Shown here: piece by piece, positions 1 to 64,000 of the stretch
Position numbering within the stretch: position 1 is the stretch's first letter
Layout: every line of letters begins with the position of its first letter
Assembly (NCBI GenBank): GCA_020723305.1
Contig: DYJC01000016.1
Coordinates: 2,650 to 66,649 of the forward strand
Reading direction: 5' to 3'
DNA from: Desulfosudis oleivorans
GTDB taxonomy: Bacteria > Desulfobacterota > Desulfobacteria > Desulfobacterales > SURF-7
Length of the DNA stretch: 64,000 nt
Notes under the pieces: model-generated
What the model was told of the DNA's origin: nothing
Database searches by the model: none
Seen by the model: only the letters and a program-made list of their open reading frames with translations
Program-made: the position numbers and the translations under genes

Positions 1-280
1 GATTATCACTCGCGGAAACGGCATTACAGCACCTCAGGAGTACTTTCCAATTGACAAAAAAGCCACTCCGATGTTAACACTGTTTATGTTTAAAAATATT
101 GATAATAGTTGTCAATGATGAATACCCCATATAGGAATTATTTTTTTCCAATCACCCTTATTGCACTAACTTCCTTTTTCTTTTCCTGTGGAGATTGTGG
201 CGGAGATACCTCCTGCACACCTAATTCTGTCGGAACGCAATATATACATTCAAATTGCTATGCAGCACCCGGCTAACAAT

Positions 281-2653
281 ATGAAACAAATTGCAATGTC
301 TTTTAAGCGACTTTTTCGATTTCAGAATGGGATATTTTTGTTTCTTATTGTAATTATATTGTTTTCATATTCACAAGTTCTGAATTTCGACTATGTGAAT
401 TTAGATGATGATGTAAATGTATATGAGAATAAAAATATTCAATCCGGGTTCACACTTGAGAGTATCAAATGGGCTTTCACCTCATCCTATTGGGGTACAT
501 GGCAGCCAATGGTCTGGCTATCCTTTATGCTCAATTATCAGCTCCATGGAGAATCCCCCGGATGGTTTCATCTGACAAATGTTCTTCTTCATTTTTTCAA
601 TACACTGCTTTTATATTTTATCTTGAAACGGATGACTGGCTTTCATTATCGAAGTGCTTTTATTGCCTGTATATTCGCAATTCACCCAATCCACGTAGAA
701 TCTGTAGCCTGGATAACGGAAAGAAAAGATGTCCTGAGTACTTTCTGGGGGATGCTGTCGATATGGTATTATATCCGATATACGGAAAACAGGAAAATTC
801 TTCATTATATTCCGGTTTTCCTTTTTATGGGTTTTAGCCTCATGGCCAAGCCCATGTTGGTGACCTTGCCATTTGTGCTTCTATTGTTCGACTATTGGCC
901 GCTGAAACGAATGGAGTTAATGGAACTCCATGAAAAAAATCATAATACCGGTTATTTGCCGGCTGTCGGTTCTTTGTTTTCAACGACCGCAAGACGTTTG
1001 CCATTTTTAATTCTCGAAAAAATCCCTCTGTTTTTTTTGTCCGTACTATCATGCATCATAACTGTTTATGTCCAAAAGGAAGGGGGGGCAATAAAGTCCT
1101 TATCCTATTTCCCTGTCACTGTCCGAATTTCAAATGCCCTGGTATCTTATGTCGCATACTTGCAAAAATTTATTTGGCCCTTTGATCTTATGGTGTTTTA
1201 TCCTCATCCCGGTAAAATAATAATTGGAAAAACAATAGTCGCTATAGTGTTGCTTGTAAGTTTTACTCTTTTTGTTCTTCGGAAAAGTAAGGACGCTCCA
1301 TGGCTTTTTGTCGGGTGGTTTTTTTTTACAGGAACATTATTGCCTGTAATCGGAATCGTACAGTTGGGCGGTCATGCCATGGCAGATCGGTTCGTATATT
1401 TCCCGTCTATCGGTGTATATATAATAATAGCGTGGGGAGTATCTTCTCTAACCGGACAATCGAATGGAAATATAAAGTCTTTTTTAGCAGCTTTGACAGC
1501 TTGCTTTTTACTCATTCTGGCAATGGCTTCCTGGAAACAAGTGGGCTATTGGAGAGACAGTGAGATGCTTTTCAAGCATGCATTAAGTGTGTCGGATGAT
1601 AATTACATAGCAAATAACAACTATGGTATCGTTCTGAGAAATAGAGGCAAAACCGATGACGCAATAAAGCATTTCAAAAAAGCGATTACAAACAAAGGAA
1701 ATAATGTAATTGCGATGAACAATTTAGGCGTAGCCCTCGAAAGTATCGGGAAGCCTGATCCGGCAATTTTTTATTACCAGGCGGCAATTCAAATCAACCC
1801 CAATTATGCTGATCCGTATGTCAATCTCGCTTTTATTCTGCTTCACAAAGGGCAATATGAGGACGCATTGGAATTGTGCAATAAGGCATTGAATATTAAA
1901 CCGGAATTAGAAAGTGCGTATTCGCTGTTAGGGGATATTGCTGCCGCAAAAGGTGATTTACAACAAGCAATTTTTTTTTATAACAAAGCAATAGAAATGA
2001 ATCCAAGTTCTCACTTTGCACATAATCGAATAGGCGCAGCTTTACTTAAGCAAGATAGATTTAAAAAGGCGATTACTCATTTCAGAGAAGCGCTTAGATA
2101 CAGCCCTCATGATTGTAACTATCAAAAAAATTTGGAAGCAGCTATTGAACTGAGAAAGAAGGTTATCGATCTGATCAATAATCTTCACCTTGCAATGAAT
2201 CGAGAACCGGATAATTTGCACCTGAGAATCAAGCTGGGGAAGATGTATAAAAAAAACGAACAATACAGCGAAGCTATTGCGCTTTTCCAGCAAATCCTCT
2301 ATGAAAAACCGGATGCTGCTGCCGTGTTGCTGGAAATGGCATTGATTCATATGGAAGAAGAAGATAATGACATGGCAATACAATATTTTATGAAACTTAG
2401 CGCACTGGATCCGGGGAATAAGGTGTATCTATATAATATCGCCTGTTTATACGCCAGGCAGGATATGACCCACAATGCAATGGAATGGCTGCAAAAAGCG
2501 GTTGATGCCGGTTACCAAAATCGAGATCAAATTATGAATGATCCGGATTTGTCGGTATTGAAAAATACGAATGATTTTAAAAAGATTTTACAGAAATTGA
2601 GTTCCCCTGGTTCGACAAACACCCCGGAAGCAAAAAAGATTTTAAAAAGGTAG
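281..2653 (+). CDS. TMTC-like GT-C glycosyltransferase (PMT_2/DUF1736-type membrane domain) with C-terminal TPR array
   Basis: ORF 188..2653 starts at GTG; ATG at 281 or 296 lies just before the first TM helix. The polytopic N-half has the first-loop acidic motif FDYVNLDDDVNVYEN, HLTNVLLHFFN and HPIHVESVAWITERKDVLS, the motif set shared with eukaryotic TMTC O-mannosyltransferases. The C-half is a run of TPRs ending in a YNIACLYARQ...AVDAGYQN cap motif. Confidence 0.8.
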   Translation: MKQIAMSFKRLFRFQNGIFLFLIVIILFSYSQVLNFDYVNLDDDVNVYENKNIQSGFTLESIKWAFTSSYWGTWQPMVWLSFMLNYQLHGESPGWFHLTNVLLHFFNTLLLYFILKRMTGFHYRSAFIACIFAIHPIHVESVAWITERKDVLSTFWGMLSIWYYIRYTENRKILHYIPVFLFMGFSLMAKPMLVTLPFVLLLFDYWPLKRMELMELHEKNHNTGYLPAVGSLFSTTARRLPFLILEKIPLFFLSVLSCIITVYVQKEGGAIKSLSYFPVTVRISNALVSYVAYLQKFIWPFDLMVFYPHPGKIIIGKTIVAIVLLVSFTLFVLRKSKDAPWLFVGWFFFTGTLLPVIGIVQLGGHAMADRFVYFPSIGVYIIIAWGVSSLTGQSNGNIKSFLAALTACFLLILAMASWKQVGYWRDSEMLFKHALSVSDDNYIANNNYGIVLRNRGKTDDAIKHFKKAITNKGNNVIAMNNLGVALESIGKPDPAIFYYQAAIQINPNYADPYVNLAFILLHKGQYEDALELCNKALNIKPELESAYSLLGDIAAAKGDLQQAIFFYNKAIEMNPSSHFAHNRIGAALLKQDRFKKAITHFREALRYSPHDCNYQKNLEAAIELRKKVIDLINNLHLAMNREPDNLHLRIKLGKMYKKNEQYSEAIALFQQILYEKPDAAAVLLEMALIHMEEEDNDMAIQYFMKLSALDPGNKVYLYNIACLYARQDMTHNAMEWLQKAVDAGYQNRDQIMNDPDLSVLKNTNDFKKILQKLSSPGSTNTPEAKKILKR

Positions 2654-2661
2654 ATGGTTAT

Positions 2662-4098
2662 ATGGATTCCGCCCGACTGCTTTATCAAAATAAAAGAAGT
2701 ACTCATTGGGATAATGTGTCATCCCAAAAAGAAAAATCAGATAGGATCGGTGCGTATTATCAGAAATTACTGCAAGCATATTACAGGTTCCTTATTCCAT
2801 CCGGGATGCGGGTCCTTGAATTGGGAAGCGGTATTGGAGAACTGCTGAATGCAGTTGAGCCTTCTTATGGCGTTGGGGTAGATTTTTCGGGTGAGATGAT
2901 CAAAAAAGCAGGTGCAAAATATCCACACTTGAAGTTTATTCAGGCCGATGCACAGGAATTGCAGATTAATGAAAAATTTGATTTCATTGTTCTGTCCGAC
3001 CTTGTAAACGATCTTTGGGATGTACAAACGGTGTTCAATAAAATAAGAGCACTCGTTCACCCGGGTTCGCGACTTGTTTTGAATTTGTATAACAATTTAT
3101 GGCGAATTCCATTAGGGATCGTAAAACACTTGCATCTTGGGTTTGATGTGTTGGAACAGAATTGGTTCTCACCACACGATGTTACAAATCTATTGGAATT
3201 ATCGGGGTTTGAAATCGTGGGCCGAAATCCCAAAATTTTATTTCCACTGGATGTCCCATTTATAGCAGGGGTAATGAACAAGGCGGTTGTTAATTTTATA
3301 CCATTCCAATGGTTGGCGTTAACCAATTTTATCGTTGCCAAGCCCAAATTAACAGCAGAGGAGATTAGAACGAGGCAGAACCCGGTGGTTTCCGTAGTGG
3401 TCGCTGCCCGTAATGAAGCCGGAAATATTGAAAATATCTTTAAACGTATTCCCCAAATGGGAAAGTCGACGGAAATAATTTTTGTTGAAGGCGGCTCATC
3501 TGATAATACCTTCGGGATAATAGAACAAAAGATAAGTGAATTTCCAGATATCAAATGTAAGCTGTTTAAGCAGCCGGGAAAAGGAAAGGGTGATGCGGTT
3601 CGCCTTGGGTTTGAAAAGGCCGGTGGTGATGTTCTGATGATTCTTGATGCGGATTTAACAGTTCCACCGGAAGATTTGCTACGTTTTTTGGATGCGCTTG
3701 TATCAGGGCAAGGCGAATTTATTAATGGTGTCCGATTGGTTTATCCCATGGAGGGTGAAGCGATGCGGTTTTTCAATATTCTCGGCAACAAGTTTTTCAG
3801 TCTGGCTTTTTCATGGTTACTGGGGCAACCAATCAAAGATACCTTATGTGGGACAAAAGTTTTATATAAGAAAGACTATGCGTCAATAGCAAACAATAGG
3901 AAGTACTTTGGAGATTTTGATCCGTTTGGAGATTTTGATCTTATATTTGGAGCTTCAAAATTGCAACTGAAGTTCAAGGAAATACCAATTCGATATCGTG
4001 AACGGGTTTATGGGGATACCAATATCAGCCGATGGCGCCACGGCTGGTTGTTACTGAAAATGGTATTGTTTGCAGCAAAAAGAATTAAATTTATATGA
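2662..4098 (+). CDS. Fusion of class I SAM methyltransferase and family-2 glycosyltransferase (polyprenyl-phosphate sugar synthase-like)
   Basis: 478-aa ORF starting 9 nt after the upstream stop. The N-half has SAM motif VLELGSGIGELL. The C-half has GT2 motifs VSVVVAARNEAGNIE, EIIFVEGGSSDNT and MILDADLTVPPEDL (DxD), resembling DPM1/GtrB-type enzymes. Confidence 0.75.
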   Translation: MDSARLLYQNKRSTHWDNVSSQKEKSDRIGAYYQKLLQAYYRFLIPSGMRVLELGSGIGELLNAVEPSYGVGVDFSGEMIKKAGAKYPHLKFIQADAQELQINEKFDFIVLSDLVNDLWDVQTVFNKIRALVHPGSRLVLNLYNNLWRIPLGIVKHLHLGFDVLEQNWFSPHDVTNLLELSGFEIVGRNPKILFPLDVPFIAGVMNKAVVNFIPFQWLALTNFIVAKPKLTAEEIRTRQNPVVSVVVAARNEAGNIENIFKRIPQMGKSTEIIFVEGGSSDNTFGIIEQKISEFPDIKCKLFKQPGKGKGDAVRLGFEKAGGDVLMILDADLTVPPEDLLRFLDALVSGQGEFINGVRLVYPMEGEAMRFFNILGNKFFSLAFSWLLGQPIKDTLCGTKVLYKKDYASIANNRKYFGDFDPFGDFDLIFGASKLQLKFKEIPIRYRERVYGDTNISRWRHGWLLLKMVLFAAKRIKFI

Positions 4099-4164
4099 AG
4101 TGTAAGGATGGGCACCAAATCTAAATAAAAATAATATTTTAAATGGATTCAAAGTATTGTTGTT

Positions 4165-6777
4165 ATGTTGAAGTTGAAGTCTCAATCGAATGAAAACAAT
4201 TCAGGCTATAAGATTTATATTGTTTTGTTTATATGCTTGTCTGTTATTGCTGTGTATGCGCAAGTTTTCAATCATGATTTTATCAATTTCGACGATAATG
4301 AATATGTATACGATAATAAATATGTCATCAACGGTATAACTACAGATGCTTTGTCAAGAGTATTCCGTTTTTCAACAAATGGTGAGCGAAATTATTATCA
4401 TCCGTTAACCACACTTTCGCACATGTTGGACTGCCGGCTTTTCGGCCTGTCTCCTGGCCGGCATCATCTAACGAACCTTCTATTGCATCTGTTAAATGTA
4501 ATTTTACTGTTTATTGTTCTATTTTCCCTTACAAGGAAAATATGGCAAAGTGCTTTTGTGGTTGCACTTTTCGCATTGCACCCTTTAAACGTAGAGTCAA
4601 TTGCTTGGGTTGCAGAAAGAAAAAATCTTTTAAGTACCTTTTTTTGGTTTCTTACACTATTGTTATACATTCGTTATGTGAGAAAACCTTCTGTGAAATG
4701 GTTTATAGCCGTATTTTTCTCCATGTTGCTGGGGCTTTTTGCAAAACCAACTCTGATTACTTTACCATTTGTACTTATGTTGCTTGATTTTTGGCCATTA
4801 GGAAGGATAACATATCGAGACTCTGGTTTCTCATTATCTCAGAATTATCATCTCATTGCTGAAAAGATCCCATTGCTTTTTCTTTCGGTTGCTTGGACGT
4901 ATTTATCAATCCATTCTAACCAGCGTCTTGGAATAATGGTATCAGATATTACAGTCTCTATGGATCTTCGCATTGCGAATGCGCTAATTTCTTATGTGAA
5001 ATATATAGGAAAAATGCTTTGGCCATTTAATCTGGCCATATTCTATCCATATCCTACTCAGATGCCGCCTGTTTGGCAGATCACTGTAGCGTCTTTGGTT
5101 TTAAGCAGTGCTACAATCTATGTTGTAAAAAAATGGAAAATATTTCCATGGTTGTTGGTTGGATGGTTTTGGTATCTTGGAACGTTATTCCCTATGATTG
5201 GAATTGCACAAAACGGACTTTGGCCGGAAATGGCTGACCGATGGGCTTATATTCCTTCAATAGGAATTTACATAATGATTGCTTGGGGGGTATCAACTAT
5301 CTTTCGTTCCAGCAAGATAGTTGCGAGAGCAATACCTGTTTTCGCATGTGTTTTTTTTATTGTTATTAGTGTGATATCCTATGTCCAAACAAGTTTTTGG
5401 AAGAATAGTATCACGCTGTTTGAACACGTTATTAAAGCTACGAAAAATAATGTTATAGCTTATAACAACCTGGCTAACGCATTAATAATTAAAAAAGAAA
5501 GTGATCTCAGGGTTCCAATGGCGTACTTACAAAAAGCAATTGAATTGGACCCATCATTTACAAATTCGTACAGCAATTATGCTCTCTGCTTGTATAAACA
5601 ACAGCAATATAAGGAGGCAATATCATACTTTTTAAAAGTAATAGACATCAAAGAAAACGATGCTAACCTACATTGCCTGCTGGGGATGTCACTGCTTGAA
5701 CTGAATAATATTCCGCAAGCAATTTATCATATCACAAAAGCAAAACAGTTGAATCCTGATTCTTTTGAAATATTAATCAATTCGGCAATTGCGTATGAAA
5801 AAGCGGGGAAATTAATCGATGCAATTGGAATGTATAAGGAGGCGTTACAGTTTAAACCTCTTTCTCAGGAGATATACACTCACCTTGGACGTTCCTTGAA
5901 GGGCCTTGGGAGATATAAAGATGCTCTGGATTATACAAAACAGGCTCTTGCTATCAACCCTGAATATGCGGAGGCCCATAACACCATAGGAAATATATAT
6001 CAATCAATGGGGCAGGAAGAACTTGCCATAACTCATTTCAAGAAAGCGATTCAATTTAAACCCGATCTTTCAGAAGCATATAATAATTATGGAGCGATAC
6101 TGCTTAAGAAAAGACATTTGGATGAAGCGATATCCCACTTTGAAATAGCATTACAGAAAGATCCTAACCTTGTAGTAGTTCAAAAAAATTTGGGAGATGC
6201 TTATTTTCTTAAAGGAAATTTTGCGAAAGCGATTTCTTGCTATCAAAACGTATTGCAGAAAAAACCCAATCTGTCCAATACGCAGCAGCTAATTAATGAA
6301 GCTTATCGTTTAAAGGAACAGATGGAAATACAGATCCAGGATTTAGAGAAGAAGTTGCGTGGGACTGCAGACGATGATAAAATTTATTTTGAATTAGGAC
6401 AACTTTTCAGGCAAGCAGGTAGGTCGGAAGAAGCACTGCATCATTTCAGAAAGGCAATGGATTTGAATCCTGGTTTGGTGCAGGCTTTAAATTCAATTAT
6501 TTTTATCCTCACTGAAAAGGGCGATTATCAGGAGGCAATCGATGTATATAAAGGGTATTTGAAAATGTACCCCCGAAAGGTAAATATATACTACAATATA
6601 GCATGTTTATATGCACGGGAAAATAAAATTGCCGAATCGGTTCAATGGTTACATCAAGCGATTGATCAAGGATATAGTAATTGGGAACTTATAAGAACTG
6701 ATCGGGATATGGAAATTGTTAGAAACAGTTCGGAATATAAAAAAATGGCCTTAAAATTTCATGAGTTGCGGAAATGA
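4165..6777 (+). CDS. TMTC-like GT-C glycosyltransferase with C-terminal TPR array (paralog)
   Basis: 870-aa ORF with NHDFINFDDNEYVYDN, HHLTNLLLHLLN and HPLNVESIAWVAERKNLLS. Long TPR array. C-terminal cap YYNIACLYAREN...AIDQGYSNWE...SSEYKKM. Confidence 0.8.
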   Translation: MLKLKSQSNENNSGYKIYIVLFICLSVIAVYAQVFNHDFINFDDNEYVYDNKYVINGITTDALSRVFRFSTNGERNYYHPLTTLSHMLDCRLFGLSPGRHHLTNLLLHLLNVILLFIVLFSLTRKIWQSAFVVALFALHPLNVESIAWVAERKNLLSTFFWFLTLLLYIRYVRKPSVKWFIAVFFSMLLGLFAKPTLITLPFVLMLLDFWPLGRITYRDSGFSLSQNYHLIAEKIPLLFLSVAWTYLSIHSNQRLGIMVSDITVSMDLRIANALISYVKYIGKMLWPFNLAIFYPYPTQMPPVWQITVASLVLSSATIYVVKKWKIFPWLLVGWFWYLGTLFPMIGIAQNGLWPEMADRWAYIPSIGIYIMIAWGVSTIFRSSKIVARAIPVFACVFFIVISVISYVQTSFWKNSITLFEHVIKATKNNVIAYNNLANALIIKKESDLRVPMAYLQKAIELDPSFTNSYSNYALCLYKQQQYKEAISYFLKVIDIKENDANLHCLLGMSLLELNNIPQAIYHITKAKQLNPDSFEILINSAIAYEKAGKLIDAIGMYKEALQFKPLSQEIYTHLGRSLKGLGRYKDALDYTKQALAINPEYAEAHNTIGNIYQSMGQEELAITHFKKAIQFKPDLSEAYNNYGAILLKKRHLDEAISHFEIALQKDPNLVVVQKNLGDAYFLKGNFAKAISCYQNVLQKKPNLSNTQQLINEAYRLKEQMEIQIQDLEKKLRGTADDDKIYFELGQLFRQAGRSEEALHHFRKAMDLNPGLVQALNSIIFILTEKGDYQEAIDVYKGYLKMYPRKVNIYYNIACLYARENKIAESVQWLHQAIDQGYSNWELIRTDRDMEIVRNSSEYKKMALKFHELRK

Positions 6778-6841
6778 TTTTTTGGGGTATGCAAGGCGTA
6801 TTCAAGAGAATAGCATTTCCCTATGTGGTTGAGATAAAAAA

Positions 6842-7621
6842 ATGTTGAACAGGCTGAAAAAAATTCTGACCCATCCCCTTATGCGGGATGTTGATCTGGA
6901 TTCACCGGAAACAGCTTCTCGCGTTTTTACCATAATTAATGAAAAAAAAAACCTAAAACAGATTTATGAAAACTGGTATTCTTTCATATTACAAGCATTA
7001 CCTGCTGATAGAAATGGATCTATACTTGAGTTAGGATCCGGCAGTGGCTTTTTGGAGAAATATATTCCGAATTTAATTACATCCGAAATACTCAACATAC
7101 AGGGAGTCCGTGTCGTATTGGATGGTCAAAGTCTGCCGTTTCAAAAAAACAGCCTTAGTGGAATTGTTATGGTGGATGTGCTTCATCATTTGCCGGATGT
7201 GAAAACGTTCTTCAGGGAAGCTGCAACCTGTGTATCGCGAGGAGGTGTTATTGTTATGATTGAGCCTTGGGTGACATGGTGGTCAAGTATTGTTTATGGT
7301 CATCTGCACCATGAACCGTTTGATGCCAAAAGCAATGAATGGACTTTCGCTAAAGGAGCGCCTCTTACACAGGCGAATTCAGCATTGCCATGGATTGTTT
7401 TTCAGCGAGATAGAGAAGTTTTTACCAGGGAGTTCGCAGAATGGCGGATACTTGACATTCAGCTCCATACCCCTTTCATCTACCTTTTATCCGGAGGGGT
7501 GACGTTGCGAAATTTTGTTCCGGGGTTTCTATTTGATTTCTGCAAGAGGTTTGAAGCATTTTTAAATCCCTGGATAGGAACGTGGGCGATGTTTGCCACG
7601 ATTGTTTTGAAACGTAACTGA
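6842..7621 (+). CDS. Class I SAM-dependent methyltransferase
   Basis: 259 aa with SAM motif I ILELGSGSGFLEKYIP and a later GIVMVDVLHHLPD motif typical of Methyltransf_11/23-type enzymes. Confidence 0.7.
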   Translation: MLNRLKKILTHPLMRDVDLDSPETASRVFTIINEKKNLKQIYENWYSFILQALPADRNGSILELGSGSGFLEKYIPNLITSEILNIQGVRVVLDGQSLPFQKNSLSGIVMVDVLHHLPDVKTFFREAATCVSRGGVIVMIEPWVTWWSSIVYGHLHHEPFDAKSNEWTFAKGAPLTQANSALPWIVFQRDREVFTREFAEWRILDIQLHTPFIYLLSGGVTLRNFVPGFLFDFCKRFEAFLNPWIGTWAMFATIVLKRN

Positions 7622-7647
7622 TCTGAAAAAATGGGGAACAGCCCAAC

Positions 7648-7676
7648 TTGACAAAAACGGTTTTATTTTTTATGGT
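7648..7676 (+). promoter_or_regulatory. Candidate sigma70-type promoter (TTGACA-N17-TATGGT)
   Basis: TTGACA at 7648-7653, a 17-nt spacer, then TATGGT at 7671-7676, about 20 nt upstream of the 7697 ORF in an otherwise non-coding gap. Pattern match only. Confidence 0.3.
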
Positions 7677-7696
7677 TTTTTACATTTTTTACGATT

Positions 7697-9274
7697 ATGA
7701 AAATAGGAGATTATCTGGTAATGGGGAATAAGAATATGAGATATTTTACTTTTCGCGTACTTTTATATAGTTTGGTGATTTGTGCAACCACTGCCGCCGG
7801 TTGGGAACCAAGTCAAGCCTCTGATAGCAACTCAGAAAGACTATTTTCCGAACAACTGATACCGGTCGGGAAAAGTACAAAAGATCATTATATTTTTAAA
7901 GATTCGATTAAATACAACAGCGATCAGTCAAAGATGACCTATGTGGCTAATAAGGATAAAAAAAGTATTGTTTCTGTTAATGGGGATGCTGGAAAGTCAT
8001 GGGATAATATTGTTTTACCAACTCCTATTTTCAGCCCTGATGGGGATAGGGTGGCTTATATCGGGATTGATGGGAAGGATGTGCATCTGGTTGTTGATGG
8101 AAAACTTGGACCACGATTTGATAAAATTTGGGAGGTTCAGTTCAGTCCGGATAGCAAGCACTTCGCTTACCTGGCATCGTTAACAGAAAATAAAAATATC
8201 GATGTGTATCTGGTTATCAATCATAGAAAAGGACGAAAACTGCTGACAATCAAGGAGATGGGATTCAGCCCTGATTCAAGACATCTTGCATATATTGCCA
8301 TGCTATCAGATGGGAAGCAGCATCTGATTGTCGACAATCAAAAGGAAGGCCCTGGATTCGACATCCTGTTTAACATTGTCTGGAGTCCGGATTCAAAACA
8401 CTTAGCATATATTGCTGGAGATAAGCAACGCTTTTACGTGGTGCAGGATGGGGAAAAAACCAGCATATCGGGCGATTTAATAGGAATGACAACTTATAGC
8501 CCGGACTCGACCCAGCTTGCTGCCGCGGTGTTTGATAAAGAAACAAAAATGTGGACGATCTATTTGAATGAAAAAAAAATTGGGTCGTTTCCCTTTGTGG
8601 AAAAATTTAAATTCAGTCCTGACTCTAAGCATTACACTTTTCAAGGCGGAGAATCAAAAAGTGATTTCTCAATAATTCATAATGGGACAGAATATGGACC
8701 GTATGAAAATTGTTCGCTTCCCGTGTTCAGTAAGGATTCATCCCGTTTTGCGTATAATGCAAAAGATGGTGATGAATGGTTTATGGTTGTGAATGGGAAG
8801 GAGCAAAAAAAGTATTCTGTCGTTTATAATCCAATTTTTAGCGATGACTCCTTGCACTTGGCTTATCGTGTAAAAACAAACGATGATATGATGCGGATTG
8901 TTTTTGATAATCAGGAATTAAAGGCATATAAAAATGTCGGCACGCCGATATTCAGTCCCAAAGAATCACGGTTAGCCTATGCCATTTATGAAAATAATAA
9001 ATGGTTCTTTAATCTGGATGGGAATGAGGGTAAACAGTATGATAGCCTTGGTATAGGTGGTTTCAGTGAGGATGGTAAAATATTTGTTTACACTGCAAAA
9101 CGAAATGACAAGTATTTTGTCGTGGTTAACGGCCAGGAAGGGGAAACCACGTTTGACGGTACACTTGCAGGTTCAGAGGTAATATTCAGTTCGCCACAAT
9201 ATTGCCATTTTTTCGTTTTTAAAAACGTTGCTGATGGAAGTGAATTATATAGACTGGATGTAAAAATAAAATAA
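7697..9274 (+). CDS. Secreted PD40/TolB-type beta-propeller repeat protein
   Basis: 525 aa with a signal-like MRYFTFRVLLYSLVICATTAAG; the start may be 7697, 7721 or 7736. About eleven ~38-40-aa repeats each begin FSPDSKH(L/F)AY and contain VV.(D/N)GKE...YD. Confidence 0.7.
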   Translation: MKIGDYLVMGNKNMRYFTFRVLLYSLVICATTAAGWEPSQASDSNSERLFSEQLIPVGKSTKDHYIFKDSIKYNSDQSKMTYVANKDKKSIVSVNGDAGKSWDNIVLPTPIFSPDGDRVAYIGIDGKDVHLVVDGKLGPRFDKIWEVQFSPDSKHFAYLASLTENKNIDVYLVINHRKGRKLLTIKEMGFSPDSRHLAYIAMLSDGKQHLIVDNQKEGPGFDILFNIVWSPDSKHLAYIAGDKQRFYVVQDGEKTSISGDLIGMTTYSPDSTQLAAAVFDKETKMWTIYLNEKKIGSFPFVEKFKFSPDSKHYTFQGGESKSDFSIIHNGTEYGPYENCSLPVFSKDSSRFAYNAKDGDEWFMVVNGKEQKKYSVVYNPIFSDDSLHLAYRVKTNDDMMRIVFDNQELKAYKNVGTPIFSPKESRLAYAIYENNKWFFNLDGNEGKQYDSLGIGGFSEDGKIFVYTAKRNDKYFVVVNGQEGETTFDGTLAGSEVIFSSPQYCHFFVFKNVADGSELYRLDVKIK

Positions 9275-9342
9275 ATTATTAATCTATATCCTATCATTTT
9301 GTTTGGGCCAATACTGCAGACGGTATATAGGCGTTAGAGATT

Positions 9343-19255: not shown

Positions 19256-19321
19256 TGCATGAATTTATCGGCTTGAGAAGATGGGGTTTATTGAGCGGTT
19301 ACAATTGATCAGGATTTTTTT

Positions 19322-20458
19322 TCAGGGCTTCTTCAAACCTGAGATATTATCTTGAGGAGAGATTGCTGCTTCTTTACCACTATAAGCATTTAATTCAATA
19401 AGCCCTAATTTTTTTATTTCATTAAATAATCTTTGGGTGAAAAGATATGCACCTTCATTATTAAAATGTCCATAATCAATAATGGCGGAATCATTCAATC
19501 CACAGTCTTCTGGTCTATTCCAAACTATGGAATGCACGTTTTCGTTGTTTAAGGTAAAAATATAATCTAAATATATCAAATTAGCAGCAGTTAATTCCTG
19601 AATTCCTTCTATAACATCTATATATTTATTGCGTAATGGGGGTTGAAGAATAACAATCTTTTTAGTCTTTTTCTCGACGATATTTATAAGACGGTTAAGA
19701 TATTCAGCCTTATATTCAGCAAATTGGTAATTCCCCATTGCTTTAATTTGATTTCGAACCGAAAAAATTTGATCAGTAGCAAGTTTTATATATGCTGATT
19801 GTTTGTAATGGTATTCTGGAATATAATCAGGATTATAAGGTTCTGGACGTTTTCCAATCATAAGTGAATAAAAAATAGTACCCCATTCCTCAAGGGTGCG
19901 ACGTTGGGAGTGTGGAAAAAAGTAATCTGATAACAAAAGTAACCTCAATTTTAAATCTGGTAACGCTAATCTTTCTTGAAAAGTAGACCAGGTAAGAAAA
20001 GCAGTTTCTCCGGCACCCAAAGGATAAAAATTTTTATTGAACATCCATGGGGCAACCTCAATAATTACAAGTGGATTTGAGTTTAGCAAGTCGGGATATT
20101 TTCTGCAAAATAATAATTCCTCCCAAGTACCAGCACCATTACTTTGGAGTATAAGTATTTTTGACTGTTCAATACCTGATAGTTTAGAAAAAAGATCTCT
20201 CTTGATACAGGAGGCTATACGAGAACTCCCCAAAAAGATCACTTTTGCATTATTAGGCCTTTTAAGATCAAGGTATGAAATAACGGGGGTTACAAAAGAT
20301 TTATTATTAATCATTTCCAAGGAATCTCGGTTAATTGAAAGACCAACACAAGTGCAGGTCAAAATAATTAGTGTTAAAATAAAAACCTTTATGTGAGATG
20401 ACAATTTATTAAAAAAACTAAAAATTGAAATAAATAAATGGTTGGACATAGCTTTCAC
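19322..20458 (-). CDS. SGNH-like periplasmic partner of MBOAT O-acyltransferase (DUF1574/AlgJ/PatB-like)
   Basis: 378 aa with one N-terminal TM helix. SGNH-type block I VIFLGSSR and block V IDYGHFN. It overlaps the 3' end of the upstream MBOAT gene by 41 nt. MBOAT plus an extracytoplasmic SGNH-like partner is the AlgI/AlgJ-X, PatA/PatB arrangement. Confidence 0.55.
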   Translation of the reverse strand: MKAMSNHLFISIFSFFNKLSSHIKVFILTLIILTCTCVGLSINRDSLEMINNKSFVTPVISYLDLKRPNNAKVIFLGSSRIASCIKRDLFSKLSGIEQSKILILQSNGAGTWEELLFCRKYPDLLNSNPLVIIEVAPWMFNKNFYPLGAGETAFLTWSTFQERLALPDLKLRLLLLSDYFFPHSQRRTLEEWGTIFYSLMIGKRPEPYNPDYIPEYHYKQSAYIKLATDQIFSVRNQIKAMGNYQFAEYKAEYLNRLINIVEKKTKKIVILQPPLRNKYIDVIEGIQELTAANLIYLDYIFTLNNENVHSIVWNRPEDCGLNDSAIIDYGHFNNEGAYLFTQRLFNEIKKLGLIELNAYSGKEAAISPQDNISGLKKP

Positions 20459-21839
20459 CTATGAAGGAGATACTCAGGATGAGCAAGGCATAGACAATAC
20501 TTCTCCAGAGCCACGGGGTCTCTGACGTTACCAGCAATTCTCGGTTGAATCTGTATGGTAGTAAATCTATTGCCAAGACAACGGCCATATAAAAAAGTGT
20601 AATGAATATGAGCGAAGCTGATGAATACCCGAGGTGGGAAATATTAAATAAAAAATATGAATAGTTATATGCAGTCTCTAAATCAGGCGCTCTGAAGAAT
20701 ATCCATGCAAACGCTACGATGTGAAATGTAATGAACACTGAGAACAAGGACTTCATAGTGCCATGAACTTGCAGGGTGGTTGACCCTGGTTTTTTGAGAC
20801 TGCCCCTAAAATATCTTGATAAGGCCAAGTATGTTCCATGGATGCCCCCCCAAGCTACAAATACCCATGATGCTCCATGCCAGAGACCACAAAGGAGCAT
20901 AGTGGCGAGAAGGTTAATATATGTCCGGGCAGTGCCTTTCTTGCTGCCTCCCAAGGGGATGTAGAGATAGTCCCTTAGCCAGGTTGAAAGGGATATGTGC
21001 CACCTCTTCCAGAATTCCCTGATATTTTTTGACAGGTAAGGCTGTTTGAAATTTTCCATTATCTCTATGCGTAGAAGCTTGCTGGCCCCCCGGACTATGT
21101 CCGTGTAGCCGGAAAAGTCTGCATAGATCTGAAGTGTATACAGATAAATCCCGCATAGAAGATCTATGGACATAAACTGTTGTGGAGAAGAAAAAAGTTG
21201 ATCAACATATGGGGCAACTGCATCTGCGATCACTTTCTTTTTGAAAAAACCAAGGAGTATCAGATGCAGGCCAGCAAAAATCTGTTCTTTACCAATAATC
21301 CTCTTCCTATCAATCTGCTGTAGAAAGGTGCCAGCTCTTCCGATGGGTCCAGCAGATATTTCCGGAAAATAGCCAACGAATAAAGCAAATGATATGATAT
21401 CTGCAGGCGCTTGCTCACCTCTATAGACATCCATAAGATACCCAATGATCTTGAATGTGAAAAAACTGATTCCAAGGGGTAATATGAGGTTCAGTATCTG
21501 CATATTGGGTAAAAATCCAAAAGGCTGAAAGGCTGCAATGAATGAGTCGACGAAGAAATTGTAGTATTTGAAAAATCCCAGAATACTCAGATTATACATT
21601 AAGCTCATGATTAAAATGGTTTTTCTTGTTGTCTGATCCTTTGCTGCGTGTATTTTCAAACCAAAATAAAAGTTTAATGAAGTAGTAATAATAATAAGTG
21701 CGAGAAAACGATAGTCCCAGTAGCTGTAGAAAAGATAACTTGCAATAAGTAGGAATATGTTCTGCCACAACCCCGATAAGGAATAGTATACTGGGAGTGT
21801 TGCAAGTATAATAATTATGACCCAATAATTGAAAAGCAT
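20418..21839 (-). CDS. MBOAT-family membrane O-acyltransferase (AlgI/DltB-like)
   Basis: ORF 20418..21935; ATG at 21839 gives MLFNYWV, a typical MBOAT N-terminus. The catalytic-His region FWKRWHISLSTWLRDYLYIPLGG is the canonical AlgI/DltB motif. Confidence 0.85.
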   Translation of the reverse strand: MLFNYWVIIIILATLPVYYSLSGLWQNIFLLIASYLFYSYWDYRFLALIIITTSLNFYFGLKIHAAKDQTTRKTILIMSLMYNLSILGFFKYYNFFVDSFIAAFQPFGFLPNMQILNLILPLGISFFTFKIIGYLMDVYRGEQAPADIISFALFVGYFPEISAGPIGRAGTFLQQIDRKRIIGKEQIFAGLHLILLGFFKKKVIADAVAPYVDQLFSSPQQFMSIDLLCGIYLYTLQIYADFSGYTDIVRGASKLLRIEIMENFKQPYLSKNIREFWKRWHISLSTWLRDYLYIPLGGSKKGTARTYINLLATMLLCGLWHGASWVFVAWGGIHGTYLALSRYFRGSLKKPGSTTLQVHGTMKSLFSVFITFHIVAFAWIFFRAPDLETAYNYSYFLFNISHLGYSSASLIFITLFYMAVVLAIDLLPYRFNRELLVTSETPWLWRSIVYALLILSISFIGESYVQPFIYFNF

Positions 21840-21979
21840 TATAACTTGATCTTCAAATTTTTCATAAGGTGAATCCGATAAAACAATATCCTCTATGACA
21901 GAAAGAAAACACTCGACCTTGATTTTGGATGTCAAGCTGTTTCAGGGTGATATCATGGTTTGGCCCTTTAAGTCATGAT

Positions 21980-23125
21980 TTATCCAAAAAAATCCGTTAT
22001 TTTTTCGATAACTCTGTCTGTTTCATTATCACTCATTTCATAATACATCGGTAAGCGCAGAATCCTGTCACTTAGACACTCAGTATTTGAAAGATCGCCA
22101 TTTGTTCTGCCAAATTTAATGCCTGCAGGTGATGAGTGCAGGGGGATATAATGGAATATGGCATAAATGCCAAATCCTTTAAGGAAATCGATTAATCTGG
22201 TCCTTTCATCATTGGATCTTAGAATAATATAGAAAATGTGGCCATTACAGACATTCAATTCTTCAACGTAAGGTAAACGAATAATACCTTTATCCTCAAA
22301 TGGTTTTAAAAGTTGATAATATTTGTTAAATATTTTACATCGAACGGATATTATTTTCTCTGCCATTTCGAACTGGGCATATAAAAAAGCACCCACTAGT
22401 TCACTTGGTAGAAAAGATGAACCGATATCCACCCAGGTGTACTTGTCAACCTCACCTCTCAGGAAACGGTTGCGATTGGTTCCTTTTTCCCGGATAATCT
22501 CCGCCCGTTCGATAAATCTATCGTCATTTATTAACAGTGCGCCTCCTTCACCGCTGATGATATTTTTGGTTTCATGGAAGCTGAGGCACCCCAGGTGACC
22601 GATGGTTCCCAGGGCTTTGTCTTTGTATTTTGAAAGCAATGCCTGTGCTGCGTCTTCAATCACATATAAATGGTGTTCATCTGCAATTTCGGATATTTTG
22701 TCCATTTCACAAGGTATACCGGCATAATGCACTGGTACGATAGCTCTTGTTTGGGGCGTAACTGCCTGGACAATTTTTTTTTCATCCAGGTTGAGTGTGT
22801 CCGGTCTGATGTCTATGAATACAGGCACCGCACCGCGAAGTACAAAGGCATTGGCAGTGGATACAAAGGTGAACGAGGGCATGATGACTTCATCACCGGG
22901 CTTGATATCACACAATATGGCAGCCATCTCCAGCGCGGCGGTACATGAATTCGTGAGCAGAGCTTTCCGGCAGTTCAGTTGTTCTTCAAGCCATTGGTGA
23001 CATCGTTTTGTAAATGGCCCATCCCCAGATAAATGAGCCTCAATAACGGCCTGGGCGATATTGTAAAGTTCTTTTCCGACAATGAATGGTTTGTTGTAAG
23101 GTATGGTGTGATCCTGAGAAGACAT
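21980..23125 (-). CDS. wecE: dTDP-4-amino-4,6-dideoxyhexose (Fuc4N-type) transaminase, DegT/WecE family
   Basis: 381 aa. From memory it aligns over its full length with E. coli WecE/RffA: IPYNKPFIVGKEL, GDGPFTKRCHQWLE, PGDEVIMPSFTFVSTANAFVLRGA, VPVHYAG, SFHETKN (PLP lysine), EIIREKGTNR, DKYTWVDIGSS, HYIPLH. Confidence 0.8.
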   Translation of the reverse strand: MSSQDHTIPYNKPFIVGKELYNIAQAVIEAHLSGDGPFTKRCHQWLEEQLNCRKALLTNSCTAALEMAAILCDIKPGDEVIMPSFTFVSTANAFVLRGAVPVFIDIRPDTLNLDEKKIVQAVTPQTRAIVPVHYAGIPCEMDKISEIADEHHLYVIEDAAQALLSKYKDKALGTIGHLGCLSFHETKNIISGEGGALLINDDRFIERAEIIREKGTNRNRFLRGEVDKYTWVDIGSSFLPSELVGAFLYAQFEMAEKIISVRCKIFNKYYQLLKPFEDKGIIRLPYVEELNVCNGHIFYIILRSNDERTRLIDFLKGFGIYAIFHYIPLHSSPAGIKFGRTNGDLSNTECLSDRILRLPMYYEMSDNETDRVIEKITDFFG

Positions 23126-23161
23126 ATCTTCATCCCTTTTATATTTTTATTGCGGTTCGTC

Positions 23162-23698
23162 TCAAAAAGAAGTTGTATTATCTTTTATTTCACGCTTTTT
23201 TATTATCTTTGCAGGAATCCCGGCAACTATGACATAGGGAGGAATATTTTTTGTGACCAAAGATCCAGCGGCAATTACGCTGCCCTCGCCAACAGTCACT
23301 CCATGAATTATTGTACAACAAGCACCAATCCAGACATTGTCCTTGATAATAATGTTTCCGCCGCTATCCGGTAATGATAGTCTGGTGTAGTCATGCCCGG
23401 CACCTAATAACGTTACCTCAGGGCCGATTGCAACGTTATTGCCAATTTTGATGGTATAGTTTCCGGCTAATCTGGATCCAAAGAATTTACATCCTCTATT
23501 TATCGCAACATTATTTCCAATGGAGATTTTTGATGGGTATCTGAAATAACAAGAGTAATCAATAAGAACATCTTTACCCAGTTTTTTAAATACAGCCTTA
23601 AAAAATAAAAAACGTATAATAGGCGGGCAAAGATCGATTACACCCATAAGGATTTTTGTTATATAGGAATAATATAAAAATAGAAATTTTTTACTCAA
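23162..23698 (-). CDS. Hexapeptide-repeat (LbH) acetyltransferase, WbbJ/LacA-like
   Basis: 178 aa with left-handed beta-helix repeats (IKDNVWIGACCTIIHGVTVGEGSVIAAGSLVTKNIPPYVIVAGIPAKI) and a hydrophobic N-terminus. Confidence 0.75.
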   Translation of the reverse strand: MSKKFLFLYYSYITKILMGVIDLCPPIIRFLFFKAVFKKLGKDVLIDYSCYFRYPSKISIGNNVAINRGCKFFGSRLAGNYTIKIGNNVAIGPEVTLLGAGHDYTRLSLPDSGGNIIIKDNVWIGACCTIIHGVTVGEGSVIAAGSLVTKNIPPYVIVAGIPAKIIKKREIKDNTTSF

Positions 23699-24032
23699 AA
23701 TTTCCCCATGAATAAATAACTATACCTGTTATTATAATAAAAACCGAAAGTATTTTTCTTTTTGATATACTTTCATTCAATATTATTTTTGTAAAAAAAA
23801 AAGTAAACAAATAAGATAACGGCAATAGTGCCGTGGCAGTCAAAAGGCTTATTTTTTTTAAACAGTACACAGAAATGACCGTTGTTATAAAAAACAATAA
23901 GTACCCAACTACAAGGTATCTGTTAATTATGAAAAAATCAGGTTTATTCATTGTGCTCATTTTTAGTAGAACTTGAGCGAAGCCAGTTATTCCTGTTGCA
24001 AGAATATAAAGTAAAATGAAAAGTATCTTCAT
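23691..24032 (-). CDS. Small four-TM EamA/SMR-like protein (ArnE/ArnF-like flippase subunit candidate)
   Basis: 113 aa, about four TM helices, directly downstream of a similar 121-aa protein. The size and pairing match the ArnE/ArnF heterodimer. The call rests on architecture only. Confidence 0.5.
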   Translation of the reverse strand: MKILFILLYILATGITGFAQVLLKMSTMNKPDFFIINRYLVVGYLLFFITTVISVYCLKKISLLTATALLPLSYLFTFFFTKIILNESISKRKILSVFIIITGIVIYSWGNFE

Positions 24033-24036
24033 AATT

Positions 24037-24402
24037 TTATTTCTCGGTCAATAATGTTACCATTCCCAAAAAAATAATAAAAAGACCTGATATCATGGAC
24101 CAGGAAACCGGCTCATTGAATAAAAATTTTGCAAAAATGGTATTAAAAATAAGAGATAAACTGAGAAAAGGATAAGCAAAACTCAGGTTAAAGAATTTCA
24201 GGGAAAACAACCAGAATATTGACTGCAAAAATAAAAACGTGAGTGCTAATAAATAATAAATGTTGAGATAGGTAAAAAGAAATCCATTATTCAATGATGA
24301 AATCGCTGCATATTTACCAAATACGTAAGCAATTGACTGGCATATCACTGATAGAAGAATTAGCAAAAATTTAATATTCATATACCTACTTCGGGTATTC
24401 AA
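24037..24402 (-). CDS. Small four-TM EamA/SMR-like protein (ArnE/ArnF-like flippase subunit candidate)
   Basis: 121 aa, about four TM helices, paired with 23691..24032. Confidence 0.5.
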   Translation of the reverse strand: MNTRSRYMNIKFLLILLSVICQSIAYVFGKYAAISSLNNGFLFTYLNIYYLLALTFLFLQSIFWLFSLKFFNLSFAYPFLSLSLIFNTIFAKFLFNEPVSWSMISGLFIIFLGMVTLLTEK

Positions 24403-24467
24403 ATGGTCGCCAGTTTGTCGTTATCAAGCACGTAATGGGCGCCTATTATGTGATGATCATATACCCC

Positions 24468-25037
24468 CTAATGATTGAAATAGGTCTGCCCAGCTTTGAT
24501 AAAGCTCTTAGGTGGTATATCGTTATGCTCAATAATAATAGAGCCTGCACCGATAAAACTGTCTTCACCTATTCGGGCACCACCGCATATCGTAGCGTTT
24601 GGGGACAGAAAAATATTGTTGCCGATATTACAGTCATGGTTGACAACTACCCCTGGCCAGACCGTAACCAACTCGCCCACAACAGCATTGTAATCGATAA
24701 CAGCACCAGCCATAATTATCGTCCCCTGACCGATTTTTTTTTTATCATGAACATACGCCTTGTCATGTATAAGGGTGGGGACCTCATAACTGTTTTTCCT
24801 TACCTCCCGGTAAATAACCCAGCGCGCTGATAGGTCCCTGTATCCGACTGCAATTACAATTGCATATTCATTTGCGGGGATTTTTTTTTTTACATATTCA
24901 AATGTTCCGACGATCTCTTCGCCTTGATAAATATCATCGATATACCCTTGAAAAGGATAGCCCAGATATTCTACCAAACCCTTCATGACCTTGCCGAATT
25001 CTTTTGATCCGTAGATCAATATTTTTTTTTTATTCAT
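24468..25037 (-). CDS. NeuD/PglD-family nucleotide-aminosugar N-acetyltransferase
   Basis: 189 aa. N-terminal Rossmann-like KILIYGSKEFGKV plus C-terminal hexapeptide repeats (IGQGTIIMAGAVIDYNAVVGELVTVWPGVVVNHDCNIGNNIFLSPNATICGGARIGEDSFIGAGSIII). The gene contains three A/T homopolymers of 10-11 nt. Confidence 0.75.
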   Translation of the reverse strand: MNKKKILIYGSKEFGKVMKGLVEYLGYPFQGYIDDIYQGEEIVGTFEYVKKKIPANEYAIVIAVGYRDLSARWVIYREVRKNSYEVPTLIHDKAYVHDKKKIGQGTIIMAGAVIDYNAVVGELVTVWPGVVVNHDCNIGNNIFLSPNATICGGARIGEDSFIGAGSIIIEHNDIPPKSFIKAGQTYFNH

Positions 25038-25840
25038 ATGGATAAGATTGCGATGTACCCTGTCAGAGCCCAGAATTTATTACATTCGTTAATGACTTTG
25101 TTTATATAGTAGTCCATAATGCTTTTCCAGATGATATCTGCGGACTTTTTAATATCATAAGTTGATGGAAGCAGTGGTTCCCCAATTATGCCCTGGTTAG
25201 ATCTGTAGGTTAACGGAATTCCCAATACATTACAATCAATGGCTTTCTTAGGGGTTTCCGTGCTGAGCTCCTTCAGCCGATCCATCCGTTTTTCAGTGAA
25301 GTAAGTTTCACCCAACAGTTGATAGAGAAGAAGAAACTCCCTCCAGTCCGCATGTTTGCCGGTATTATAGTTCAATTTATCCTGGATGATGGCATTGACT
25401 TCCCCCATGGTTAAAACAATAACAGGCCGTTTTTCACTTTCGGGGGATTCGAATTGCTGGTTGACAATATTGAAGGCTACCTCATTTATTGACGGGTCAG
25501 CTGGACCGTGCCCGCTTACAATAATAACCGCATCAAATGAATTTTTAAAAAGAGAAAGGCAGATCTCTCTAATGTACCTTCTGAATGTATCCTCTTCAAC
25601 AGTCACAGAACCTTTGTAATTCATGTTTGATTTGACTGGTGAATAAAATACAGGAGGGAAAGAATAACAGAAGTATCCCCTTGAGATAAGTTCTTGTGCT
25701 ACTTTTCGGGAGATTGCTTCACTGATAATCGAATCCGACTCAACGGGCAGAACCGGACCATGCTGTTCAAGACTCCCCACCGGTAAAATCGCGAAGGCTT
25801 TTTTACCGGCTGTTTTACATCCGGCGATTGCATCTTCCAT
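25034..25840 (-). CDS. Creatininase-family amidohydrolase
   Basis: ORF 25034..25936; ATG at 25840 removes the overlap with the upstream gene. AFAILPVGSLEQHGPVLPVESD matches the creatininase-family active-site region. Its stop overlaps the next start (ATGA at 25034-25037). Confidence 0.7.
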   Translation of the reverse strand: MEDAIAGCKTAGKKAFAILPVGSLEQHGPVLPVESDSIISEAISRKVAQELISRGYFCYSFPPVFYSPVKSNMNYKGSVTVEEDTFRRYIREICLSLFKNSFDAVIIVSGHGPADPSINEVAFNIVNQQFESPESEKRPVIVLTMGEVNAIIQDKLNYNTGKHADWREFLLLYQLLGETYFTEKRMDRLKELSTETPKKAIDCNVLGIPLTYRSNQGIIGEPLLPSTYDIKKSADIIWKSIMDYYINKVINECNKFWALTGYIAILSI

Positions 25841-25878
25841 TTCTTTTGAGGATAAGAAATTGTAATACACGGCGATAC

Positions 25879-26712
25879 CTATTTTGTGGCAATGACTCTT
25901 ATATATTTGAACAAATGCCGGGTTAATGGTAGGCACTCATGCAGAAAATTCCTTGTCGCATCAGCATGCATTGAGAGACTTTCATCATGGATCATATTGC
26001 CCTCACCGATAAACCATTCGTATATGATTTGAACTTTTGAGAAACCGGCATCTTCCAGCATCTGCGTAATGTCCTCCTCTTTGAAGCCGCCTGAAATATG
26101 CTTTAAATGCTCTGATTTCAAAAGAAGATCTTTATCAATATCAAAATTATCCTCCAACTCTTGGTCTTTATGTTTAACAGCGTATATTTCCCTTTCGACA
26201 AATGCACTGTATTTCTGTTTCTCGCTGAGCAATTTGATTGAATCCCAGAAGTAAAAATTGGGGTCCAGGTCGGAATAAAAAACGCCGCCTGGTTTCATCA
26301 CTCTGTAAATTTCATTGAAAACCGGAGAGAGATCATGAAGATGGTGCAGTACGGCGTAAGCGGTCACCATGTTGAACTGATTGTTCTCAAAAGGCAGGTC
26401 TTCTGTTGTCGCAAGCTGAACCTGGATATCGCACTCCGGGTGGTTCGTGTCGATTTGCTGAATCATCTCGGGTGTTATGTCTACGCCTCGTATTTTTTTG
26501 AAGTATTTTTTTGCAATATCAATAATAAAACCTGCACCGCATCCAATGTCCAGCAGCATATCGGCACCGGATTGTCTCACAAGACCCTGGAGGACCGTTT
26601 CAATTTTGGCGATATTTTCCGGACGGTAATGCGGTTCCGTACTCTTATATACTTTTGAAAGCCTTGCATGTAACTCTATGTTGGATTCCAACACTTCTTT
26701 TTTTGATATCAT
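25879..26712 (-). CDS. Class I SAM-dependent methyltransferase
   Basis: ORF 25879..26844; ATG at 26712 (MISKKEVL) avoids overlap with the radical SAM gene. SAM motif LLDIGCGAGFIIDIA and later AVLHHLHD. Confidence 0.7.
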   Translation of the reverse strand: MISKKEVLESNIELHARLSKVYKSTEPHYRPENIAKIETVLQGLVRQSGADMLLDIGCGAGFIIDIAKKYFKKIRGVDITPEMIQQIDTNHPECDIQVQLATTEDLPFENNQFNMVTAYAVLHHLHDLSPVFNEIYRVMKPGGVFYSDLDPNFYFWDSIKLLSEKQKYSAFVEREIYAVKHKDQELEDNFDIDKDLLLKSEHLKHISGGFKEEDITQMLEDAGFSKVQIIYEWFIGEGNMIHDESLSMHADATRNFLHECLPLTRHLFKYIRVIATK

Positions 26713-26719
26713 CTTTTCA

Positions 26720-27652
26720 TTACCTAGGTGGTTTTTTATTTTCGGGATAAATAAAAATCGATCTGCCAGCCTGCCAGTCTTTGCATTCTGAGCAGAGATC
26801 ATGGGTGAAATCAAGATTCCAGTGTTTTTCCCTTCTTTGGGCAAGCTCTCCCTGCCACAACTCCTTTATGGTTGATGAATGCAGGTTGCCGGGGCTGAAT
26901 TTGCCGTCATAATCCGCATCGCATTGTGCGAATTTTCCGTTCCAATGGATCGAAACGGTTCTTGCAAGCCATGAACAGGGAAAGTCCCTTTCAGAATCCG
27001 GAAGGTTAAGGTTATCCGCTTTCACCCCGGTTCCCCAACCCAGTTTCGGTCTGATTTTGACTACCTGTCCTTTTCCTAACCAGTGGCTTTTGAACGCCTC
27101 CAGCTCTTCTTCATTTTCACCCATGACAATATACTGGAGAATCAAGGTGGGGAGGTCTGATTTTTTCTTTGTTTTAGCTTCAATGATATAGTCAATATTT
27201 TTATTGAGTTGATCAAAATCACCACCAACCCTGATTTTTACGTATGTCTCCTTTGAAAAGGCATCAATCCCGAAGATAATGTAATCCAACCCGGCATCAA
27301 TAAGCCGGTCGGAAAGATCCGGTGTCAGAAGCAGGCCGTTTGTATTCAGGTTTACACTCTTGATGCCGTTGTCTTTTGCATATTTAACCATTTTCACCAG
27401 TTTTTCACCCAGGAACAACGGCTCTCCCATGATTGCAAGCCAGATTCGGGTTGCGGGGTTTTCTCTGGCAACCTCATCGGCGATTTTTTGAAAGAGTTCA
27501 AGGCTCATCTCCCCCTTTTCACGGGTTAAGCTTTTTTGAGGGCACATAATGCATTTCAAGTTACAAAACGCCGTTACTTCAACGATAACATCTACCGGAA
27601 ACGGATATCGCTGCAGCGTTTTTCTGACGTTGTCTAAATCGGGTATTAACAT
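26720..27652 (-). CDS. Radical SAM protein with C-terminal Cys-rich (SPASM/twitch-like) region
   Basis: 310 aa with cluster motif FCNLKCIMCPQ (CxxxCxxC), GEPLF, and C-terminal cysteines (FPCSW...AQCDADYDG...LCSECKDW). Confidence 0.75.
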   Translation of the reverse strand: MLIPDLDNVRKTLQRYPFPVDVIVEVTAFCNLKCIMCPQKSLTREKGEMSLELFQKIADEVARENPATRIWLAIMGEPLFLGEKLVKMVKYAKDNGIKSVNLNTNGLLLTPDLSDRLIDAGLDYIIFGIDAFSKETYVKIRVGGDFDQLNKNIDYIIEAKTKKKSDLPTLILQYIVMGENEEELEAFKSHWLGKGQVVKIRPKLGWGTGVKADNLNLPDSERDFPCSWLARTVSIHWNGKFAQCDADYDGKFSPGNLHSSTIKELWQGELAQRREKHWNLDFTHDLCSECKDWQAGRSIFIYPENKKPPR

Positions 27653-27667
27653 CGGCTTATTCTCCTA

Positions 27668-28615
27668 TTACGTATCATGTTGTGTGTCATGATTTTCATG
27701 AAGGTAAGTATCTTTGACGATAACATATGGCCTGTTTTTACTTTCAACAAATATCCTGGACAGGTACATTCCGATTATTCCCAAAAACGAAAACGTCATG
27801 CCGGCAATCAACCAGATCGATACGATCAATGAGGTCCAGCCGGTGATCGGGCTTGTCAGGAAAAGTTTTTTGAATATCAACAGAATAAGCCATGTGAAAG
27901 ACACTCCTGAAACAATGATTCCCGTAAAGAAAATGATTTGCAAGGGTTTGTTGCTGAAAGAGGTTATTGCGTTTACGGACAGTTGTATCTTTTTTTTCAG
28001 GGTATAGGAAGATTGACTTTTTGATATTCTTTTAATTGTAAGGGGTATCTGGTTGAATCCGGTGAGATGCCAAAGCCCCGGCAGGTATATCTCCGATTCT
28101 TTAAACAGCGTGAGGCTTTGGACGTAGTTTCGGTTCATTAGCCGGGTCACCGCCGTATATTCGGCAATTTTTTTATCCGAGAAGAATGACAACAATTTAT
28201 AGAAAAGAGAGCCGGAAATTTTTTCAAACAACCCTCCTTTTCTGTTCTCAACTACGCCGAAAACCACATCGATTTCTTTATTTTCAAAGTATTTGTCCCA
28301 GAACTGCTTGAGATTTTCCGGTTCTTCCTCCAGGTCTGAATCAATCAGAAAAACATATTCTCCGGTGCTGTATGACAAACCGGTCATCAGGGCCTTGTGG
28401 TGGCCGAAATTTCTGGACAGATTGATAACTTTCACTTTTTTGTCTTTATGGAATAAACGGACAGCTTTTCGGATTGAGTCATCCGGGGAGCCGTCGTTGA
28501 CAAAAACTATCTCATAGTCATCCGTAATTGTCTTTGCAGACGCGGTCATTCGTCTATAAAATTCCTGAATCGTTTCGGAAGAATTATATAAGGTTGTAAC
28601 AATCGATAGTTTCAT
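27668..28615 (-). CDS. GT2 polyprenyl-phosphate glycosyltransferase (GtrB/ArnC/CsbB-like)
   Basis: 315 aa with MKLSIVTTLYNSSETI, VFVNDGSPDDS and LIDSDLEE (DxD), plus two C-terminal TM helices (IIFFTGIIVSGVSFTWLILLIF, LIVSIWLIAGMTFSFLGIIGMYL). This is the architecture of lipid-carrier-charging GT2 enzymes. Confidence 0.75.
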   Translation of the reverse strand: MKLSIVTTLYNSSETIQEFYRRMTASAKTITDDYEIVFVNDGSPDDSIRKAVRLFHKDKKVKVINLSRNFGHHKALMTGLSYSTGEYVFLIDSDLEEEPENLKQFWDKYFENKEIDVVFGVVENRKGGLFEKISGSLFYKLLSFFSDKKIAEYTAVTRLMNRNYVQSLTLFKESEIYLPGLWHLTGFNQIPLTIKRISKSQSSYTLKKKIQLSVNAITSFSNKPLQIIFFTGIIVSGVSFTWLILLIFKKLFLTSPITGWTSLIVSIWLIAGMTFSFLGIIGMYLSRIFVESKNRPYVIVKDTYLHENHDTQHDT

Positions 28616-28625
28616 TTGCCGGTTC

Positions 28626-29309
28626 TCAGTTCATCATGAATTTTTTGGCAGACATCCCTTCATTGAAAATCATATCGACGATGCTGACAAAATGGTCAAA
28701 AGGAGGGAAGGGTTGAAAATATTCAGGGTAGTTTGAGTAGTCCATCCAGTGAATTTCAATATTGTTTTGAACAAACAGTTCCTCCTTAATGTAGTTTTTA
28801 GCAGTTGGGCCGGATATGTACACGTTCCCGCGGGCCTGTTTGCAGAGTTCTATGAGAGCTTCTGTTTTTCCCGGAATCAGATTGTATTCAGTTGACCAGG
28901 TCAGTGTCGTTTCTATCCCGAGAAGCTTGTTGATTGCAGTAATAAATCTGTAATTAATGTCAGAAAGATACATTTCTTTGGCTGTCAGGTAAAGATTTTC
29001 AAAATAAGCTTTATATTCTTGGAAGTATTTTGTTTTTGCATAGGATTGCGAGATCGTTTTCCAGTGTTTTATATTCCACCGTGTATCCGATATTTTTGTA
29101 TCCCTAATCTGCTGGTTGATTGATTTAACCGAGACCGGTATTGTCAGCCACTTGATACCGCCCTGTGTTTTGATCCTGTTTCTGTTTCTCCAGTCATGCT
29201 TTGTATATTGAACGTGATCATAAATGATGAATTCATCAGCAAGGTTCAGGATGTCGAAATAGCCTTTCCAGGGAATATAGTTCGATTGTAATATGGCTAC
29301 TTTTTTCAT
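28626..29309 (-). CDS. WbqC-family protein
   Basis: ORF 28626..29366; ATG 29309 gives MKKVAILQSNYIPWKGYFDIL, the conserved WbqC-family N-terminus found in O-antigen/aminosugar clusters. Confidence 0.7.
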   Translation of the reverse strand: MKKVAILQSNYIPWKGYFDILNLADEFIIYDHVQYTKHDWRNRNRIKTQGGIKWLTIPVSVKSINQQIRDTKISDTRWNIKHWKTISQSYAKTKYFQEYKAYFENLYLTAKEMYLSDINYRFITAINKLLGIETTLTWSTEYNLIPGKTEALIELCKQARGNVYISGPTAKNYIKEELFVQNNIEIHWMDYSNYPEYFQPFPPFDHFVSIVDMIFNEGMSAKKFMMN

Positions 29310-29598
29310 TAATAAATAATCGCTGTATAGAAACATTAACATCTTTAAACCACATGCAAAAATCATCTGCTTTGATTCCTGACAAGGTGCTTTATGCTTA
29401 CATTTTTATATTGCTATTGTCAAATATGATTACGAAACCTAAGTAACAGCCTTGACCGCATACAAGGCGGTATCATTTTCCTATCAATACCTTGATCCTA
29501 AATGTTTTTCATGGTATTCGCTGGTTGTCGGTTTCATCAGGTATTCTTTAAAAACGGTTTGGGGATGCGGATTTGAATTTAAAATAAATGAAATTCAC

Positions 29599-31803
29599 AT
29601 GAAGATAGGTAAAAAAATATATCCTTTTCTCGTTCTACTGCTACTTATTATCCTTTTTTTTGGAGAAAGACTGATACCGTTCAATAACCGTTTTATCGGA
29701 GGGATCGATGTTTCCCTTTTTTTTTTCTGGGAAAGAGGGTTTGTAAAAGAAGAGATCCTTTCCGGCAGCGCTCCTCTCTGGAATCCGTATACCGGCGGGG
29801 GAGTTCCGTTTTTCCCTAGTCAACTGTTCTATCCGCTCACTTTTATATATGTCGTTTTGCCGCTGCCTTGGGCCTTCAACGCAGATATTCTTATCCACCT
29901 GTATATTGCCGCTATCGGCATGTATTGCTTGGTATCATTACTGTCCGGATCTAAAAGTGCCGGAATTGTCACAGGTGTGGTCTATTGTCTCAGTGGCTAC
30001 ATGTTAGACCGGATCATGGCGGGACATATTGTGTATCTTTATTCAGCAGCTTACCTGCCATGGATTTTCTTTTTTATCGAAAGAGCGCACAAGACCAAAC
30101 AGATGCGTTTCTTGATATTTTCCAGTATCATTCTGGGAATACAAAGTTTGGCGGCAGATGCCCAAAATGGTCTTTACATGGCTTTATGCCTGAGTATATA
30201 CTATTTCATTCGTTTTTTTCCGGATAAAAGCAAGTTCAATGTCAGTTCTTTTCTCAAATACGTAGGGTATTACTTCCTGTTTCCGATGATTTCATTCGGT
30301 CTCTCCGCAGTTCAGCTTCTTCCTTATCGTGAATTCATCCAGCATTGCACCCGTGACAAGATTACATATGACATCGCTACTTTTTTTTCGTACCCACCGG
30401 ATAATTTTTTCACCTTCCTAGTCCCCAAAATGGAGAGTTCCATAATCAATACCAATTGGGAATTCAGTGGCTACATCGGTATTTTTTCGCTGGTACTGAT
30501 CGGGCTCGGTATGCTGCTTCCGCAACACCGCAAGAACAAACTGATTATTGTGGCGATTTTGCTGATCCTGTCCACAATTTTGCTGGGACATTTTACTCCG
30601 TTCTATCATTTATATTATAAATACATGCCGTTAATGGATAATATGCGGGTTCCGGCCCGTTGCATTCTTCTATTCGTTTTTTTCTTGGTTATACTGGCAG
30701 GTTTCGGGGCGCAATATCTGACTGAATCAAATCTTCACCGGAGACATCATGTCTATTCCTTTTTATTGATCGCAGTATTATCCGTGTGTCTGCTGTATGG
30801 CGCAAAACAATACGGAGTTCCCTATTTTTCAAAGGAGGTACTGCATGTTTTTGGATTTTTAATGGGAGCTTTGCTGGTGCTAAATATAAAACCATATATC
30901 CGCAATAATCATATAATTTGCAGTCTTGTGGTTATCGCGGTGTTTATGGATTACCTGATTATATATAAAAAAGACATTCCTGAAATCGATGGGGACAAAC
31001 TTTCAGAGATATGCCCCTATGAGAATTTCATTAAAAACAGGGAAGGGTTGTTCCGGGTTCTTTTGCCGGGAAACGGCTTCAATGATGCTCGCGCATTCAG
31101 GTTCCGTTATTACAACGCAAACGGCTATAATGTGGCCTTTTTAAAAGATTATTACAGGTTTATGCATGAGATGGCCGGAATCCCGCAAAATATATTTGCG
31201 AAACATTATCTCAGCGATAAAATTTTTAAACAGGATTTGGTTTTCAGTTCAAGGATTTTAAACATCAAATACGCCATGGTATTGAATGAGCAAAATGGTT
31301 CCGCCGCTCTGGTTTCATTAAAAGACGTCATGCCGAGGGCGTTTTTAGTCAAAGATGCTATCTATCTTTCCGATAAAGAAGATCATCTTGAATATTTAAA
31401 GAATCCGGATTTCGATCCGAGCAGGCAAGCCCTCCTTTTGGCTTCGGAAAAAGAAGCCTGGCCGATGCCGGACCCTGAAAACACCGAGAAGATAGGTGAT
31501 TATGATGACCTGACAATAACAGACTACAAACCAAACAGAATAGAATTGGCATCTACCAGTCGGGAAAATGCCTTTATGGTATTGAGTGAAAATCATTATC
31601 CCGGCTGGCATGCTTATGTAGATGGGGAGAAAGTCAATATTCTCCGGGCGGATTATCTATTGAGAGCCATTCATCTTCCGGCAGGCACCCATCGAATAGA
31701 GTTCGTTTATATGCCAAAAAGCCTGATCACCGGCGCAGCCATCACTCTTTTCACTATTATCATTCTGGGAAGCATAATAACCTATATATACAAAAGGCAT
31801 TGA
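29599..31803 (+). CDS. YfhO-family polytopic membrane protein (GT-C-like glycosyltransferase)
   Basis: ORF 29452..31803; ATG 29599 (MKIGKKIYPFLVLLLLI). Many TM segments, LWNPYTGGGVPF near the N-terminus, a large C-terminal soluble domain and a final TM helix. This is the YfhO architecture. Confidence 0.7.
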   Translation: MKIGKKIYPFLVLLLLIILFFGERLIPFNNRFIGGIDVSLFFFWERGFVKEEILSGSAPLWNPYTGGGVPFFPSQLFYPLTFIYVVLPLPWAFNADILIHLYIAAIGMYCLVSLLSGSKSAGIVTGVVYCLSGYMLDRIMAGHIVYLYSAAYLPWIFFFIERAHKTKQMRFLIFSSIILGIQSLAADAQNGLYMALCLSIYYFIRFFPDKSKFNVSSFLKYVGYYFLFPMISFGLSAVQLLPYREFIQHCTRDKITYDIATFFSYPPDNFFTFLVPKMESSIINTNWEFSGYIGIFSLVLIGLGMLLPQHRKNKLIIVAILLILSTILLGHFTPFYHLYYKYMPLMDNMRVPARCILLFVFFLVILAGFGAQYLTESNLHRRHHVYSFLLIAVLSVCLLYGAKQYGVPYFSKEVLHVFGFLMGALLVLNIKPYIRNNHIICSLVVIAVFMDYLIIYKKDIPEIDGDKLSEICPYENFIKNREGLFRVLLPGNGFNDARAFRFRYYNANGYNVAFLKDYYRFMHEMAGIPQNIFAKHYLSDKIFKQDLVFSSRILNIKYAMVLNEQNGSAALVSLKDVMPRAFLVKDAIYLSDKEDHLEYLKNPDFDPSRQALLLASEKEAWPMPDPENTEKIGDYDDLTITDYKPNRIELASTSRENAFMVLSENHYPGWHAYVDGEKVNILRADYLLRAIHLPAGTHRIEFVYMPKSLITGAAITLFTIIILGSIITYIYKRH

Positions 31804-31820
31804 TTTAATTTGGGTTTAAT

Positions 31821-32135
31821 TTGATTAATTCTTTGTATCCTGAAGTGCTCATCATACTATGCGCCATTATCAGTGGTGCCGAAGCATGGACCCACGTCGC
31901 CGAATACGGTCGATCAAAAGAAGAATGGTTCAGTCTGCACTGGTGTCTGGATGTGTCCTTTCGTGAAGATCTTTGCCGGGTACGAAAAGACCATGCCCCG
32001 GAAAATTTTGGAATCCTGCGCCACATGGCAATGAATTTACTCAAACAGGAAAAATTCTTCAAAGGCGGCATCAAGGCTAAACGACTTAAAGCCTCATGGG
32101 ATCACAAATACTTGCTGAAACTACTTGCTGGATAA
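31821..32135 (+). pseudogene. Internally deleted ISAs1/IS4-type transposase remnant
   Basis: The 104-aa ORF joins an N-terminal DDE_Tnp_1-associated segment (VLIILCAIISGAEAWTHVAEYGRSKEEWF) directly to the extreme C-terminus (HWCLDVSFREDLCRVRKDHAPENFGILRHMAMNLLKQE...KRLKASWDHKYLLKLL). The catalytic core is missing. Confidence 0.7.
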
Positions 32136-32300
32136 TTTCGTATATGCGATTGCCCTGAAATAACCCTTGCTTCATGACCATTGGGGGAATCCTGATGATG
32201 CATTTCTATCAGTGATAGAATTAAAGGCAAACCCCTTGATCCTGGAATCGTTATATTGTACATGTAGTTTCCGAAAACAGAAAAAAATCAATAATACAGA

Positions 32301-32424
32301 TGAGCCAATTTCAAAACTATTATAAAGCGTCACACCAGCGAAAGTCAGTGCTCAGAAAAGAGCTGAAAATACTGGATTTTCGTTTTCGCCGGAACTACAA
32401 CAAGAGACTTTTGAAATTGGCTCA
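32301..32424 (-). repeat. MITE-like repeat, copy H (shortened)
   Basis: Termini TGAGCCAATTTCAAAAC ... CTTTTGAAATTGGCTCA. The core has a degenerate GTCACACC(A)GCGAAAG hairpin module. It ends 25 nt before the moxR start. Confidence 0.8.
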
Positions 32425-32449
32425 GATCATTTTTCATTAGAGGAGTTCT

Positions 32450-33439
32450 ATGACAATCGACGTAAAACAGATCAGTGAAAAAGTGCAGATGGAAAGTCCG
32501 GTGATTCGCCGGATACGGGAGGAGATTCACAAGGTGATTGTCGGTCAGGAAAAGCTGATTGATGGTTTGTTGATTGCGCTTTTCTGCAACAATCATGTTT
32601 TGATCGAAGGGGTTCCGGGGCTTGCCAAAACGCTTTCGGTTACCACTCTTGCGGGAATGATTCAGGCGACCTTCCAGCGGATCCAGTTCACGCCGGATCT
32701 TCTGCCTGCGGATGTGATCGGAACGCTGATTTATAATCCCAAAACCGGTGATTTTTTGACCAAAAAAGGCCCCATCTTTGCCAATATTGTTCTGGCGGAT
32801 GAAATCAACCGTGCGCCGGCAAAGGTTCAGAGCGCTTTGCTTGAGGCCATGCAGGAACGTCAGGTTACGATCGGGGATACCAGCTATGGTCTGGATGATC
32901 CGTTTCTGGTGATGGCAACGCAGAATCCCATAGATCAGGAGGGGACATATCCGCTTCCGGAAGCGCAGGTTGACCGCTTTATGTTCAAACTCAAGGTTTC
33001 TTATCCTACAAAGGCACAGGAACATCTGATTCTGAAAAAAATGGCACGATCTATTCCGCAGACAGATGTGGAACCGGTCATGTCGCCGGAAGATATACGG
33101 AGGCTCCGGGCGCTTTCCGATGAAATTTATATGGATGAAAAAATTGAGGAATATATTGTCAATCTTGTGGAAGCCTCCCGGAATCCGGACGCATACGGGC
33201 TGGATATCGGTCAGTTGATACGATATGGCGCCTCTCCGCGGGCAACCATATTTCTTGCCATGGCATCCAGGGCAAATGCCTTGCTGGAGGGCCGTGGGTA
33301 TGTCACGCCGCAGGATGTAAAAACAGTGGCCATGAATGTGCTGCGGCACAGGATTGTGGTGACCTATGAAGCGGAAGCGGAAGAAAAAACATCGGAAGAT
33401 GTGGTTGAACAGATCCTTCAGAGTGTGGATGTGCCATGA
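32450..33439 (+). CDS. MoxR-family AAA+ ATPase
   Basis: 329 aa with AGGAG upstream. VIVGQEKLIDGLLIALFCNNHVLIEGVPGLAKT (Walker A) and VLADEINRAPAKVQSALLEAMQE (Walker B region). Its stop overlaps the next start. Confidence 0.9.
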   Translation: MTIDVKQISEKVQMESPVIRRIREEIHKVIVGQEKLIDGLLIALFCNNHVLIEGVPGLAKTLSVTTLAGMIQATFQRIQFTPDLLPADVIGTLIYNPKTGDFLTKKGPIFANIVLADEINRAPAKVQSALLEAMQERQVTIGDTSYGLDDPFLVMATQNPIDQEGTYPLPEAQVDRFMFKLKVSYPTKAQEHLILKKMARSIPQTDVEPVMSPEDIRRLRALSDEIYMDEKIEEYIVNLVEASRNPDAYGLDIGQLIRYGASPRATIFLAMASRANALLEGRGYVTPQDVKTVAMNVLRHRIVVTYEAEAEEKTSEDVVEQILQSVDVP

Positions 33440-34323
33440 TACCGGAAGAGCTGGTTAAAAAAATCCGGTACATCCAGATTTATACCAGTAAGGCTGTCAA
33501 CGACTCCCTTGCCGGTGAATATGAAAGCGTTTTCAAGGGCAGGGGCATGGAGTTTGATGAGGTGCGGGAGTATAAAATCGGGGATGAAATCCGTTCCATT
33601 GACTGGAATGTCACGGCCCGGATGGGTGAACCATATGTAAAACGGTTTGTGGAAGAAAGAGAGCTGACCGTTTTATTTCTTGTGGATCTATCCGCATCCG
33701 GGGATTTTGGAAGCAGAAAACAGTTAAAGAATGAGGTCGCTGCCGAACTTTGTGCGCTTCTTTCATTTTCAGCCATCAAGAATAACGACAAGGTCGGGTT
33801 GATTGTTTTTACAGACCAGATCGAAATGTTTATTCCTCCAGCCAAAGGGACCAGCCATGTGTTGAGACTCATCCGTGAATTACTTCAGTTTAAACCCAAG
33901 CAGAAAAAAACAGATATTGCTTCAGCCCTTGCTTATCTGGATCGGATTACCCATAAAAAGTGCGTTGTATTTCTGGTCTCTGATTTTATCGCAAATGATT
34001 TTCAAAAAAAACTGCGGATTATTGGACGGCGTCATGACCTCATTGCGGTTTCGATTACCGATCCTCATGAGATCCGGTTGCCGGATGTGGGGTTGATCGA
34101 ACTTGAGGATTCGGAAACCGGAGAGATGTTTCTGGTTGATACGGGCAGTGCAATGGTTCGAAAACAGTATGAAAAATATGGACAGGAGAGACAGCGGAAT
34201 CTGAAAAAGCTTTTTCAGTCCATGGGAATTGATCAGGTTGAAATTTTTACAGATGGCAATTTTGTCTTTGATCTTGTAAGGTTTTTTCGGACAAGGGAAA
34301 GACGAAGGAATGTTAGGGTATGA
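33436..34323 (+). CDS. DUF58 (vWA-like) protein, MoxR partner
   Basis: 295 aa. YESVFKGRGMEFDEVREYKIGDEIRSIDWNVTAR ... FLVDLSASGDFGS is typical of DUF58. Confidence 0.85.
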   Translation: MIPEELVKKIRYIQIYTSKAVNDSLAGEYESVFKGRGMEFDEVREYKIGDEIRSIDWNVTARMGEPYVKRFVEERELTVLFLVDLSASGDFGSRKQLKNEVAAELCALLSFSAIKNNDKVGLIVFTDQIEMFIPPAKGTSHVLRLIRELLQFKPKQKKTDIASALAYLDRITHKKCVVFLVSDFIANDFQKKLRIIGRRHDLIAVSITDPHEIRLPDVGLIELEDSETGEMFLVDTGSAMVRKQYEKYGQERQRNLKKLFQSMGIDQVEIFTDGNFVFDLVRFFRTRERRRNVRV

Positions 34324-34337
34324 TGTTATACCCCCTG

Positions 34338-34407
34338 TTACACCCCCCTGGCCCCCCTCGAGGGGGGAATTGCCTCAAGGGGGGAATGCCATAAAAAGGG
34401 GGGATTT
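34338..34407 (+). repeat. C6/G6 palindromic repeat locus R1
   Basis: Core CACCCCCCTGGCCCCCCTCGAGGGGGGAAT at 34341-34370, followed by degenerate half-units (CTCAAGGGGGGAAT, AAAAGGGGGGATT). Confidence 0.85.
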
Positions 34408-34421
34408 ATGAGGAGTGTGTG

Positions 34422-35930
34422 ATGCCAAATACGACTGAGATCTCCGGGGTAATTCTGGCTGCAGGAAGAGGGATGCGTGCCTATCCGAAAACCAAATATA
34501 TCCCCAAAGCCCTTCTGGAAGTGGATGGAAAGCCGCTGATCGAGAGAAATATCGAAATCATGCGGGATCAGCTTGGGGTGAAAAAAATCATTGTTGTTGT
34601 CGGGCATTATGGCAACCAGATACCGGAATACCTCAATCAGAAAAATATGGGGGTTGATTTCAGCTTCGTGGTTCAGAAACAGCAGAAGGGTATTGGGCAT
34701 GCATTGCTGATGGTGGAAGAGCATATCAAGGAAAGCCGTTTTATCGTGATGCTTGCCGATGAATTCTACATGGACTCCAATCATCGGGACATCCTTACAA
34801 TAATGGATCAGGGTACGGAAGCGGATGCAGTGCTGCTGTTCAAGCAGGTTACCAATCCTTCCTTGATTTCCAAAAATTTTACCGGAAACATCCAGCAGGG
34901 AAGGGTAAAATCTCTGATCGAAAAACCGGAAAACCCGACAACCGATCTCCTGGGTGTCGGGACCTATTTATTGAATCAAAAGGTTTTTCACTATATCAAG
35001 CAGACACCTCCGTCCGAACTGAGGCAGGAGGTCGAGATCACGGATGTTCTGTCCAATATGGCCAGGCAGGAGGTGGTGATGGCCTGCATGCTGGAAGGCA
35101 AATACCTGAACGTGAACAACACCGATGATCTGAATCAGGCAAACTATCTGATCCGGGAAAAGATGTTTTCCAGATACAAGGTCAGTGTTGTGATTCCTGC
35201 CTATAATGAAGAAAAAACAATTGAGGGTGTGGTCCAGGATTTTAAAAGTCACGGGGTGGTGAATGAGGTTGTGGTTGTGGATAACAACTCCATGGATAGA
35301 ACCTCAGAGATAGCTGAAAAAGCCGGGGCACGGGTTGTTCTTGAAATGGATCAGGGATACGGGTGCGCATTGCGGAGGGGTCTTGACGAGGCTGCCGGAG
35401 ATATTATTATTCTCACAGAAGCCGATGGAACCTTTCGCTCCAAGGATGTTCCAAAGTTCATGGAATATCTCAAGGATTGTGACATGGTGATCGGTACCCG
35501 AACCACACGGCAGATGATCGAGCAGGGTACAAATATGAAGGGACTTGTACGCTGGGTCAATGTGATTTTCGGAAAAATTATTGAATTATTATGGTGGAAT
35601 CAGGAACCCCGGTTCACGGATGTCGGATGTACCTACCGGGCCATATGGAAATCCAGTTATCAGCGGATACGGCCTTTGCTCAGCGCCAGAGGGCCGGAGT
35701 TTGCTCCGGAGATGATGATTGCGGTGCTGATCTGCAAACAAAGAATTATTGAGATTCCGGTGTCCTATCTTCAGCGTCTGGGCGGAGAATCCAAGCACTC
35801 CGGCCGGTTTTCAGCACTGGCCCGGACAGCTTTTAAAATGATGAAGGTGATATTGAAGTATCGGTTTTTTGCCGGAATTGTTTCGGAGATTCAGGCCCGG
35901 TTTCATACAGGCAGGTTTGTGGGGAAATAG
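34422..35930 (+). CDS. Fusion of sugar-1-phosphate nucleotidylyltransferase and DPM1/GtrB-like GT2
   Basis: ATG 34422 has AGGAG 6 nt upstream. The N-half GVILAAGRGMRAYPKTKYIPKALLEVDGKPLIE is the nucleotidyltransferase signature. The C-half has VSVVIPAYNEEKTIEGVV, VVVVDNNSMDRT and ILTEADGTF, which are GT2 motifs. Confidence 0.75.
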   Translation: MPNTTEISGVILAAGRGMRAYPKTKYIPKALLEVDGKPLIERNIEIMRDQLGVKKIIVVVGHYGNQIPEYLNQKNMGVDFSFVVQKQQKGIGHALLMVEEHIKESRFIVMLADEFYMDSNHRDILTIMDQGTEADAVLLFKQVTNPSLISKNFTGNIQQGRVKSLIEKPENPTTDLLGVGTYLLNQKVFHYIKQTPPSELRQEVEITDVLSNMARQEVVMACMLEGKYLNVNNTDDLNQANYLIREKMFSRYKVSVVIPAYNEEKTIEGVVQDFKSHGVVNEVVVVDNNSMDRTSEIAEKAGARVVLEMDQGYGCALRRGLDEAAGDIIILTEADGTFRSKDVPKFMEYLKDCDMVIGTRTTRQMIEQGTNMKGLVRWVNVIFGKIIELLWWNQEPRFTDVGCTYRAIWKSSYQRIRPLLSARGPEFAPEMMIAVLICKQRIIEIPVSYLQRLGGESKHSGRFSALARTAFKMMKVILKYRFFAGIVSEIQARFHTGRFVGK

Positions 35931-35984
35931 GTTATCGGTTTTCGGTTGACGGTTTTCGGTTAGCCGGTTTGCCGGTTGATGTCT

Positions 35985-36125
35985 TGTGCTAATTTCAAAA
36001 GTCTGTTTTTGTCATTCCGGCGAAGGCCGGAATCCAGTGAAGTGAAGTGCTATCCAGTATTTTCAATTCTTTTCTGGACACCGGCCTTCGCCGGTGTGAC
36101 GTTTTTTAATTTTTGAAATTGGCTC
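35985..36125 (+). repeat. MITE-like repeat, copy A
   Basis: TGTGCTAATTTCAAAAG ... GTCATTCCGGCGAAGGCCGGAATCC ... GGACACCGGCCTTCGCCGGTGTGAC ... TTTTGAAATTGGCTC. Confidence 0.85.
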
Positions 36126-36154
36126 GTCTTATTTGATATTGAACTGTAAAAAAA

Positions 36155-37174
36155 ATGAAACGAATTTGGATCAGACAGGTTTTTTCTGTTTTTTGGATGA
36201 TTGTCGGTGTTATCTTACTGATTTCCTGTGTGGATGATAGCAGCCGGCAGGTTGTTGAAAAAGATCCTGGAATTGAAAAGCTGTATGAAAAAGGGTCAAT
36301 CCAGGTTATCCTTTCCATTGACAAGAGCCGGATGACAACCGCTGAACGTATCCGCCTTTCGCTGACTGCTTTTTCTGATGAAAACACTTCCATTCAGTGG
36401 CCTTCTTTGGAGCAGTTTTTAGGTCAATTCAAGATTTTTGATTATTCCACTGCCCAGCCGGAGCTGGATGATAAAAACCGGAAAAAAACCGTCCGGACAT
36501 ATGTTCTGGAACCGTTTCTGGCTGGGGAATATATCATTCCTTCCATGAAGATCACGTTCGGGAAGGAAAGAGAGGGCAGCAAGGATAAAAATGAACTTGT
36601 TTTAATTGAAACCCAAGAGATCACCATTCCTGTCAAATCCGTACTCCCGGATACCCGGATGGATCGGAAGCCGAATGATATTAAACCGCCGGTTGATATT
36701 CCGCGATCCTATGTTTTCTGGATCTGGGTGATTGCGATGGTTGTTCTTTTATTGATTGTCACGATTTTTTTGGTGATCTGGTTCCGGAAAAAGAAGAAGG
36801 GGAATGATGCCGGAGAAGTAAGGCTGTCTGCTCATGAGATTGCATTTCGTGAGCTATCGAACCTGGCCATACCAACACAAATGGAAAAAATGGAGATCAA
36901 ACTTTTTTATCAGAAAATATCCGATATCCTGAGAAGATATATCGAGAACCGGTTCGGGGTGAATGCACCGGATCAGACAACGGAGGAGTTCCTGACAGGG
37001 ATGGATTTCCGGAACATCATCGAGCCTTCCCATAAACCGCTTTTGCGGAATTTTCTGGCTCAATGCGACCTGGTTAAGTTCGCGGAACACCGGCCTGGGA
37101 AAGAGGATATTGAAGAATCCTTTAACAAGTGCAGACATTTTATCAACCAGACCAAAATAGAACAGAATTTGTAA
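36155..37174 (+). CDS. DUF4381-like membrane protein with extra N-terminal lipoprotein domain
   Basis: 339 aa. Lipoprotein-like signal (VILLISC) and a ~180-aa N-domain. A single TM helix FWIWVIAMVVLLLIVTIFLVIWF is followed by KKKKG and AHEIAFRELSNL, as in DUF4381. It occupies the usual slot between DUF58 and batA. Confidence 0.55.
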   Translation: MKRIWIRQVFSVFWMIVGVILLISCVDDSSRQVVEKDPGIEKLYEKGSIQVILSIDKSRMTTAERIRLSLTAFSDENTSIQWPSLEQFLGQFKIFDYSTAQPELDDKNRKKTVRTYVLEPFLAGEYIIPSMKITFGKEREGSKDKNELVLIETQEITIPVKSVLPDTRMDRKPNDIKPPVDIPRSYVFWIWVIAMVVLLLIVTIFLVIWFRKKKKGNDAGEVRLSAHEIAFRELSNLAIPTQMEKMEIKLFYQKISDILRRYIENRFGVNAPDQTTEEFLTGMDFRNIIEPSHKPLLRNFLAQCDLVKFAEHRPGKEDIEESFNKCRHFINQTKIEQNL

Positions 37175-37180
37175 CTGACC

Positions 37181-38239
37181 ATGCACTTTGAATCGCCATT
37201 ATCATTTCTTCTTCTGCTCCTAATACCTTTTCTTTTATGGATCAGGCATCGAAGGGCAAAACCAGGAACGATCCGTTTCCCCTCGATACAGCATGCCGTG
37301 AAAGCGGGAAAATCGATCCGCCGACAATGGGTCTGGGTTCCTTCATTTCTTCGGGTTCTTGCACTTGTTTTTCTGACAATTGCCCTGGCAAGGCCCCAGA
37401 CCGGCTCAGAGCAGGTTCGGGATATCACCCAGGGTATTGCCATTGAGATGGTTGTGGATCGATCCGGCAGCATGGGGCAGGAGATGGAATACCGGGGAGT
37501 CAAAACAAACCGGCTGGAGGTGGTAAAACAGGTATTCAAGGAATTTCTGCTGGGAAATGAGGATGACCTCAAGGGAAGACCAAGCGATCTCATTGGAATC
37601 ATCTCTTTTGCAAGGTACCCGGATACAACCTGCCCGTTGACCCTGGCTCATGGTGCGCTCTCTCCCTTTATCGACAGCATCAAACTGGTTCAGACACGGG
37701 AGGAGGACGGAACCGCCATTGGAGATGCGCTTGCACTGGCGGCCGCGCGTCTGGAAAAAGTGGATGAAACAGTTGCTCTCCAAAGACAACAGGGAAATGA
37801 CAGCTACACCATTAAAAGCAGGATCATCATTCTATTGTCCGACGGTGAAAACAACAGAGGAAAACGGACTCCTCTGGAAGCAGCCGCGCTGGCAGCAAAA
37901 TGGGGTATAAAGGTCTATACGATCGCTATCGGAGGGGAGGATTCGGGAACCTCCATTCAGACGCCGTTTGGTGTTTATACAATTCCAGGCGGGCAAGGCG
38001 TTGATACAGAATCTCTCAAAGCGATCGCAAAACAGACCGGAGGTTCTTTTTATCAGGCGGAAGATGAGAAATCCCTTCGATCCATATATGAAGAGATTGA
38101 TAAAATGGAAAAAACAGAAATTGAATCCATTAAATATATTGACTACAAAGAGGTTTTTCTTCCGTTTGTTTATATGACGCTTTTTCTGATCGGGCTTGAA
38201 ATTCTGTTACGGGAAACCATCTTCAGGAAGATACCATGA
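37181..38239 (+). CDS. batA: vWA-domain membrane protein BatA
   Basis: 352 aa with N-terminal TM helices, MIDAS VVDRSGSMG and a C-terminal TM helix. Operon position follows DUF4381. Confidence 0.8.
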   Translation: MHFESPLSFLLLLLIPFLLWIRHRRAKPGTIRFPSIQHAVKAGKSIRRQWVWVPSFLRVLALVFLTIALARPQTGSEQVRDITQGIAIEMVVDRSGSMGQEMEYRGVKTNRLEVVKQVFKEFLLGNEDDLKGRPSDLIGIISFARYPDTTCPLTLAHGALSPFIDSIKLVQTREEDGTAIGDALALAAARLEKVDETVALQRQQGNDSYTIKSRIIILLSDGENNRGKRTPLEAAALAAKWGIKVYTIAIGGEDSGTSIQTPFGVYTIPGGQGVDTESLKAIAKQTGGSFYQAEDEKSLRSIYEEIDKMEKTEIESIKYIDYKEVFLPFVYMTLFLIGLEILLRETIFRKIP

Positions 38240-39255
38240 CCGGACTGCATCTGAACAACATTGAACAGCTTCATTTTCTATGGGTTGTATTGCCCCTGAT
38301 CGCTGTTTATATTTATGGCTGGTATCGGCGGAAAAAGGCGCTTGGAGATTTCATCGAGGCAGGACTTCTTCATAAAGTCCATATTTCGGCAACCAGCGGG
38401 TTCCGGCATCGCAAAATGATTCTGCTCCTGATTGCCGTAATCATGCTTGTGATTTCCATGACCCGGCCGGCCTGGAATTTTAAATCCGAGCGGATTGAAC
38501 GAAAAGGCCGTGATGTTGTTTTCCTTCTGGATGTCTCAAAAAGCATGCTGGCCGAGGATCTTGTACCCAATCGCCTGGAGCGGGCAAAACTCGCCATCGG
38601 GGATTGCGTGGATCAGCTTCAGGGAGATCGGGTCGCCCTGGTGGCCTTTGCCGGAACAGCTGCTGTGAAATGCCCGCTCACCCTGGATTATGGATTTTTC
38701 CGGATGATGCTGGACAGGATATCGACCGACAGCATTGAAAGAGGGGGAACAATGATCGGTGATGCAGTTCGAATGATACTTGCCGAGGTTCTGGACAATC
38801 AGGAGAAGGAATTCAAGGATATCATCCTGATCACGGACGGCGAGGATCATGAAAGCTTTCCGGTCGAGGCGGCAAAACAGGCTGGTGAAAAAGGTATCCG
38901 GATCATCGCAATCGGCTTAGGGGATGAAACAGAGGGCAAGCGGATCCCCATAACAACCGAACAGGGAACTCAAAAATTTCTGACCTACAAAGGACAGGAG
39001 ATCTGGACAAAGCTGGACGCCGCAACCCTGCGAAAGATGGTTCGGGAAACCCCCGGAGGGAAATATCTGAATGTTGCAACCGGAACCATCGATCTGGGAA
39101 AAGTATATCTGGATCTTGTGGCATCAGCAGCCAAAAAGGATCTGGAATCGGAAACCATCAAACGGTATGAGGAAAAATTTCAGGTTTTTTTGGGTGTTGC
39201 TTTTATTCTGATTTGTGTTGAAATGATTATGAGAGTAAAAGCAAAAGATAATTAA
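38236..39255 (+). CDS. batB: vWA-domain membrane protein BatB
   Basis: 339 aa. FLLDVSKSMLAEDLVPNRLERAKLAI contains the vWA MIDAS motif. The start overlaps the batA stop (ATGA). C-terminal TM helix. Confidence 0.8.
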   Translation: MTGLHLNNIEQLHFLWVVLPLIAVYIYGWYRRKKALGDFIEAGLLHKVHISATSGFRHRKMILLLIAVIMLVISMTRPAWNFKSERIERKGRDVVFLLDVSKSMLAEDLVPNRLERAKLAIGDCVDQLQGDRVALVAFAGTAAVKCPLTLDYGFFRMMLDRISTDSIERGGTMIGDAVRMILAEVLDNQEKEFKDIILITDGEDHESFPVEAAKQAGEKGIRIIAIGLGDETEGKRIPITTEQGTQKFLTYKGQEIWTKLDAATLRKMVRETPGGKYLNVATGTIDLGKVYLDLVASAAKKDLESETIKRYEEKFQVFLGVAFILICVEMIMRVKAKDN

Positions 39256-39286
39256 TATTCCCCCCTATATAATTGTGTCACATATA

Positions 39287-39343
39287 TTCCCCCCTTGAGG
39301 GGGGCGAAGGGGGGTGTCCTTGAGGGGGAATTAAAGGGGGATG
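39287..39343 (-). repeat. C6/G6 palindromic repeat locus R2 (inverted core plus half-units)
   Basis: ATTCCCCCCTTGAGGGGGGCGAAGGGGGGTG is the reverse complement of the R1 core with a few changes. It is followed by CCTTGAGGGGGAATTAAAGGGGGATG. Confidence 0.8.
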
Positions 39344-39390
39344 TAAATACTATGGTTTTTTCCAAAAAGTTACTATCGTGAATGGCTCAA

Positions 39391-39420
39391 CACCCCCCTG
39401 GCCCCCCTCCAGGGGGGAAT
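39391..39420 (+). repeat. C6/G6 palindromic repeat R3
   Basis: CACCCCCCTGGCCCCCCTCCAGGGGGGAAT, 53 nt upstream of the DUF559 start. Confidence 0.85.
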
Positions 39421-39472
39421 AAAAAATAAAAAATTCCAAATACGATTACCCAGGGAACCGGAGGAGCAGCCC

Positions 39473-39937
39473 TTGATAAAAGGCATTATACCTTACAACC
39501 CTGAACTAAAAGAACCGGCAAGAGATCTTCGAAAAAACAGCACGCTTTCAGAAGTGTTGCTTTGGCAGCAAATTCAGAAAAGGCAGATAGGAGGATATAA
39601 ATTTTTACGTCAAAAGCCGATTCATAATTACATTGTTGATTTTTATTGTAAGGATCTCATGCTTGCAATTGAAATTGATGGAGATTCTCACAATGTTAAA
39701 ATGGATTCAGATAGAAGACGGCAGTGTGATTTGGAGTTGATTGGTATTCGGTTTTTGCGATTTCTGGATATTGATATTAAAAAGAATATGGAAGGGGTGT
39801 TGATCGCTATACATAAATGTATTGAAGGGATTGAGAAAGGGCTTTTTGATATTGGCAACTCGACATCTACTACACCCATTACACATATTACACCCCCCTG
39901 CGCCCCCCTCGAGGGGGGAATAAACAGCAGGAAGTAA
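39473..39937 (+). CDS. DUF559 endonuclease-domain protein (Vsr/restriction-endonuclease-like fold)
   Basis: TTG 39473 has GGAGGAG 6 nt upstream. ARDLRKNSTLSEVLLWQQIQKRQIGGYKFLRQKPIHNYIVDFYCKDLMLAIEIDGDSH...IRFLRF matches the DUF559 pattern. The last ~15 codons read through repeat R4. Confidence 0.8.
   Translation: MIKGIIPYNPELKEPARDLRKNSTLSEVLLWQQIQKRQIGGYKFLRQKPIHNYIVDFYCKDLMLAIEIDGDSHNVKMDSDRRRQCDLELIGIRFLRFLDIDIKKNMEGVLIAIHKCIEGIEKGLFDIGNSTSTTPITHITPPCAPLEGGINSRK
39891..39921 (+). repeat. C6/G6 palindromic repeat R4
   Basis: CACCCCCCTGCGCCCCCCTCGAGGGGGGAAT, in the same orientation as R3, overlapping the 3' end of the DUF559 ORF. Confidence 0.85.
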
Positions 39938-39970
39938 CTCAAGGGGGTATAAGCAGCCGGAAAGACTTTT

Positions 39971-40912
39971 GTGATGGATTTGAAAGTTCAAATAAAATTA
40001 TACATTAGAAAGACAAATTTTGCAGTTTTGCTTCTGCTTATCTTGATCCCCGGCCACGCCCTGGGAGAATCCGCAGCAGAGATTGTCAAAAGAGGCAATA
40101 CTGCCTATTCCCTTGGCAAGTATGATGAGGCTTTGTCTGCATATGATGAGGCGTATCAAAAAGCCCCGGAATCCTCCCGGATTTTGTTTAACAAGGGTAC
40201 GGCTTTTTATCAGGAAGGGGAGTATCCGAAAGCGATTGAGGCATTTCAGGAAGCGGAACAGAAATCCAAAGAGCCTTTGTTGAATGCTTATACCCGGTTT
40301 AATCTGGGAAACAGCTATTTTCAGGAGGCGGAGCAGAAAAAGCAGACTGATCCAAACAAGGCACTGGAGTCATATGGCAAGAGCATCTTGAATTATCAGG
40401 AAGCGCTTGAACTATCCCCTGATTTTACAGAATCTGCGGAAAATATTGAAATCGCAAGGCTGGCAATGAAATCCGTCCAGGATGAGATGAATAAGCAGCA
40501 GCAATCATCTGAACAACAGAAACAGGCTGCGGAAAAGCAGGAATCCAATCAGCCAGGGCAGGCCACTGAAAATCAGCAGCAGGCAGCGGAAAATTTGAAA
40601 AAAGCGCTGGATTCCTTACAAGATGACAGCAAAGACAAACAGCAGCAGAATTCGCCAAAAGAAGATCAACAGCAGGGAGAGAACCAGCAGGAACAGCAGA
40701 ATCAGCAGGAGCAGGGGAAACAACAACAGGAGCAAGGGAAACAAAAGCAGCAGGAAGGGGCTCAGCAGAAATCAGAAGAGATGACCCCGGAAAATCAAAA
40801 TAGTCAATTGTCGGATGATGCGCTGGATATCCTTGATGAGGAAAAAGAAAACTTGAAACATCGTAACATGATCCGGATGAATGGTGATCCGGGAGTTGAA
40901 AGAGACTGGTGA
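39971..40912 (+). CDS. batC: TPR protein BatC-like with Q/E-rich tail
   Basis: 313 aa (GTG 39971 or ATG 39974) with a signal-like N-terminus. TPRs include GNTAYSLGKYDEALSAYDEAYQ and GTAFYQEGEYPKAIEAFQEA. Long Gln/Glu/Lys low-complexity tail. Operon position. Confidence 0.65.
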   Translation: MMDLKVQIKLYIRKTNFAVLLLLILIPGHALGESAAEIVKRGNTAYSLGKYDEALSAYDEAYQKAPESSRILFNKGTAFYQEGEYPKAIEAFQEAEQKSKEPLLNAYTRFNLGNSYFQEAEQKKQTDPNKALESYGKSILNYQEALELSPDFTESAENIEIARLAMKSVQDEMNKQQQSSEQQKQAAEKQESNQPGQATENQQQAAENLKKALDSLQDDSKDKQQQNSPKEDQQQGENQQEQQNQQEQGKQQQEQGKQKQQEGAQQKSEEMTPENQNSQLSDDALDILDEEKENLKHRNMIRMNGDPGVERDW

Positions 40913-42789
40913 TGAAAACAGCAAGGCTTTTGCATATATTACTTTTTCTGTTCTTCATGGTGATTTCGGTTTCGGTCTCATCAGCAGCTCAGCAGATAAA
41001 TGCTGATGCAGTTGTTGAAAAGAGTTCTGTTTTTGCCGGCGAATCCATTGGGTTTGAGATTCGTGTATCCGGAAGTGACAAACCGGAAAAGCCGGACCTG
41101 CCGGAAGTAGAAGGCTGTAAAATTGATTATCAGGGCGGGCAGCAGAACAGCAGCAGTTCGATTAGCATCATCAATGGACAGGTTTCCAAGATTGTTCAAA
41201 CCGGGCATGTCTTTTCATACCGGCTTACCCCGGTTAGACCCGGAAGAATCGTCATACCGCAGATTACGGTTCACGCAGAAGGGAAGACAACCGCCACCAG
41301 ACCGGTTGTCATCGATATCCAGAAACCAGTGGAAACAGAAGATTTCAAGCTCAGGATGCAGATATCCAAAACAGATTGTTATGTCGGAGAGCCGGTTTCA
41401 CTTCAATTCACCTGGTATATGGGAAAGGATGTCCGAAGCCTTCAGGTCATGATGCCTCTGCTGGAGAGTGAGATGTTCTTTTTTGCCGATCCAAAGATTG
41501 ATACCAAAGATGGAAACCAGTATTACCGCATACCGCTGGGCAAGAGTGAGGCGATCGGAAAAATGGGAAAAGGGCAGATGGACGGCAGGGAATACGCCAC
41601 CTTGACCTTTGAGAAAATCATGATTCCGAAAAAAGCCGGAACTATTTTAATTCAGCCTGCGACCGCTGTAGCAGAAGCCCTTGCCGGATACCGGCAGCAG
41701 AAAAATCCCTTTGGGGATGATTTTTTTTCAGGCTTTTTCAAAGATGATTTTTTCAAGGGACGAAGCAGTGTGTATCAGAAAGTTATTGTGCCCTCCAATC
41801 CACTGGAGCTATCGGTATCCGAGTTGCCGGTTCAGGGGCAGCCGAAAAATTTTACAGGGCATATCGGAAAATATAAAATTACAACTGCAGCTTCTCCCAT
41901 TGAGGCAAATGTGGGTGATCCGATCACCCTCAAGGTGATTGTCAGCGGACCGGAATATCTTGAAGATGTGGAATTTCCTCCATTGGATCAGCAGGCAAAT
42001 CTTGCGGCGGATTTTAAGATTCCAAAAGAGAGAGCGGTCGGGGAGTTGACCGGAAAGGGAAAAGTTTTCACGCAGACCATACGGCCCAACCGGCCTGGTA
42101 TCGATCAGATACCCGCCATCGAACTTCCATACTTTGACACTGGAAGCAAACAGTATAAAGTGGCAAAGAGTGAGCCGATTCCCATAACGGTTAAAAAAGC
42201 AAAGGTAGTAACCGCCCAGGATGCCGAAGGGCTTGTTTCACCCATGCAATCAAACGGCAGTAGTGTGGAATCCCTGGGTTCGGGCATTGCCTATAATTAT
42301 GAAGATCTGGGCGTTCTTGAGAAAAAGAGATTCGGCCTTGCACAATGGGTAAAATCACCATTGTGGTTGTTCATGATCGGATTTCCTCCTTTTGTGTTTT
42401 GCATCCTGGCTGTCGGGGTGGCTGTCCGGAAAAAAAATCAATCAGACCCCGAGGGGCAGCGTGCAAGGAAAGCTTTTTCAGCACTTGAAAAACAGTTGAA
42501 GCCGGCTCAAAAATCCAGCCGGACAGACTTGCAGGCAGACAGGATTCTGGAGATTTTCCGGAAATATCTGGGAGACAAGCTGCATATGCAGGGAGGGGCG
42601 ATCACCTTTATCGATGCAAAGGAAAAGCTTTTGCAGCAAGGGGCCGATGCTGAGACAATAGCGCAGGTAAAAGATTTTTTTGAGAAATGTGAGGCAGAGA
42701 GCTACGCCGGAGCGTCCGGGCATATCAGCAGCAAAGATTTGGCCTCATTGGCAATGAATGTTGCAGGGCGTTTGGAAAAACAGATATAA
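40909..42789 (+). CDS. batD: BatD-like (oxygen tolerance family) membrane protein
   Basis: 626 aa with a signal peptide, repeated beta-rich segments, a TM helix LWLFMIGFPPFVFCILAVGVAV and a cytoplasmic tail. The start overlaps the batC stop. Confidence 0.7.
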   Translation: MMKTARLLHILLFLFFMVISVSVSSAAQQINADAVVEKSSVFAGESIGFEIRVSGSDKPEKPDLPEVEGCKIDYQGGQQNSSSSISIINGQVSKIVQTGHVFSYRLTPVRPGRIVIPQITVHAEGKTTATRPVVIDIQKPVETEDFKLRMQISKTDCYVGEPVSLQFTWYMGKDVRSLQVMMPLLESEMFFFADPKIDTKDGNQYYRIPLGKSEAIGKMGKGQMDGREYATLTFEKIMIPKKAGTILIQPATAVAEALAGYRQQKNPFGDDFFSGFFKDDFFKGRSSVYQKVIVPSNPLELSVSELPVQGQPKNFTGHIGKYKITTAASPIEANVGDPITLKVIVSGPEYLEDVEFPPLDQQANLAADFKIPKERAVGELTGKGKVFTQTIRPNRPGIDQIPAIELPYFDTGSKQYKVAKSEPIPITVKKAKVVTAQDAEGLVSPMQSNGSSVESLGSGIAYNYEDLGVLEKKRFGLAQWVKSPLWLFMIGFPPFVFCILAVGVAVRKKNQSDPEGQRARKAFSALEKQLKPAQKSSRTDLQADRILEIFRKYLGDKLHMQGGAITFIDAKEKLLQQGADAETIAQVKDFFEKCEAESYAGASGHISSKDLASLAMNVAGRLEKQI

Positions 42790-42828
42790 TTGGATGGAGT
42801 TGCTGTTTATGATTCCTGTTGAGTACTA

Positions 42829-43006
42829 CACCCCCCTGGCCCCCCTCGAGGGGGGAATTTTTAAGCGGGGAATCCTCGAGGGGGGGTTTTCAGGCGAAGA
42901 ATCCTAAAGGGAGAATTTTCAAGCGGGGGATCAATTCGCTCCTCAAGCGGATACCATAAGGTATTCCCCCCTTGAGGGGGGTGAAGGGGGGTGTCCCTTG
43001 AGGGAA
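42829..43006. repeat. C6/G6 palindromic repeat cluster R5
   Basis: A plus-oriented core at 42829-42858 is followed by a run of degenerate half-units (AAGCGGGGAATCCTCGAGGGGGGG, AAAGGGAGAAT, AAGCGGGGGATC). An inverted core ATTCCCCCCTTGAGGGGGGTGAAGGGGGGTG begins at 42963. Confidence 0.85.
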
Positions 43007-43101
43007 GACGCTGGTGGGTATTCTTGAGACGATCACATGGATGCCACTGAGAGAAAATTGAAAACCGGTATTTTTTAATAGAGAATTTAATTCCAGTATT
43101 T

Positions 43102-43989
43102 TTGGACATGAATGATACGCATGATCGAAACAAACCAGTAATCCGGAGAATGAAATTGAAGACCGCATTGTCTGTATGCTTATGTGTGTTTTTGTTTGCT
43201 GTCTTTTTCACAAAACCCCTGCCGGCCCAATCCCTTGACACGGCCGAGGTGATGGAACTCTATCGTCAGGCCCGGGAGATGTTCCGGCAGGCAAATGAAC
43301 TGGCCACTTCTGATCCGGATCAGGCAGAACAGCTTTATCGGAATTCTGCAATGCGGTTTGAGAAAATTGTCCGGCAGGGAGGAATCCGGAACGGGGAAAT
43401 ATTTTATAATATCGGGAATGCCTATTTTAAAATCAGTGATATCGGACGAGCGATCCTGAATTACAAGCGGGCAGCGCTTTTTATTCCCAATGATTTGAAT
43501 CTGAGACAGAATTTGCAATTTGCCAAAGCCCGGCGAATTGACCGGATTGAGGAGCCTCAGAGAATGCAGGTTTTAAAGATTCTGTTTTTTTGGCATTATG
43601 ACCTGTCTTCTCATACCCGGATGATTCTTTTTACCGTTTTTTTTATTCTGTTCTGGGTTTTTGCCGGTTTCCGGTTATTTTTTTCAAAATCGTTTTTAAA
43701 CTGGCTGATTCTTTTTTTAGCAGGATTTTCATTCCTGTTTCTGGGGTCACTGGCCATCGATACGATTTATCATTATAACCGGGAGCCGGGGGTTATTATC
43801 AATCATGAGGTTATTGCCCGAAAAGGGGACAGCATATCCTATGAGAGCAGTTTTAAAGAACCGCTTCATCCCGGAACCGAATTTACCTTGATTGAAAAAA
43901 GAGGAAGCTGGTATTATATCGAACTTCCGGATTTCAGAAGATGCTGGGTTCCTGAGGCCGATGTCGAACTGGTGATGTCCAATCTGTAG
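43102..43989 (+). CDS. batE: BatE-like TPR / membrane / SH3b protein
   Basis: 295 aa. TPRs (IFYNIGNAYFKISDIGRAILNYKRA), three TM helices and a C-terminal SH3b-like GSWYYIELPDFRRCWVPEADVELV. The start is uncertain (43102 TTG, 43108 or 43150 ATG). Confidence 0.6.
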   Translation: MDMNDTHDRNKPVIRRMKLKTALSVCLCVFLFAVFFTKPLPAQSLDTAEVMELYRQAREMFRQANELATSDPDQAEQLYRNSAMRFEKIVRQGGIRNGEIFYNIGNAYFKISDIGRAILNYKRAALFIPNDLNLRQNLQFAKARRIDRIEEPQRMQVLKILFFWHYDLSSHTRMILFTVFFILFWVFAGFRLFFSKSFLNWLILFLAGFSFLFLGSLAIDTIYHYNREPGVIINHEVIARKGDSISYESSFKEPLHPGTEFTLIEKRGSWYYIELPDFRRCWVPEADVELVMSNL

Positions 43990-44130
43990 AGCCAGTTTCA
44001 AAACGCCCCATTTTGGCCAATCTCGGCGTTGGGCTCAAATTTTAATCCTCGAAATACTCAATGTATTACTGCGGTTAAAATTTTCGCCCGCCTTGATCTT
44101 GACCAAACTGAAACGTTTTGAAATTGGCTC
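43989..44130. repeat. MITE-like repeat, copy I (same termini, different core)
   Basis: GAGCCAGTTTCAAAACG ... CGTTTTGAAATTGGCTC termini. The core lacks the CCGGCGAA hairpin modules but is itself roughly palindromic. Confidence 0.7.
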
Positions 44131-44421
44131 TATAAATTATTTGTGAATTCATCGAAATTATCCTTGAATTAAAAAATCTTTTGAATTAAGAAAAATATTA
44201 GGCAGATAAGTGAATTTCATTTGCCATGACATCGGCTTTCGTCTACTGTGTTTCAAGAATCTAAAATACAAATAATGTGGATTTTTGTCATTGTTCGATA
44301 GCGGTCTTCAAAACTCATATCCACAAGATATTTTACGAATACTTATTCTTTTTTTCATTCAGACGAATCGATATTTTGATCAAGAATCTAAGGTGCTCAT
44401 TTAACAATAACAGGGAAAAAA

Positions 44422-46581
44422 ATGCCTAAACCAAAGAATCAACCTGTGAATTTGAAAGTCGGGGAATTACTGAAAATGGAAGGGTTTGTCCAGGATGATC
44501 AGATTCAAAAAGCCCTGGAGATTCAGGAAAATGAAATTTTAATGGCCCGTCTGCCTGTTGAAGAATATATGCTGAAAAAAAAGCTTCTCACCAAAGTTCA
44601 GTTTGATAAACTCAAAGAGCATCCGGAGTATGGCAAATTTACAGCAGATCAGCTCGCATATAAGCTGAACATCATCAGCAAAAAAAATCTGGATGAAATC
44701 CAGAATCGAAGGAACCTGCAGCGGAGTATTGGTGAGATCCTTTGTGAAATGGGTACCATTACAACAAATGATCTGAATCATATTCTTCAGAAATACAGCA
44801 AGCATCAGAAATTTGGTGAAATCCTGTTACGGCAGGATTTTATTAATGAAGTCAACCTCAACATCGCTCTTCGAGAACAGACTCACCGGACAGATCCTCT
44901 GGGCAAAATACTTGTCCAGAAAAAGTTTATTACGGTTGATCAGCTATATCAGGTATTATCCAAACAATACAATATCCCCTACCGGAAGCTTGACGGATTT
45001 GTCGTCTATGACAATCAGATTGAGAAACTTATCAATATTGTCGGGTATCGATATGCCAAAAAAAATATGATCATCCCTTTGATGCTTGAGGATAATACGC
45101 TTACCCTGGCTGTCTCCTCTCCGGAGAAACTGGCTGTCGTTCATGAACTCGCTTATGTGTATACCCATCTGAAATTAAAATGCATATTTGTTTCCGAAGA
45201 AAAGTTTGATGAACTTTTTGAAACCCTATACGGGGTTGCCATCAAAGCATCAAAAGCTGCTGCGGATGATCGTTCCAGAAAAGAGACCGTCAGTCTTATC
45301 GATATCGATCTTGGAGAAGATACCGGCGATACAAGGGATACCAAATCCGGTAACATCTATGGAACCACCACCATAGAGGCGGAAGAGGTTGTTAATTTCA
45401 TTATCAAATACGGCATCAGTAACAATGCCAGCGATATTCATATTGAACAGAATCGGAAAAAGCCGAAAATCCGGTACCGGATTGACGGTATTCTCCAGAC
45501 ACTCAAGCTTGCATGGCTGGATGAACGGATCAATGAAATGATCGGCGCCATTATTTCCCGGATCAAGGTGATTTCAAACCTTGATATTGCAGAGCGGAGG
45601 ATGCCTCAGGATGGCGTGTTCCGGGTAAACTATTTTGATCGGGAAAAAAAACAGGGATTTGATCTGGATTTCCGGGTGGCGACCTGTCCGGCAATCATTG
45701 GTGAAAATGTTACCTTAAGAATCCTTGATTCCCGAAAAGCCGATGTCGGACTGGATCGCCTTAATCATTCGGCCCATGTTCTGGAGCCATTCAAAAACAC
45801 CTTGAAAAGTTCAGCAGGAATGGTGCTGGTTTCCGGACCGACCGGTAGCGGAAAAACCTCGACACTGTATGGCGCCCTGATGCATATCAACAATCCCGGG
45901 GTCAAAATTATTACGGCAGAAGATCCGATTGAATACAGTTTCCCGGATATCATGCAGACCCAGATCAATCCAAAGATCAATTTAACCTTTGCAAAACTTC
46001 TGCGCTCCTTTTTACGTTTTGATCCGGACATCATTCTTGTGGGAGAGATGCGGGATAAGGAAACCGCGAGCATTGGTTTTGATGCAGCGTTGACCGGTCA
46101 TCTTCTGCTCAGCACGATTCATACCAATGATGCGGTGAGTGCTGTTACACGACTTCTTGACCTTGGGATCGAGCACAATCAGATGGCATCGAGCCTTATG
46201 GCTGTAATGGCGCAACGTCTTGTAAGGACAACCTGCCTGTCATGCAAAAAGGAGTACACTCCCCAAAAAGAGGAGTGGATGCTTTTGTTTGACAAATACC
46301 CTGAACATCTGTCCTTTTTTATGGGCGAAGGGTGTGAAGAATGCAAGTTTACCGGGTACAAAGGCAGAACACTGATTTCTGAAATTTTCGTTGTGGACCG
46401 GAATGTTTCCCTTGCCTTGAATCGGGGGGAAAATGAAAATGAAATCCGTCGGATTGCGCTGAAAGGGGGAATGAAAACCATGCTGGATGACGGAATCATG
46501 AAACTCAATCAAACAACCCTGGAAGAGCTGATCCGGGTGGTGCCCCATGAAATGCTGAAGGAGTTTAAAGCAAGAAAATGA
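44422..46581 (+). CDS. GspE/PilB/MshE-family secretion ATPase with extended N-terminus
   Basis: 719 aa with Walker A GPTGSGKTST, Walker B ILVGEMRD and tetra-Cys CLSC...CEEC. A ~300-aa N-extension carries four MshEN-like 24-residue motifs. Confidence 0.85.
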   Translation: MPKPKNQPVNLKVGELLKMEGFVQDDQIQKALEIQENEILMARLPVEEYMLKKKLLTKVQFDKLKEHPEYGKFTADQLAYKLNIISKKNLDEIQNRRNLQRSIGEILCEMGTITTNDLNHILQKYSKHQKFGEILLRQDFINEVNLNIALREQTHRTDPLGKILVQKKFITVDQLYQVLSKQYNIPYRKLDGFVVYDNQIEKLINIVGYRYAKKNMIIPLMLEDNTLTLAVSSPEKLAVVHELAYVYTHLKLKCIFVSEEKFDELFETLYGVAIKASKAAADDRSRKETVSLIDIDLGEDTGDTRDTKSGNIYGTTTIEAEEVVNFIIKYGISNNASDIHIEQNRKKPKIRYRIDGILQTLKLAWLDERINEMIGAIISRIKVISNLDIAERRMPQDGVFRVNYFDREKKQGFDLDFRVATCPAIIGENVTLRILDSRKADVGLDRLNHSAHVLEPFKNTLKSSAGMVLVSGPTGSGKTSTLYGALMHINNPGVKIITAEDPIEYSFPDIMQTQINPKINLTFAKLLRSFLRFDPDIILVGEMRDKETASIGFDAALTGHLLLSTIHTNDAVSAVTRLLDLGIEHNQMASSLMAVMAQRLVRTTCLSCKKEYTPQKEEWMLLFDKYPEHLSFFMGEGCEECKFTGYKGRTLISEIFVVDRNVSLALNRGENENEIRRIALKGGMKTMLDDGIMKLNQTTLEELIRVVPHEMLKEFKARK

Positions 46582-46722
46582 GCCGGTTCCAGAAGTCTCT
46601 TGTTGTCATTCCGGTAAAGACCGGAATCCGGAGAAATGAAGTGCTATCCAGTATTTTCAGTTCTTTTCTGGACACCGGCCTTCGCCGGTGTGACGGTTTT
46701 TAATAGTTTTGAAATCAGCGCA
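46579..46722 (+). repeat. MITE-like repeat, copy B
   Basis: TGAGCCGGTTCCAGAAG ... GTCATTCCGGTAAAGACCGGAATCC ... GGACACCGGCCTTCGCCGGTGTGAC ... TTTTGAAATCAGCGCA. Its first three bases are the stop codon of the upstream ATPase gene. Confidence 0.85.
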
Positions 46723-46752
46723 AATGACTACTCTTTTTTGAACGGAGCGAAT

Positions 46753-48591
46753 TTGAAAAAAGCGGATGAGATATCATCAACTGAAAAGCTTCTCCATGTA
46801 ATCCGAAAAGGAAATGAAACCAGCCTGAAGGAATCCGGAGAAGCCGGAGATGATTTTATCGATCAGGAATTCAAGCCATCACTCTATACCATCGTTCCAT
46901 TCAAAAAAAAGATAACACTCAGCATCATTATCGGCAATCATGATCTCATGCTCGTCCTGATCAGCCGGATATCCGACCAGGACTGGAGTCTTCTGGATCG
47001 GAAAAGAGTTGTCTTTTCCCCGCAAATGAAAAAGGATTACAAACCGTTTTCTGTTTTTCTCCGGTCATCCATTTTACAGTTTCTGGAAGGCCGAAAGCCG
47101 GACTATATCTGGAGTACCATCCCCTCTACGAAAATTGAAACACGTTTCCTCACCATTCCAAAGGTGTCCTCCAGTCAGATACCCAAAGTTGCCTATTTTT
47201 CCTTTACCAAAATCAATCCAACCAATGGGGAGGATTTGCTTTTTGACTTTGAGATCTTGGGTGAAGTTTCTCAGGGAGGCGCTCAGAAACTACAGTTGTT
47301 TGCCTATACTGCATTTTCCAAGGAGGTTGACAATCTTCGGAAACTGTTTGTCGGAATAGGCTTGCCTCTTACCGGCATTTCCATTGTTCCGTTTGCAATG
47401 CAGAATCTTTTCAGAAGCAAGCTTCTGGGCAATCTGCCGGCAAATATATGTACCCTGTATGTGGGCAAGGACTGGTCCCGCATAGATATTTTTTCAAAAG
47501 GGAATCTTGTCCTGTCTCGGGATATCAAGACAGGGATCAACAGTCTTATCGAAGCAGTGAAGGGCCGGACAGAGAGAGAAATCCAAGAGGATGAACCGGA
47601 TAATAACCATCCGTACCTGGAAGATAAGGAGTTTTTAGAAAAATTTTTCAAAGACCTTTCCATCCGTGGCGCTGAAACCGGTCAGGGCATGAGTTCCGGC
47701 ACCCTGAACCATGCCGGTATGCTGGAGATGATTATCCCGGTAATCCGGAGACTGGTTCGACAGGTTGACAGAACATTTGAGCATTTTACCGTTAATTTTG
47801 ATCATGAACCCATCGGGAAAATTTTTATTACCGGAGATCTTTGCGCACATCCGCAAATCATTGATCTGATCAGTCAGCAGTTGAATTTTGATATTGATTG
47901 TATCGATCCTTTTTCAACCGGTATTGTCCGCATAAAAAAAAATCAGATACCCGATACAGTAGCGGAGAAGGATTCTTTTGCTCCGGCAATGGGTCTTGCT
48001 GTTTCAAATAACAACCGGACTCCGAACCTTCTTTACACTTACTTACAAAAAGGAATCACATCCAGAATTCAGAAAATCAATCAATATGTATTTATGGCTT
48101 TTCTGGCTGCCATGTCTGCCGGTATTGTTTTTTTTTACTGGCAGGATCATGCCATGAAGTTGAAAAAAGAGCGGATTGATCGATTGCATGTTCAGCTCGA
48201 GAACTTCAATCCTCTGGTTGAAAAAAAACTGATTCTTCAGATGGCTTCGGTTCTGGATAATGAAAGAAAGGAAAATGTTTGCCAGGCAGAAAGGTGTCTG
48301 GGCCTGGTGATGCTCTCTGAACTGGCTAGCAGAACTCCGGAAAATATCCGTCTATTAAAAATGGATGCTCAGTTTTTTAAAGATCCTTCCGAACCCGGCA
48401 AGAACAAACTTCTGCTGATCGAGGGAGCTGTCTTTCAGAGGAGTACTCCGGCGGATGCGGATCTGGCTGTTTATTTAATTCAACTTGGAAAATCTCCAAT
48501 TTTCAAACAGGTCAGCATAAGAGAAAAGTCGATTCAGATGATGAACGGTGAAAAAGTTTTGAAATTTATTGCGAAACTGGAATCTGTGTAA
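46753..48591 (+). CDS. PilM-PilN fusion (MshI/GspL-like) pilus assembly protein
   Basis: Track ORF 46636..48591 begins inside MITE B and has no ATG before codon 105. TTG 46753 is proposed because GGAG lies 5 nt upstream. The N-half is PilM-like. A TM helix YVFMAFLAAMSAGIVFFYW is followed by a coiled-coil/periplasmic part. Confidence 0.6.
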   Translation: MKKADEISSTEKLLHVIRKGNETSLKESGEAGDDFIDQEFKPSLYTIVPFKKKITLSIIIGNHDLMLVLISRISDQDWSLLDRKRVVFSPQMKKDYKPFSVFLRSSILQFLEGRKPDYIWSTIPSTKIETRFLTIPKVSSSQIPKVAYFSFTKINPTNGEDLLFDFEILGEVSQGGAQKLQLFAYTAFSKEVDNLRKLFVGIGLPLTGISIVPFAMQNLFRSKLLGNLPANICTLYVGKDWSRIDIFSKGNLVLSRDIKTGINSLIEAVKGRTEREIQEDEPDNNHPYLEDKEFLEKFFKDLSIRGAETGQGMSSGTLNHAGMLEMIIPVIRRLVRQVDRTFEHFTVNFDHEPIGKIFITGDLCAHPQIIDLISQQLNFDIDCIDPFSTGIVRIKKNQIPDTVAEKDSFAPAMGLAVSNNNRTPNLLYTYLQKGITSRIQKINQYVFMAFLAAMSAGIVFFYWQDHAMKLKKERIDRLHVQLENFNPLVEKKLILQMASVLDNERKENVCQAERCLGLVMLSELASRTPENIRLLKMDAQFFKDPSEPGKNKLLLIEGAVFQRSTPADADLAVYLIQLGKSPIFKQVSIREKSIQMMNGEKVLKFIAKLESV

Positions 48592-49139
48592 TGGCAAAGG
48601 CACTAAAAATAGACAGGCTGCCCAAACTACCCAAGAGAAGTTTTATCTATTTGCTGATCTGCGGAGGAGGGATATTTCTGTTCTGCCTTATTGGCATTTA
48701 TCCAAATTTCAAAGAAATATCCTCCCTTGATGATGAAATAACGATTCTGAATCAAAAGATCAGTGAACAGGAAATACTGTTTCCGGTGTTCAAAAAAATG
48801 TTGTCACGAATCAAACAATCCACCCATTTGAAGGGCAGAGAGGACACACGTGAAAAACTGAAAACAGAGGATATCGCCGCCTTTTCAGATATTATCGGAG
48901 GGTTTTCACAAAAAAATGATCTGAGTATTCATGAAAATACCATTGATATCCGCAAATTTAAGGAAAAGGGTGGATTTCTGGAGATGAATTATTCAATGCA
49001 AGGGGAGCTGGATGATTTCCGAATATTTATTATCCAGATGATGGCCTTGCCCTATGATATTCGAATCGGTCGGCTTGAGATTGAGCCGGTATCTGAGCAG
49101 AAAGCTTTTCAGCTTCGCATTTGGGTGGCGCTGAAATAG
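48591..49139 (+). CDS. PilO/MshJ/GspM-like bitopic assembly protein
   Basis: 182 aa with TM helix FIYLLICGGGIFLFCLIGIY followed by a coiled coil. The ATG overlaps the upstream stop (TAATG). Called by architecture and position only. Confidence 0.45.
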   Translation: MAKALKIDRLPKLPKRSFIYLLICGGGIFLFCLIGIYPNFKEISSLDDEITILNQKISEQEILFPVFKKMLSRIKQSTHLKGREDTREKLKTEDIAAFSDIIGGFSQKNDLSIHENTIDIRKFKEKGGFLEMNYSMQGELDDFRIFIIQMMALPYDIRIGRLEIEPVSEQKAFQLRIWVALK

Positions 49140-49177
49140 CCGGTTTGCCCTTCGACCGGCACATCATGGAATTTATA

Positions 49178-49320
49178 TGGGTTAATTTCAAAACGTTCCA
49201 AAGCGTCACACCGGCGAAAGCCGGTGTCCAGAAACATACTGAAAATACTGGATAGCGCTACGCTTCACTGCGTGTCCGGCTTTCGCCGGAATGACAAAAC
49301 AGACTTTTGAAACTGGCTCA
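49178..49320 (-). repeat. MITE-like repeat, copy C
   Basis: Inverted orientation: TGGGTTAATTTCAAAACG ... GTCACACCGGCGAAAGCCGGTGTCC ... GTCCGGCTTTCGCCGGAATGAC ... CTTTTGAAACTGGCTCA. Confidence 0.85.
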
Positions 49321-49399
49321 TATGAGTTGCCTTTTTACGGACATGTCATTTTGATGAAAGAGTAACAATCTGGATCTATAAGTCGGTGTTTATACACAA

Positions 49400-49882
49400 A
49401 TGAGTAGACGGGAAAAAATAATTGTCGTTGCCATGATCCTTGCCGTCGTATTGGGAGGGTTCAACTTCCTTGGGAAGCCTCCCGATCCTTTACTTGTCGG
49501 CAAGGAACAGCATATCAATGAGTTGAACCAGTTTATTGCAAAAGCAATTTCTCAATTGAATGATAATGGCGGCAAGGTTTCGGAGTATATCCTGAAAACA
49601 GCATCGCTCAAATTGGATAAAGATCCGTTTCTGAAAATGGAAGCGAAAAAAGCATCGGTTCCGGAGCAAAAAAGTTCAATCGCAGAAAAGGATGAACAGA
49701 CGTTGCATTATTCGGGATATCTTCAGTTGGGCCATAAAAACATTGCGATAATCAATGGATATGAGTATGAAAACGGAGATGCAATGGAATCCCTTGGCTA
49801 TATTGTTCAACAGATTACGCCTGAAAAGGTGATTCTGGAATCAATGGGGAAAGAAAAGATCATTCTTCTTATTGAAGAATAA
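49400..49882 (+). CDS. Small bitopic protein, PilP/MshK/GspC-like candidate
   Basis: 160 aa with TM helix IIVVAMILAVVLGGFNFLG and a beta-rich C-terminus YSGYLQLGHKNIAIINGYEYENGD...VILES. It sits directly before the secretin gene. Confidence 0.35.
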   Translation: MSRREKIIVVAMILAVVLGGFNFLGKPPDPLLVGKEQHINELNQFIAKAISQLNDNGGKVSEYILKTASLKLDKDPFLKMEAKKASVPEQKSSIAEKDEQTLHYSGYLQLGHKNIAIINGYEYENGDAMESLGYIVQQITPEKVILESMGKEKIILLIEE

Positions 49883-49897
49883 GGGTTTAAACCGTAC

Positions 49898-49931
49898 CAC
49901 ACCCCCCTTAATCCCCCCTCAAGGGGGGAAT
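49898..49931 (+). repeat. C6/G6 palindromic repeat R6
   Basis: CACACCCCCCTTAATCCCCCCTCAAGGGGGGAAT, followed by the half-unit CCCCAAGGGAGAAT. Confidence 0.8.
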
Positions 49932-49987
49932 TGTGAGCGTCAGAGACCCCAAGGGAGAATATAAAAAAACGAAAGGTTGTTACGCTA

Positions 49988-52120
49988 ATGAATTTTCAAG
50001 TTGAAAAAACCATTTTCGTGTATATGACAGCAGCAGTTTTTTTTCTGGCGGCAATATACGGCTGTGCAGAAAAAAACGGTTTGAACTCCAATCTTTCATT
50101 TGACAAATGGCGGGCAATGGCAGGTACAAACAAAGGTCATTCCCCGTCTGATAAAGGTCAGTCCACTGTTGTTTCCGATGACCTGTCCAAAAAGATACCG
50201 CATAAAGTGGAAGCGGTTTCAACAAGAAAAGTATTGCCTTCCAAAAGAATTACCATGAAACTTCAGGATACGGGCATATCCACGATTCTCAGGGCTCTTG
50301 CCAAGTCTGTTGAATTGAATATTCTGATCAACGAGAACATTAAAGGGAAAACCAGTATTCATGTCAAGGATGCAAGGTGGGATGAGCTGTTCAACGGGAT
50401 TGTCCGATCCAATGGACTGGCTTATGTCTGGGAGGGAGATCTGCTTCGGGTTATGACCATCGAAGATCTGCAACGTGACTTGAAACAGGCGGAGCAGCAG
50501 AGGGATTTACGGCTCACGGAGCCGATGCTGACAAGGATCATCCCGATCCGGTATGCGGATGAAAAAAAGCTGGGTGAGAATCTGGTCAAATTTCTTTCCA
50601 AGGATCAGAAAGGAGCTGCAATCGGATCCATATCCGTGGATGCGCATACAAAATCACTGGTGATTCAGGCACTGCAATCCGATCTGGATAGGCTGGCAAC
50701 CCTTGTGAACGATCTTGACAAACCCATTGCACAGGTTCTGATCGAGGCGAATATTATTGAAACCAGCCGGGAAACAGCAAGAGACCTGGGTGTACAGTGG
50801 GGAGGAGTGGTGAAAAGAGCAGGATCGACCAATCAATACCTGACTTCCGGTTCAAACAGTTCCGGAGCCTTGGGAAACAGTTTGGAAGCTCCCATAGCGC
50901 CCACTTCCGGTATGGCTGGAAATTTTCCGGCAGACCTTGGCAACAGTGGTGGATTGACCCTTGGCTATGTTGCAGAGAAGGCAGGCGAAAGGGTTCTTGC
51001 TGTGCAGCTCTCGGCTTTGCAGGCAGAGGGGAAACTGAATATTCTTTCCAGCCCGTCGATCACCACACTGGACAACCAGTCTGCCATTATTGAATCCGGA
51101 TCAACCGTTCCCTACCAGACGGTTTCTTCCAACGGCGATATCAACATTCAATGGAAGGATGCGGTTTTAAGACTGGAAGTCGAACCCCATGTGATCGATG
51201 AGGCATCACTCAAACTGGCGATCAAGACCCGGAAGGATGAGCTGGATTTTTCAAGGGAAGTGGATGGCAACCCGACCATCATAACCAAAAAGGCGGAAAC
51301 CAGTATCTTTCTTTTGGATGGCCAGACAACCGTGATCGGAGGACTGAACAAGGAAACCAAAACCGATACGGAATCGGGTGTACCGGGTCTGATGCATATC
51401 CCGTATGTGGGATCTTTTTTTAAAGGCACCAGTCATGGGGACAGCATGGAGGATGTACTGATTTTTATTACTCCTCATATTTTAAAGAAATCGCCTTCCA
51501 TACAATCCAAGGAAACAGAAATCTCTGAAAGTGAAGGAAAGATACTGGCTCAGGAACTGGAAAATGAATCAGTTCAGGAGAAAACAGATGAGCATCCTGC
51601 ACAAGGAAGCCCCCGTTTGGAAAAACCGGCTGTACTTGGAAAAGTTTCTGCGGAAGAATCGGAAACACTATGGCTGATGACGCAATCTGTCTATGGCGTG
51701 TATCGTCCGGAACTCGTGGAACAAGTCATGAAGATCAACCCCCATATTCAACATCCGGATCATATTGGTGTCGGGCAGGTGATCTATTTCCCGGCTATAC
51801 ATGAATCCGGAAGGATTTCTCAACAGAATGCATTCTGGATTCAGATTGATGAGGATGGAGAACTGGAAAAAGCCTATCGCAAGCTGCGATACTATAAAAC
51901 CTTGCTGCCGGACATTCAGATGATTCCTTACTGGAACGACCAGACAGGGCTGCATTTTGCCATTATTCTGAAAGAGGTATTTACAAAAGAGGAGCCGGCC
52001 CAGGAAAGAAGAAGTATACTTCCGGATTCCATGGGTGAAAAAGCAGAGGTGATTTCAATGTGGAAATCAGGGACTGTTTTTTTTGCAGATCCTTTCACAT
52101 CCTTGAAAAGAGCGGAATGA
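49988..52120 (+). CDS. Lipoprotein secretin (PilQ/MshL/GspD family) with C-terminal LysM-like extension
   Basis: 710 aa with lipobox FLAAIYGC and an N-domain ITMKLQDTGISTILRALAKSVELNILI. The secretin core includes VLIEANIIETSRETARDLGVQWGG, LNILSSPSITTLDNQSAIIESG, GVPGLMHIPYVGSFF and VLIFITPHIL. About 210 extra residues follow the core. Confidence 0.85.
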   Translation: MNFQVEKTIFVYMTAAVFFLAAIYGCAEKNGLNSNLSFDKWRAMAGTNKGHSPSDKGQSTVVSDDLSKKIPHKVEAVSTRKVLPSKRITMKLQDTGISTILRALAKSVELNILINENIKGKTSIHVKDARWDELFNGIVRSNGLAYVWEGDLLRVMTIEDLQRDLKQAEQQRDLRLTEPMLTRIIPIRYADEKKLGENLVKFLSKDQKGAAIGSISVDAHTKSLVIQALQSDLDRLATLVNDLDKPIAQVLIEANIIETSRETARDLGVQWGGVVKRAGSTNQYLTSGSNSSGALGNSLEAPIAPTSGMAGNFPADLGNSGGLTLGYVAEKAGERVLAVQLSALQAEGKLNILSSPSITTLDNQSAIIESGSTVPYQTVSSNGDINIQWKDAVLRLEVEPHVIDEASLKLAIKTRKDELDFSREVDGNPTIITKKAETSIFLLDGQTTVIGGLNKETKTDTESGVPGLMHIPYVGSFFKGTSHGDSMEDVLIFITPHILKKSPSIQSKETEISESEGKILAQELENESVQEKTDEHPAQGSPRLEKPAVLGKVSAEESETLWLMTQSVYGVYRPELVEQVMKINPHIQHPDHIGVGQVIYFPAIHESGRISQQNAFWIQIDEDGELEKAYRKLRYYKTLLPDIQMIPYWNDQTGLHFAIILKEVFTKEEPAQERRSILPDSMGEKAEVISMWKSGTVFFADPFTSLKRAE

Positions 52121-52134
52121 TAAGGGGATAGGGC

Positions 52135-53745
52135 ATGGATTACTTTGAAATCCTGAATTTGAGCAAAGAACCTTTTTCCAATTCACCGGATCCGGAATTT
52201 TTTTTCCAGTCCAGGCAGCACAAGGAGTGCTTGCAGAAATTGGAGATCTCCATCCGGCTTCGCCGAGGGCTGAATGTGGTTGTCGGGGAAGTGGGAACCG
52301 GAAAAACCACGCTTTGCCGTCAACTGATTCAAAAATTTTCAACTGATGAAAAAATCGAAACCTACCTGATGCTGGATCCCCAATTCTCTTCTTCTCAGGA
52401 GTTCCTGTCCGCCATTCAACGCTTGTTTGATGAAAGGGAAGTTGCCACAGATCCTCCGGGGCAGGAAGGCGATATCAACGCAAAAGAACGGATCAAGCAG
52501 GTTCTGTTTCAAAAAGGAGTCGATGAGAATAAGACGATTGTGCTGATTATTGATGAGGGGCAGAAGATTTCAGAACCCTGTCTGGAGATTCTTCGGGAGC
52601 TTTTGAATTATGAAACCAATCATCATAAGCTTCTGCAGATCATTATTTTTGCCCAGAAAGAGTTTGAAGAAGTAATCGCAAAGCATGAAAATTTCAAAGA
52701 TCGTATTAACCTGTACCATCGACTCGGGCCCCTTGATTTTCGCGACACCTGGCAGATGATTGCTTTTAGGTTACAACAATCCAGCCGGGACAAAACCGTC
52801 CGTCCTGTATTCACCCTGCCGGCATTCCTGGCCATCTATATTTCAACCTCCGGGTATCCCAGAAAGATTATCAATTTATGCCATCAGAGCATGCTGGCGA
52901 TGATTGTCCAGAACCAGCCCAAAGCCGGATGGCTCCTGATTCGGGCCTGTGCACGAAGGAATATGATTGGAAATCCTTTTACCGGGAGGCTGTCGCTGAC
53001 CTTCGGGTTAGGGTTGCTTCTGGTCGTATGTTTACTGATTTTTGGAAATCCGGATCTGTTTCATTTCTGGAAGGTGAATGCTTCTGAGAAGAAACAGGAA
53101 GTGCTGAAAAAGGATCAACCGGAAAAACCCAGGCCTGCCGAGGTTGCCGGGAAACCGGAAATAAAGGTTCCGGTTCCCCCCAAAAAGGAAATTCCTCCAA
53201 ATGATGCGGTTGATCCATCCAGTGAAACCGCGCCCAGGGTTCTCGGAAAGGTTTCGATTCAAAAGGGAGAGTCCCTTGGATTGATCTCTTTGAGTATATT
53301 CGGAAGGGTTGATCCCATGACCCTGGAAAGCATTGTTGCTGCCAATCCGCATATTGCAAGACCGGAAAATATCGAGACCGGAACAGTCATTCATCTTCCT
53401 GCAATTCCGGTGCGTGTCCGGAATACAGGCTTGCCATGCTGGTGGGTGAGGTTAGGCGAAACAGGCAGTCCGGAGGAGGCAATGGAGTTTATCCGTTCCC
53501 ATCCGGAACATGATCCGCCTTTTCGAATGATCCCTTTTTATTCAAAAAAATTAGGTCTGAAATTTGAGATCATTGCCAAGGAATATTTTTTTGATCCGGA
53601 TTCGGCGCAGAAACTGCTGGAAAAAATAGAGACAGCTGATTTCCCCCATGCCGGCATTCGATCCGGCTGGGGTGATGAAAAAGATGTTTTATATGCCAAT
53701 CCGTATCTGGTTTATAAAAGCGGGTCTGGAATGAGAAAAGAATAA
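52135..53745 (+). CDS. ExeA/GspA/MshM-like AAA ATPase with TM helix and periplasmic LysM-like module
   Basis: 536 aa. MDYFEILNLSKEPFSNSPDPEFFFQSRQHKE, Walker A GEVGTGKTTL and Walker B VLIIDEGQ. TM helix LTFGLGLLLVVCLLIF, a Pro/Lys-rich linker, and a C-terminal module homologous to the secretin tail. Confidence 0.8.
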   Translation: MDYFEILNLSKEPFSNSPDPEFFFQSRQHKECLQKLEISIRLRRGLNVVVGEVGTGKTTLCRQLIQKFSTDEKIETYLMLDPQFSSSQEFLSAIQRLFDEREVATDPPGQEGDINAKERIKQVLFQKGVDENKTIVLIIDEGQKISEPCLEILRELLNYETNHHKLLQIIIFAQKEFEEVIAKHENFKDRINLYHRLGPLDFRDTWQMIAFRLQQSSRDKTVRPVFTLPAFLAIYISTSGYPRKIINLCHQSMLAMIVQNQPKAGWLLIRACARRNMIGNPFTGRLSLTFGLGLLLVVCLLIFGNPDLFHFWKVNASEKKQEVLKKDQPEKPRPAEVAGKPEIKVPVPPKKEIPPNDAVDPSSETAPRVLGKVSIQKGESLGLISLSIFGRVDPMTLESIVAANPHIARPENIETGTVIHLPAIPVRVRNTGLPCWWVRLGETGSPEEAMEFIRSHPEHDPPFRMIPFYSKKLGLKFEIIAKEYFFDPDSAQKLLEKIETADFPHAGIRSGWGDEKDVLYANPYLVYKSGSGMRKE

Positions 53746-53750
53746 TAACT

Positions 53751-53891
53751 TGAGTTACTTTCAAAACGATGAAAAACCGTCACACCGGCGAAGGCCGGTG
53801 TCCAGAAAAGAATTGAAAATACTGGATAGCACTTCATTTCTCTGGATTCCGGCCTTCGCCGGAATGACAACAGACTTTTGAAATTGGCTCA
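53751..53891 (-). repeat. MITE-like repeat, copy D
   Basis: TGAGTTACTTTCAAAACG ... GTCACACCGGCGAAGGCCGGTGTCC ... ATTCCGGCCTTCGCCGGAATGAC ... CTTTTGAAATTGGCTCA. Confidence 0.85.
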
Positions 53892-53944
53892 CTTACTTGT
53901 TGTTTTATCAAGTTTGATGGTTTCGTAAAAAAAGTTTATTTTTT

Positions 53945-54017
53945 GTCATTCCGGCGAAAACCGGAATCCAGTGATGTATTTCAATGGTTTCTGGACTCCG
54001 GTTTTCACCGGAGTGAC
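53945..54017 (+). repeat. MITE-like repeat, copy E (core only, no termini)
   Basis: GTCATTCCGGCGAAAACCGGAATCC ... CTGGACTCCGGTTTTCACCGGAGTGAC, in the opposite orientation to copy D, which lies 54 nt upstream. Confidence 0.75.
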
Positions 54018-54067
54018 GGAATGAGGACATTTTATGAGTTCATCAAGCCTGCAAGGTAGAAAAAACC

Positions 54068-55777
54068 GTGAGGACAAAAAAGAAACTCGGAACAATGCTG
54101 TTTGAAGCCGGTCTGTTAACCGAGGCACAACTGGCAAAAGCAGTTAAGGATCAGCAGAAATATAAACTGAAACTGGGGCAGACCCTGGTCCGTGAAGGGA
54201 TCGTCAGTGGATCTCAGATCGCCGATATTGTTTCCAAACAGCTGAAAATAGATAAGTATCAGCCGGATAAATATCCGATTGACGTGGCTCTGTCCAAGAT
54301 TATTCCGGTTGAGATTGTTCAGAAGCATCAGGTGGTACCGCTCAGCAAGGATCGTTTCTTGCTGACGGTTGCCATGACCGATCCAATGGATATCGATACC
54401 CTTGACAAAATAGAGGTGCTTACCAATACCGAAGTGGAAGTGGTGATCTGCACGGAAAAAGAGCTGAATCATATTGTCAGCAGCATGTATGGCTCCCTTT
54501 CCGGTATCGGCGGCGTCCTTGAGGGTATCGAGGAGATGGAGTTTGAACGGAGTGATGAATCGGAACAGCAGCCGCTGACCGAGGATGTGGAGGTGGGCTC
54601 GCTTCACGACATGGTTGAGGAAGCCCCGGTGATCCGGCTGGTGAACTCGATCCTGGCGCAGGCTGTGCGTGAAGGGGCAAGCGATATCCATATCAGCCCG
54701 GAAAAAGATTTTGTCCAGGTTCGGTTCCGTGTCGACGGCAGGCTTCACGAGGTGCCGGCACCGCCAAAATCTATGATATTATTGATCATCTCACGATTGA
54801 AAATTCTGGCGAACATGGATATCGCAAGATCCAGGATTCCCCAGGACGGCCGGTTCACGGTAAAGATGGATAACAAGGAAATCAATATCCGCGCCTCTAC
54901 CATCCCGACGATTTACGGTGAAAATCTGGTGCTCCGGCTGCTGGATACTAGTGCCGGGGTTTACTCTCTGGGAAGCCTCGGGATTGTGGATCAGGATATC
55001 CAAAAAATTGAGAATGCCATCAGCAAGCCCTATGGAATGATTCTCAGTACCGGGCCGACCGGAAGCGGCAAGAGCACCTGCCTGTATTCCATTTTACAGA
55101 AGATCAACAAGCCGGATATCAATATCATCACACTGGAAGATCCGGTGGAATACAGGGTTGAAAAGATCCGGCAGATTCAATTGAACAGGAAAGCAGGAAT
55201 GACGTTTGCGGACGGGCTGCGGTCGATCATGCGCCAGGATCCGGATGTGATCATGGTCGGCGAGATCCGGGATGCGGAAACCGCAACCATCTCCGTACAG
55301 GCAGCCCTGACCGGTCATCGGGTGTTAAGTACGGTGCACACCAATGATGCTGCCGGGGCCATTACCCGTTTCATTGATATGGGCATTGAACCGTTCCTGG
55401 TTTCATCGGTGATGCTGCTTTCCATTGCACAGCGCCTGATCCGGAGGGTTTGCCCGTATTGCAAGAAACCCTATAAGCCGCCTCAGTCCGCCCTGGAATA
55501 CTGGGGGCTCTCTAAAATAGAGGGAGCTGATTTTGTAAAGGGAACCGGCTGTTTCAACTGCATGGATACCGGGTACAAAGGGCGCGTTGGATTGTATGAG
55601 ATATTGAGCATTGATGAGATGGTTCAGAACATGATCCTCCAGAAAAAATCCGCCCAGGAAATTACACGCGCTGCAAAAGCAGAAGGCCTGCTCAGCACAT
55701 TAATGGAAGATGCCACCCGGAAAGTACTGGAGGGTGTTACGACTCTGGAAGAAGCAGCTTCAGCGGTGATGGTATAA
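54068..55777 (+). CDS. MshE/GspE/PilB-family pilus ATPase with N-terminal MshEN-type motif pair
   Basis: 569 aa, GTG start. N-terminal KLGTMLFEAGLLTEAQLAKAVKDQ-QKYKL-KLGQTLVREGIVSGSQIADIVSKQ. Walker A GPTGSGKST, Walker B IMVGEIRD and a CPYC...CFNC Zn motif. Confidence 0.85.
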   Translation: MRTKKKLGTMLFEAGLLTEAQLAKAVKDQQKYKLKLGQTLVREGIVSGSQIADIVSKQLKIDKYQPDKYPIDVALSKIIPVEIVQKHQVVPLSKDRFLLTVAMTDPMDIDTLDKIEVLTNTEVEVVICTEKELNHIVSSMYGSLSGIGGVLEGIEEMEFERSDESEQQPLTEDVEVGSLHDMVEEAPVIRLVNSILAQAVREGASDIHISPEKDFVQVRFRVDGRLHEVPAPPKSMILLIISRLKILANMDIARSRIPQDGRFTVKMDNKEINIRASTIPTIYGENLVLRLLDTSAGVYSLGSLGIVDQDIQKIENAISKPYGMILSTGPTGSGKSTCLYSILQKINKPDINIITLEDPVEYRVEKIRQIQLNRKAGMTFADGLRSIMRQDPDVIMVGEIRDAETATISVQAALTGHRVLSTVHTNDAAGAITRFIDMGIEPFLVSSVMLLSIAQRLIRRVCPYCKKPYKPPQSALEYWGLSKIEGADFVKGTGCFNCMDTGYKGRVGLYEILSIDEMVQNMILQKKSAQEITRAAKAEGLLSTLMEDATRKVLEGVTTLEEAASAVMV

Positions 55778-55778
55778 A

Positions 55779-57002
55779 ATGGCTAAATTTTCGTACAAGG
55801 CGATCAATGAGCAGGGGGAAAATTTATCCGGTTCCATTGAGGCAGAGTCTTCGGAAATGGCTACCAATATATTGAGTGCAAGGGGTATCATCCCTCTTTC
55901 AGTAAGAGGAGAAGCAGGGGCCGGGGGCGGCGCTTCCCGTCTGGATGCTTTGAATGAATGGCTGACCCCTGTGAAAGCGCCGGATCTGATTATTTTCACC
56001 AAACAGTTCCGGACCTTGCTGAAATCCGGTGTGCCGATTGTTAAATTACTGGAGGTGGTGGGAAGCCAGACGGAAAATATCAAGCTGAAGAAGATCATTC
56101 ATTCCATGAACGATGATATCCGGGAAGGGGCAAGCCTGCATGATGTTTTTAGAAAACATCCAAAGGCATTTTCCCCCCTCTATTGCAGTATGATGAAAGC
56201 CGGAGAGGCAAGCGGCGCCTTGCCGGAGGTTCTGGAAAGGCTGGCGTTCATCATCGAACATGAACACAGGATAAAGTCGGATGTGAAATCCGCGCTTCAA
56301 TATCCGATGATTGTTATTGTTTTCCTTTGCGTTGCCTTTTTTGTGCTGTTAACGTTTGTGATTCCAAAATTCGTAAGGGTGTTTGTGAGCGCCGGGATTG
56401 ATCTGCCGATGCCCACCCGGATCTGCATGTTCATGTATGAGTTCATGGCAAATTACTGGGTTATTCTGGTTGGAGCCATTGTCTCCGGAGTGATTGCGCT
56501 GTTTTATTATACCAAGACAGAGCAGGGGAGCTATGTCCGGGATACGCTGTTTATGAAAATACCGGTTATCGGCACACTGTTTGTCAAGGCGGCCATGTCC
56601 AGGTTTGCAAGTATTTTTGCCATACTCCAGTCCAGCGGAGTGGATATCCTGGACTCCATGAAGATTCTTTCCGGAACCATCGGGAATCTTGCCATTGCAA
56701 GGGAGTTCCAGAACATTATTAACCGTCTGGAAGAGGGAAGAGGCATTGCCGAACCCTTGGCCAAAGCCAGGTATTTCACGCCGATTGTGATTAACATGAT
56801 TGCCATCGGAGAGGAGTCCGGAAACCTGGATGAGATGCTGGAGGAGATATCGGCTCATTATGATTTTGAACTGCAATATGCCATGAAGAAATTGTCCGAT
56901 GCCATTGGACCGATTTTAACCATCGGACTTGCCGCGGTAGTTGGTTTTTTTGCCCTGGCCATATTTTTGCCCATGTGGGATCTCACAAAGGTTGTGAAGT
57001 GA
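55779..57002 (+). CDS. GspF/PilC/MshG-family platform protein
   Basis: 407 aa with two GspF-type repeats and three hydrophobic regions. It starts 2 nt after the ATPase stop. Confidence 0.85.
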   Translation: MAKFSYKAINEQGENLSGSIEAESSEMATNILSARGIIPLSVRGEAGAGGGASRLDALNEWLTPVKAPDLIIFTKQFRTLLKSGVPIVKLLEVVGSQTENIKLKKIIHSMNDDIREGASLHDVFRKHPKAFSPLYCSMMKAGEASGALPEVLERLAFIIEHEHRIKSDVKSALQYPMIVIVFLCVAFFVLLTFVIPKFVRVFVSAGIDLPMPTRICMFMYEFMANYWVILVGAIVSGVIALFYYTKTEQGSYVRDTLFMKIPVIGTLFVKAAMSRFASIFAILQSSGVDILDSMKILSGTIGNLAIAREFQNIINRLEEGRGIAEPLAKARYFTPIVINMIAIGEESGNLDEMLEEISAHYDFELQYAMKKLSDAIGPILTIGLAAVVGFFALAIFLPMWDLTKVVK

Positions 57003-57084
57003 TGTGTTGATGTTATCGAGGAAAAATTTTTGAGATAATCAGCTAGCCGGGAAAGCCATACCGGCAAAACGATTTGCTGTATTT

Positions 57085-57229
57085 TGAGCCAATTTCAAAA
57101 GTCTGTTGTTGTCATTCCGGCGAAAGCCGGACACACAGTGAAGCCTTGCGCTATCCAGTATTTTTAGTTCTTTTCTGGACACCGGCTTTCGCCGGTGTGA
57201 CGTCTTTTGATAGTTTTGAAAATAGCTCT
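57085..57229 (+). repeat. MITE-like repeat, copy F
   Basis: TGAGCCAATTTCAAAAG ... GTCATTCCGGCGAAAGCCGGACAC ... GGACACCGGCTTTCGCCGGTGTGAC ... TTTTGAAAATAGCTC. It lies about 75 nt upstream of the pilin gene. Confidence 0.85.
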
Positions 57230-57303
57230 TTTGATAAATTGATTGTTTTTTTTTTGAAATTGAATATACTGTGAGTATCTAAAATCTTGGGAGGGATTTT
57301 TTG

Positions 57304-57696
57304 ATGAAGAAACGAAATCTGGTAAAAAATGAAGAGGGTTTTACGCTGGTTGAGATTATCGCTGTTCTGGTTATCCTTGGAATTTTAGCAGCCGTGGCCA
57401 TACCAAAGTATTTTGATCTTCAGAAAGAGGCAAAAGAAAAAGCCCTTACTGCAGCGATGTCAGAGGCGATTTCAAGGGTTAACGGCCATTTTGGTAAGCA
57501 ACTCCTTTCCGGTTCAGCATGGAATACGATTACCTACAGCAACGCAACCCTGGGAGATGATCTGGGAGATTTTACACTCAATGTGACCAATGCTTCCGGT
57601 AATTCAATCACCCTGACGGTTACGGCAAAACCAGGCAGGGCAGCTGATGGCGCTACCATACCACCCAAGACCATACCCAAACCCGGGTCAATTTAG
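57304..57696 (+). CDS. Type IV pilin / pseudopilin (probable major subunit)
   Basis: GGGAGGG lies 8 nt upstream of ATG 57304. Prepilin motif KNEEG|FTLVEIIAVLVILGILAAVAIPKY with Glu5. 130 aa, no Cys pair, and a Pro/Thr/Lys-rich C-terminal tail. Confidence 0.8.
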   Translation: MKKRNLVKNEEGFTLVEIIAVLVILGILAAVAIPKYFDLQKEAKEKALTAAMSEAISRVNGHFGKQLLSGSAWNTITYSNATLGDDLGDFTLNVTNASGNSITLTVTAKPGRAADGATIPPKTIPKPGSI

Positions 57697-57763
57697 ATTT
57701 TTTAACCATCTGGTTTTAGAAAAGGGAGATGTTTTGATGAAAGCATATGAAACAGCGCCCTTT

Positions 57764-59875
57764 TTATTTTTTTTCTATTTTCTTTTGCCCCCTATTCAGG
57801 AGCAGTCGATCCTTCTGATAGGATTGAATGACAGGCTGCAAGACAGCCAAATCCGGAAGATAGATCTTTGTTTCGGGATTTTTCATGGATAACCTGATCT
57901 GTTCCATTATGGACAGGCCCTGTTTGTTTTTCATCAGGCTGTCCAAATGGTGCCGGCAATTTCCGGTTTGGCCGAGCCGGGCATGCAATTCAATCAGGGC
58001 AAGGTGTGCCTGCGGAAAGTCCGGTTCCGATTCACTTACCTGATTCCAGATGGAAATCGATTTTTCCCATTCTTTTCTTTTCCGGTAAATTTCAGCCATT
58101 GCAATCCGATAATCCGTCTGATCCGGATCAAGAATTGTAACTTTCCGTATGGCTTCCAGTGCGCTGTCCAGTTTGTTTTCTTTCAATAAAATAACGCTTT
58201 TTGCAAACAGAAGGTCTGGATTATCCGGCCAGAAAGAAAGTGCATGTTCGACTAGACCCATGGCTTTTTGGCGATCGCCCTGTATCATATGGATACGGGA
58301 AAGTTCTGCCCAGATATAGGGAGAACCATTGTTGATATGTAGCGCTTCCTCAAAGGCGGATCCGGCTTTGCTGTACTGTCTTGTCACATATGCATCATGC
58401 AGCGCCTTATTGAATATCAGGGTCCGGTGCTGAATTTTATTGTTAAACCGGTTTATCTTTTCCGCCTTTTCCAGCATCCGGATCGATTCTTCCGTACGGC
58501 CGATCTCCCACAAACTTCTTCCCAGATTGAGGAAAGGCGTACTCAAGTTCGGGGATTTCCTGCTGTTATCCTGCCAGAGGCGGACGCCGGATAAAAAAAG
58601 ATGGTTCCGCATGTAGGTTGTATGGGACTGTGATACAAGAAGGATGATTCCAGCGATTAAGAAAAGGGTTCGCATGAATCTGGTTTTGGACAGGTGGTCA
58701 ATTGGTCTCGTCAGCATGATCGCAAAAATCAGAAAAAAGAAGATGGAGGGTAAATAGTTCCGGTGCTCATAGATCAGTTCAAGGGGAAGAAAGGAGCCCT
58801 CGATCAGATGATTGAAAATAAAAAAAAGAATCCCGAAACCGATAACCGGATATTTCCGGGAAGAATACACGCCAAAGTACAGGAAGGAACACAGAAGGGC
58901 GATAGAGGGCAGGGTCGACCATGGGGAAAACAGGCTCCGGGAGATTTCAATATCATGAAGGAGTGTAAACCCGGAGCTGACCGGATAAAGCAGAAGCGAG
59001 ATATAAAAAATGATTACCCTGGGTTCGGTCAGAAGCCGTTCCAGCATCGTAAAATACCGGATCTTATACCCGTTTAAAATAGAGGCCGGAGAAAAAAGAA
59101 ATGATCCCAAGATCAGCATGCCGGTCAGGATCAACAGAAAAAGCAGGATATGTTTTTTGTTTTTTTCTTGCGGTAACCCTTGAATGATGATGACGTCATA
59201 TAAAAAGATTGAAATTGGAAGCATCAGGGCATTTTCTTTGCCGGCAATGGCTAAAATGCCTGCGAGCATAAATAAAAGAAACCCGATTCCTTTTTGTTTT
59301 GCTTCCGCATGCACCCGGAAAAAGATGTAGAATAGCATGGACAGGATATAAAACATGGCAGACATGGATGCCATTCTTTGCACAATATAGGTTACGGCTG
59401 TGACCTGAATGGGGTGGGAAGCCCAGAAAAGGGTGGAGAAAAGAGAAATCGGGTAGATATTTTTCAGAGAATCCGTTGCCGGGTTCTGAAGTTTCAGCGT
59501 AATATGGATCAATAAAAACAGAAGAATGGATGTAATGCAGTGAATTGTAAGATTGACGATATGATATCCAAATGTATTATTCCGGCTGAAGTAATAATTC
59601 AAGGCAAAGGTCAGATAGGATAACGGCCGTGTATCATAGGTATGATTCAGTTTTTTCCCATACAGGATGTTTTTTAGGGAATCCAATGAAAATTCCCGCA
59701 GATGGATATTGGGATTATCTGTGATGTTCAAAAAGTCGTCATAGTGGAAGGGAGCGTGGAAACTGTTGCTGTAGATTATGAGCAGCAAAATCAGAATGGC
59801 CGTAACGGCAAACAGACCTTCCCTTGCTGTGGGGAGAAGAATACGATTTTTTGTCATAGGGTAATATCGGGGCAT
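57764..59875 (-). CDS. TMTC-like GT-C glycosyltransferase with C-terminal TPR array (fourth paralog)
   Basis: 703 aa with APFHYDDFLNITDNPNI, YHIVNLTIHCITS and HPIQVTAVTYIVQRMASMS, then TPRs in the C-terminal ~270 aa. It is convergent with the pilin gene. Confidence 0.75.
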   Translation of the reverse strand: MPRYYPMTKNRILLPTAREGLFAVTAILILLLIIYSNSFHAPFHYDDFLNITDNPNIHLREFSLDSLKNILYGKKLNHTYDTRPLSYLTFALNYYFSRNNTFGYHIVNLTIHCITSILLFLLIHITLKLQNPATDSLKNIYPISLFSTLFWASHPIQVTAVTYIVQRMASMSAMFYILSMLFYIFFRVHAEAKQKGIGFLLFMLAGILAIAGKENALMLPISIFLYDVIIIQGLPQEKNKKHILLFLLILTGMLILGSFLFSPASILNGYKIRYFTMLERLLTEPRVIIFYISLLLYPVSSGFTLLHDIEISRSLFSPWSTLPSIALLCSFLYFGVYSSRKYPVIGFGILFFIFNHLIEGSFLPLELIYEHRNYLPSIFFFLIFAIMLTRPIDHLSKTRFMRTLFLIAGIILLVSQSHTTYMRNHLFLSGVRLWQDNSRKSPNLSTPFLNLGRSLWEIGRTEESIRMLEKAEKINRFNNKIQHRTLIFNKALHDAYVTRQYSKAGSAFEEALHINNGSPYIWAELSRIHMIQGDRQKAMGLVEHALSFWPDNPDLLFAKSVILLKENKLDSALEAIRKVTILDPDQTDYRIAMAEIYRKRKEWEKSISIWNQVSESEPDFPQAHLALIELHARLGQTGNCRHHLDSLMKNKQGLSIMEQIRLSMKNPETKIYLPDLAVLQPVIQSYQKDRLLLNRGQKKIEKK

Positions 59876-59965
59876 CTGCTTCGAGGTAAATTTTGTTTAT
59901 TGTTGCGTATGTATATATCTGTTTCAGGATCAGAGTCAATATGACCTGCAACAGAAACATTACAC

Positions 59966-59994
59966 TTGACAGGAATAGGTAAAAACGTACTAAT
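59966..59994 (+). promoter_or_regulatory. Weak candidate sigma70-type promoter for the minor pilin genes
   Basis: TTGACA at 59966-59971, a 17-nt spacer, then ACTAAT at 59989-59994. The -10 matches only 4 of 6 positions. Pattern match only. Confidence 0.2.
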
Positions 59995-60071
59995 ACAATT
60001 GGTTTTGGATTCATTTTCAAATAAACATCGTGTTGTCCAGAAAAATGCAACCATGACTGAAAAAAACATGA

Positions 60072-60581
60072 ATGCCTGAACAGATGAGACAATCAGCCCA
60101 TAATATTTTTCCTCCGCGCAGCCCAGATGGATTTACCGTAATTGAACTTATCGCGGTACTGGTCATGATCAGCGTGATCAGCGCGGTCATTCTGGGACGG
60201 ATGGGTGGGGATATAAAGGCGGATCTTGACGCACGAACCGACACCTTGAAAGCACATCTCCGGTATGCCCAGTCAAGGGCGATGGATTCAGATCTGATCT
60301 GGGGAATCCGGTATACCGGAACAGGATATTTTCTTTTTTCTTTTAACGGGAGTTCACAATCTGCGATTCGTATACCGGATGAGGAGAATGTGATTGTTGA
60401 TCTTTCAGGCAATGGAATCAGCCTGGGCTCTTTTCAGGCAATTTCATTTGATTCATGGGGAAGCCCATATGCAAATGCCACAGGAACCGGTTCTTCTGCC
60501 GGACAGACAATTGTTGTTTCTGACGGAAGCAACCCCCTGAATTCGATTGCAGTCACAAAAAATACAGGATTTATCCAATGA
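60072..60581 (+). CDS. Minor prepilin-type protein (GspH/FimT-like)
   Basis: 169 aa. Prepilin motif SPDG|FTVIELIAVLV. LKAHLRYAQSRAMDSD resembles GspH/FimT-type minor pilins. Confidence 0.7.
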   Translation: MPEQMRQSAHNIFPPRSPDGFTVIELIAVLVMISVISAVILGRMGGDIKADLDARTDTLKAHLRYAQSRAMDSDLIWGIRYTGTGYFLFSFNGSSQSAIRIPDEENVIVDLSGNGISLGSFQAISFDSWGSPYANATGTGSSAGQTIVVSDGSNPLNSIAVTKNTGFIQ

Positions 60582-61000
60582 TGAAAAAAAGAACCGCATT
60601 CCATTATGACCAAAGGGGTTTTACGCTTCTGGAGGTCATTATTACCCTGGTGATCGCTGCGATCTTTGGAAGCATGCTGATACAGTTTACCGGCACAAGC
60701 ATGTCCAGAAGCGCTGATACGGTTGAGCGGGTCAGAAACGGAAGCACACTTGTCCGGACGATTGAATCGATCACAAAAGATTATCGAAGCTGGATACAAA
60801 ACAATCCGGATGATCCCCTGGTCAATTTTAAAAATACAATCGATGCCTCCTATGGAGGAGGAAATATTGCCGTCCAAACGGTTTTTTCAGATGTTGATTC
60901 CGGAATGGATACGGATGTTGAAATACTCTGGGTCACGGTCTCCGAACTGGATGAAGGCCTGAATGTCAGGCAATCCCTGGTTACACTTTTTACCAGATGA
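60578..61000 (+). CDS. Minor prepilin-type protein
   Basis: 140 aa with DQRG|FTLLEVIITLVIAAIF. The start overlaps the upstream stop (ATGA). Its stop TGA is the first 3 nt of MITE copy G. Confidence 0.7.
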   Translation: MMKKRTAFHYDQRGFTLLEVIITLVIAAIFGSMLIQFTGTSMSRSADTVERVRNGSTLVRTIESITKDYRSWIQNNPDDPLVNFKNTIDASYGGGNIAVQTVFSDVDSGMDTDVEILWVTVSELDEGLNVRQSLVTLFTR

Positions 61001-61142
61001 GCCAATTTCAAAACGATTGAAAAGTGTCACACCGGCGAAAGCCGATGTCCAGAAAGGAACTGAAAATATTGGATAGTGTTACACTTTACTTCGTGTCCGG
61101 CTTTCGCCGGAACTTCAACAACAGACTTTTGAAATTGGCTCA
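60998..61142 (-). repeat. MITE-like repeat, copy G
   Basis: TGAGCCAATTTCAAAACG ... GTCACACCGGCGAAAGCCGATGTCC ... GTCCGGCTTTCGCCGGAAC ... CTTTTGAAATTGGCTCA. Confidence 0.85.
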
Positions 61143-61166
61143 GATAGAATTGAGAAGCAGCACACA

Positions 61167-61733
61167 ATGAAAAATGAAAACGGATTCACCTTGATTGAAA
61201 TCATCATATCCCTTGTTATTGTCGGGATCATGGTGTCGATTGTGGGAATCCTGATGGTGGTGGGTGTTCAGGAATATGCTTTTTCAAAAGAAAATGTGGC
61301 AATGTCTCAAAAAGCATCCCTTGCAGTAAAGCGAATTGAAAAGGAGATCCGGGGATTGACAGTGATGGATGAGATTAATTCAGACAATTCCTGTATCCGC
61401 TATAAAATCGAGACCCTTTCTCCTTATTACCGGGCAATCGCTATTCGTGGCAACACCATTGAATTAAAAATATTGCCGAATGCCGATTGTGGCTGCGCAA
61501 CCAATGGAGATGTTTTGGTGGATCAGGTTTCAGGCCTTGTTTTCTCATACGAGAGCAGCGCTACTGATCCTTCAACGGTTTCATCATCACCGCCTTTGAA
61601 GTTATCGGATCTGTCAGAGGTCCGGGTTGTATTTACCCTGAATCTCCGGTCAGGGGAAGTGTCTAAAAGTTTTGAGGTGCGGATCAATCCGAGAAATAAC
61701 GGGAATCTCAATGGCCCGGGAGTACAGTTGTAA
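61167..61733 (+). CDS. Minor prepilin-type protein (PilW/GspJ/MshO-like)
   Basis: 188 aa with NENG|FTLIEIIISLVIVGIM followed by AMSQKASLAVKRIEKEIRGL, typical of PilW/GspJ-type subunits. Confidence 0.7.
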   Translation: MKNENGFTLIEIIISLVIVGIMVSIVGILMVVGVQEYAFSKENVAMSQKASLAVKRIEKEIRGLTVMDEINSDNSCIRYKIETLSPYYRAIAIRGNTIELKILPNADCGCATNGDVLVDQVSGLVFSYESSATDPSTVSSSPPLKLSDLSEVRVVFTLNLRSGEVSKSFEVRINPRNNGNLNGPGVQL

Positions 61734-61757
61734 GTGACCTGTCAACCATACATTGTC

Positions 61758-64000
61758 ATGATGAAAAAAAAGATGCAAAACATGTTTTTTTGCTATGGTT
61801 CAATAATGCGGACAAAACCGGTTCGATGGTGCCGGTTCCGGACGAATCCGGAAACCGGAGCTGTGCTTCTGGTGCTGGTTGTTCTGATGGTGATGGTCGG
61901 TTTTCTGGGTGCTGCAATGACACACCAGACCGCCATCGGGAGTCTGAGTTCCGTCAGCGGAAACCGTTCACAGCAGGCCTTTTACCTGGCAGAATCCGGA
62001 TACCGGTATGCTGCAGCCAAGATGAAGAAAGGTTCGGATCTGAACACACTTCACGATCATGGTCCTTATGCAATCGGTAATTCCGGAACATTCACGATTC
62101 AGTTTTACCCCTATATTTTTGATGCCGTGAACACGGATGGTGCCGGGACGCTTACAGCCAAAGTGCCGTTTGGAGATGCACCTTCTGTTGCCATGTCTGC
62201 CGGCACAGGTAATTTTTTCTATCTGAAAACCACCAGTCAGACAGAACCGTTCCAGACGATTCTGGTATCGGATGATACCATATCCTTTGTCAAGGATACG
62301 GGATTATGGAACGTGCTTTCTTCCGAAAGAGTCCGGCTTGCGGTCAAAAGCAATGGGGATCCCTTGATAGAGGGAGGGGATCTGAATCTGCAATCAACCA
62401 GTTCTGCCGATGCGTTTCCGCTTCGTCATGGCCGTATTCTGATGGATGGGAAGGTTTATCAGTACAAAATCCGTGAGCCGTTAAAACTCGCAGTTATAAC
62501 CAGAGCGGATGACCAGCCGTGGGAAGCCCCGGCACTGTATAACGGCATGGATGTGATCCTGCTCGATTTCATGGAATTGCATTCAACCGGCAGGATCGGA
62601 AACGGCTCTGCATCTGTCAGCCAAAAGGTTGTCTACAACATCCCGGTTTATGGAACAGATAATGAAGAGTTTCATGATCCTTTTGACGACAAATCCCACT
62701 GGGAAGAGACTTCAACAAAGGGGAGCCATGTGATCGAAACAGTGGCCGGTGACAAGGTGCTGAAGGTTGAGTCAACAACCGTTACCGGTCCGGTAAGCAA
62801 AAGCCAGATCGCCCTTGTGCCATCTACAACCGGTATTGATTTTTCTAAAACCCATCGCATTGCCGGTGATTTCCTGAGTTATGATACCCAGGTAAAAGTC
62901 GGGTTCTCTCCCGATATACCAGTTCATTACATGGCGGGGATCTCTTTTCGTCTGAATGGAACAACAGGGGAACACTTTGGTGTTTCCTTTCAAAAGCCGG
63001 ATTTTTATGATCTATCAGGAGCTATCGATCAGATACCGGATGATCTGGTTCCAGGCCCGATGCAGAATCAGTACGGGATTGTGCTGTGGCAGGAGCTTGC
63101 AGCAGGATGGGACTGGCTTGCCTATAAAAAACTGACGCCTGTGACCCTGTTTCAGGATACTATGGAAGGTGACAGCTCTGCCTGGAGTCAGACCGATACC
63201 TGGGGAAAAACCACCTGGGCGCACGGTTCAGGCCATTCCTTTACAGACAGTGTTTCCGGAAACTATTCCGATAATCAGGAAACAGCTATCATTTCCAGAA
63301 CCCTTGACCTGTCCGGCAGGAAAGAGGTTTCTCTTTCCTTCTACCATTACTACAGCATCGAACCGCCATTGCTCATTTTTGGGGGGTATACGGATTTTGG
63401 AGCGGTTGAGATCTCAAACGATAACGGGACAACCTGGACAGAGCTTGCCCGGTTTGCCAACTGGTATGTTTTTTTTATTGAAATGAGCCAGAACTCCTGG
63501 AAAAAGGAAACGTTTTCAATTCCGGATGCATTCTTGTCCGATCAGATGAAGATCCGGTTCCGTCTGGTGACAGATTACTCCGTGACAAGGGATGGCTGGT
63601 ATATTGATGATGTCCGGCTTGATTCCAACTGGTTCCCGGAAACAGACGCGACTCTGGTTGTGCATCTGGTTGAGGCAGCAGCCATTGAATTCACAAATGG
63701 AATTTTGCCGAAAATTGAAGACAAGGATATCCTGATCAGTCAGGTGAATGGGACAAGAGGTGTTGTTGTGGGAGAGCCGATCGTCAATTCCGGTTCATGG
63801 GCTTCCGGAAACGCTGCCGGGATTATCCGGTTGAACAATCTTTCTGCACCCGTCTTTCCAAACGGGCCGGTTCAAATCATTGGAAAGGGAACCAATCTGG
63901 CCAATGTAACGGGCTTTCGGGCAAGGGATAACTATATTCAGGTGTATTATGGAGACAGGATCGGATACGGCATCCCGAACAGCACTCCGCTTGACAATGA
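61758..64000 (+). CDS. Large PilX_N/GspK-like pilus-associated protein with jelly-roll domain (3' partial, continues beyond window)
   Basis: The frame is open from the stop at 61731-61733 to the window end. It is absent from the ORF track because no stop is reached. ATGs occur at 61758, 61761, 61773, 61782 and 61806. The N-terminus ETGAVLLVLVVLMVMVGFLGAAM...QAFYLAESGYRYA is PilX_N/GspK-like. The region ~63190-63630 (TWAHGSGHSFTDSVSGNYSDNQ...VSLSFYHYY...AVEISNDNGTTWTEL...IRFRLVTDYSVTRDGWYIDDVRL) resembles MAM/InhA-type jelly-roll domains. Confidence 0.7.
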   Translation, partial: MMKKKMQNMFFCYGSIMRTKPVRWCRFRTNPETGAVLLVLVVLMVMVGFLGAAMTHQTAIGSLSSVSGNRSQQAFYLAESGYRYAAAKMKKGSDLNTLHDHGPYAIGNSGTFTIQFYPYIFDAVNTDGAGTLTAKVPFGDAPSVAMSAGTGNFFYLKTTSQTEPFQTILVSDDTISFVKDTGLWNVLSSERVRLAVKSNGDPLIEGGDLNLQSTSSADAFPLRHGRILMDGKVYQYKIREPLKLAVITRADDQPWEAPALYNGMDVILLDFMELHSTGRIGNGSASVSQKVVYNIPVYGTDNEEFHDPFDDKSHWEETSTKGSHVIETVAGDKVLKVESTTVTGPVSKSQIALVPSTTGIDFSKTHRIAGDFLSYDTQVKVGFSPDIPVHYMAGISFRLNGTTGEHFGVSFQKPDFYDLSGAIDQIPDDLVPGPMQNQYGIVLWQELAAGWDWLAYKKLTPVTLFQDTMEGDSSAWSQTDTWGKTTWAHGSGHSFTDSVSGNYSDNQETAIISRTLDLSGRKEVSLSFYHYYSIEPPLLIFGGYTDFGAVEISNDNGTTWTELARFANWYVFFIEMSQNSWKKETFSIPDAFLSDQMKIRFRLVTDYSVTRDGWYIDDVRLDSNWFPETDATLVVHLVEAAAIEFTNGILPKIEDKDILISQVNGTRGVVVGEPIVNSGSWASGNAAGIIRLNNLSAPVFPNGPVQIIGKGTNLANVTGFRARDNYIQVYYGDRIGYGIPNSTPLDN

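What the first reader, a model, noticed from the sequence alone, without database searches (positions are those of the whole stretch)
19322..31803. Arn/Gtr-like three-component module for a heavily tailored 4-amino-4,6-dideoxyhexose, paired with a YfhO-type GT-C
Seen: a tightly packed minus-strand operon runs 29309->19322 with several overlapping stop/start codons. It encodes WbqC, a GtrB/ArnC/CsbB-type GT2 with a C-terminal TM hairpin, radical SAM, methyltransferase, creatininase-fold hydrolase and a NeuD/PglD-type N-acetyltransferase. It continues with two ~115-aa four-TM proteins, a second LbH acetyltransferase, a WecE-like 4-aminotransferase, MBOAT and an SGNH partner. A YfhO-type protein is transcribed divergently. 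Established: GT2 (GtrB/CsbB/ArnC) + small flippase (GtrA/GtcA/ArnEF) + GT-C (GtrC-type/YfhO/ArnT) is the logic used to decorate O-antigen, teichoic acids or lipid A outside the cytoplasm. WecE makes dTDP-4-amino-4,6-dideoxygalactose. Inference: the locus loads a tailored aminodideoxyhexose onto a polyprenyl phosphate, flips it and transfers it to an envelope acceptor. YfhO-based systems are characterised in Firmicutes, so one in an apparent diderm with this much tailoring would be unusual. No dTDP-glucose synthase or dehydratase genes lie in the operon.
Basis: partly seen in the sequence, partly recalled or inferred. Interest (0 to 1): 0.65.

Follow-up and report, generated by a model that had tools for sequence, protein, structure and literature searches.

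The report
Three-part envelope amino-sugar decoration system
A sulfate-reducer-type bacterium carries a gene block that very probably builds an unusual amino sugar, hooks it to a membrane lipid, flips it outward and attaches it to a surface molecule. The logic is known, but the sugar-building gene set is widespread and unstudied.

Summary

The three-component reading holds up:
- The GT2 aligns over its full length, including the C-terminal TM hairpin, with GtrB and ArnC structures.
- The two small 4-TM proteins are paralogues with weak ArnE/ArnF/EamA hits.
- The YfhO protein models confidently as a GT-C fold.

Comparison with about 100 related loci shows a conserved core of WbqC, GtrB-like GT2 and WecE-like aminotransferase, often with a PglD-like acyltransferase and a small 4-TM protein. 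It occurs in more than 12 phyla. The neighbouring GT-C varies between loci (YfhO, PMT_2, DUF2142, unclassified).

One independent metagenome locus (L128) repeats the window's combination of YfhO, core, small-TM pair, MBOAT and DltD-like SGNH. This supports the YfhO pairing.

The rSAM–methyltransferase–creatininase triad is an accessory cassette. The rSAM is BtrN-like, so probably a sugar dehydrogenase.

YfhO homologues are common in diderm MAGs, so "unusual in a diderm" is overstated. Three TMTC-like GT-C+TPR genes in the same island are alternative transferases.

The sugar's identity, the acceptor, and the roles of WbqC and the triad remain inferred. Verdict: a new variant of a known kind, of moderate interest.

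The parts
29599..31803 (+). YfhO-family GT-C glycosyltransferase (734 aa; the longest ORF starts at 29452). Candidate periplasmic transferase.
   Evidence: PF09586, 83 bits. AF2 model pLDDT 91.1; top 27 Foldseek PDB hits are all GT-C enzymes: AftD, PglB, ArnT, STT3, Emb. D37 in the first loop is invariant.
29310..29598 (.). Divergent intergenic region between WbqC and YfhO (289 bp). Presumed promoter region.
   Evidence: Read directly from the sequence. The consensus promoter scan was not informative.
28626..29309 (-). WbqC-family protein (227 aa). Function unknown; inferred acyl or aminoacyl ligase acting on the sugar 4-amine.
   Evidence: PF08889, 247 bits. 7595 homologues. AF2 pLDDT 88.6 with no significant PDB neighbour. 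Adjacent to the GT2 in most of 35 loci.
27668..28615 (-). Polyprenyl-phosphate glycosyltransferase of the GtrB/ArnC/PgfS type (GT2 with C-terminal TM hairpin).
   Evidence: PF00535. NCBIfam PgfS 174 bits, ArnC 139 bits. Full-length PDB matches to 5EKP (166 bits) and 9HWJ (130 bits). TM segments at about 227 and 263.
26720..27652 (-). BtrN-like radical SAM enzyme with one 4-Cys auxiliary-cluster domain. Inferred sugar dehydrogenase.
   Evidence: PF04055 + PF13186. The family profile's best PDB hit is BtrN, E=1.6e-16, with the C-terminal Cys residues aligned. Invariant C30/C34/C37 and C226/C244/C287/C290.
25879..26712 (-). Class I SAM methyltransferase (277 aa). Always follows the rSAM in the triad.
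   Evidence: PF08241, 87 bits. Synteny.
25034..25840 (-). Creatininase-fold amidohydrolase (268 aa). Inferred amide hydrolase or deacylase.
   Evidence: PF02633, 98 bits. Weak NCBIfam hits to MftE, creatininase, IolN and the ArfB deformylase. Next to an acyltransferase of varying superfamily in most loci where it occurs.
24468..25037 (-). NeuD/PglD/VioB-type LbH N-acyltransferase.
   Evidence: TIGR03570, 144 bits (below its cut-off of 160.8). PglD_N + Hexapep.
24037..24402 (-). Small membrane protein 1, ArnE-like (121 aa; 3 hydrophobic segments by a crude scan). Candidate flippase subunit.
   Evidence: ArnE 35 bits, E=1e-8. EamA 26.8 bits. Orthologue in L128 at 31% identity.
23691..24032 (-). 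Small 4-TM protein 2, ArnF-like (113 aa). Candidate flippase subunit.
   Evidence: ArnF 23.5 bits. EamA 27.6 bits. 29% identical to protein 1. Orthologue in L128 at 28% identity.
23162..23698 (-). LacA/WcaF-type LbH O-acetyltransferase (161-178 aa).
   Evidence: Hexapep. NF007076 97 bits, WcaF family 87 bits; both below their cut-offs.
21980..23125 (-). WecE-type dTDP-4-keto-6-deoxyhexose 4-aminotransferase.
   Evidence: NF008687, 607 bits (cut-off 375). TIGR02379, 588 bits (cut-off 435).
20418..21935 (-). MBOAT membrane O-acyltransferase (probable start about 21839).
   Evidence: PF03062, 87 bits. DltB 184 bits, below its cut-off.
19322..20458 (-). Membrane-anchored DltD-like SGNH protein. 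Partner of the MBOAT.
   Evidence: No direct family hit. Family profile hits DltD 6PFX at E=6e-5. Family members hit DUF1574 (21 of 50) and DltD (15 of 50). G77/S79/D328/H331 invariant.
18072..18957 (-). IS66-family remnant bounding the block on the left.
   Evidence: TnpB_IS66 + truncated DDE_Tnp_IS66.
31821..32135 (+). ISAs1-family transposase fragment bounding the block on the right.
   Evidence: NF033564, 70.7 bits. The Logan contig of this block ends at both IS remnants.
12935..15379 (-). TMTC-like GT-C + TPR protein on the operon's strand. Alternative periplasmic transferase; paralogues at 188-2653 and 4165-6777.
   Evidence: 32-35% identical to the paralogues, which hit PMT_2 at 27 bits. 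34% identical to L010 proteins that sit in one operon with the cassette.

Best explanation
The minus-strand operon (29309 to 19322), together with a periplasm-facing GT-C, forms a three-component extracytoplasmic glycosylation system. Its donor is a lipid-linked, N-acylated 4-amino-4,6-dideoxyhexose.

Proposed steps:
1. dTDP-4-keto-6-deoxyglucose, made by RmlA/RmlB encoded elsewhere, is transaminated by the WecE-type enzyme. The enzyme family is shown; the substrate is inferred.
2. The 4-amine is acylated by the PglD/VioB-type LbH enzyme. WbqC, which is always next to the GT2, probably ligates an acyl or aminoacyl group. This step is inferred.
3. The accessory triad further tailors the sugar or its acyl group: a BtrN-like radical SAM enzyme (probably oxidising a sugar alcohol to a ketone), a methyltransferase, and a creatininase-fold amidohydrolase. 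This step is inferred.
4. The GtrB/ArnC-type GT2 transfers the sugar to undecaprenyl phosphate. Homology is shown; activity is inferred.
5. The ArnE/ArnF-like pair of small 4-TM proteins flips the lipid-linked sugar. This step is inferred.
6. The YfhO-type GT-C transfers it to an envelope acceptor (glycan or protein). The GT-C fold is shown; the pairing rests on one independent locus.
7. MBOAT plus its DltD-like SGNH partner O-acylate the product on the outer face. This step is inferred.

The host is a diderm of the Desulfobacteraceae type.
For: -
- The GT2 matches GtrB and ArnC structures over its full length and has TM segments at about residues 227 and 263.
- The small TM pair is paralogous, ArnE/F-like, and recurs in 17 other loci.
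- The YfhO model has a GT-C fold and an invariant Asp in the first loop.
- The core of WbqC + GT2 + WecE is conserved. Among 35 WbqC-anchored metagenome loci of at least 6 kb, the GT2 is present in 30 and the aminotransferase in about 29. The core also appears in about 15 genomes from more than 12 phyla.
- Neighbouring GT-C families vary: YfhO, PMT_2 and DUF2142/PMT.
- L128 repeats YfhO + core + small-TM pair + MBOAT + SGNH-like, in a different order and between housekeeping genes.
- A YfhO homologue at 39% identity (L090) sits next to another GtrB-like GT2 with DegT and an ATP-grasp.
- The rSAM family profile's best PDB hit is BtrN.
- A secretin gene in the window indicates an outer membrane. 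The MoxR protein clusters with Desulfobacterium and Desulfobacteraceae proteins.
Against: - There is no experimental evidence at all.
- YfhO is next to the core in only 2 of about 100 loci. The closest YfhO homologues (L090, L091) share genes with the window's left flank (MT-GT2 fusion, AT3, TMTC-like) rather than with the WbqC cassette.
- The block is bracketed by IS remnants, so the adjacency could be recent.
- A crude count of polytopic proteins near the cassette was no higher than in control loci.
- The small TM hits fall below the curated cut-offs.
- WbqC has no recognisable fold neighbour.
- rmlA and rmlB were not found in the window.
Confidence: 0.62

Rival explanations
1. The donor module is the same, but the real periplasmic transferase is one or more of the TMTC-like GT-C+TPR proteins of the island (12935-15379, 188-2653, 4165-6777). 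The acceptor would then be protein (O-glycosylation of surface proteins or pilins). YfhO would serve a different donor, such as the product of the MT-GT2 fusion at 2662-4098.
For: In L010, two TMTC-like GT-Cs (33-40% identical to the window's) lie in one same-strand run with the cassette. L088 has a distant TMTC-like gene upstream of the GT2. The closest YfhO homologues co-occur with the MT-GT2 fusion, AT3 and TMTC-like genes, not with WbqC. In L087 the cassette follows a type IV pilin gene. The window's TMTC-like D is on the operon's strand, separated from it only by AT3, a TPR gene and an IS66 remnant.
Against: L128 links YfhO directly to the core with no TMTC-like gene in the 18.5 kb held. 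YfhO is the immediately adjacent, divergently transcribed gene in the window.
Confidence: 0.25
2. This is an Arn-style charge-modification cycle. The amine is transiently N-acylated so that the GT2 accepts the substrate. The creatininase-fold enzyme then removes the acyl group from the lipid-linked sugar, playing the role of ArnD. A free cationic amino sugar is flipped and attached to lipid A or another anionic polymer.
For: Wherever the creatininase gene occurs, an N-acyltransferase lies next to or near it, and its superfamily varies: LbH in the window, L004, L007, L010, L013, L026 and L088; formyltransferase in L005/L006; GNAT in L087. The creatininase family includes a formamide hydrolase (ArfB) and an amide hydrolase (MftE). 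The GT2 resembles ArnC.
Against: Most core loci have PglD but no creatininase. No ArnT (GT83) is present. The rSAM and MT have no role in this scheme. There is no sequence relation to ArnD.
Confidence: 0.2
3. This is an ordinary cytoplasmic O-antigen or capsule locus. The GT2 would be a conventional Leloir glycosyltransferase and the small TM proteins unrelated transporters.
For: WecE, PglD, LbH acetyltransferases and GT2 genes are standard in O-antigen loci. WbqC was first noticed in an E. coli O-antigen cluster, according to the family's description as quoted in PMC5532660.
Against: The GT2 aligns with GtrB and ArnC through the C-terminal TM hairpin. The operon has no Wzx, Wzy, Wzz or initiating phosphoglycosyltransferase. 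It has only one GT.
Confidence: 0.06
4. This is a mycofactocin-like small-molecule or RiPP pathway (rSAM-SPASM, creatininase-type peptidase, GT2, methyltransferase).
For: NCBIfam gives weak hits to MftC (48 bits), MftE (51 bits) and MftF (29 bits).
Against: All these hits are far below their cut-offs. There are no MftA, MftB or MftD homologues and no room for a precursor peptide gene. The rSAM's best structural relative is BtrN, with a single auxiliary cluster. The triad always sits in amino-sugar gene contexts.
Confidence: 0.02

Closest known systems
Arn pathway for lipid A Ara4N modification (ArnB, ArnA, ArnC, ArnD, ArnE/F, ArnT) of E. coli and Salmonella
   Same: A DegT-family 4-aminotransferase. 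N-acylation of the amine before lipid loading. An ArnC-type GT2 (130 bits to 9HWJ). A pair of small 4-TM ArnE/ArnF-like proteins. A final GT-C.
   Different: The sugar is made through a WecE-type enzyme (6-deoxyhexose, not pentose). The GT-C is YfhO-family, not ArnT/GT83. There is no ArnA or ArnD homologue; a creatininase-fold enzyme is only a candidate analogue. The operon adds WbqC, a BtrN-like rSAM, an MT, and MBOAT/SGNH.
CsbB/GtrB-type GT2 + GtcA + YfhO/GtlB systems for teichoic acid glycosylation in Bacillus and Listeria (PMC5836110, PMC7389260, PMC8035078), and Streptococcus Pgf (PgfS, PgfM1/M2)
   Same: A GT2 with a TM hairpin (best NCBIfam hit PgfS, 174 bits). A small flippase. A YfhO-family GT-C.
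   Different: The host is a diderm. The donor is an amino-dideoxyhexose rather than Glc, Gal or GlcNAc. The flippase is an EamA/ArnEF-like pair, not GtcA. The acceptor cannot be teichoic acid.
Three-component pentofuranose side-chain systems of Gram-negative O antigens (Kelly et al. 2024, PMC11127046; GT136)
   Same: The concept of modular lipid-donor synthase + flippase + GT-C in diderms. A MATE gene sits upstream of WbqC in L005/L006.
   Different: The donor chemistry differs (PRPP-derived pentofuranose). The GT-C family differs.
BtrN/BtrS pair of butirosin 2-deoxystreptamine biosynthesis
   Same: The rSAM family's best structural relative is BtrN, including the single 4-Cys auxiliary-cluster domain. 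It is linked to a DegT-family aminotransferase.
   Different: The match reaches only 63 bits with a family profile. The context is envelope glycan genes rather than aminoglycoside genes. The substrate is unknown.
MBOAT + SGNH two-component O-acylation systems (DltB/DltD, PatA/PatB, AlgI/AlgJ/AlgX)
   Same: An MBOAT followed by a membrane-anchored protein with a GxS...DxxH signature whose family profile hits DltD.
   Different: No DltA or DltC is present. The partner belongs to a small distinct family of about 170 representatives in 1.8 billion proteins.

Membership tests
Polyprenyl-phosphate GT2 (GtrB/ArnC/CsbB/PgfS type) | GT-A domain plus a C-terminal two-helix TM hairpin, alignable over the full length with solved members | tested here: met
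   5EKP 166 bits over residues 2-304. ArnC 9HWJ 130 bits over residues 2-302. TM segments at about 227 and 263.
Polyprenyl-phosphate GT2 (GtrB/ArnC/CsbB/PgfS type) | Score above the curated equivalog cut-off of a named member (PgfS 500 bits, ArnC 529 bits) | tested here: not met
   174 and 139 bits. It belongs to the type but is not an orthologue of either enzyme.
Polyprenyl-phosphate GT2 (GtrB/ArnC/CsbB/PgfS type) | Transfers sugar from a nucleotide sugar to Und-P | not testable with these tools
   Needs an enzyme assay.
ArnE/ArnF (EamA/SMR-like) lipid-sugar flippase | Two adjacent paralogous proteins of about 110-120 aa with four TM helices and sequence similarity to ArnE/ArnF/EamA | tested here: inconclusive
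   121 and 113 aa with 3-4 predicted TM segments. 29% identical to each other. ArnE 35 bits and ArnF 23.5-29.6 bits, against cut-offs of 92-99. EamA 27-28 bits against 28.2. The similarity is real but sub-threshold.
YfhO family / GT-C fold | Pfam PF09586 hit above the gathering score | tested here: met
   83.4 bits against 28.5.
YfhO family / GT-C fold | GT-C architecture with an acidic residue in the first extracytoplasmic loop | tested here: met
   AF2 pLDDT 91.1. Top 27 Foldseek PDB hits are all GT-C. D37 is invariant in 41 homologues.
YfhO family / GT-C fold | Functional coupling to the neighbouring GT2 and flippase | tested here: inconclusive
   The pairing is repeated in L128, but absent from about 100 other core loci and from the closest YfhO homologues' loci.
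WecE (dTDP-4-amino-4,6-dideoxyhexose transaminase) | Score above the NCBIfam equivalog cut-off | tested here: met
   NF008687 607.5 bits against 375. TIGR02379 588 bits against 435. The C-4 stereochemistry (galacto versus gluco) is not resolved.
SGNH/DltD-like partner of MBOAT | Conserved Ser (block I) and Asp-x-x-His (block V), with profile similarity to SGNH proteins | tested here: met
   G77/S79/D328/H331 invariant. DltD 6PFX at E=6e-5. Family members hit DUF1574, DltD, SGNH and ALGX. The protein itself has no direct Pfam hit.
BtrN-like (twitch-domain) radical SAM dehydrogenase | CX3CX2C motif plus a C-terminal domain with four Cys aligned to BtrN's auxiliary-cluster ligands | tested here: met
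   Family profile against 4M7T: E=1.6e-16 in two stretches, with the four C-terminal Cys aligned. Seven Cys are invariant. Dehydrogenase activity was not tested.
Mycofactocin system | MftA precursor, MftB and MftD present; MftC and MftE above their cut-offs | tested here: not met
   48 and 51 bits against cut-offs of 265 and 172. No other Mft genes are present.

The most novel reading that the evidence does not exclude
The WbqC + GtrB-like GT2 + WecE core defines a large, phylum-spanning and entirely uncharacterised family of Arn-like three-component systems. These would export an N-(amino)acylated 4-amino-4,6-dideoxyhexose to variable GT-Cs. WbqC would be a new type of amide-forming enzyme, possibly aminoacyl-dependent. 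In support, a class II aaRS-like gene lies inside the cassette in L020, and WbqC is reported in a ProRSx/tRNA operon (PMC10404621). In a subset of loci, a BtrN-like radical SAM dehydrogenase plus a methyltransferase and a creatininase-fold hydrolase would carry out radical chemistry on an envelope sugar, which has not been described for surface glycans.
Probability: 0.3. Interest if true: 0.75.

Novelty: new variant of a known kind. Interest (0 to 1): 0.55.

Why it matters
Three-component (GT2 + flippase + GT-C) systems drive antigenic variation, phage resistance and antimicrobial-peptide resistance. So far they have been characterised for only a few donors: glucose, GlcNAc, galactose, Ara4N and pentofuranoses.

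This locus and its roughly 100 relatives point to a further, widespread donor class based on a 4-amino-4,6-dideoxyhexose. That class is built by a gene set whose key members (WbqC, the BtrN-like rSAM, the creatininase-fold enzyme) have no known function in glycan biosynthesis.

The comparison also gives WbqC (more than 7,500 homologues) its first consistent genomic partner set. It identifies a complete-genome Sulfurimonas strain (HSL-1716, CP147918.1) that carries the minimal core, where the system could be tested if the strain is available in culture.

Tried and rejected
- The consensus promoter/terminator scan of 12.5-32.4 kb was barely above the shuffled controls (76 vs 63.8±7.9 promoter-like, 26 vs 16.2±4.7 terminator-like) and gave no usable site.
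- A crude count of polytopic proteins near cassette loci showed no enrichment over control rSAM loci (0.48 versus 0.55 per 10 kb). It is not used as evidence.
- The first tblastn/phmmer screens found no YfhO, MBOAT or SGNH near any other cassette. This was overturned later, when Pfam and HMM searches found all three in L128.
- Literature: 'WbqC' returned no functional study. The combined terms creatininase + radical SAM + glycosyltransferase + aminotransferase + acetyltransferase returned no paper.
- A mycofactocin-like reading was considered and rejected (see rival explanations).
- Rfam and tRNA scans of the window found nothing.
- The Agarivorans homologue of the rSAM stands alone beside IS elements and nif genes, which is uninformative.

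Full report
**What is in the window**

ORF listing with Pfam and NCBIfam scans confirms a tightly packed minus-strand gene run from 29309 to 19322, in this order:

| Gene | Coordinates | Evidence |
|---|---|---|
| WbqC | 28626-29309 | PF08889, 247 bits |
| GT2 | 27668-28615 | best hits PgfS 174 bits, ArnC 139 bits |
| Radical SAM/SPASM | 26720-27652 | PF04055 + PF13186 |
| Class I methyltransferase | 25879-26712 | PF08241 |
| Creatininase-fold protein | 25034-25840 | PF02633, 98 bits |
| NeuD/PglD/VioB-type LbH acyltransferase | 24468-25037 | TIGR03570, 144 bits |
| Small membrane protein 1 | 24037-24402 | 121 aa |
| Small membrane protein 2 | 23691-24032 | 113 aa |
| LacA/WcaF-type LbH acetyltransferase | 23162-23698 | Hexapep |
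| WecE-type aminotransferase | 21980-23125 | NF008687, 607 bits vs cut-off 375 |
| MBOAT | 20418-21935 | PF03062, 87 bits |
| 378-aa membrane-anchored protein | 19322-20458 | no direct family hit |

A YfhO-family gene (PF09586, 83 bits) is transcribed divergently from 29599, leaving a 289-bp intergenic region.

True overlaps occur at only two or three junctions; the other gaps are 4-90 bp. The block is bracketed by an IS66 remnant (18072-18957) and an ISAs1 fragment (31821-32135). An independent assembly of the same block ends at exactly these repeats.

The host is a diderm. The window encodes a secretin. Its MoxR protein falls in a 90%-identity cluster with Desulfobacterium and Desulfobacteraceae MAG proteins.

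No rmlA or rmlB lies in the 64-kb window. An NTP-transferase-GT2 fusion lies at 34419-35930.

**Tests of the three components**

- *GT2.* It aligns over residues 2-304 with the solved GtrB (sll0501, 5EKP, 166 bits) and with three ArnC structures (122-130 bits). It has two predicted TM segments at about 227 and 263. It is therefore a polyprenyl-phosphate GT2 by architecture, but not an orthologue of any named enzyme, because its scores are far below the equivalog cut-offs.
- *Small TM pair.* The two proteins hit ArnE (35 bits), ArnF (23.5-29.6 bits) and EamA (27-28 bits against a gathering score of 28.2). They are 29% identical to each other across their length, which fits an ArnE/ArnF-style heterodimer.
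- *YfhO.* The model is confident (pLDDT 91.1, pTM 0.91). Its top 27 Foldseek PDB hits are all GT-C enzymes: AftD, PglB, ArnT, STT3, Emb, DPY19, AftA and PMT. An Asp in the first outer loop is invariant in 41 homologues.
- *MBOAT partner.* The 378-aa protein belongs to a small family of about 170 representatives. G77, S79, D328 and H331 are invariant. The family profile hits DltD (6PFX, E=6e-5). Family members hit DUF1574, DltD, SGNH and ALGX. The 'SGNH partner' label is therefore justified.

**Comparative genomics**

I anchored a species-representative genome scan on the rSAM and searched the retrieved loci with the window's proteins. This recovered the run WbqC-GT2-rSAM-MT-creatininase-PglD-(x)-WecE, or subsets of it. 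The carriers are MAGs of Desulfobulbus, Nitrospiraceae, Leptospirales, Proteobacteria, Bacteroidia, Desulfobacteraceae, Saccharibacteria, Gemmatimonadales, Thermodesulfobacteriota, Verrucomicrobiota, Scalinduaceae, Krumholzibacteriota, Phycisphaerae and Fibrobacteres.

I then anchored a metagenome scan on WbqC. Of 35 loci of at least 6 kb, 30 carry the GtrB-like GT2, about 29 carry a WecE-like aminotransferase, and 19 carry a PglD-like LbH. Only one carries the rSAM. Small 4-TM homologues occur in 17 loci, as a pair in L128 and L162.

The core is therefore WbqC + GT2 + WecE, with optional LbH and small TM genes. The rSAM-MT-creatininase triad is an accessory cassette. The same triad also appears, without the GT2, beside an ATP-grasp, DegT and RmlA/B-like genes in a nonulosonic-acid (NeuB) cluster that also carries an MptE-like gene (L004).

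Sulfurimonas sp. HSL-1716 (complete genome CP147918.1) carries the minimal core: GT2 at 55% identity, WbqC at 64% and the aminotransferase at 56%. It also has a 516-aa polytopic protein.

**Which GT-C?**

Polytopic proteins flank the core in 20 of 27 long loci. Those that Pfam recognises belong to different GT-C families:
- YfhO in L128 (212 bits)
- PMT_2 in L162, L089 and L010
- DUF2142/PMT in L117

One unclassified 11-TM family sits directly beside the cassette in three loci: L008, L087 and L010. A crude enrichment test against control loci was negative, so only the identified cases count as evidence.

L128 is the decisive case. Between housekeeping genes it carries YfhO, WbqC (54%), GT2 (49%), LbH, a GH130-like gene, WecE (58%), sTMa (31% to sTM1), sTMb (28% to sTM2) and a sulfotransferase. 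On the opposite strand it carries an SGNH-like gene (family HMM, 63 bits) and an MBOAT (43%). The window's full combination, minus the triad, thus recurs independently. This supports a functional link of YfhO and MBOAT/SGNH to the core.

Two observations weigh against exclusivity. First, the closest YfhO homologues (39-41% identity, L090 and L091) lie with an MT-GT2 fusion, AT3 and TMTC-like GT-C+TPR genes. Those are homologous to the window's left flank (2662-4098, 6842-7621, 188-2653, 4165-6777, 12935-15379, 15414-16727). Second, in L010 the TMTC-like GT-Cs share a same-strand gene run with the cassette. The window is therefore a glycosylation island of about 32 kb with at least four GT-Cs and three candidate lipid-donor GT2s.

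**Tailoring enzymes**

- *rSAM.* The family has seven invariant cysteines: CX3CX2C plus four C-terminal ones. Its profile's best PDB match by far is BtrN (E=1.6e-16), and the four C-terminal Cys align with it. From my own knowledge, BtrN is a twitch-domain rSAM dehydrogenase that oxidises an aminocyclitol alcohol to a ketone for a DegT-type aminotransferase. By analogy, this rSAM probably oxidises a sugar alcohol. That is an inference.
- *Creatininase-fold protein.* It weakly resembles MftE, creatininase, IolN and the ArfB deformylase. Where it occurs, it usually sits beside an N-acyltransferase whose superfamily varies: LbH, GNAT or formyltransferase. This is compatible with an ArnA-formyltransferase/ArnD-like acylate-then-deacylate logic, but it is unproven.
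- *WbqC.* The model is confident (pLDDT 88.6) but has no significant PDB neighbour. The best weak hits are HUP-type nucleotide-binding folds. Three clues suggest an amide-forming role on the sugar amine:
  - An ATP-grasp takes its place next to the triad in L004.
  - A class II aaRS-like gene lies between the GT2 and PglD in L020.
  - WbqC has been reported in operons with a ProRS paralogue, its tRNA, GT4 and LmbE (PMC10404621).

  This too is an inference.

**Comparison with known systems**

The logic is that of Arn (ArnB/A/C/D/E-F/T), of Gtr, and of the Firmicute CsbB/GtcA/YfhO and Pgf systems (PMC5836110, PMC7389260, PMC8035078). It also matches the Gram-negative pentofuranose three-component systems (PMC11127046).

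The system differs from these in four ways: the donor sugar route, the presence of WbqC and the BtrN-like triad, the use of a YfhO-type GT-C in a diderm, and the appended MBOAT/DltD-like pair.

YfhO homologues are, however, common in MAGs labelled Proteobacteria, Planctomycetes, Chloroflexota and Actinobacteria. Their presence in a diderm is uncharacterised rather than rare.

**Verdict**

The sugar's structure, the acceptor and the tailoring chemistry remain unknown. This is a new variant of a known kind, with a widespread and unstudied donor-building core. Interest is moderate (0.55).

Noticed in passing
window 188-2653, 4165-6777, 12935-15379 (also 10881-12884): Three paralogous proteins of about 815-870 aa. 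Each has an N-terminal polytopic domain (PMT_2 at 27 bits in two of them; an FDD/DDD motif after TM1) and long C-terminal TPR arrays. They resemble eukaryotic TMTC O-mannosyltransferases. Homologues sit in one operon with the WbqC cassette in L010.
   Followed up: partly
window 2662-4098 and 34419-35930: Two fusion proteins: methyltransferase+GT2 (478 aa) and sugar-1-P nucleotidyltransferase+GT2 (503 aa; AglJ/Dpm1-like hits). They may be further lipid-donor synthases of the same island. The MT-GT2 fusion is 58% identical to a gene next to YfhO homologues in L091.
   Followed up: partly
window 18072-18957 and 31821-32135: An IS66 remnant (TnpB fused to a truncated DDE domain) and an ISAs1 transposase fragment bracket the operon+YfhO block. 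GC is 0.38-0.42 inside the block and to its left, and 0.45-0.50 to its right.
   Followed up: partly
window 32450-42789: A Bat-type operon (MoxR AAA, DUF58, BatA/BatB VWA, TPR, BatD). The NTP-transferase-GT2 fusion gene is inserted between DUF58 and the next gene.
   Followed up: no
window 44422-57002: An MSHA-like type IV pilus/T2SS cluster: two T2SSE ATPases with MshEN domains, a PilM-like gene, a secretin, an AAA_22 gene and T2SSF. This is of interest because in L087 the cassette directly follows a type IV pilin gene and PilS/PilR.
   Followed up: no
L020 7898-9046 and 4645-5634: In a Scalinduaceae MAG, a 382-aa class II aaRS-core-like protein (tRNA-synt_2b, 25.8 bits) lies between the GT2 and PglD. 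An MprF-type LPG_synthase_TM (flippase-like) gene lies upstream of WbqC.
   Followed up: no
L087 5570-7897: A type IV pilin gene (N_methyl) with PilS, PilR and PilC upstream is followed directly by an 11-TM protein with no Pfam hit (593 aa as called, 599 aa from the longest ORF), and then by the DegT-GT2-rSAM cassette. This suggests pilin glycosylation. The polytopic family recurs in L008 and L010.
   Followed up: partly
window 9343-10854: A 503-aa secreted protein made of about 12 repeats with a recurring 'F/YSPDS..AY' motif (beta-propeller-like). It has no Pfam hit, and it lies next to a PD40-repeat protein at 7697-9274.
   Followed up: no
L128 12500-13396 and 15257-16129: In the second YfhO-linked locus, the rSAM/MT/creatininase triad is absent. 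The locus instead carries a GH130-like protein and a sulfotransferase, which hints at different tailoring of the same sugar scaffold.
   Followed up: no

What the first reader, a model, noticed from the sequence alone, without database searches (positions are those of the whole stretch)
32301..61142. Nine copies of a ~140-bp MITE-like element concentrated in the pilus cluster
Seen: copies lie at 32301, 35985, 43989, 46579, 49178, 53751, 53945, 57085 and 60998. The consensus termini are TGAGCCAATTTCAAAAG ... CTTTTGAAATTGGCTCA. The core has two inverted modules. GTCATTCCGGCGAA(A/G)GCCGGAATCC is an 8-bp stem ATTCCGGC/GCCGGAAT with a GAAA/GAAG loop. GGACACCGGC(C/T)TTCGCCGGTGTGAC is an 8-bp stem ACACCGGC/GCCGGTGT. 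Both orientations occur. Seven of the nine copies occupy gaps between pilus genes: before and after the first ATPase, after the PilO-like gene, after the ExeA-like gene (two copies), after gspF, and after the second minor pilin. They generate spurious ORFs (VIPAKAGIQ / FWTPAFAGVT peptides). Established: REP/BIME, ERIC and Neisseria Correia elements of this size act as terminators, RNase targets, mRNA stabilisers or promoters. Inference: these elements probably segment the pilus operon transcriptionally and tune subunit stoichiometry. No cognate transposase lies in the window.
Basis: partly seen in the sequence, partly recalled or inferred. Interest (0 to 1): 0.65.

Follow-up and report, generated by a model that had tools for sequence, protein, structure and literature searches.

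The report
Hairpin-carrying miniature transposon in pilus cluster
The repeats are real copies of a small non-coding transposon that recently inserted between genes of two operons in a sulfate-reducer-type bacterium. Its core is a pair of hairpins of a known repeat class (NTS/CGTC-REP-like), and nothing shows that it regulates the pilus genes.

Summary
Seven copies are one MITE family (type A, 122-143 bp). The 43989 copy has the same ends but an unrelated core (type B). The 53945 copy lacks the terminal repeats and is a different element.

True ends are GAGCC...GGCTC, flanked by 4-bp target-site duplications. Syntenic clusters in three relatives (89-92% ATPase identity) have empty sites. Related copies lie on unrelated contigs of other Desulfobacteraceae MAGs, so this is a dispersed mobile family, not a local duplication.

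The same 17-nt end bounds a 1.4-kb insertion sequence in Lentisphaeria. That element encodes an IS5/IS1182-like DDE transposase and also makes 4-bp duplications. No intact parent was found in Desulfobacteraceae.

The core hairpins match published CGTC-1 REP / Neisseria NTS / Ssn-related motifs: 10 matches in the window against 0.1 expected by chance. Identical hairpins directly flank small GIY-YIG nuclease genes in metagenome contigs. Type A is therefore a DDE-type MITE carrying a head-to-head dimer of these hairpins.

The proposed role in segmenting the operon is unsupported. Relatives lack the copies, orientation is unbiased (3 versus 4), and the hairpins have decayed in most copies. I call it a new variant of a known kind, of moderate interest.

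The parts
32302..32423 (-). Type-A MITE, 122-bp subfamily (core lacks 21 nt). TSD AGAT at 32298-32301 and 32424-32427. It lies 26 bp upstream of the MoxR start at 32450.
   Evidence: It is 93% identical to L041:1393-1514. No intact hairpin remains.
35986..36125 (+). Type-A MITE, subfamily A1, with both hairpins intact. TSD GTCT at 35981-35984 and 36126-36129, with an extra T at 35985. It lies between the NTP-transferase/GT2 gene and the DUF4381 gene of the Bat-type operon.
   Evidence: (long hairpin, -73.9 kcal/mol, z -12). The site is empty in L119, which has a 67-bp gap there.
43989..44130 (.). Type-B MITE: same termini, unrelated core, no SRM hairpins. Flanks are TGTA and TATA (3 of 4 match). 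Its first base completes the TAG stop of the TPR gene 43102-43989.
   Evidence: (81-94% identical to copies in many Desulfobacteraceae MAGs, e.g. L106, L034, L031). The site is empty, with a TAA stop, in L119, L121 and L123.
46580..46721 (+). Type-A MITE, subfamily A1, with mutated termini. TSD AAAT at 46576-46579 and 46722-46725. The last T of the TSD plus the element's GA form the ATPase stop codon at 46579-46581. The sense-strand hairpin is followed by a T-run.
   Evidence: The site is empty in L119, L121 and L123, where the gap is 24-25 bp. The ATPase is 719 aa here and in the close relatives.
49179..49319 (-). Type-A MITE, subfamily A2, with only hairpin B intact. TSD ATAT at 49175-49178 and 49320-49323. 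It lies between the 182-aa gene and the T2SSB-like gene.
   Evidence: L119 has a 10-bp gap here.
53752..53890 (-). Type-A MITE, subfamily A1, with both hairpins intact. TSD ACTT at 53748-53751 and 53891-53894. It lies after the ExeA-like AAA_22 gene.
   Evidence: It is 96% identical to copy 35986 over 102 nt (I4).
53914..54046 (+). A separate element: a head-to-head dimer of SRM/CGTC hairpins (53944-54018) without GAGCC termini. It is bracketed by inverted arms TTGATGGTTTCGTAAAA and TTTTATGAGTTCATCAA, upstream of the second ATPase.
   Evidence: An orthologous copy is in L121:19126-19200. It is absent from L119.
57086..57228 (+). Type-A MITE, subfamily A2, with only hairpin B intact. TSD TTTT at 57082-57085 and 57229-57232. 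It lies between gspF and the first pilin gene. The sense-strand hairpin is followed by a T-run.
   Evidence: The short-read contig L001 of the same organism ends inside this copy.
60999..61141 (-). Type-A MITE, subfamily A2, with both hairpins mutated. TSD AGAT at 60995-60998 and 61142-61145. The T of the TSD plus the element's GA form the pilin stop codon at 60998-61000; the inferred pre-insertion stop was TAG.
   Evidence: It is 93% identical to L011 and L088, which is closer than to its neighbours in the window.
32450..43989 (+). Host context 1: a MoxR/DUF58/BatA/BatB/TPR/BatD-type operon, with NTP-transferase/GT2 and DUF559 genes inserted in it.
   Evidence: Pfam.
44422..61733 (+). Host context 2: an MSHA/T2SS-like type IV pilus cluster. 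It encodes two GspE/MshE-type ATPases, a PilM-like protein, a secretin, an ExeA-like protein, GspF and four prepilin-type genes. One TPR gene is on the minus strand.
   Evidence: Pfam.

Best explanation
The copies are a non-autonomous transposon family (MITE) of Desulfobacteraceae.

Each copy ends in a 15-16-nt inverted repeat, GAGCCAATTTCAAAA(G/C). A DDE transposase of the IS5/IS1182 kind, supplied from elsewhere in the genome, binds these ends and inserts the element with a staggered cut that leaves a 4-bp duplication. The payload between the ends varies:
- nothing (31-33-bp mini-elements);
- an unrelated 110-nt core (type B);
- in type A, a head-to-head dimer of CGTC-1 REP / NTS-like / Ssn-related hairpins.

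These same hairpins elsewhere directly flank small GIY-YIG (ssnA-like) nuclease genes.

The composite transposes as one unit through its ends. The hairpins are passenger sequence and decay in most sublineages.

In this genome at least eight independent insertions, from at least four subfamilies, landed in short A/T-rich spacers of two operons. Three sit exactly on a stop codon, which the element's terminal GA/G rebuilds, so the proteins are unchanged.

Shown: the ends, the duplications, the empty sites, the dispersal, the motif class, and an insertion sequence with the same ends.

Inferred: which transposase acts in this genome, that the hairpin dimer was captured rather than ancestral, and that the insertions are tolerated rather than selected.
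For: Ends and duplications:
- Seven of eight end-bearing copies in the window have a perfect 4-bp duplication, and the eighth matches at 3 of 4 positions.
- 27 pairs across the window and other genomes have perfect 4-bp duplications of varied sequence.

Empty sites:
- L119 (90% ATPase identity), L121/L122 (89%) and L123 (92%) keep the same gene order with none of these insertions.

Dispersal:
- Full-length type-A copies (84-93% identical) occur in Desulfobacterium sp. SW.3.97, Desulfocicer vacuolatum and Desulfocicer sp. MAGs.
- Type B occurs in about 15 more MAG loci.
- All 12 full-length type-A copies examined there are intergenic, mostly between co-directional genes.
- Short-read contigs of the same organism break inside copies.

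Independent origin of the window copies:
- Copy 60999 is 93% identical to L011/L088 but 83-88% to its neighbours.
- Copy 32302 is 93% identical to L041.

Cognate insertion sequence:
- The same 17-nt end bounds a 1.4-kb element in Lentisphaeria (L017, L050, L099).
- It encodes a 371-aa DDE_Tnp_1 + DUF772 transposase; the two elements whose flanks were read (L017, L099) have 4-bp duplications GATT and ATAT.
- In a Desulfobacteraceae MAG (L105) the same end is followed by an N-terminal relic homologous to that transposase.
- Mini-elements made of the two ends alone carry duplications AACT and GAAT.

Hairpin class:
- 10 matches to the published SRM pattern in the window against 0.1 in shuffles, all inside the elements.
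- 25 of 28 positions match the Neisseria NTS consensus, with one compensatory stem pair (PMC11893778).
- The CGTC-1 features are all present (PMC3733652).
- Identical hairpins flank 95-97-aa GIY-YIG ORFs in L237, L161 and L147.
- Only 1 of 120 metagenome loci with these hairpins has the GAGCC ends.

Hairpins are dispensable for spread:
- All 12 copies from other genomes, and two in the window, have mutated hairpins but intact ends and duplications.
Against: - No intact cognate transposase was found in the window or in any Desulfobacteraceae DNA reached. The link to the Lentisphaeria element rests on identity of the ends and on the duplication length.
- That transposase scores below the NCBIfam cut-offs for both the IS1182 and IS5 models.
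- The direction of evolution is not resolved: hairpin dimer captured by a pair of ends, or hairpin dimer inserted into a mini-element.
- Nine insertions in 29 kb and none in the first 32 kb is a local excess that neutral insertion does not by itself explain.
Confidence: 0.8

Rival explanations
1. Regulatory reading. The elements are retained because their hairpins act as terminators, RNase targets or mRNA stabilisers. On this reading they split the pilus operon into differently expressed segments.
For: - Every copy folds into a very stable hairpin (-55 to -74 kcal/mol, z -6 to -12).
- The best terminator-like hits of the region are the ACACCGGC hairpin followed by GACG and a T-run. This faces the sense direction in copies 35986, 46580 and 57086.
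- All copies sit at gene boundaries.
- REP and MITE hairpins have such effects in other bacteria (PMC10969869, PMC3184786).
Against: - Three relatives run the same gene order without any of these copies.
- Orientation is 3 '+' and 4 '-'.
- The T-run starts 4 nt after the stem.
- The hairpins are mutated in many copies.
- No type-A copy in other genomes lies near pilus or Bat genes.
- Two copies are in a different operon.
- Downstream genes keep their own ribosome-binding sites and must still be transcribed through the element.
Confidence: 0.12
2. Ssn-linked reading. The intact hairpins are working targets of a host Ssn (GIY-YIG) single-strand nuclease. Blocks of the form 'hairpin - genes - hairpin' around pilus genes would modulate recombination of incoming single-stranded DNA, as reported for NTS in Neisseria.
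For: - There are 10 pattern-conforming hairpins, one per strand in each intact dimer. They bracket successive gene blocks from 46.6 to 57.2 kb.
- A related lineage (L121) independently carries five hairpin dimers without the GAGCC ends in gaps of the same cluster.
- Identical hairpins flank ssnA-like genes in metagenome loci.
- In Neisseria, NTS repeats cluster next to surface-protein genes, and the NTS-gene-NTS arrangement lowers transformation (PMC11893778).
Against: - No ssnA-like gene was found in the window or in any Desulfobacteraceae locus.
- The hairpins are decayed in most type-A copies, including every copy from other genomes.
- The closest relatives (L119, L123) have almost none.
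- Competence of this organism is unknown.
Confidence: 0.1
3. The elements are REP/REPIN-type repeats moved by a tyrosine (RAYT) transposase, or by Ssn itself, and the outer inverted repeats are incidental.
For: - The core is a head-to-head dimer of short palindromes, like a REPIN.
- Dimers without the GAGCC ends exist in the window (53944-54018) and in L121.
- 41 head-to-head dimers were counted in the metagenome loci, only one of which has these ends.
Against: - Copies with the ends always carry 4-bp duplications, which single-strand HUH transposition does not produce (established knowledge of IS200/IS605-type elements, from memory).
- Type-B and end-only mini-elements move without any hairpin.
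- Copies with ruined hairpins still spread.
- The tag is CGTC/TGTC, not the GTAG of RAYT-linked REPs.
- CGTC REPs have no associated transposase gene (PMC3733652).
- There is no Y1 transposase in the window.
Confidence: 0.04
4. The copies arose by local duplication or recombination within this region, not by transposition.
For: Nine copies lie within 29 kb and none in the preceding 32 kb.
Against: - Each copy has its own 4-bp duplication.
- The copies belong to at least four subfamilies.
- Some are closer to copies in other genomes than to their neighbours in the window.
- The flanking sequences are unrelated.
Confidence: 0.01

Closest known systems
Bacterial MITEs such as Chunjie (Geobacter uraniireducens), Nezha (cyanobacteria) and QMITE2 (Coxiella)
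   Same: Short, non-coding, with terminal inverted repeats, target-site duplications and a stable hairpin fold. Mostly intergenic and inserted inside operons without breaking genes. Size variants occur, as do truncated copies that look like REPs (PMC10969869, PMC3184786).
   Different: - The ends differ, and the duplication is 4 bp (Chunjie: 21-bp ends and 9-bp duplications).
- The host clade is different.
- The type-A core is a dimer of CGTC/SRM hairpins rather than remnant IS sequence.
CGTC-1 REPs (Di Nocera et al. 2013, PMC3733652), including Neisseria dRS3 and Rickettsia RPE-6
   Same: - The tag is CGTC or TGTC.
- The stem is 8 bp and starts with A-T.
- The loop is 4 nt and the tail is CCA.
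- The units form head-to-head dimers with the tags outward, and they are extragenic.
- That paper also notes that all H. neapolitanus CGTC-1 dimers sit inside a 41-bp palindrome.
   Different: - Here the surrounding palindrome is shown to be the ends of a DDE-type transposon, with duplications and empty sites.
- That paper records no dedicated transposase for CGTC REPs.
- The second stem position of module B is C-G rather than T-A.
Neisseria Transformation Sequence / Ssn-related motifs with SsnA nucleases (PMC11893778)
   Same: - 25 of 28 positions match the NTS consensus, and the hairpins fit the SRM search pattern.
- The same hairpins flank 95-97-aa single-domain GIY-YIG genes in environmental contigs, the published NTS-ssnA-NTS layout.
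- The hairpins cluster around genes for surface structures.
   Different: - No Ssn gene was seen in the DNA available for this organism.
- The hairpins here travel inside a MITE.
- No cleavage or transformation data exist.
Correia/NEMIS elements of Neisseria
   Same: MITEs of 100-150 bp placed between genes. They are known to affect transcription and RNA processing.
   Different: - Correia elements duplicate TA and have about 26-bp ends of different sequence (from memory).
- Here the duplication is 4 bp of varied sequence.
- Correia cores are not CGTC hairpin dimers.
REPIN/RAYT systems
   Same: Two inverted palindromes that can fold separately or as one long hairpin, probably derived from the flanks of a nuclease or transposase gene.
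   Different: - The tag is CGTC, not GTAG.
- There is no RAYT.
- Movement leaves 4-bp duplications and depends on the outer inverted repeats.
IS5 / IS1182 families of insertion sequences
   Same: The 1.4-kb Lentisphaeria element with the same end encodes one DDE_Tnp_1 + DUF772 transposase with a Y-2-R-3-E-6-K signature, has GAG termini, and makes 4-bp duplications.
   Different: It scores below the NCBIfam family cut-offs (IS1182: 107 bits against 270; IS5_4: 70 against 140), so its family is not settled. It was also found in a different phylum.

Membership tests
MITE (bacterial miniature inverted-repeat transposable element) | Short (under about 300 bp), with no coding capacity | tested here: met
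   Copies are 122-143 bp. Only spurious ORFs cross them.
MITE (bacterial miniature inverted-repeat transposable element) | Terminal inverted repeats | tested here: met
   The 15-16-nt end GAGCCAATTTCAAAA(G/C) is present at both ends of 8 copies.
MITE (bacterial miniature inverted-repeat transposable element) | Target-site duplication of fixed length | tested here: met
   The duplication is 4 bp: perfect in 7 of 8 window copies and in 27 pairs overall, with varied sequence.
MITE (bacterial miniature inverted-repeat transposable element) | Many dispersed copies, with empty sites in relatives | tested here: met
   Copies occur on unrelated contigs of other MAGs. Sites are empty in L119, L121 and L123. 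Copy number in the source genome was not measurable.
MITE (bacterial miniature inverted-repeat transposable element) | Ends shared with an autonomous IS that supplies the transposase | tested here: inconclusive
   The same 17-nt end is on a 1.4-kb IS in Lentisphaeria that also makes 4-bp duplications. Only a relic was found in Desulfobacteraceae. The source genome beyond the window could not be searched.
CGTC-1 REP (Di Nocera 2013) | Unpaired CGTC (or TGTC) tag at one end | tested here: met
   The tag is TGTC on module A and CGTC on module B.
CGTC-1 REP (Di Nocera 2013) | 8-bp stem with A/T in the first two positions, 4-nt loop, CCA tail | tested here: met
   Module A is ATTCCGGC-GAAG-GCCGGAAT-CCAG. 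Module B is ACACCGGC-GAAR-GCCGGTGT-CCAG, which departs at the second stem position. This holds for 10 hairpins only; the others are mutated.
CGTC-1 REP (Di Nocera 2013) | Mostly head-to-head dimers (tags outward), extragenic | tested here: met
   All intact pairs have their tags outward and are intergenic. 41 head-to-head dimers were counted in the metagenome loci.
Ssn-related motif (SRM/NTS) with Ssn nuclease | Match to the published SRM search pattern, enriched over shuffles | tested here: met
   10 matches against a mean of 0.1 in 50 dinucleotide shuffles.
Ssn-related motif (SRM/NTS) with Ssn nuclease | The motif flanks a small single-domain GIY-YIG (ssnA) gene | tested here: met
   This is met in other DNA, not in the window. 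L237, L161 and L147 carry 95-97-aa PF01541 ORFs with the same hairpins on both sides.
Ssn-related motif (SRM/NTS) with Ssn nuclease | The host genome encodes an Ssn homologue | not testable with these tools
   None was found in the window or the Desulfobacteraceae loci.
Ssn-related motif (SRM/NTS) with Ssn nuclease | Strand-specific cleavage of single-stranded DNA next to the motif | not testable with these tools
   This needs a biochemical assay.
REPIN / RAYT | GTAG-tagged REPs and an associated tyrosine (Y1) transposase gene | tested here: not met
   The tag is CGTC/TGTC. No Y1 transposase appears among the window ORFs scanned.
Correia / NEMIS | TA target duplication and Correia-type ends | tested here: not met
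   The duplications are 4 bp of varied sequence and the ends are unrelated. The Correia features are recalled from memory.
IS5 or IS1182 family (for the element that shares the ends) | Transposase reaches the family model's curated cut-off | tested here: not met
   The Pfam domains DDE_Tnp_1 and DUF772 pass. NCBIfam IS1182 scores 107 bits against 270, and IS5_4 scores 70 against 140. The element works like these families but is not placed in either.
Intrinsic terminator | G+C-rich hairpin immediately followed by a U-tract, facing the direction of transcription | tested here: inconclusive
   The scan flags the hairpin-B module in the sense direction in 3 copies, but the T-run starts 4 nt after the stem. 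There are no transcript data.

The most novel reading that the evidence does not exclude
The type-A element is a vehicle that spreads Ssn-related (CGTC/NTS-like) hairpin dimers by borrowing a DDE transposase. This would be one answer to how these repeats, which have no transposase of their own, proliferate. In this genome the intact copies would place Ssn cut sites on both strands around successive blocks of type IV pilus genes. That arrangement could modulate recombination of incoming single-stranded DNA at a surface-structure locus, as NTS does in Neisseria.
Probability: 0.12. Interest if true: 0.7.

Novelty: new variant of a known kind. Interest (0 to 1): 0.42.

Why it matters
MITEs are ordinary, and this one is probably a tolerated selfish element. 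That matters practically: it breaks short-read assemblies, creates false ORFs and false start codons, and should not be read as a regulatory feature of the pilus operon without RNA data.

The less ordinary point is the architecture. Ends of a DDE-type insertion sequence enclose a head-to-head dimer of CGTC-REP / NTS-like hairpins. That hairpin class was reported to lack a dedicated transposase (2013). In 2025 it was tied to the Ssn family of single-strand nucleases.

If the capture reading is right, this family gives a concrete and testable route by which such hairpins move to new loci. It also links three repeat classes that are usually treated separately.

Tried and rejected
- **Parent IS in Desulfobacteraceae.** tblastn of the Lentisphaeria transposase against the window and all loci found only the three Lentisphaeria elements. 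A protein search with the L105 relic returned only three short relics. A protein search with the full transposase returned thousands of unnamed metagenomic homologues with no way to pick host taxa.
- **Source contig.** Look-ups by exact protein returned only 2.6-3.1-kb Logan contigs of SRR13164373, not the 133-kb NCBI contig. Genome-wide copy number is therefore unknown.
- **Rfam.** No family matched at gathering threshold anywhere in the window.
- **Literature.** A search for the terminal sequence gave nothing. A search for MITEs in Desulfobacter gave nothing relevant. The supplement of the Ssn paper is not held.
- **ssnA in the window or loci.** Crude GIY-YIG regex scans found nothing in the window or the loci held at that point, and tblastn with the three metagenomic GIY-YIG proteins against the window and all loci hit only their own loci.
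- **3-bp duplication with TG...CA ends (IS3-like).** Considered and rejected, because the flanks match only with 4 bp and GAGCC ends.
- **Type B as a deletion derivative of the Lentisphaeria IS.** Considered and rejected, because there is no similarity beyond the ends.
- **Outward promoters.** The TTGAAA in the ends gives promoter-like hits at only 2 of 16 ends, and total hits are at background level.

Full report

Yes. The 17-nt terminus occurs 10 times at up to 2 mismatches, against 0.06 expected. The two hairpin modules occur 5 and 6 times against 0 expected. The repeat finder recovers the families independently.

Reading each copy and aligning them gives the following.
- Seven copies are type A, 122-143 bp: 32302, 35986, 46580, 49179, 53752, 57086 and 60999.
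- The copy at 43989 has the same termini but an unrelated core (type B).
- The copy at 53945 has the two hairpins but lacks the termini.

The window copies fall into subfamilies:
- A1: 35986, 46580, 53752.
- A2: 49179, 57086, 60999.
- A 122-bp form: 32302.
- Type B: 43989.

**2. Gene context**

Positions 32450-43989 form a MoxR/DUF58/BatA/BatB/TPR/BatD-type operon. Positions 44422-61733 form an MSHA/T2SS-like type IV pilus cluster with two GspE-type ATPases, a PilM-like protein, a secretin, an ExeA-like protein, GspF and four prepilin genes. Two copies therefore lie in the Bat-type operon, one lies at the junction, and six lie in the pilus cluster. The first 29 kb encode TPR proteins and sugar-modifying enzymes and carry an IS66 remnant at 18072-18890. 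No transposase related to these elements is in the window.

**3. It is a transposon**

With the ends set at GAGCC...GGCTC, the flanks are direct 4-bp repeats: AGAT, GTCT, AAAT, ATAT, ACTT, TTTT and AGAT. Type B has TGTA/TATA.

Across the window and other genomes, 27 end-pairs have perfect 4-bp duplications of varied sequence.

Three syntenic loci keep the same gene order with none of these insertions. They come from relatives whose first ATPase is 90% (L119, GCA_043825835.1), 89% (L121/L122) and 92% (L123) identical. The ATPase-to-PilM gap is 24-25 bp in those relatives and 171 bp here, a difference of about 146 bp (the 142-bp element plus its 4-bp duplication).

The family is dispersed:
- A collection scan for the terminus found full-length type-A copies (84-93% identical) on separate contigs of Desulfobacterium sp. 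SW.3.97, Desulfocicer vacuolatum and Desulfocicer sp. MAGs.
- The same scan found type-B copies in about 15 other loci, mostly from Desulfobacteraceae MAGs.
- All 12 full-length type-A copies examined in other genomes are intergenic, usually between co-directional genes, and one overlaps a stop codon.
- None of the 13 type-A loci from other genomes is near Bat or pilus genes.

Copy 60999 is closer to L011 and L088 (93%) than to its neighbours in the window. Copy 32302 is 93% identical to L041. The window copies are therefore independent arrivals from a diversified pool.

Short-read contigs of the same organism (SRR13164373) end inside copies. That is what a multi-copy repeat does to an assembly.

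**4. Insertions on stop codons**

The ORFs ending at 43989, 46581 and 61000 take part of their stop codon from the element's first bases. Removing the element and one copy of the duplication restores TAA, TGA and TAG. The ATPase is 719 aa here and in its close relatives, so its length is unchanged. For the other two ORFs this is inferred from the rebuilt stop codons. The ATG at 46636 lies inside a copy. The real PilM-like start is the TTG at 46753, giving 612 aa as in L119.

**5. Who moves it?**

The same 17 nt, TGAGCCAATTTCAAAAG, bound a 1.4-kb insertion sequence in Lentisphaeria (L017, L050, L099). It carries one 371-aa ORF with Pfam DDE_Tnp_1 and DUF772 domains and a Y-2-R-3-E-6-K motif. 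L017 and L099, whose flanks were read, have 4-bp duplications GATT and ATAT.

NCBIfam places the protein nearest IS1182 and IS5 but below both cut-offs. I therefore call it IS5/IS1182-like without assigning a family.

In a Desulfobacteraceae MAG (L105) the same end is followed by a truncated N-terminus homologous to this transposase (37% over 54 aa, E 1e-5). No intact Desulfobacteraceae copy was found.

Elements of 31-33 bp made of the two ends alone, with duplications AACT and GAAT, occur in a delta-proteobacterial MAG (L020, L024).

The ends are therefore the mobile chassis and the interior is variable: nothing, the type-B core, the type-A core, or a transposase gene.

**6. What is the type-A core?**

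The hairpins read (C/T)GTC, then an 8-bp stem, GAAR, the stem complement, then CCAG. They are arranged head to head with the tags outward. This is the published definition of CGTC-1 REPs, a class that includes Neisseria dRS3 and that 'apparently lack[s] a dedicated transposase' (PMC3733652).

The hairpins match the Neisseria Transformation Sequence consensus at 25 of 28 positions, with one compensatory stem pair. They also fit the degenerate 'Ssn-related motif' pattern of PMC11893778. There are 10 matches in the window, all inside the elements, against 0.1 in dinucleotide shuffles.

A metagenome scan with this hairpin variant returned 120 loci containing 189 hairpins and 41 head-to-head dimers. 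Only one locus had the GAGCC ends.

Three of those loci carry a 95-97-aa single-domain GIY-YIG ORF (PF01541, E about 1e-15 to 1e-17) flanked on both sides by these hairpins. L237 is flanked by exactly module A and L161 by exactly module B. That is the NTS-ssnA-NTS layout described for Ssn nucleases.

The hairpin family is therefore much broader than the MITE. Type A is a composite: DDE-type ends around a dimer of Ssn-related hairpins.

Di Nocera et al. noted that all H. neapolitanus CGTC-1 dimers sit inside a 41-bp palindrome. The present case shows that such an outer palindrome can be a pair of transposon ends.

**7. The hairpins are cargo**

- Only copies 35986, 46580 and 53752 keep both hairpins within the pattern.
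- Copies 49179 and 57086 keep one.
- Copies 32302 and 60999, and all 12 copies from other genomes, keep none.

All of them nevertheless retain good ends and duplications, and they share subfamily-specific hairpin mutations. Spread therefore does not need intact hairpins.

The whole element folds as one long hairpin in which module A pairs with module B. That is usual for MITEs.

**8. Does it regulate the pilus operon?**

Nothing here shows that it does. The relatives lack the copies, orientation is 3 versus 4, the association with pilus genes is not seen elsewhere, and the hairpins decay.

A terminator-like module (8-bp stem with 6 G-C pairs, then GACG and a T-run) faces the sense direction in three copies and tops the terminator scan. 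Polar or stabilising side effects are therefore possible and need RNA data. Promoter-like hits are at background level.

**9. What remains odd**

There are nine elements in 29 kb and none in the preceding 32 kb, which has about as many intergenic gaps.

A related lineage (L121) has independently accumulated five hairpin dimers without the GAGCC ends in gaps of the same cluster. One of them is orthologous to the window's 53944-54018 dimer.

These gaps may simply be permissive. Alternatively, hairpins around these genes may be favoured, as proposed for NTS next to surface-protein genes in Neisseria. I give the second reading about 0.1.

**10. Verdict**

- The repeat observation is confirmed with corrections.
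- 'MITE' is confirmed.
- The regulatory interpretation is not supported.
- The closest known kinds are bacterial MITEs for the mechanism and CGTC-1 REP / NTS / SRM for the core.
- The nested combination was not found in the literature searched here.
- I rate it a new variant of a known kind, with interest about 0.4.

Noticed in passing
window 34339-34371, 39285-39319, 39389-39421, 39890-39922, 42827-42859, 42962-42996, 49900-49932; DUF559 ORF 39473-39937: A second repeat family of about 33 nt, built of C6/G6 runs (for example ACACCCCCCTGGCCCCCCTCGAGGGGGGAAT, with the hairpin CCCCCC-TCGA-GGGGGG). Two direct copies bracket a DUF559 (Vsr-like endonuclease) gene whose C-terminus runs into the repeat. 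The gene, and the repeats that bracket it, are absent from the syntenic loci L119 and L121. The layout repeat-nuclease-repeat recalls NTS-ssnA-NTS and REP-RAYT-REP.
   Followed up: partly
window 53914-54046; L121:2795, 9687-9753, 14611-14681, 17357-17427, 19126-19200: Head-to-head dimers of the same hairpin class without the GAGCC ends. They have varied, compensating stems (ATGCCGGA, ATTCTGAC, ATTCCGTC, ACTCCGGT). A recurring motif TTTTTACGAnnnCATCAA lies next to them, inverted on both sides in the window and direct on both sides at L121:9665/9766. It may mark a further element family.
   Followed up: partly
L237:1290-1580(-), L161:1149-1436(+), L147:799-1092(-): Small GIY-YIG genes (95-97 aa) immediately flanked by head-to-head hairpins identical to modules A and B of the window. 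These are environmental examples of the SRM-ssnA-SRM unit.
   Followed up: partly
L020:3913-3945, L024:4198-4230: Elements of 31-33 bp consisting only of the two terminal repeats, each with a 4-bp duplication (AACT, GAAT). They are either minimal transposable units or internal-deletion products.
   Followed up: partly
window 18072-18890 (-): An IS66 remnant: a TnpB_IS66 domain fused to the first 109 positions of DDE_Tnp_IS66. It is unrelated to the MITE ends.
   Followed up: no
L001 (= window 53993-57114) and L118: Short-read (Logan, SRR13164373) contigs of the same organism start and stop inside the repeat copies. The pilus cluster is therefore fragmented into 2.6-3.1-kb pieces in that assembly.
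   Followed up: yes
Many Lentisphaeria/Victivallales, Treponema/Spirochaetales and Verrucomicrobiota loci among L004-L117 (e.g. L014, L032, L016, L052, L057, L081, L110): The same terminus bounds other 107-178-bp MITE-like elements with different cores in distant phyla. Some have perfect 4-bp duplications, and some carry a nested 40-bp end-pair. The IS family and its MITE derivatives appear to be widespread.
   Followed up: partly
window 5158-5287 vs 14149-14278, and 1133-1203 vs 14388-14458: Inverted repeats of 130 nt (77% complementary) and 71 nt (70%) between TPR-protein genes on opposite strands. These are probably paralogous TPR coding sequence.
   Followed up: no

What the first reader, a model, noticed from the sequence alone, without database searches (positions are those of the whole stretch)
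34338..49931. C6/G6 palindromic repeat family centred on CCCCCCTCGAGGGGGG
Seen: six loci (34341, 39287, 39391, 39891, 42829-43006, 49898) carry the ~30-bp unit CACCCCCCTGGCCCCCCTCGAGGGGGGAAT or its reverse complement, often trailed by degenerate AAGGGGGGAAT-like half-units. The centre is a 16-bp perfect palindrome (C6-TCGA-G6) in three copies, and TTGA, TCCA or TCAA variants in the others. All copies are intergenic, or at the very 3' end of an ORF, in the bat and pilus blocks. They create Pro/Gly-rich pseudo-ORFs (PLAPLEGGI). Inference: this is a second, independent REP-like family. C6/G6 arms could form very stable hairpins or cruciforms, and the G-runs could also support G-quadruplexes in the 42.8-43.0 kb cluster.
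Basis: partly seen in the sequence, partly recalled or inferred. Interest (0 to 1): 0.6.

Follow-up and report, generated by a model that had tools for sequence, protein, structure and literature searches.

The report
Triplex-type repeats flanking a DUF559 nuclease
The C6/G6 repeats are real and belong to the known but unexplained "BoxC/PIT" class of three-block, triplex-capable bacterial repeats; they turn out to be the inverted end-repeats of a small DUF559 nuclease gene present in this window, an association that also holds in many other genomes, including E. coli, and suggests which enzyme may spread these repeats.

Summary
The window holds seven 31-33 nt units, five forward and two reverse-complement, where 0.02 are expected by chance. 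All are intergenic or lie on an ORF 3' end.

The unit is more than a palindrome. It has three blocks: ACA-C6-N(3-5)-[C6-TCNA-G6]-AAT. Read on the other strand, this is a C-arm, a loop, a G-arm, and then a mirror-image G block. That is the architecture of BoxC/PIT/"TM" intrastrand-triplex repeats (Holder 2015); this family is a homopolymer-arm member of that class.

The same 31-nt unit occurs in many genomes of at least six phyla. Unit content differs between relatives: an 85% relative has three of the four junctions empty, and a 96% relative has junction J1 empty.

The new result concerns DUF559. The window's DUF559 (Vsr-like nuclease) gene is bracketed by these units. In 80 independent DUF559 loci, strict three-block units lie within 250 bp in 55 of 71 loci, against 2 of 85 control windows. 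They typically form inverted pairs, reverse unit upstream and forward unit downstream. More than ten arm sequences all obey the mirror rule. E. coli ycjD sits beside a perfect BoxC unit.

My best reading is a DUF559 cassette plus non-autonomous copies, analogous to RAYT-REPIN. Nuclease action on the units is inferred, not shown. G-quadruplex formation is not supported.

The parts
34340..34370 (+). Forward unit F1, ACACCCCCCTGGCCCCCCTCGAGGGGGGAAT. It lies in the DUF58 / NTP-transferase spacer. The whole insertion spans about 34324-34418 and includes an extra C5 run at 34331 and G6 runs at 34379 and 34398, which nest as three C-runs against three G-runs.
   Evidence: The RNA fold shows the nested pairing. 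This junction is empty (ATGA gene overlap) in the 96% relative L130 and holds a shorter orthologous copy in the 85% relative L131.
39286..39317 (-). Reverse unit R1, ATTCCCCCCTTGAGGGGGGCGAAGGGGGGTGT as read on the + strand (C-arm, loop, G-arm, spacer, mirror G block). It is the upstream end-repeat of the DUF559 cassette. Degenerate half-units follow to about 39340, and a partial ATTCCCCCCT lies at 39257-39266.
   Evidence: Contigs of two relatives break inside it.
39390..39420 (+). Forward unit F2 (TCCA loop variant), 52 nt upstream of the DUF559 start codon. Together with R1 it forms a 135-nt long hairpin.
   Evidence: The fold of 39280-39425 gives -73.9 kcal/mol, z = -4.6.
39473..39937 (+). 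DUF559 (Vsr-like PD-(D/E)xK nuclease) gene, 154 aa. Its last ~15 codons (..TPPCAPLEGGINSRK) are encoded by unit F3.
   Evidence: Pfam PF04480, E = 3.9e-29, 101 bits against a cutoff of 20.6. PDB 3HRL E = 2e-29; I-Bth0305I homing endonuclease 3R3P E = 6e-7. The gene is absent from the overlapping batB/batC junction of relative L131 and present at the same site in closer relatives.
39890..39921 (+). Forward unit F3, the downstream end-repeat of the DUF559 cassette. It overlaps the 3' end of the ORF.
   Evidence: The same forward-unit-on-the-stop-codon arrangement occurs in Desulfoferrobacter suflitae and in many metagenome loci.
42828..42858 (+). Forward unit F4, just after the BatD stop codon. 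It is followed by a tandem array of degenerate half-units at 42844-42925.
   Evidence: This junction is empty (overlapping genes) in L131.
42963..42994 (-). Reverse unit R2. With F4 it forms a gene-less forward...reverse pair (REPIN/BIME-like).
   Evidence: It gives a weak, sub-threshold Rfam Whalefall-1 match (18.5 bits against a threshold of 37).
49899..49931 (+). Forward unit F5 (TTAAT spacer, TCAA loop), between a 160-aa pilus-block gene and pilQ.
   Evidence: The corresponding spacer is only 31 nt and holds no unit in L131.

Best explanation
What it is. The repeats are a homopolymer-arm (C6/G6) member of the BoxC / PIT / 'TM' class of bacterial repeats. Each unit has three blocks. Read on the G-rich strand these are a C-arm (CCCCCCT), a 2-4 nt loop, the complementary G-arm (AGGGGGG), a 2-5 nt spacer, and a third block (GGGGGGT) that is the mirror image of the G-arm with A replaced by T. 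This geometry allows a hairpin plus a purine-motif intrastrand triplex in single-stranded DNA.

The cassette. The units serve as the inverted end-repeats of a very compact cassette that carries one gene, a ~115-150 aa DUF559 (Vsr-like PD-(D/E)xK) nuclease. One such cassette sits at 39286-39921, inserted between batB and batC. The other copies in the window (34340, 42828/42963, 49899) are gene-less solo or paired units, i.e. non-autonomous copies.

Proposed mechanism (inferred, by analogy with RAYT-REPIN and with Vsr-like homing endonucleases). The DUF559 nuclease recognises its cognate unit, either folded or duplex, and nicks or cuts there. Repair or replication of the break then copies units, or the whole cassette, into new intergenic sites. 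The units then persist as selfish DNA, and the lineage shows local expansion and differences between close relatives.

Shown versus inferred. Shown: the architecture, the copy distribution, the differences between relatives, the statistical and geometric link to DUF559, and the co-variation of protein and unit family. Inferred: that DUF559 acts on the units, the cleavage chemistry, and the route of insertion.
For: Architecture:
- A strict three-block finder returns exactly the 7 copies in the 64-kb window and nothing else.
- The third block follows the mirror rule (mirror of the purine arm, A to A/T), not the direct-repeat rule, over at least 10 different arm sequences. Examples: GGAGGGG>GGGGTGG, AGAGGGG>GGGGTGT, GGAAGGG>GGGATGG, AGGGGAGG>GGAGGGGT.
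- This matches the class II/III motifs of Holder et al. 2015, PMC4666352.

Distribution and dynamics:
The conserved ACA...AAT flanks appear in Desulfobacterota, Bacteroidota, Patescibacteria, Ignavibacteriota, Hydrogenedentota and Nitrospinota, including isolates.
- Both forward...reverse and reverse...forward pairs occur.
- The 85% relative has 1 unit where the window has 7, with three junctions empty. The 96% relative has J1 empty.

DUF559 link:
- Every DUF559 gene in the first 120 loci is bracketed by inverted three-block units.
- In 80 independent metagenome DUF559 loci, flank-versus-flank inverted repeats exceed the 99th percentile of shuffles in 46 of 66. Same-locus pseudo-gene controls give 70% against 1.2% (Fisher p = 1e-21).
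- Strict units occur near 55 of 71 DUF559 loci against 2 of 85 controls. Orientation counts are reverse-upstream 39 and forward-downstream 39, against 8 and 13 for the opposite orientations.
- Proteins that share a unit family are more alike (0.60 against 0.51 identity, permutation p = 0.0005).
- The isolate Desulfoferrobacter suflitae has the same C6 units 3 nt before the ATG and on the stop codon.
- E. coli K-12 ycjD has a perfect TMECO/BoxC unit 168-202 nt downstream. The ycjD region is present in only 3375 of 5426 E. coli genomes.

Enzyme:
- DUF559 is homologous to PDB 3HRL and to the Vsr-like homing endonuclease I-Bth0305I (PMC3239194).
- The acidic and His residues D56, E67, D69, H73 and D80 are invariant in the alignment.

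DNA level rather than RNA level:
- Units show no orientation bias relative to transcription (16:16).
Against: - No experiment or computation here shows that DUF559 cuts or moves the units.
- Only 4 of the 120 motif-selected 8-kb loci hold a DUF559 gene. Most copies are therefore far from any nuclease gene. This is expected for non-autonomous copies but is also compatible with no functional link.
- No clear target-site duplication was found at cassette ends. The J1 junction shows only an ambiguous 9-bp duplication.
- E. coli strains that lack ycjD still carry BoxC-like matches.
- The E. coli arrangement is not the canonical reverse-gene-forward layout.
- The DUF559 sample is restricted to relatives 40-62% identical to the window protein, so nothing is shown for the rest of Pfam DUF559.
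- The closest homologs occupy the same batB|batC site, so this particular cassette has been immobile for some time.
- Whole genomes could not be scanned for a RAYT or another transposase.
Confidence: 0.6

Rival explanations
1. DUF559 is a free-standing, homing-endonuclease-like passenger. It targets pre-existing reverse-forward unit pairs and inserts between them. The units themselves are generated and spread by another process, such as replication slippage at structured DNA, recombination, or an unidentified enzyme.
For: - DUF559 is homologous to the homing endonuclease I-Bth0305I.
- Gene-less reverse...forward pairs with 27-93 nt spacers exist and would be the 'empty' alleles.
- The strong orientation bias, reverse unit upstream and forward unit downstream, fits a gene sitting inside a split palindromic site.
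- Tandem half-unit arrays suggest slippage-type growth.
Against: - The homology arms would be only about 30 bp.
- No filled/empty allele pair at one locus was found.
- Forward-gene-reverse cassettes also exist (L060, L076, L001).
- This reading leaves the cross-phylum identity of the 31-nt unit unexplained unless the units travel with the gene.
Confidence: 0.22
2. It is an ordinary REP/REPIN family mobilised by a RAYT (Y1 HUH transposase) encoded elsewhere in the genome. The neighbouring DUF559 gene is coincidental.
For: - The copies are short, G+C-rich, palindromic and intergenic, and they form inverted doublets.
- This resembles REP/BIME/REPIN as described in PMC2817692, PMC3116915 and PMC3733652.
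Against: - There is no GTAG or CGTC tag; the flanks are ACA and AAT.
- The three-block mirror architecture is not a REP feature.
- No Y1 transposase is in the window; the only transposase remnant is IS66.
- No protein family other than generic ones is enriched near the units.
- The DUF559 association is far too strong to be chance: 55/71 against 2/85.
Confidence: 0.06
3. They are host-beneficial structural elements, not mobile DNA: RNA hairpins that stabilise or punctuate operon mRNAs, or DNA structures that modulate supercoiling or replication.
For: - All window copies lie between co-transcribed genes, and five of seven are in the sense orientation.
- Hairpins are predicted.
- REP elements are credited with such roles (abstract of PMC3733652).
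Against: - Closely related genomes have overlapping genes at the same junctions and function without the units.
- There is no orientation bias relative to transcription across genomes (16:16).
- No T-run terminator follows the units.
- Copies occur in frame inside genes in other genomes.
- Functional tests of E. coli PIT elements found no promoter or terminator activity (Hoyne & Maher, as summarised in PMC4666352).
Confidence: 0.08
4. The inverted units are recombination sites for programmed inversion (phase variation) of the DUF559 gene.
For: Milman et al. 2023 list 'DUF559 domain-containing protein' as enriched (odds ratio 14) among predicted programmed-inversion targets (PMC9881135). The inverted repeats overlap the ORF end.
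Against: - No invertase or recombinase gene is adjacent.
- The same units occur as solo and paired copies far from any DUF559 gene.
- Inverting the whole compact cassette would not obviously change its product.
Confidence: 0.03
5. The G-runs act through G-quadruplex formation.
For: With loops relaxed to 12 nt, three G4-like patterns overlap the reverse units and the 42.8-kb cluster.
Against: - No canonical G4 motif (loops up to 7 nt) lies in any copy.
- Solo forward units have only one G-run on the + strand and two on the - strand.
- Adjacent complementary C-runs favour hairpins.
- Heteropolymer relatives such as GGAGGGG/GGGGTGG obey a triplex mirror rule, not a four-tract rule.
Confidence: 0.02

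Closest known systems
BoxC / PIT (potential intrastrand triplex) elements / TMECO 'triplex motifs' of E. coli and other bacteria (Bergler 1992 and Hoyne & Maher 2000/2002, as cited in Holder et al. 2015, NAR, PMC4666352)
   Same: - The three-block layout is the same: C-rich arm, short loop, complementary G-rich arm, ~3-nt spacer, and a second G(T)-rich block that mirrors the purine arm.
- Units are about 31-37 nt and intergenic, with many highly conserved copies.
- Close inverted pairs are frequent.
- Copy number varies between related strains, and the loci are prone to rearrangement.
- There is no strand bias relative to genes.
   Different: - The sequence differs: homopolymer C6/G6 arms of 6-7 nt, against 9-nt CCCTCNCCC arms. 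This is at the lower limit of the stem lengths used by the ITxF search.
- The hosts differ: Desulfobacterota, Bacteroidota and others, against Proteobacteria and Cyanobacteria.
- Holder et al. report that they 'never found' mobility genes near the motifs and do not mention ycjD or DUF559. Here the units are shown to bracket DUF559 genes, including E. coli ycjD.
REP / BIME / REPIN elements with their RAYT (Y1 HUH) transposases
   Same: - The logic is the same. Short structured repeats are dispersed in intergenic DNA as singlets and inverted doublets.
- One or a few copies of a small nuclease gene are themselves flanked by the cognate repeats in inverted orientation.
- The repeat sequence co-varies with the enzyme lineage.
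- One genome can carry several enzyme-repeat pairs (two DUF559 genes with two different unit families in MAG PFL1, loci L060 and L076).
   Different: - The enzyme fold is unrelated: Vsr-like PD-(D/E)xK instead of HUH/Y1.
- The repeat is a three-block mirror-plus-inverted motif rather than a simple imperfect palindrome with a GTAG/CGTC tag.
- The same unit is shared across phyla, whereas REP families are usually lineage-specific.
- No activity has been demonstrated.
EDxHD / Vsr-like homing endonucleases (I-Bth0305I, PDB 3R3P; PMC3239194)
   Same: The catalytic domain is homologous (profile E = 6e-7), and the gene is a small selfish nuclease gene associated with mobile DNA.
   Different: - DUF559 proteins here lack the NUMOD/HTH N-terminal DNA-binding region.
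- They are free-standing rather than located in introns or inteins.
- They are flanked by structured inverted repeats.
Rickettsia palindromic elements and enterobacterial small mobile sequences that insert in frame into genes (PMC2759123, PMC2229807)
   Same: Five of the six reading frames of the unit are open (own reading of the unit sequence). Copies are found inside apparently intact genes in other genomes, for example a GDP-mannose dehydratase with the insertion ...SPLKGGQGGV... (L027).
   Different: The unit is much shorter (about 31 nt against 100-170 bp). All copies in this window are extragenic apart from the DUF559 tail.

Membership tests
BoxC / PIT / TM intrastrand-triplex repeat class (Holder 2015) | Three consecutive blocks: a pyrimidine (C-rich) stem, a loop of 1-6 nt, the complementary purine stem, a loop of 1-6 nt, and a third block able to form G*G:C and A/T*A:T triads (mirror of the purine stem). 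| tested here: met
   all 7 units fit with CCCCCCT / AGGGGGG / GGGGGGT (7 of 7 triads), loops of 2-4 nt and spacers of 3-5 nt. Nothing else in the 64 kb fits.
BoxC / PIT / TM intrastrand-triplex repeat class (Holder 2015) | Stem length of 6-15 nt; stems of 8 nt or more are considered clearly non-random. | tested here: inconclusive
   Stems are 6-7 nt, which is inside the search range but in the size class that Holder et al. found common in scrambled genomes. Non-randomness here rests instead on copy number: 7 observed against 0.02 expected.
BoxC / PIT / TM intrastrand-triplex repeat class (Holder 2015) | Many conserved intergenic copies, some in close inverted pairs, with copy number varying between related strains. 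| tested here: met
BoxC / PIT / TM intrastrand-triplex repeat class (Holder 2015) | Actual formation of an intrastrand triplex (shown by CD, NMR and DMS footprinting for TMECO). | not testable with these tools
   No triplex energy model was available. The only support is indirect: the mirror-rule co-variation across at least 10 arm sequences.
TMECO (the specific E. coli BoxC sequence family) | Consensus CCCTCNCCC N3-6 GGGNGAGGG N3 GGGNGAGGG. | tested here: not met
   The window units have homopolymer arms. The consensus is matched perfectly only in the E. coli control locus next to ycjD.
REP / REPIN-RAYT | An unpaired GTAG or CGTC tag at the foot of the palindrome. | tested here: not met
   The flanks are ACA (5') and AAT (3') in window copies and in most cross-genome copies. 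The tag definition is taken from PMC3733652.
REP / REPIN-RAYT | A RAYT (PF01797 Y1 transposase) gene flanked by the repeats. | tested here: inconclusive
   None is in the window, and none is among the families enriched near the units. The source genome beyond 64 kb could not be scanned.
REP / REPIN-RAYT | Inverted doublets (REPINs) that fold into long hairpins. | tested here: met
   The pair R1...F2 (39280-39425) folds at -73.9 kcal/mol with z = -4.6. Pairs in other genomes are listed.
MITE derived from a DDE insertion sequence | Terminal inverted repeats plus a target-site duplication, with a parent IS that encodes a DDE transposase. | tested here: not met
   Pairs have inverted ends. No consistent target-site duplication was found. 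The only gene-bearing version encodes DUF559, not a DDE transposase.
Pfam DUF559 (PF04480), for the ORF 39473-39937 | Score above the Pfam gathering threshold. | tested here: met
   101.2 bits against a cutoff of 20.6, E = 3.9e-29. PDB 3HRL E = 2e-29.
Rfam Whalefall-1 RNA (RF01762) | Covariance-model score at or above the gathering score of 37 bits. | tested here: not met
   The best match is 18.5 bits at 42961-43009. No Rfam family reaches its threshold on the window, on 18 motif loci or on 20 DUF559 loci.
EDxHD / Vsr-like homing endonuclease genes | Vsr-like catalytic domain; the gene is embedded in an intron or intein; cleavage of the uninterrupted allele. | tested here: inconclusive
   Domain homology is met (3R3P E = 6e-7). 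The intron/intein context is not met, because the gene is free-standing between batB and batC. Cleavage is not testable here.

The most novel reading that the evidence does not exclude
DUF559 (YcjD-like, Vsr-fold) nucleases are the missing partner enzymes of BoxC/PIT triplex-type repeats. Together they would form a second, independently evolved nuclease-repeat system analogous to RAYT-REPIN. In this system a PD-(D/E)xK nuclease recognises a hairpin/triplex-forming three-block DNA unit and drives its spread and horizontal transfer across bacterial phyla. This would assign a function both to a large domain-of-unknown-function family, which includes an E. coli y-gene, and to repeats that have lacked an explanation since the early 1990s.
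Probability: 0.4. Interest if true: 0.85.

Novelty: new variant of a known kind. Interest (0 to 1): 0.68.

Why it matters
BoxC/PIT/TM repeats have been known since the early 1990s. They form triplexes in vitro and mark unstable loci. However, the most thorough study of them (Holder 2015) reported no associated mobility function and no role.

DUF559 is a widespread family of small nuclease-like proteins of unknown function, and E. coli YcjD is a member.

The analysis shows that the two go together. The geometry is conserved (reverse unit - gene - forward unit), the protein and unit sequence co-vary, and the pattern appears in many phyla and in E. coli. This turns both puzzles into one directly testable hypothesis in a tractable organism: does YcjD cut or mobilise BoxC?

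It also gives co-variation evidence, via the mirror rule, that the three-block geometry itself is under selection.

For this window specifically, it explains several features of the bat and pilus operons:
- why ~100-700 bp insertions lie where relatives have overlapping genes
- why public assemblies break there
- why the DUF559 ORF carries a Pro/Gly-rich tail

Tried and rejected
- **Neighbouring-gene enrichment.** All-against-all clustering of 2566 ORFs from 120 motif loci gave only generic families: ABC transporter, ECF sigma factor, sigma-54 activator, oxidoreductase and similar, each in at most 7 of 120 loci. A first tblastn found DUF559 in only 4 of 120 loci, and I nearly dismissed the link. 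It became clear only when the flanks of those DUF559 genes were inspected.
- **Phage vector.** Only 8 hits were found in 2.9 million viral contigs.
- **Known RNA family.** Nothing reached a gathering threshold. The weak Whalefall-1, mir-2545 and BLV_package hits merely reflect C/G hairpins.
- **Autonomous element between distant inverted units.** In L020 the 3-kb interval between units is the nuo operon.
- **Target-site duplication.** J1 shows a 9-bp TATG(T)GATG duplication in L131, but the empty allele in L130 does not fit a simple duplication. Cassette ends in 36 loci show AATT...AATT termini and no consistent flanking duplication.
- **Exact look-up of the window DUF559 protein.** It is not on record. 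The closest homologs are at the same locus, so there is no evidence of recent transposition.
- **Clean empty site for ycjD in E. coli.** O157:H7 carries an 8-kb efflux island at that junction instead.
- **Remnant DUF559 fragments near other motif loci.** None was found.
- **Literature.** The exact sequence appears in 0 papers. DUF559 is mentioned in 26 papers, none about repeats. One search was wasted on 'boxC', which matched 'BoxCar'.
- **G-quadruplex.** Rejected.

Full report
**1.

The 16-mer CCCCCCTCGAGGGGGG, allowing up to 2 mismatches, occurs 7 times in the window, all between 34.3 and 49.9 kb. Shuffles give 0.02 expected. Three centres are perfect. The other four carry TTGA (twice), TCCA or TCAA.

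Reading the flanks gives a 31-33 nt unit, ACA-C6-T(2-4 nt)-C6-TCNA-G6-AAT.
- Five copies are forward: 34340, 39390, 39890, 42828, 49899.
- Two are reverse-complement: 39286, 42963.

Degenerate TCAAGGGGGGAAT-like half-units trail several copies. TRF finds a 29-nt period at 42844-42925.

All genes in this part of the window are on the + strand:
- MoxR, DUF58, an NTP-transferase/GT2 fusion, BatD-like, BatA, BatB, DUF559, TPR (BatC), BatD, TPR
- then PilB, PilM, two small genes, PilQ, and further pilus genes

Every unit lies in a spacer between these genes, or on the last codons of the DUF559 ORF.

**2. The unit has three blocks, not just a palindrome**

On the G-rich strand each unit reads C-arm CCCCCCT, loop, G-arm AGGGGGG, a 3-5 nt spacer, then GGGGGGT. 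The last block is the mirror image of the G-arm with its A replaced by T.

I wrote a strict finder that requires a perfect hairpin of at least 6 nt and a perfect mirror block. It returns exactly these seven sites in the 64 kb and nothing else.

As single-stranded DNA, one unit folds at only -8 to -11 kcal/mol (z = -1 to -3), because the two C-runs compete for one G-run. Inverted pairs fold strongly: 39280-39425 gives -73.9 kcal/mol with z = -4.6.

No canonical G-quadruplex pattern lies in any copy.

**3. This architecture is already known**

A literature search led to Holder et al. 2015 (PMC4666352). E. coli 'BoxC', later called PIT elements and then 'TMECO', has the consensus CCCTCNCCC-N3-6-GGGNGAGGG-N3-GGGNGAGGG. 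According to that paper:
- K-12 has 23 copies, all intergenic, several in inverted pairs, with no strand bias.
- There are 3610 copies in 262 proteobacterial genomes.
- The motif forms an intrastrand purine-motif triplex in vitro.
- Loci that carry it are more rearranged between strains.
- Earlier functional tests found no promoter or terminator activity.
- The authors 'never found' transposase or integrase remnants nearby. The paper does not mention ycjD or DUF559.

The window family is therefore a new, homopolymer-arm member of a known class. It is not TMECO itself. It is also not a canonical REP: it has no GTAG/CGTC tag, and no RAYT gene is in the window, whose only transposase remnant is an IS66 fragment. 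No Rfam family covers it.

**4. Distribution and dynamics**

The source is a Desulfobacteraceae relative. Its BatB is 85% identical to a protein from a 'MAG: Desulfobacteraceae bacterium'.

Although the pattern did not require the flanks, ACA...AAT recur in the following groups:
- Desulfobacteraceae and Syntrophobacteraceae
- Cytophagia, Saprospirales and the isolates Arenibacter and Nibribacter
- Ignavibacteria
- Hydrogenedentota
- a Magasanikbacteria MAG
- partly in Nitrospinota

Bacteroidales carry a sister subfamily, C6-TG-C6-TAAA-G6.

Both forward...reverse and reverse...forward pairs with 15-140 nt spacers occur. Only 8 hits were found in 2.9 million viral contigs.

About two-thirds of the copies lie outside long ORFs. 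Some lie in frame inside real-looking genes, for example a GDP-mannose dehydratase with ...SPLKGGQGGV.... In spacers between co-directional genes the units are sense and antisense equally often (16:16). This argues against an RNA-strand-specific role.

Synteny shows turnover.
- In the 85% relative (L131), batB/batC and batD/next-gene overlap, and the pre-pilQ spacer is 31 nt. Three of the four window junctions are therefore empty there. Only the DUF58/NTP-transferase junction carries a shorter orthologous copy.
- In a 96% relative (L130), that junction is an ATGA gene overlap with no unit.
- Contigs of two relatives end inside unit R1.
- L131 has 1 unit in 21 kb; the window has 7 in the syntenic 16 kb.

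**5. The DUF559 connection**

The ORF at 39473-39937 is a DUF559 protein (PF04480, E = 3.9e-29). R1 and F2 lie upstream of it, and F3 lies on its last codons.

At first the link looked weak, because only 4 of the 120 motif loci hold a DUF559 gene. Inspecting those genes changed the picture. Each is bracketed by inverted three-block units of its own sequence type:
- C6 units in L060
- CCCCCTCTCTGC... units in L076
- a perfect 38-bp inverted repeat containing CCTCCCCT/AGGGGAGG/GGAGGGGT in the Magasanikbacteria locus L040
- arrays of CCCC-TAAAT-CCCCC-A-GGGGGG in L001

I then drew an independent sample of 80 DUF559 loci from metagenomes, 40-62% identical to the window protein.
- Aligning each upstream flank against the reverse complement of the downstream flank exceeds the 99th percentile of shuffles in 46 of 66 loci.
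- Same-sized pseudo-genes placed 650-1000 bp away in the same loci do so in 1 of 85 cases (70% against 1.2%, Fisher p = 1e-21).
- With the strict finder, 55 of 71 DUF559 loci have a unit within 250 bp, against 2 of 85 controls.
- Orientation is strongly biased. The C-G-G form lies upstream in 39 loci and the C-C-G form downstream in 39, against 8 and 13 for the opposite forms. Both expected forms are present in 25 loci.
- The cassettes are tiny and end AATT...AATT, with inner ends ...ATGT/ACAT....

Across at least 10 different arm sequences, the third block always follows the mirror rule rather than a direct repeat. Examples: GGAGGGG then GGGGTGG; AGAGGGG then GGGGTGT; GGAAGGG then GGGATGG; GAGGGGA then AGGGGTG. 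This is co-variation evidence that the triplex-type geometry is what is conserved.

Proteins attached to the same unit family are more alike than proteins attached to different families (0.60 against 0.51 identity, permutation p = 0.0005).

**6. Cross-checks in cultured organisms**

In Desulfoferrobacter suflitae the DUF559 protein is 61% identical to the window's.
- The reverse unit AAATCCCCCCTTGAGGGGGGAAGGGGGGTGT ends 3 nt before the ATG.
- The forward unit ACACCCCCCTAACCCCCCTCAAGGGGGGAAT covers the stop codon.
- A 26-nt half-unit array (7.4 copies) follows.
- A second reverse unit with a truncated DUF559 5' fragment lies about 400 nt further on.

In E. coli K-12 the only annotated DUF559 gene in the region, ycjD, lies next to fabI.
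- It has a perfect type-A TMECO (CCCTCGCCC-CTCTG-GGGAGAGGG-TTA-GGGTGAGGG) 168-202 nt downstream on the same strand.
- A degenerate unit overlaps its stop codon.
- A duplicated fragment of its own 3' end lies between them.
- With 23 TMECOs in 4.6 Mb, such proximity has a chance probability of roughly 0.5% (my estimate).

The ycjD region is present in 3375 of 5426 complete E. coli genomes. O157:H7 carries an 8-kb efflux island at that junction instead.

Independently, Milman et al. 2023 found 'DUF559 domain-containing protein' enriched (odds ratio 14) among genes overlapped by inverted repeats, and interpreted this as programmed inversions.

**7. The enzyme**

A profile built from five DUF559 proteins matches PDB 3HRL ('endonuclease-like protein', E = 2e-29). 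It also matches the catalytic domain of I-Bth0305I (3R3P, E = 6e-7). I-Bth0305I is a Vsr-like homing endonuclease of the EDxHD family, whose active-site residues superimpose on those of Vsr (PMC3239194).

The acidic and His residues D56, E67, D69, H73 and D80 are invariant in my alignment. A DNA-cleaving or nicking activity is therefore plausible. It has not been demonstrated.

**8. Interpretation**

The best-supported reading is that the C6/G6 units are the cis elements of a DUF559 cassette. The gene-less singles and pairs in the bat and pilus spacers are its non-autonomous copies. This is the same logic as RAYT genes flanked by their REPs and surrounded by REPINs (abstracts of PMC2817692, PMC3116915 and PMC3337134).

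Shown:
- the architecture
- the abundance
- cross-phylum sharing
- differences between relatives
- the geometric and statistical link to DUF559
- protein-unit co-variation

Inferred:
- that DUF559 recognises and cuts the units
- that this cutting drives copying

The main alternative (about 0.2) is that DUF559 is a homing-type passenger that targets pre-existing reverse-forward pairs, while the units spread by another route. Half-unit tandem arrays hint at slippage or abortive copying at unit ends.

Less likely alternatives:
- a RAYT-driven REP family
- a purely host-functional RNA or DNA structure
- a programmed-inversion switch
- G-quadruplexes

Caveats:
- The cassette in this window sits at the same site in relatives whose DUF559 is 82-83% identical, so it is not a recent arrival.
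- No target-site duplication could be defined.
- The DUF559 sample covers only the YcjD-like subfamily.
- Whole genomes could not be scanned.

**9. Novelty**

The repeat family itself is a new member of a known class. I found the link between that class and DUF559 in none of the following:
- the key paper, which states that no mobility genes were found
- any of the 26 library papers that mention DUF559
- the searches combining triplex, BoxC, Vsr and DUF559 terms

The library holds only open-access papers and preprints, so prior description elsewhere cannot be excluded.

Noticed in passing
window 32298-32424, 35976-36130, 46587-46715, 49184-49320, 53759-53891 (+53930-54018), 57084-57228, 60995-61142: This is a second, unrelated repeat family: a ~140-bp palindromic, MITE-like element with at least 7 copies in intergenic spacers (82-92% identity). 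It is also present in the Desulfocicer MAG locus L068. It gives sub-threshold matches on both strands to Rfam WsnRNA46 (37 bits against a threshold of 65). The spacer that holds the 35976 copy is about 120 nt shorter in the 96% relative L130.
   Followed up: partly
window 18072-18890 (-): A 272-aa ORF fuses an IS66 Orf2 (TnpB_IS66) domain to the first ~110 residues of the IS66 DDE transposase. It is a truncated IS66 remnant in the low-GC left half of the window.
   Followed up: no
L027 4244-4268 (Algoriphagus sp. oki45); also L119, L039, L056, L046, L108: In other genomes the unit sits in frame inside apparently intact genes, for example a GDP-mannose 4,6-dehydratase loop reading ...SPLKGGQGGV.... 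Five of the unit's six reading frames are open. This recalls Rickettsia palindromic elements.
   Followed up: partly
window 42844-42925 and 34368-34403; L215 10432-10626; L001 6339-6700 and 7256-7440: Tandem arrays of partial units (loop + G-arm + AAT..., period 26-31 nt, up to 7.4 copies) extend outward from forward units. This may be a trace of repeated abortive copying or slippage at the element end.
   Followed up: partly
L212 3041-3407 (E. coli K-12 1351040-1351406) and L217 (E. coli O157:H7): Downstream of ycjD lie a ~50-nt duplicate of the ycjD 3' coding end and a perfect BoxC/TMECO unit. The whole ycjD region is missing from 38% of complete E. coli genomes. In O157:H7 an 8-kb RND/MFS efflux island occupies the sapF-fabI junction instead.
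   Followed up: partly
L214/L215 1259-19429 (Desulfoferrobacter suflitae): Here the DUF559 cassette sits inside what looks like a defence island: an SNF2 helicase, a 1558-aa Eco57I-type methylase, DUF3800, a 2098-aa DEAD/MZB helicase and UvrD. A second reverse unit plus a truncated DUF559 5' fragment, and a 55-aa ORF, lie between them.
   Followed up: no
window 34419-35930: A 503-aa NTP-transferase + GT2 glycosyltransferase fusion is embedded in the bat (MoxR-DUF58-BatA/B/C/D) operon. It is conserved there in both relatives (L130, L131), so it belongs to this lineage's operon rather than being a recent insertion.
   Followed up: no
window ~32000: G+C content rises from about 0.35-0.42 in the left half (polysaccharide/glycosyltransferase genes, mixed strands) to about 0.44-0.50 in the right half. 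All C6/G6 units lie in the right half.
   Followed up: no
L121 and L130 (Logan assemblies SRR13164373, ERR14790948): Short-read contigs of close relatives end exactly inside unit R1 downstream of batB. This is consistent with a high copy number of the unit in those genomes.
   Followed up: no
one search hit table (P0121-P0240): Many DUF559 homologs from other phyla (Brocadiaceae, KSB1, Parcubacteria) align over 95-99% of the window protein, including its unit-encoded Pro/Gly tail. Translating the forward unit as the C-terminus therefore appears widespread. Many of these genes sit on contigs under 2 kb.
   Followed up: no
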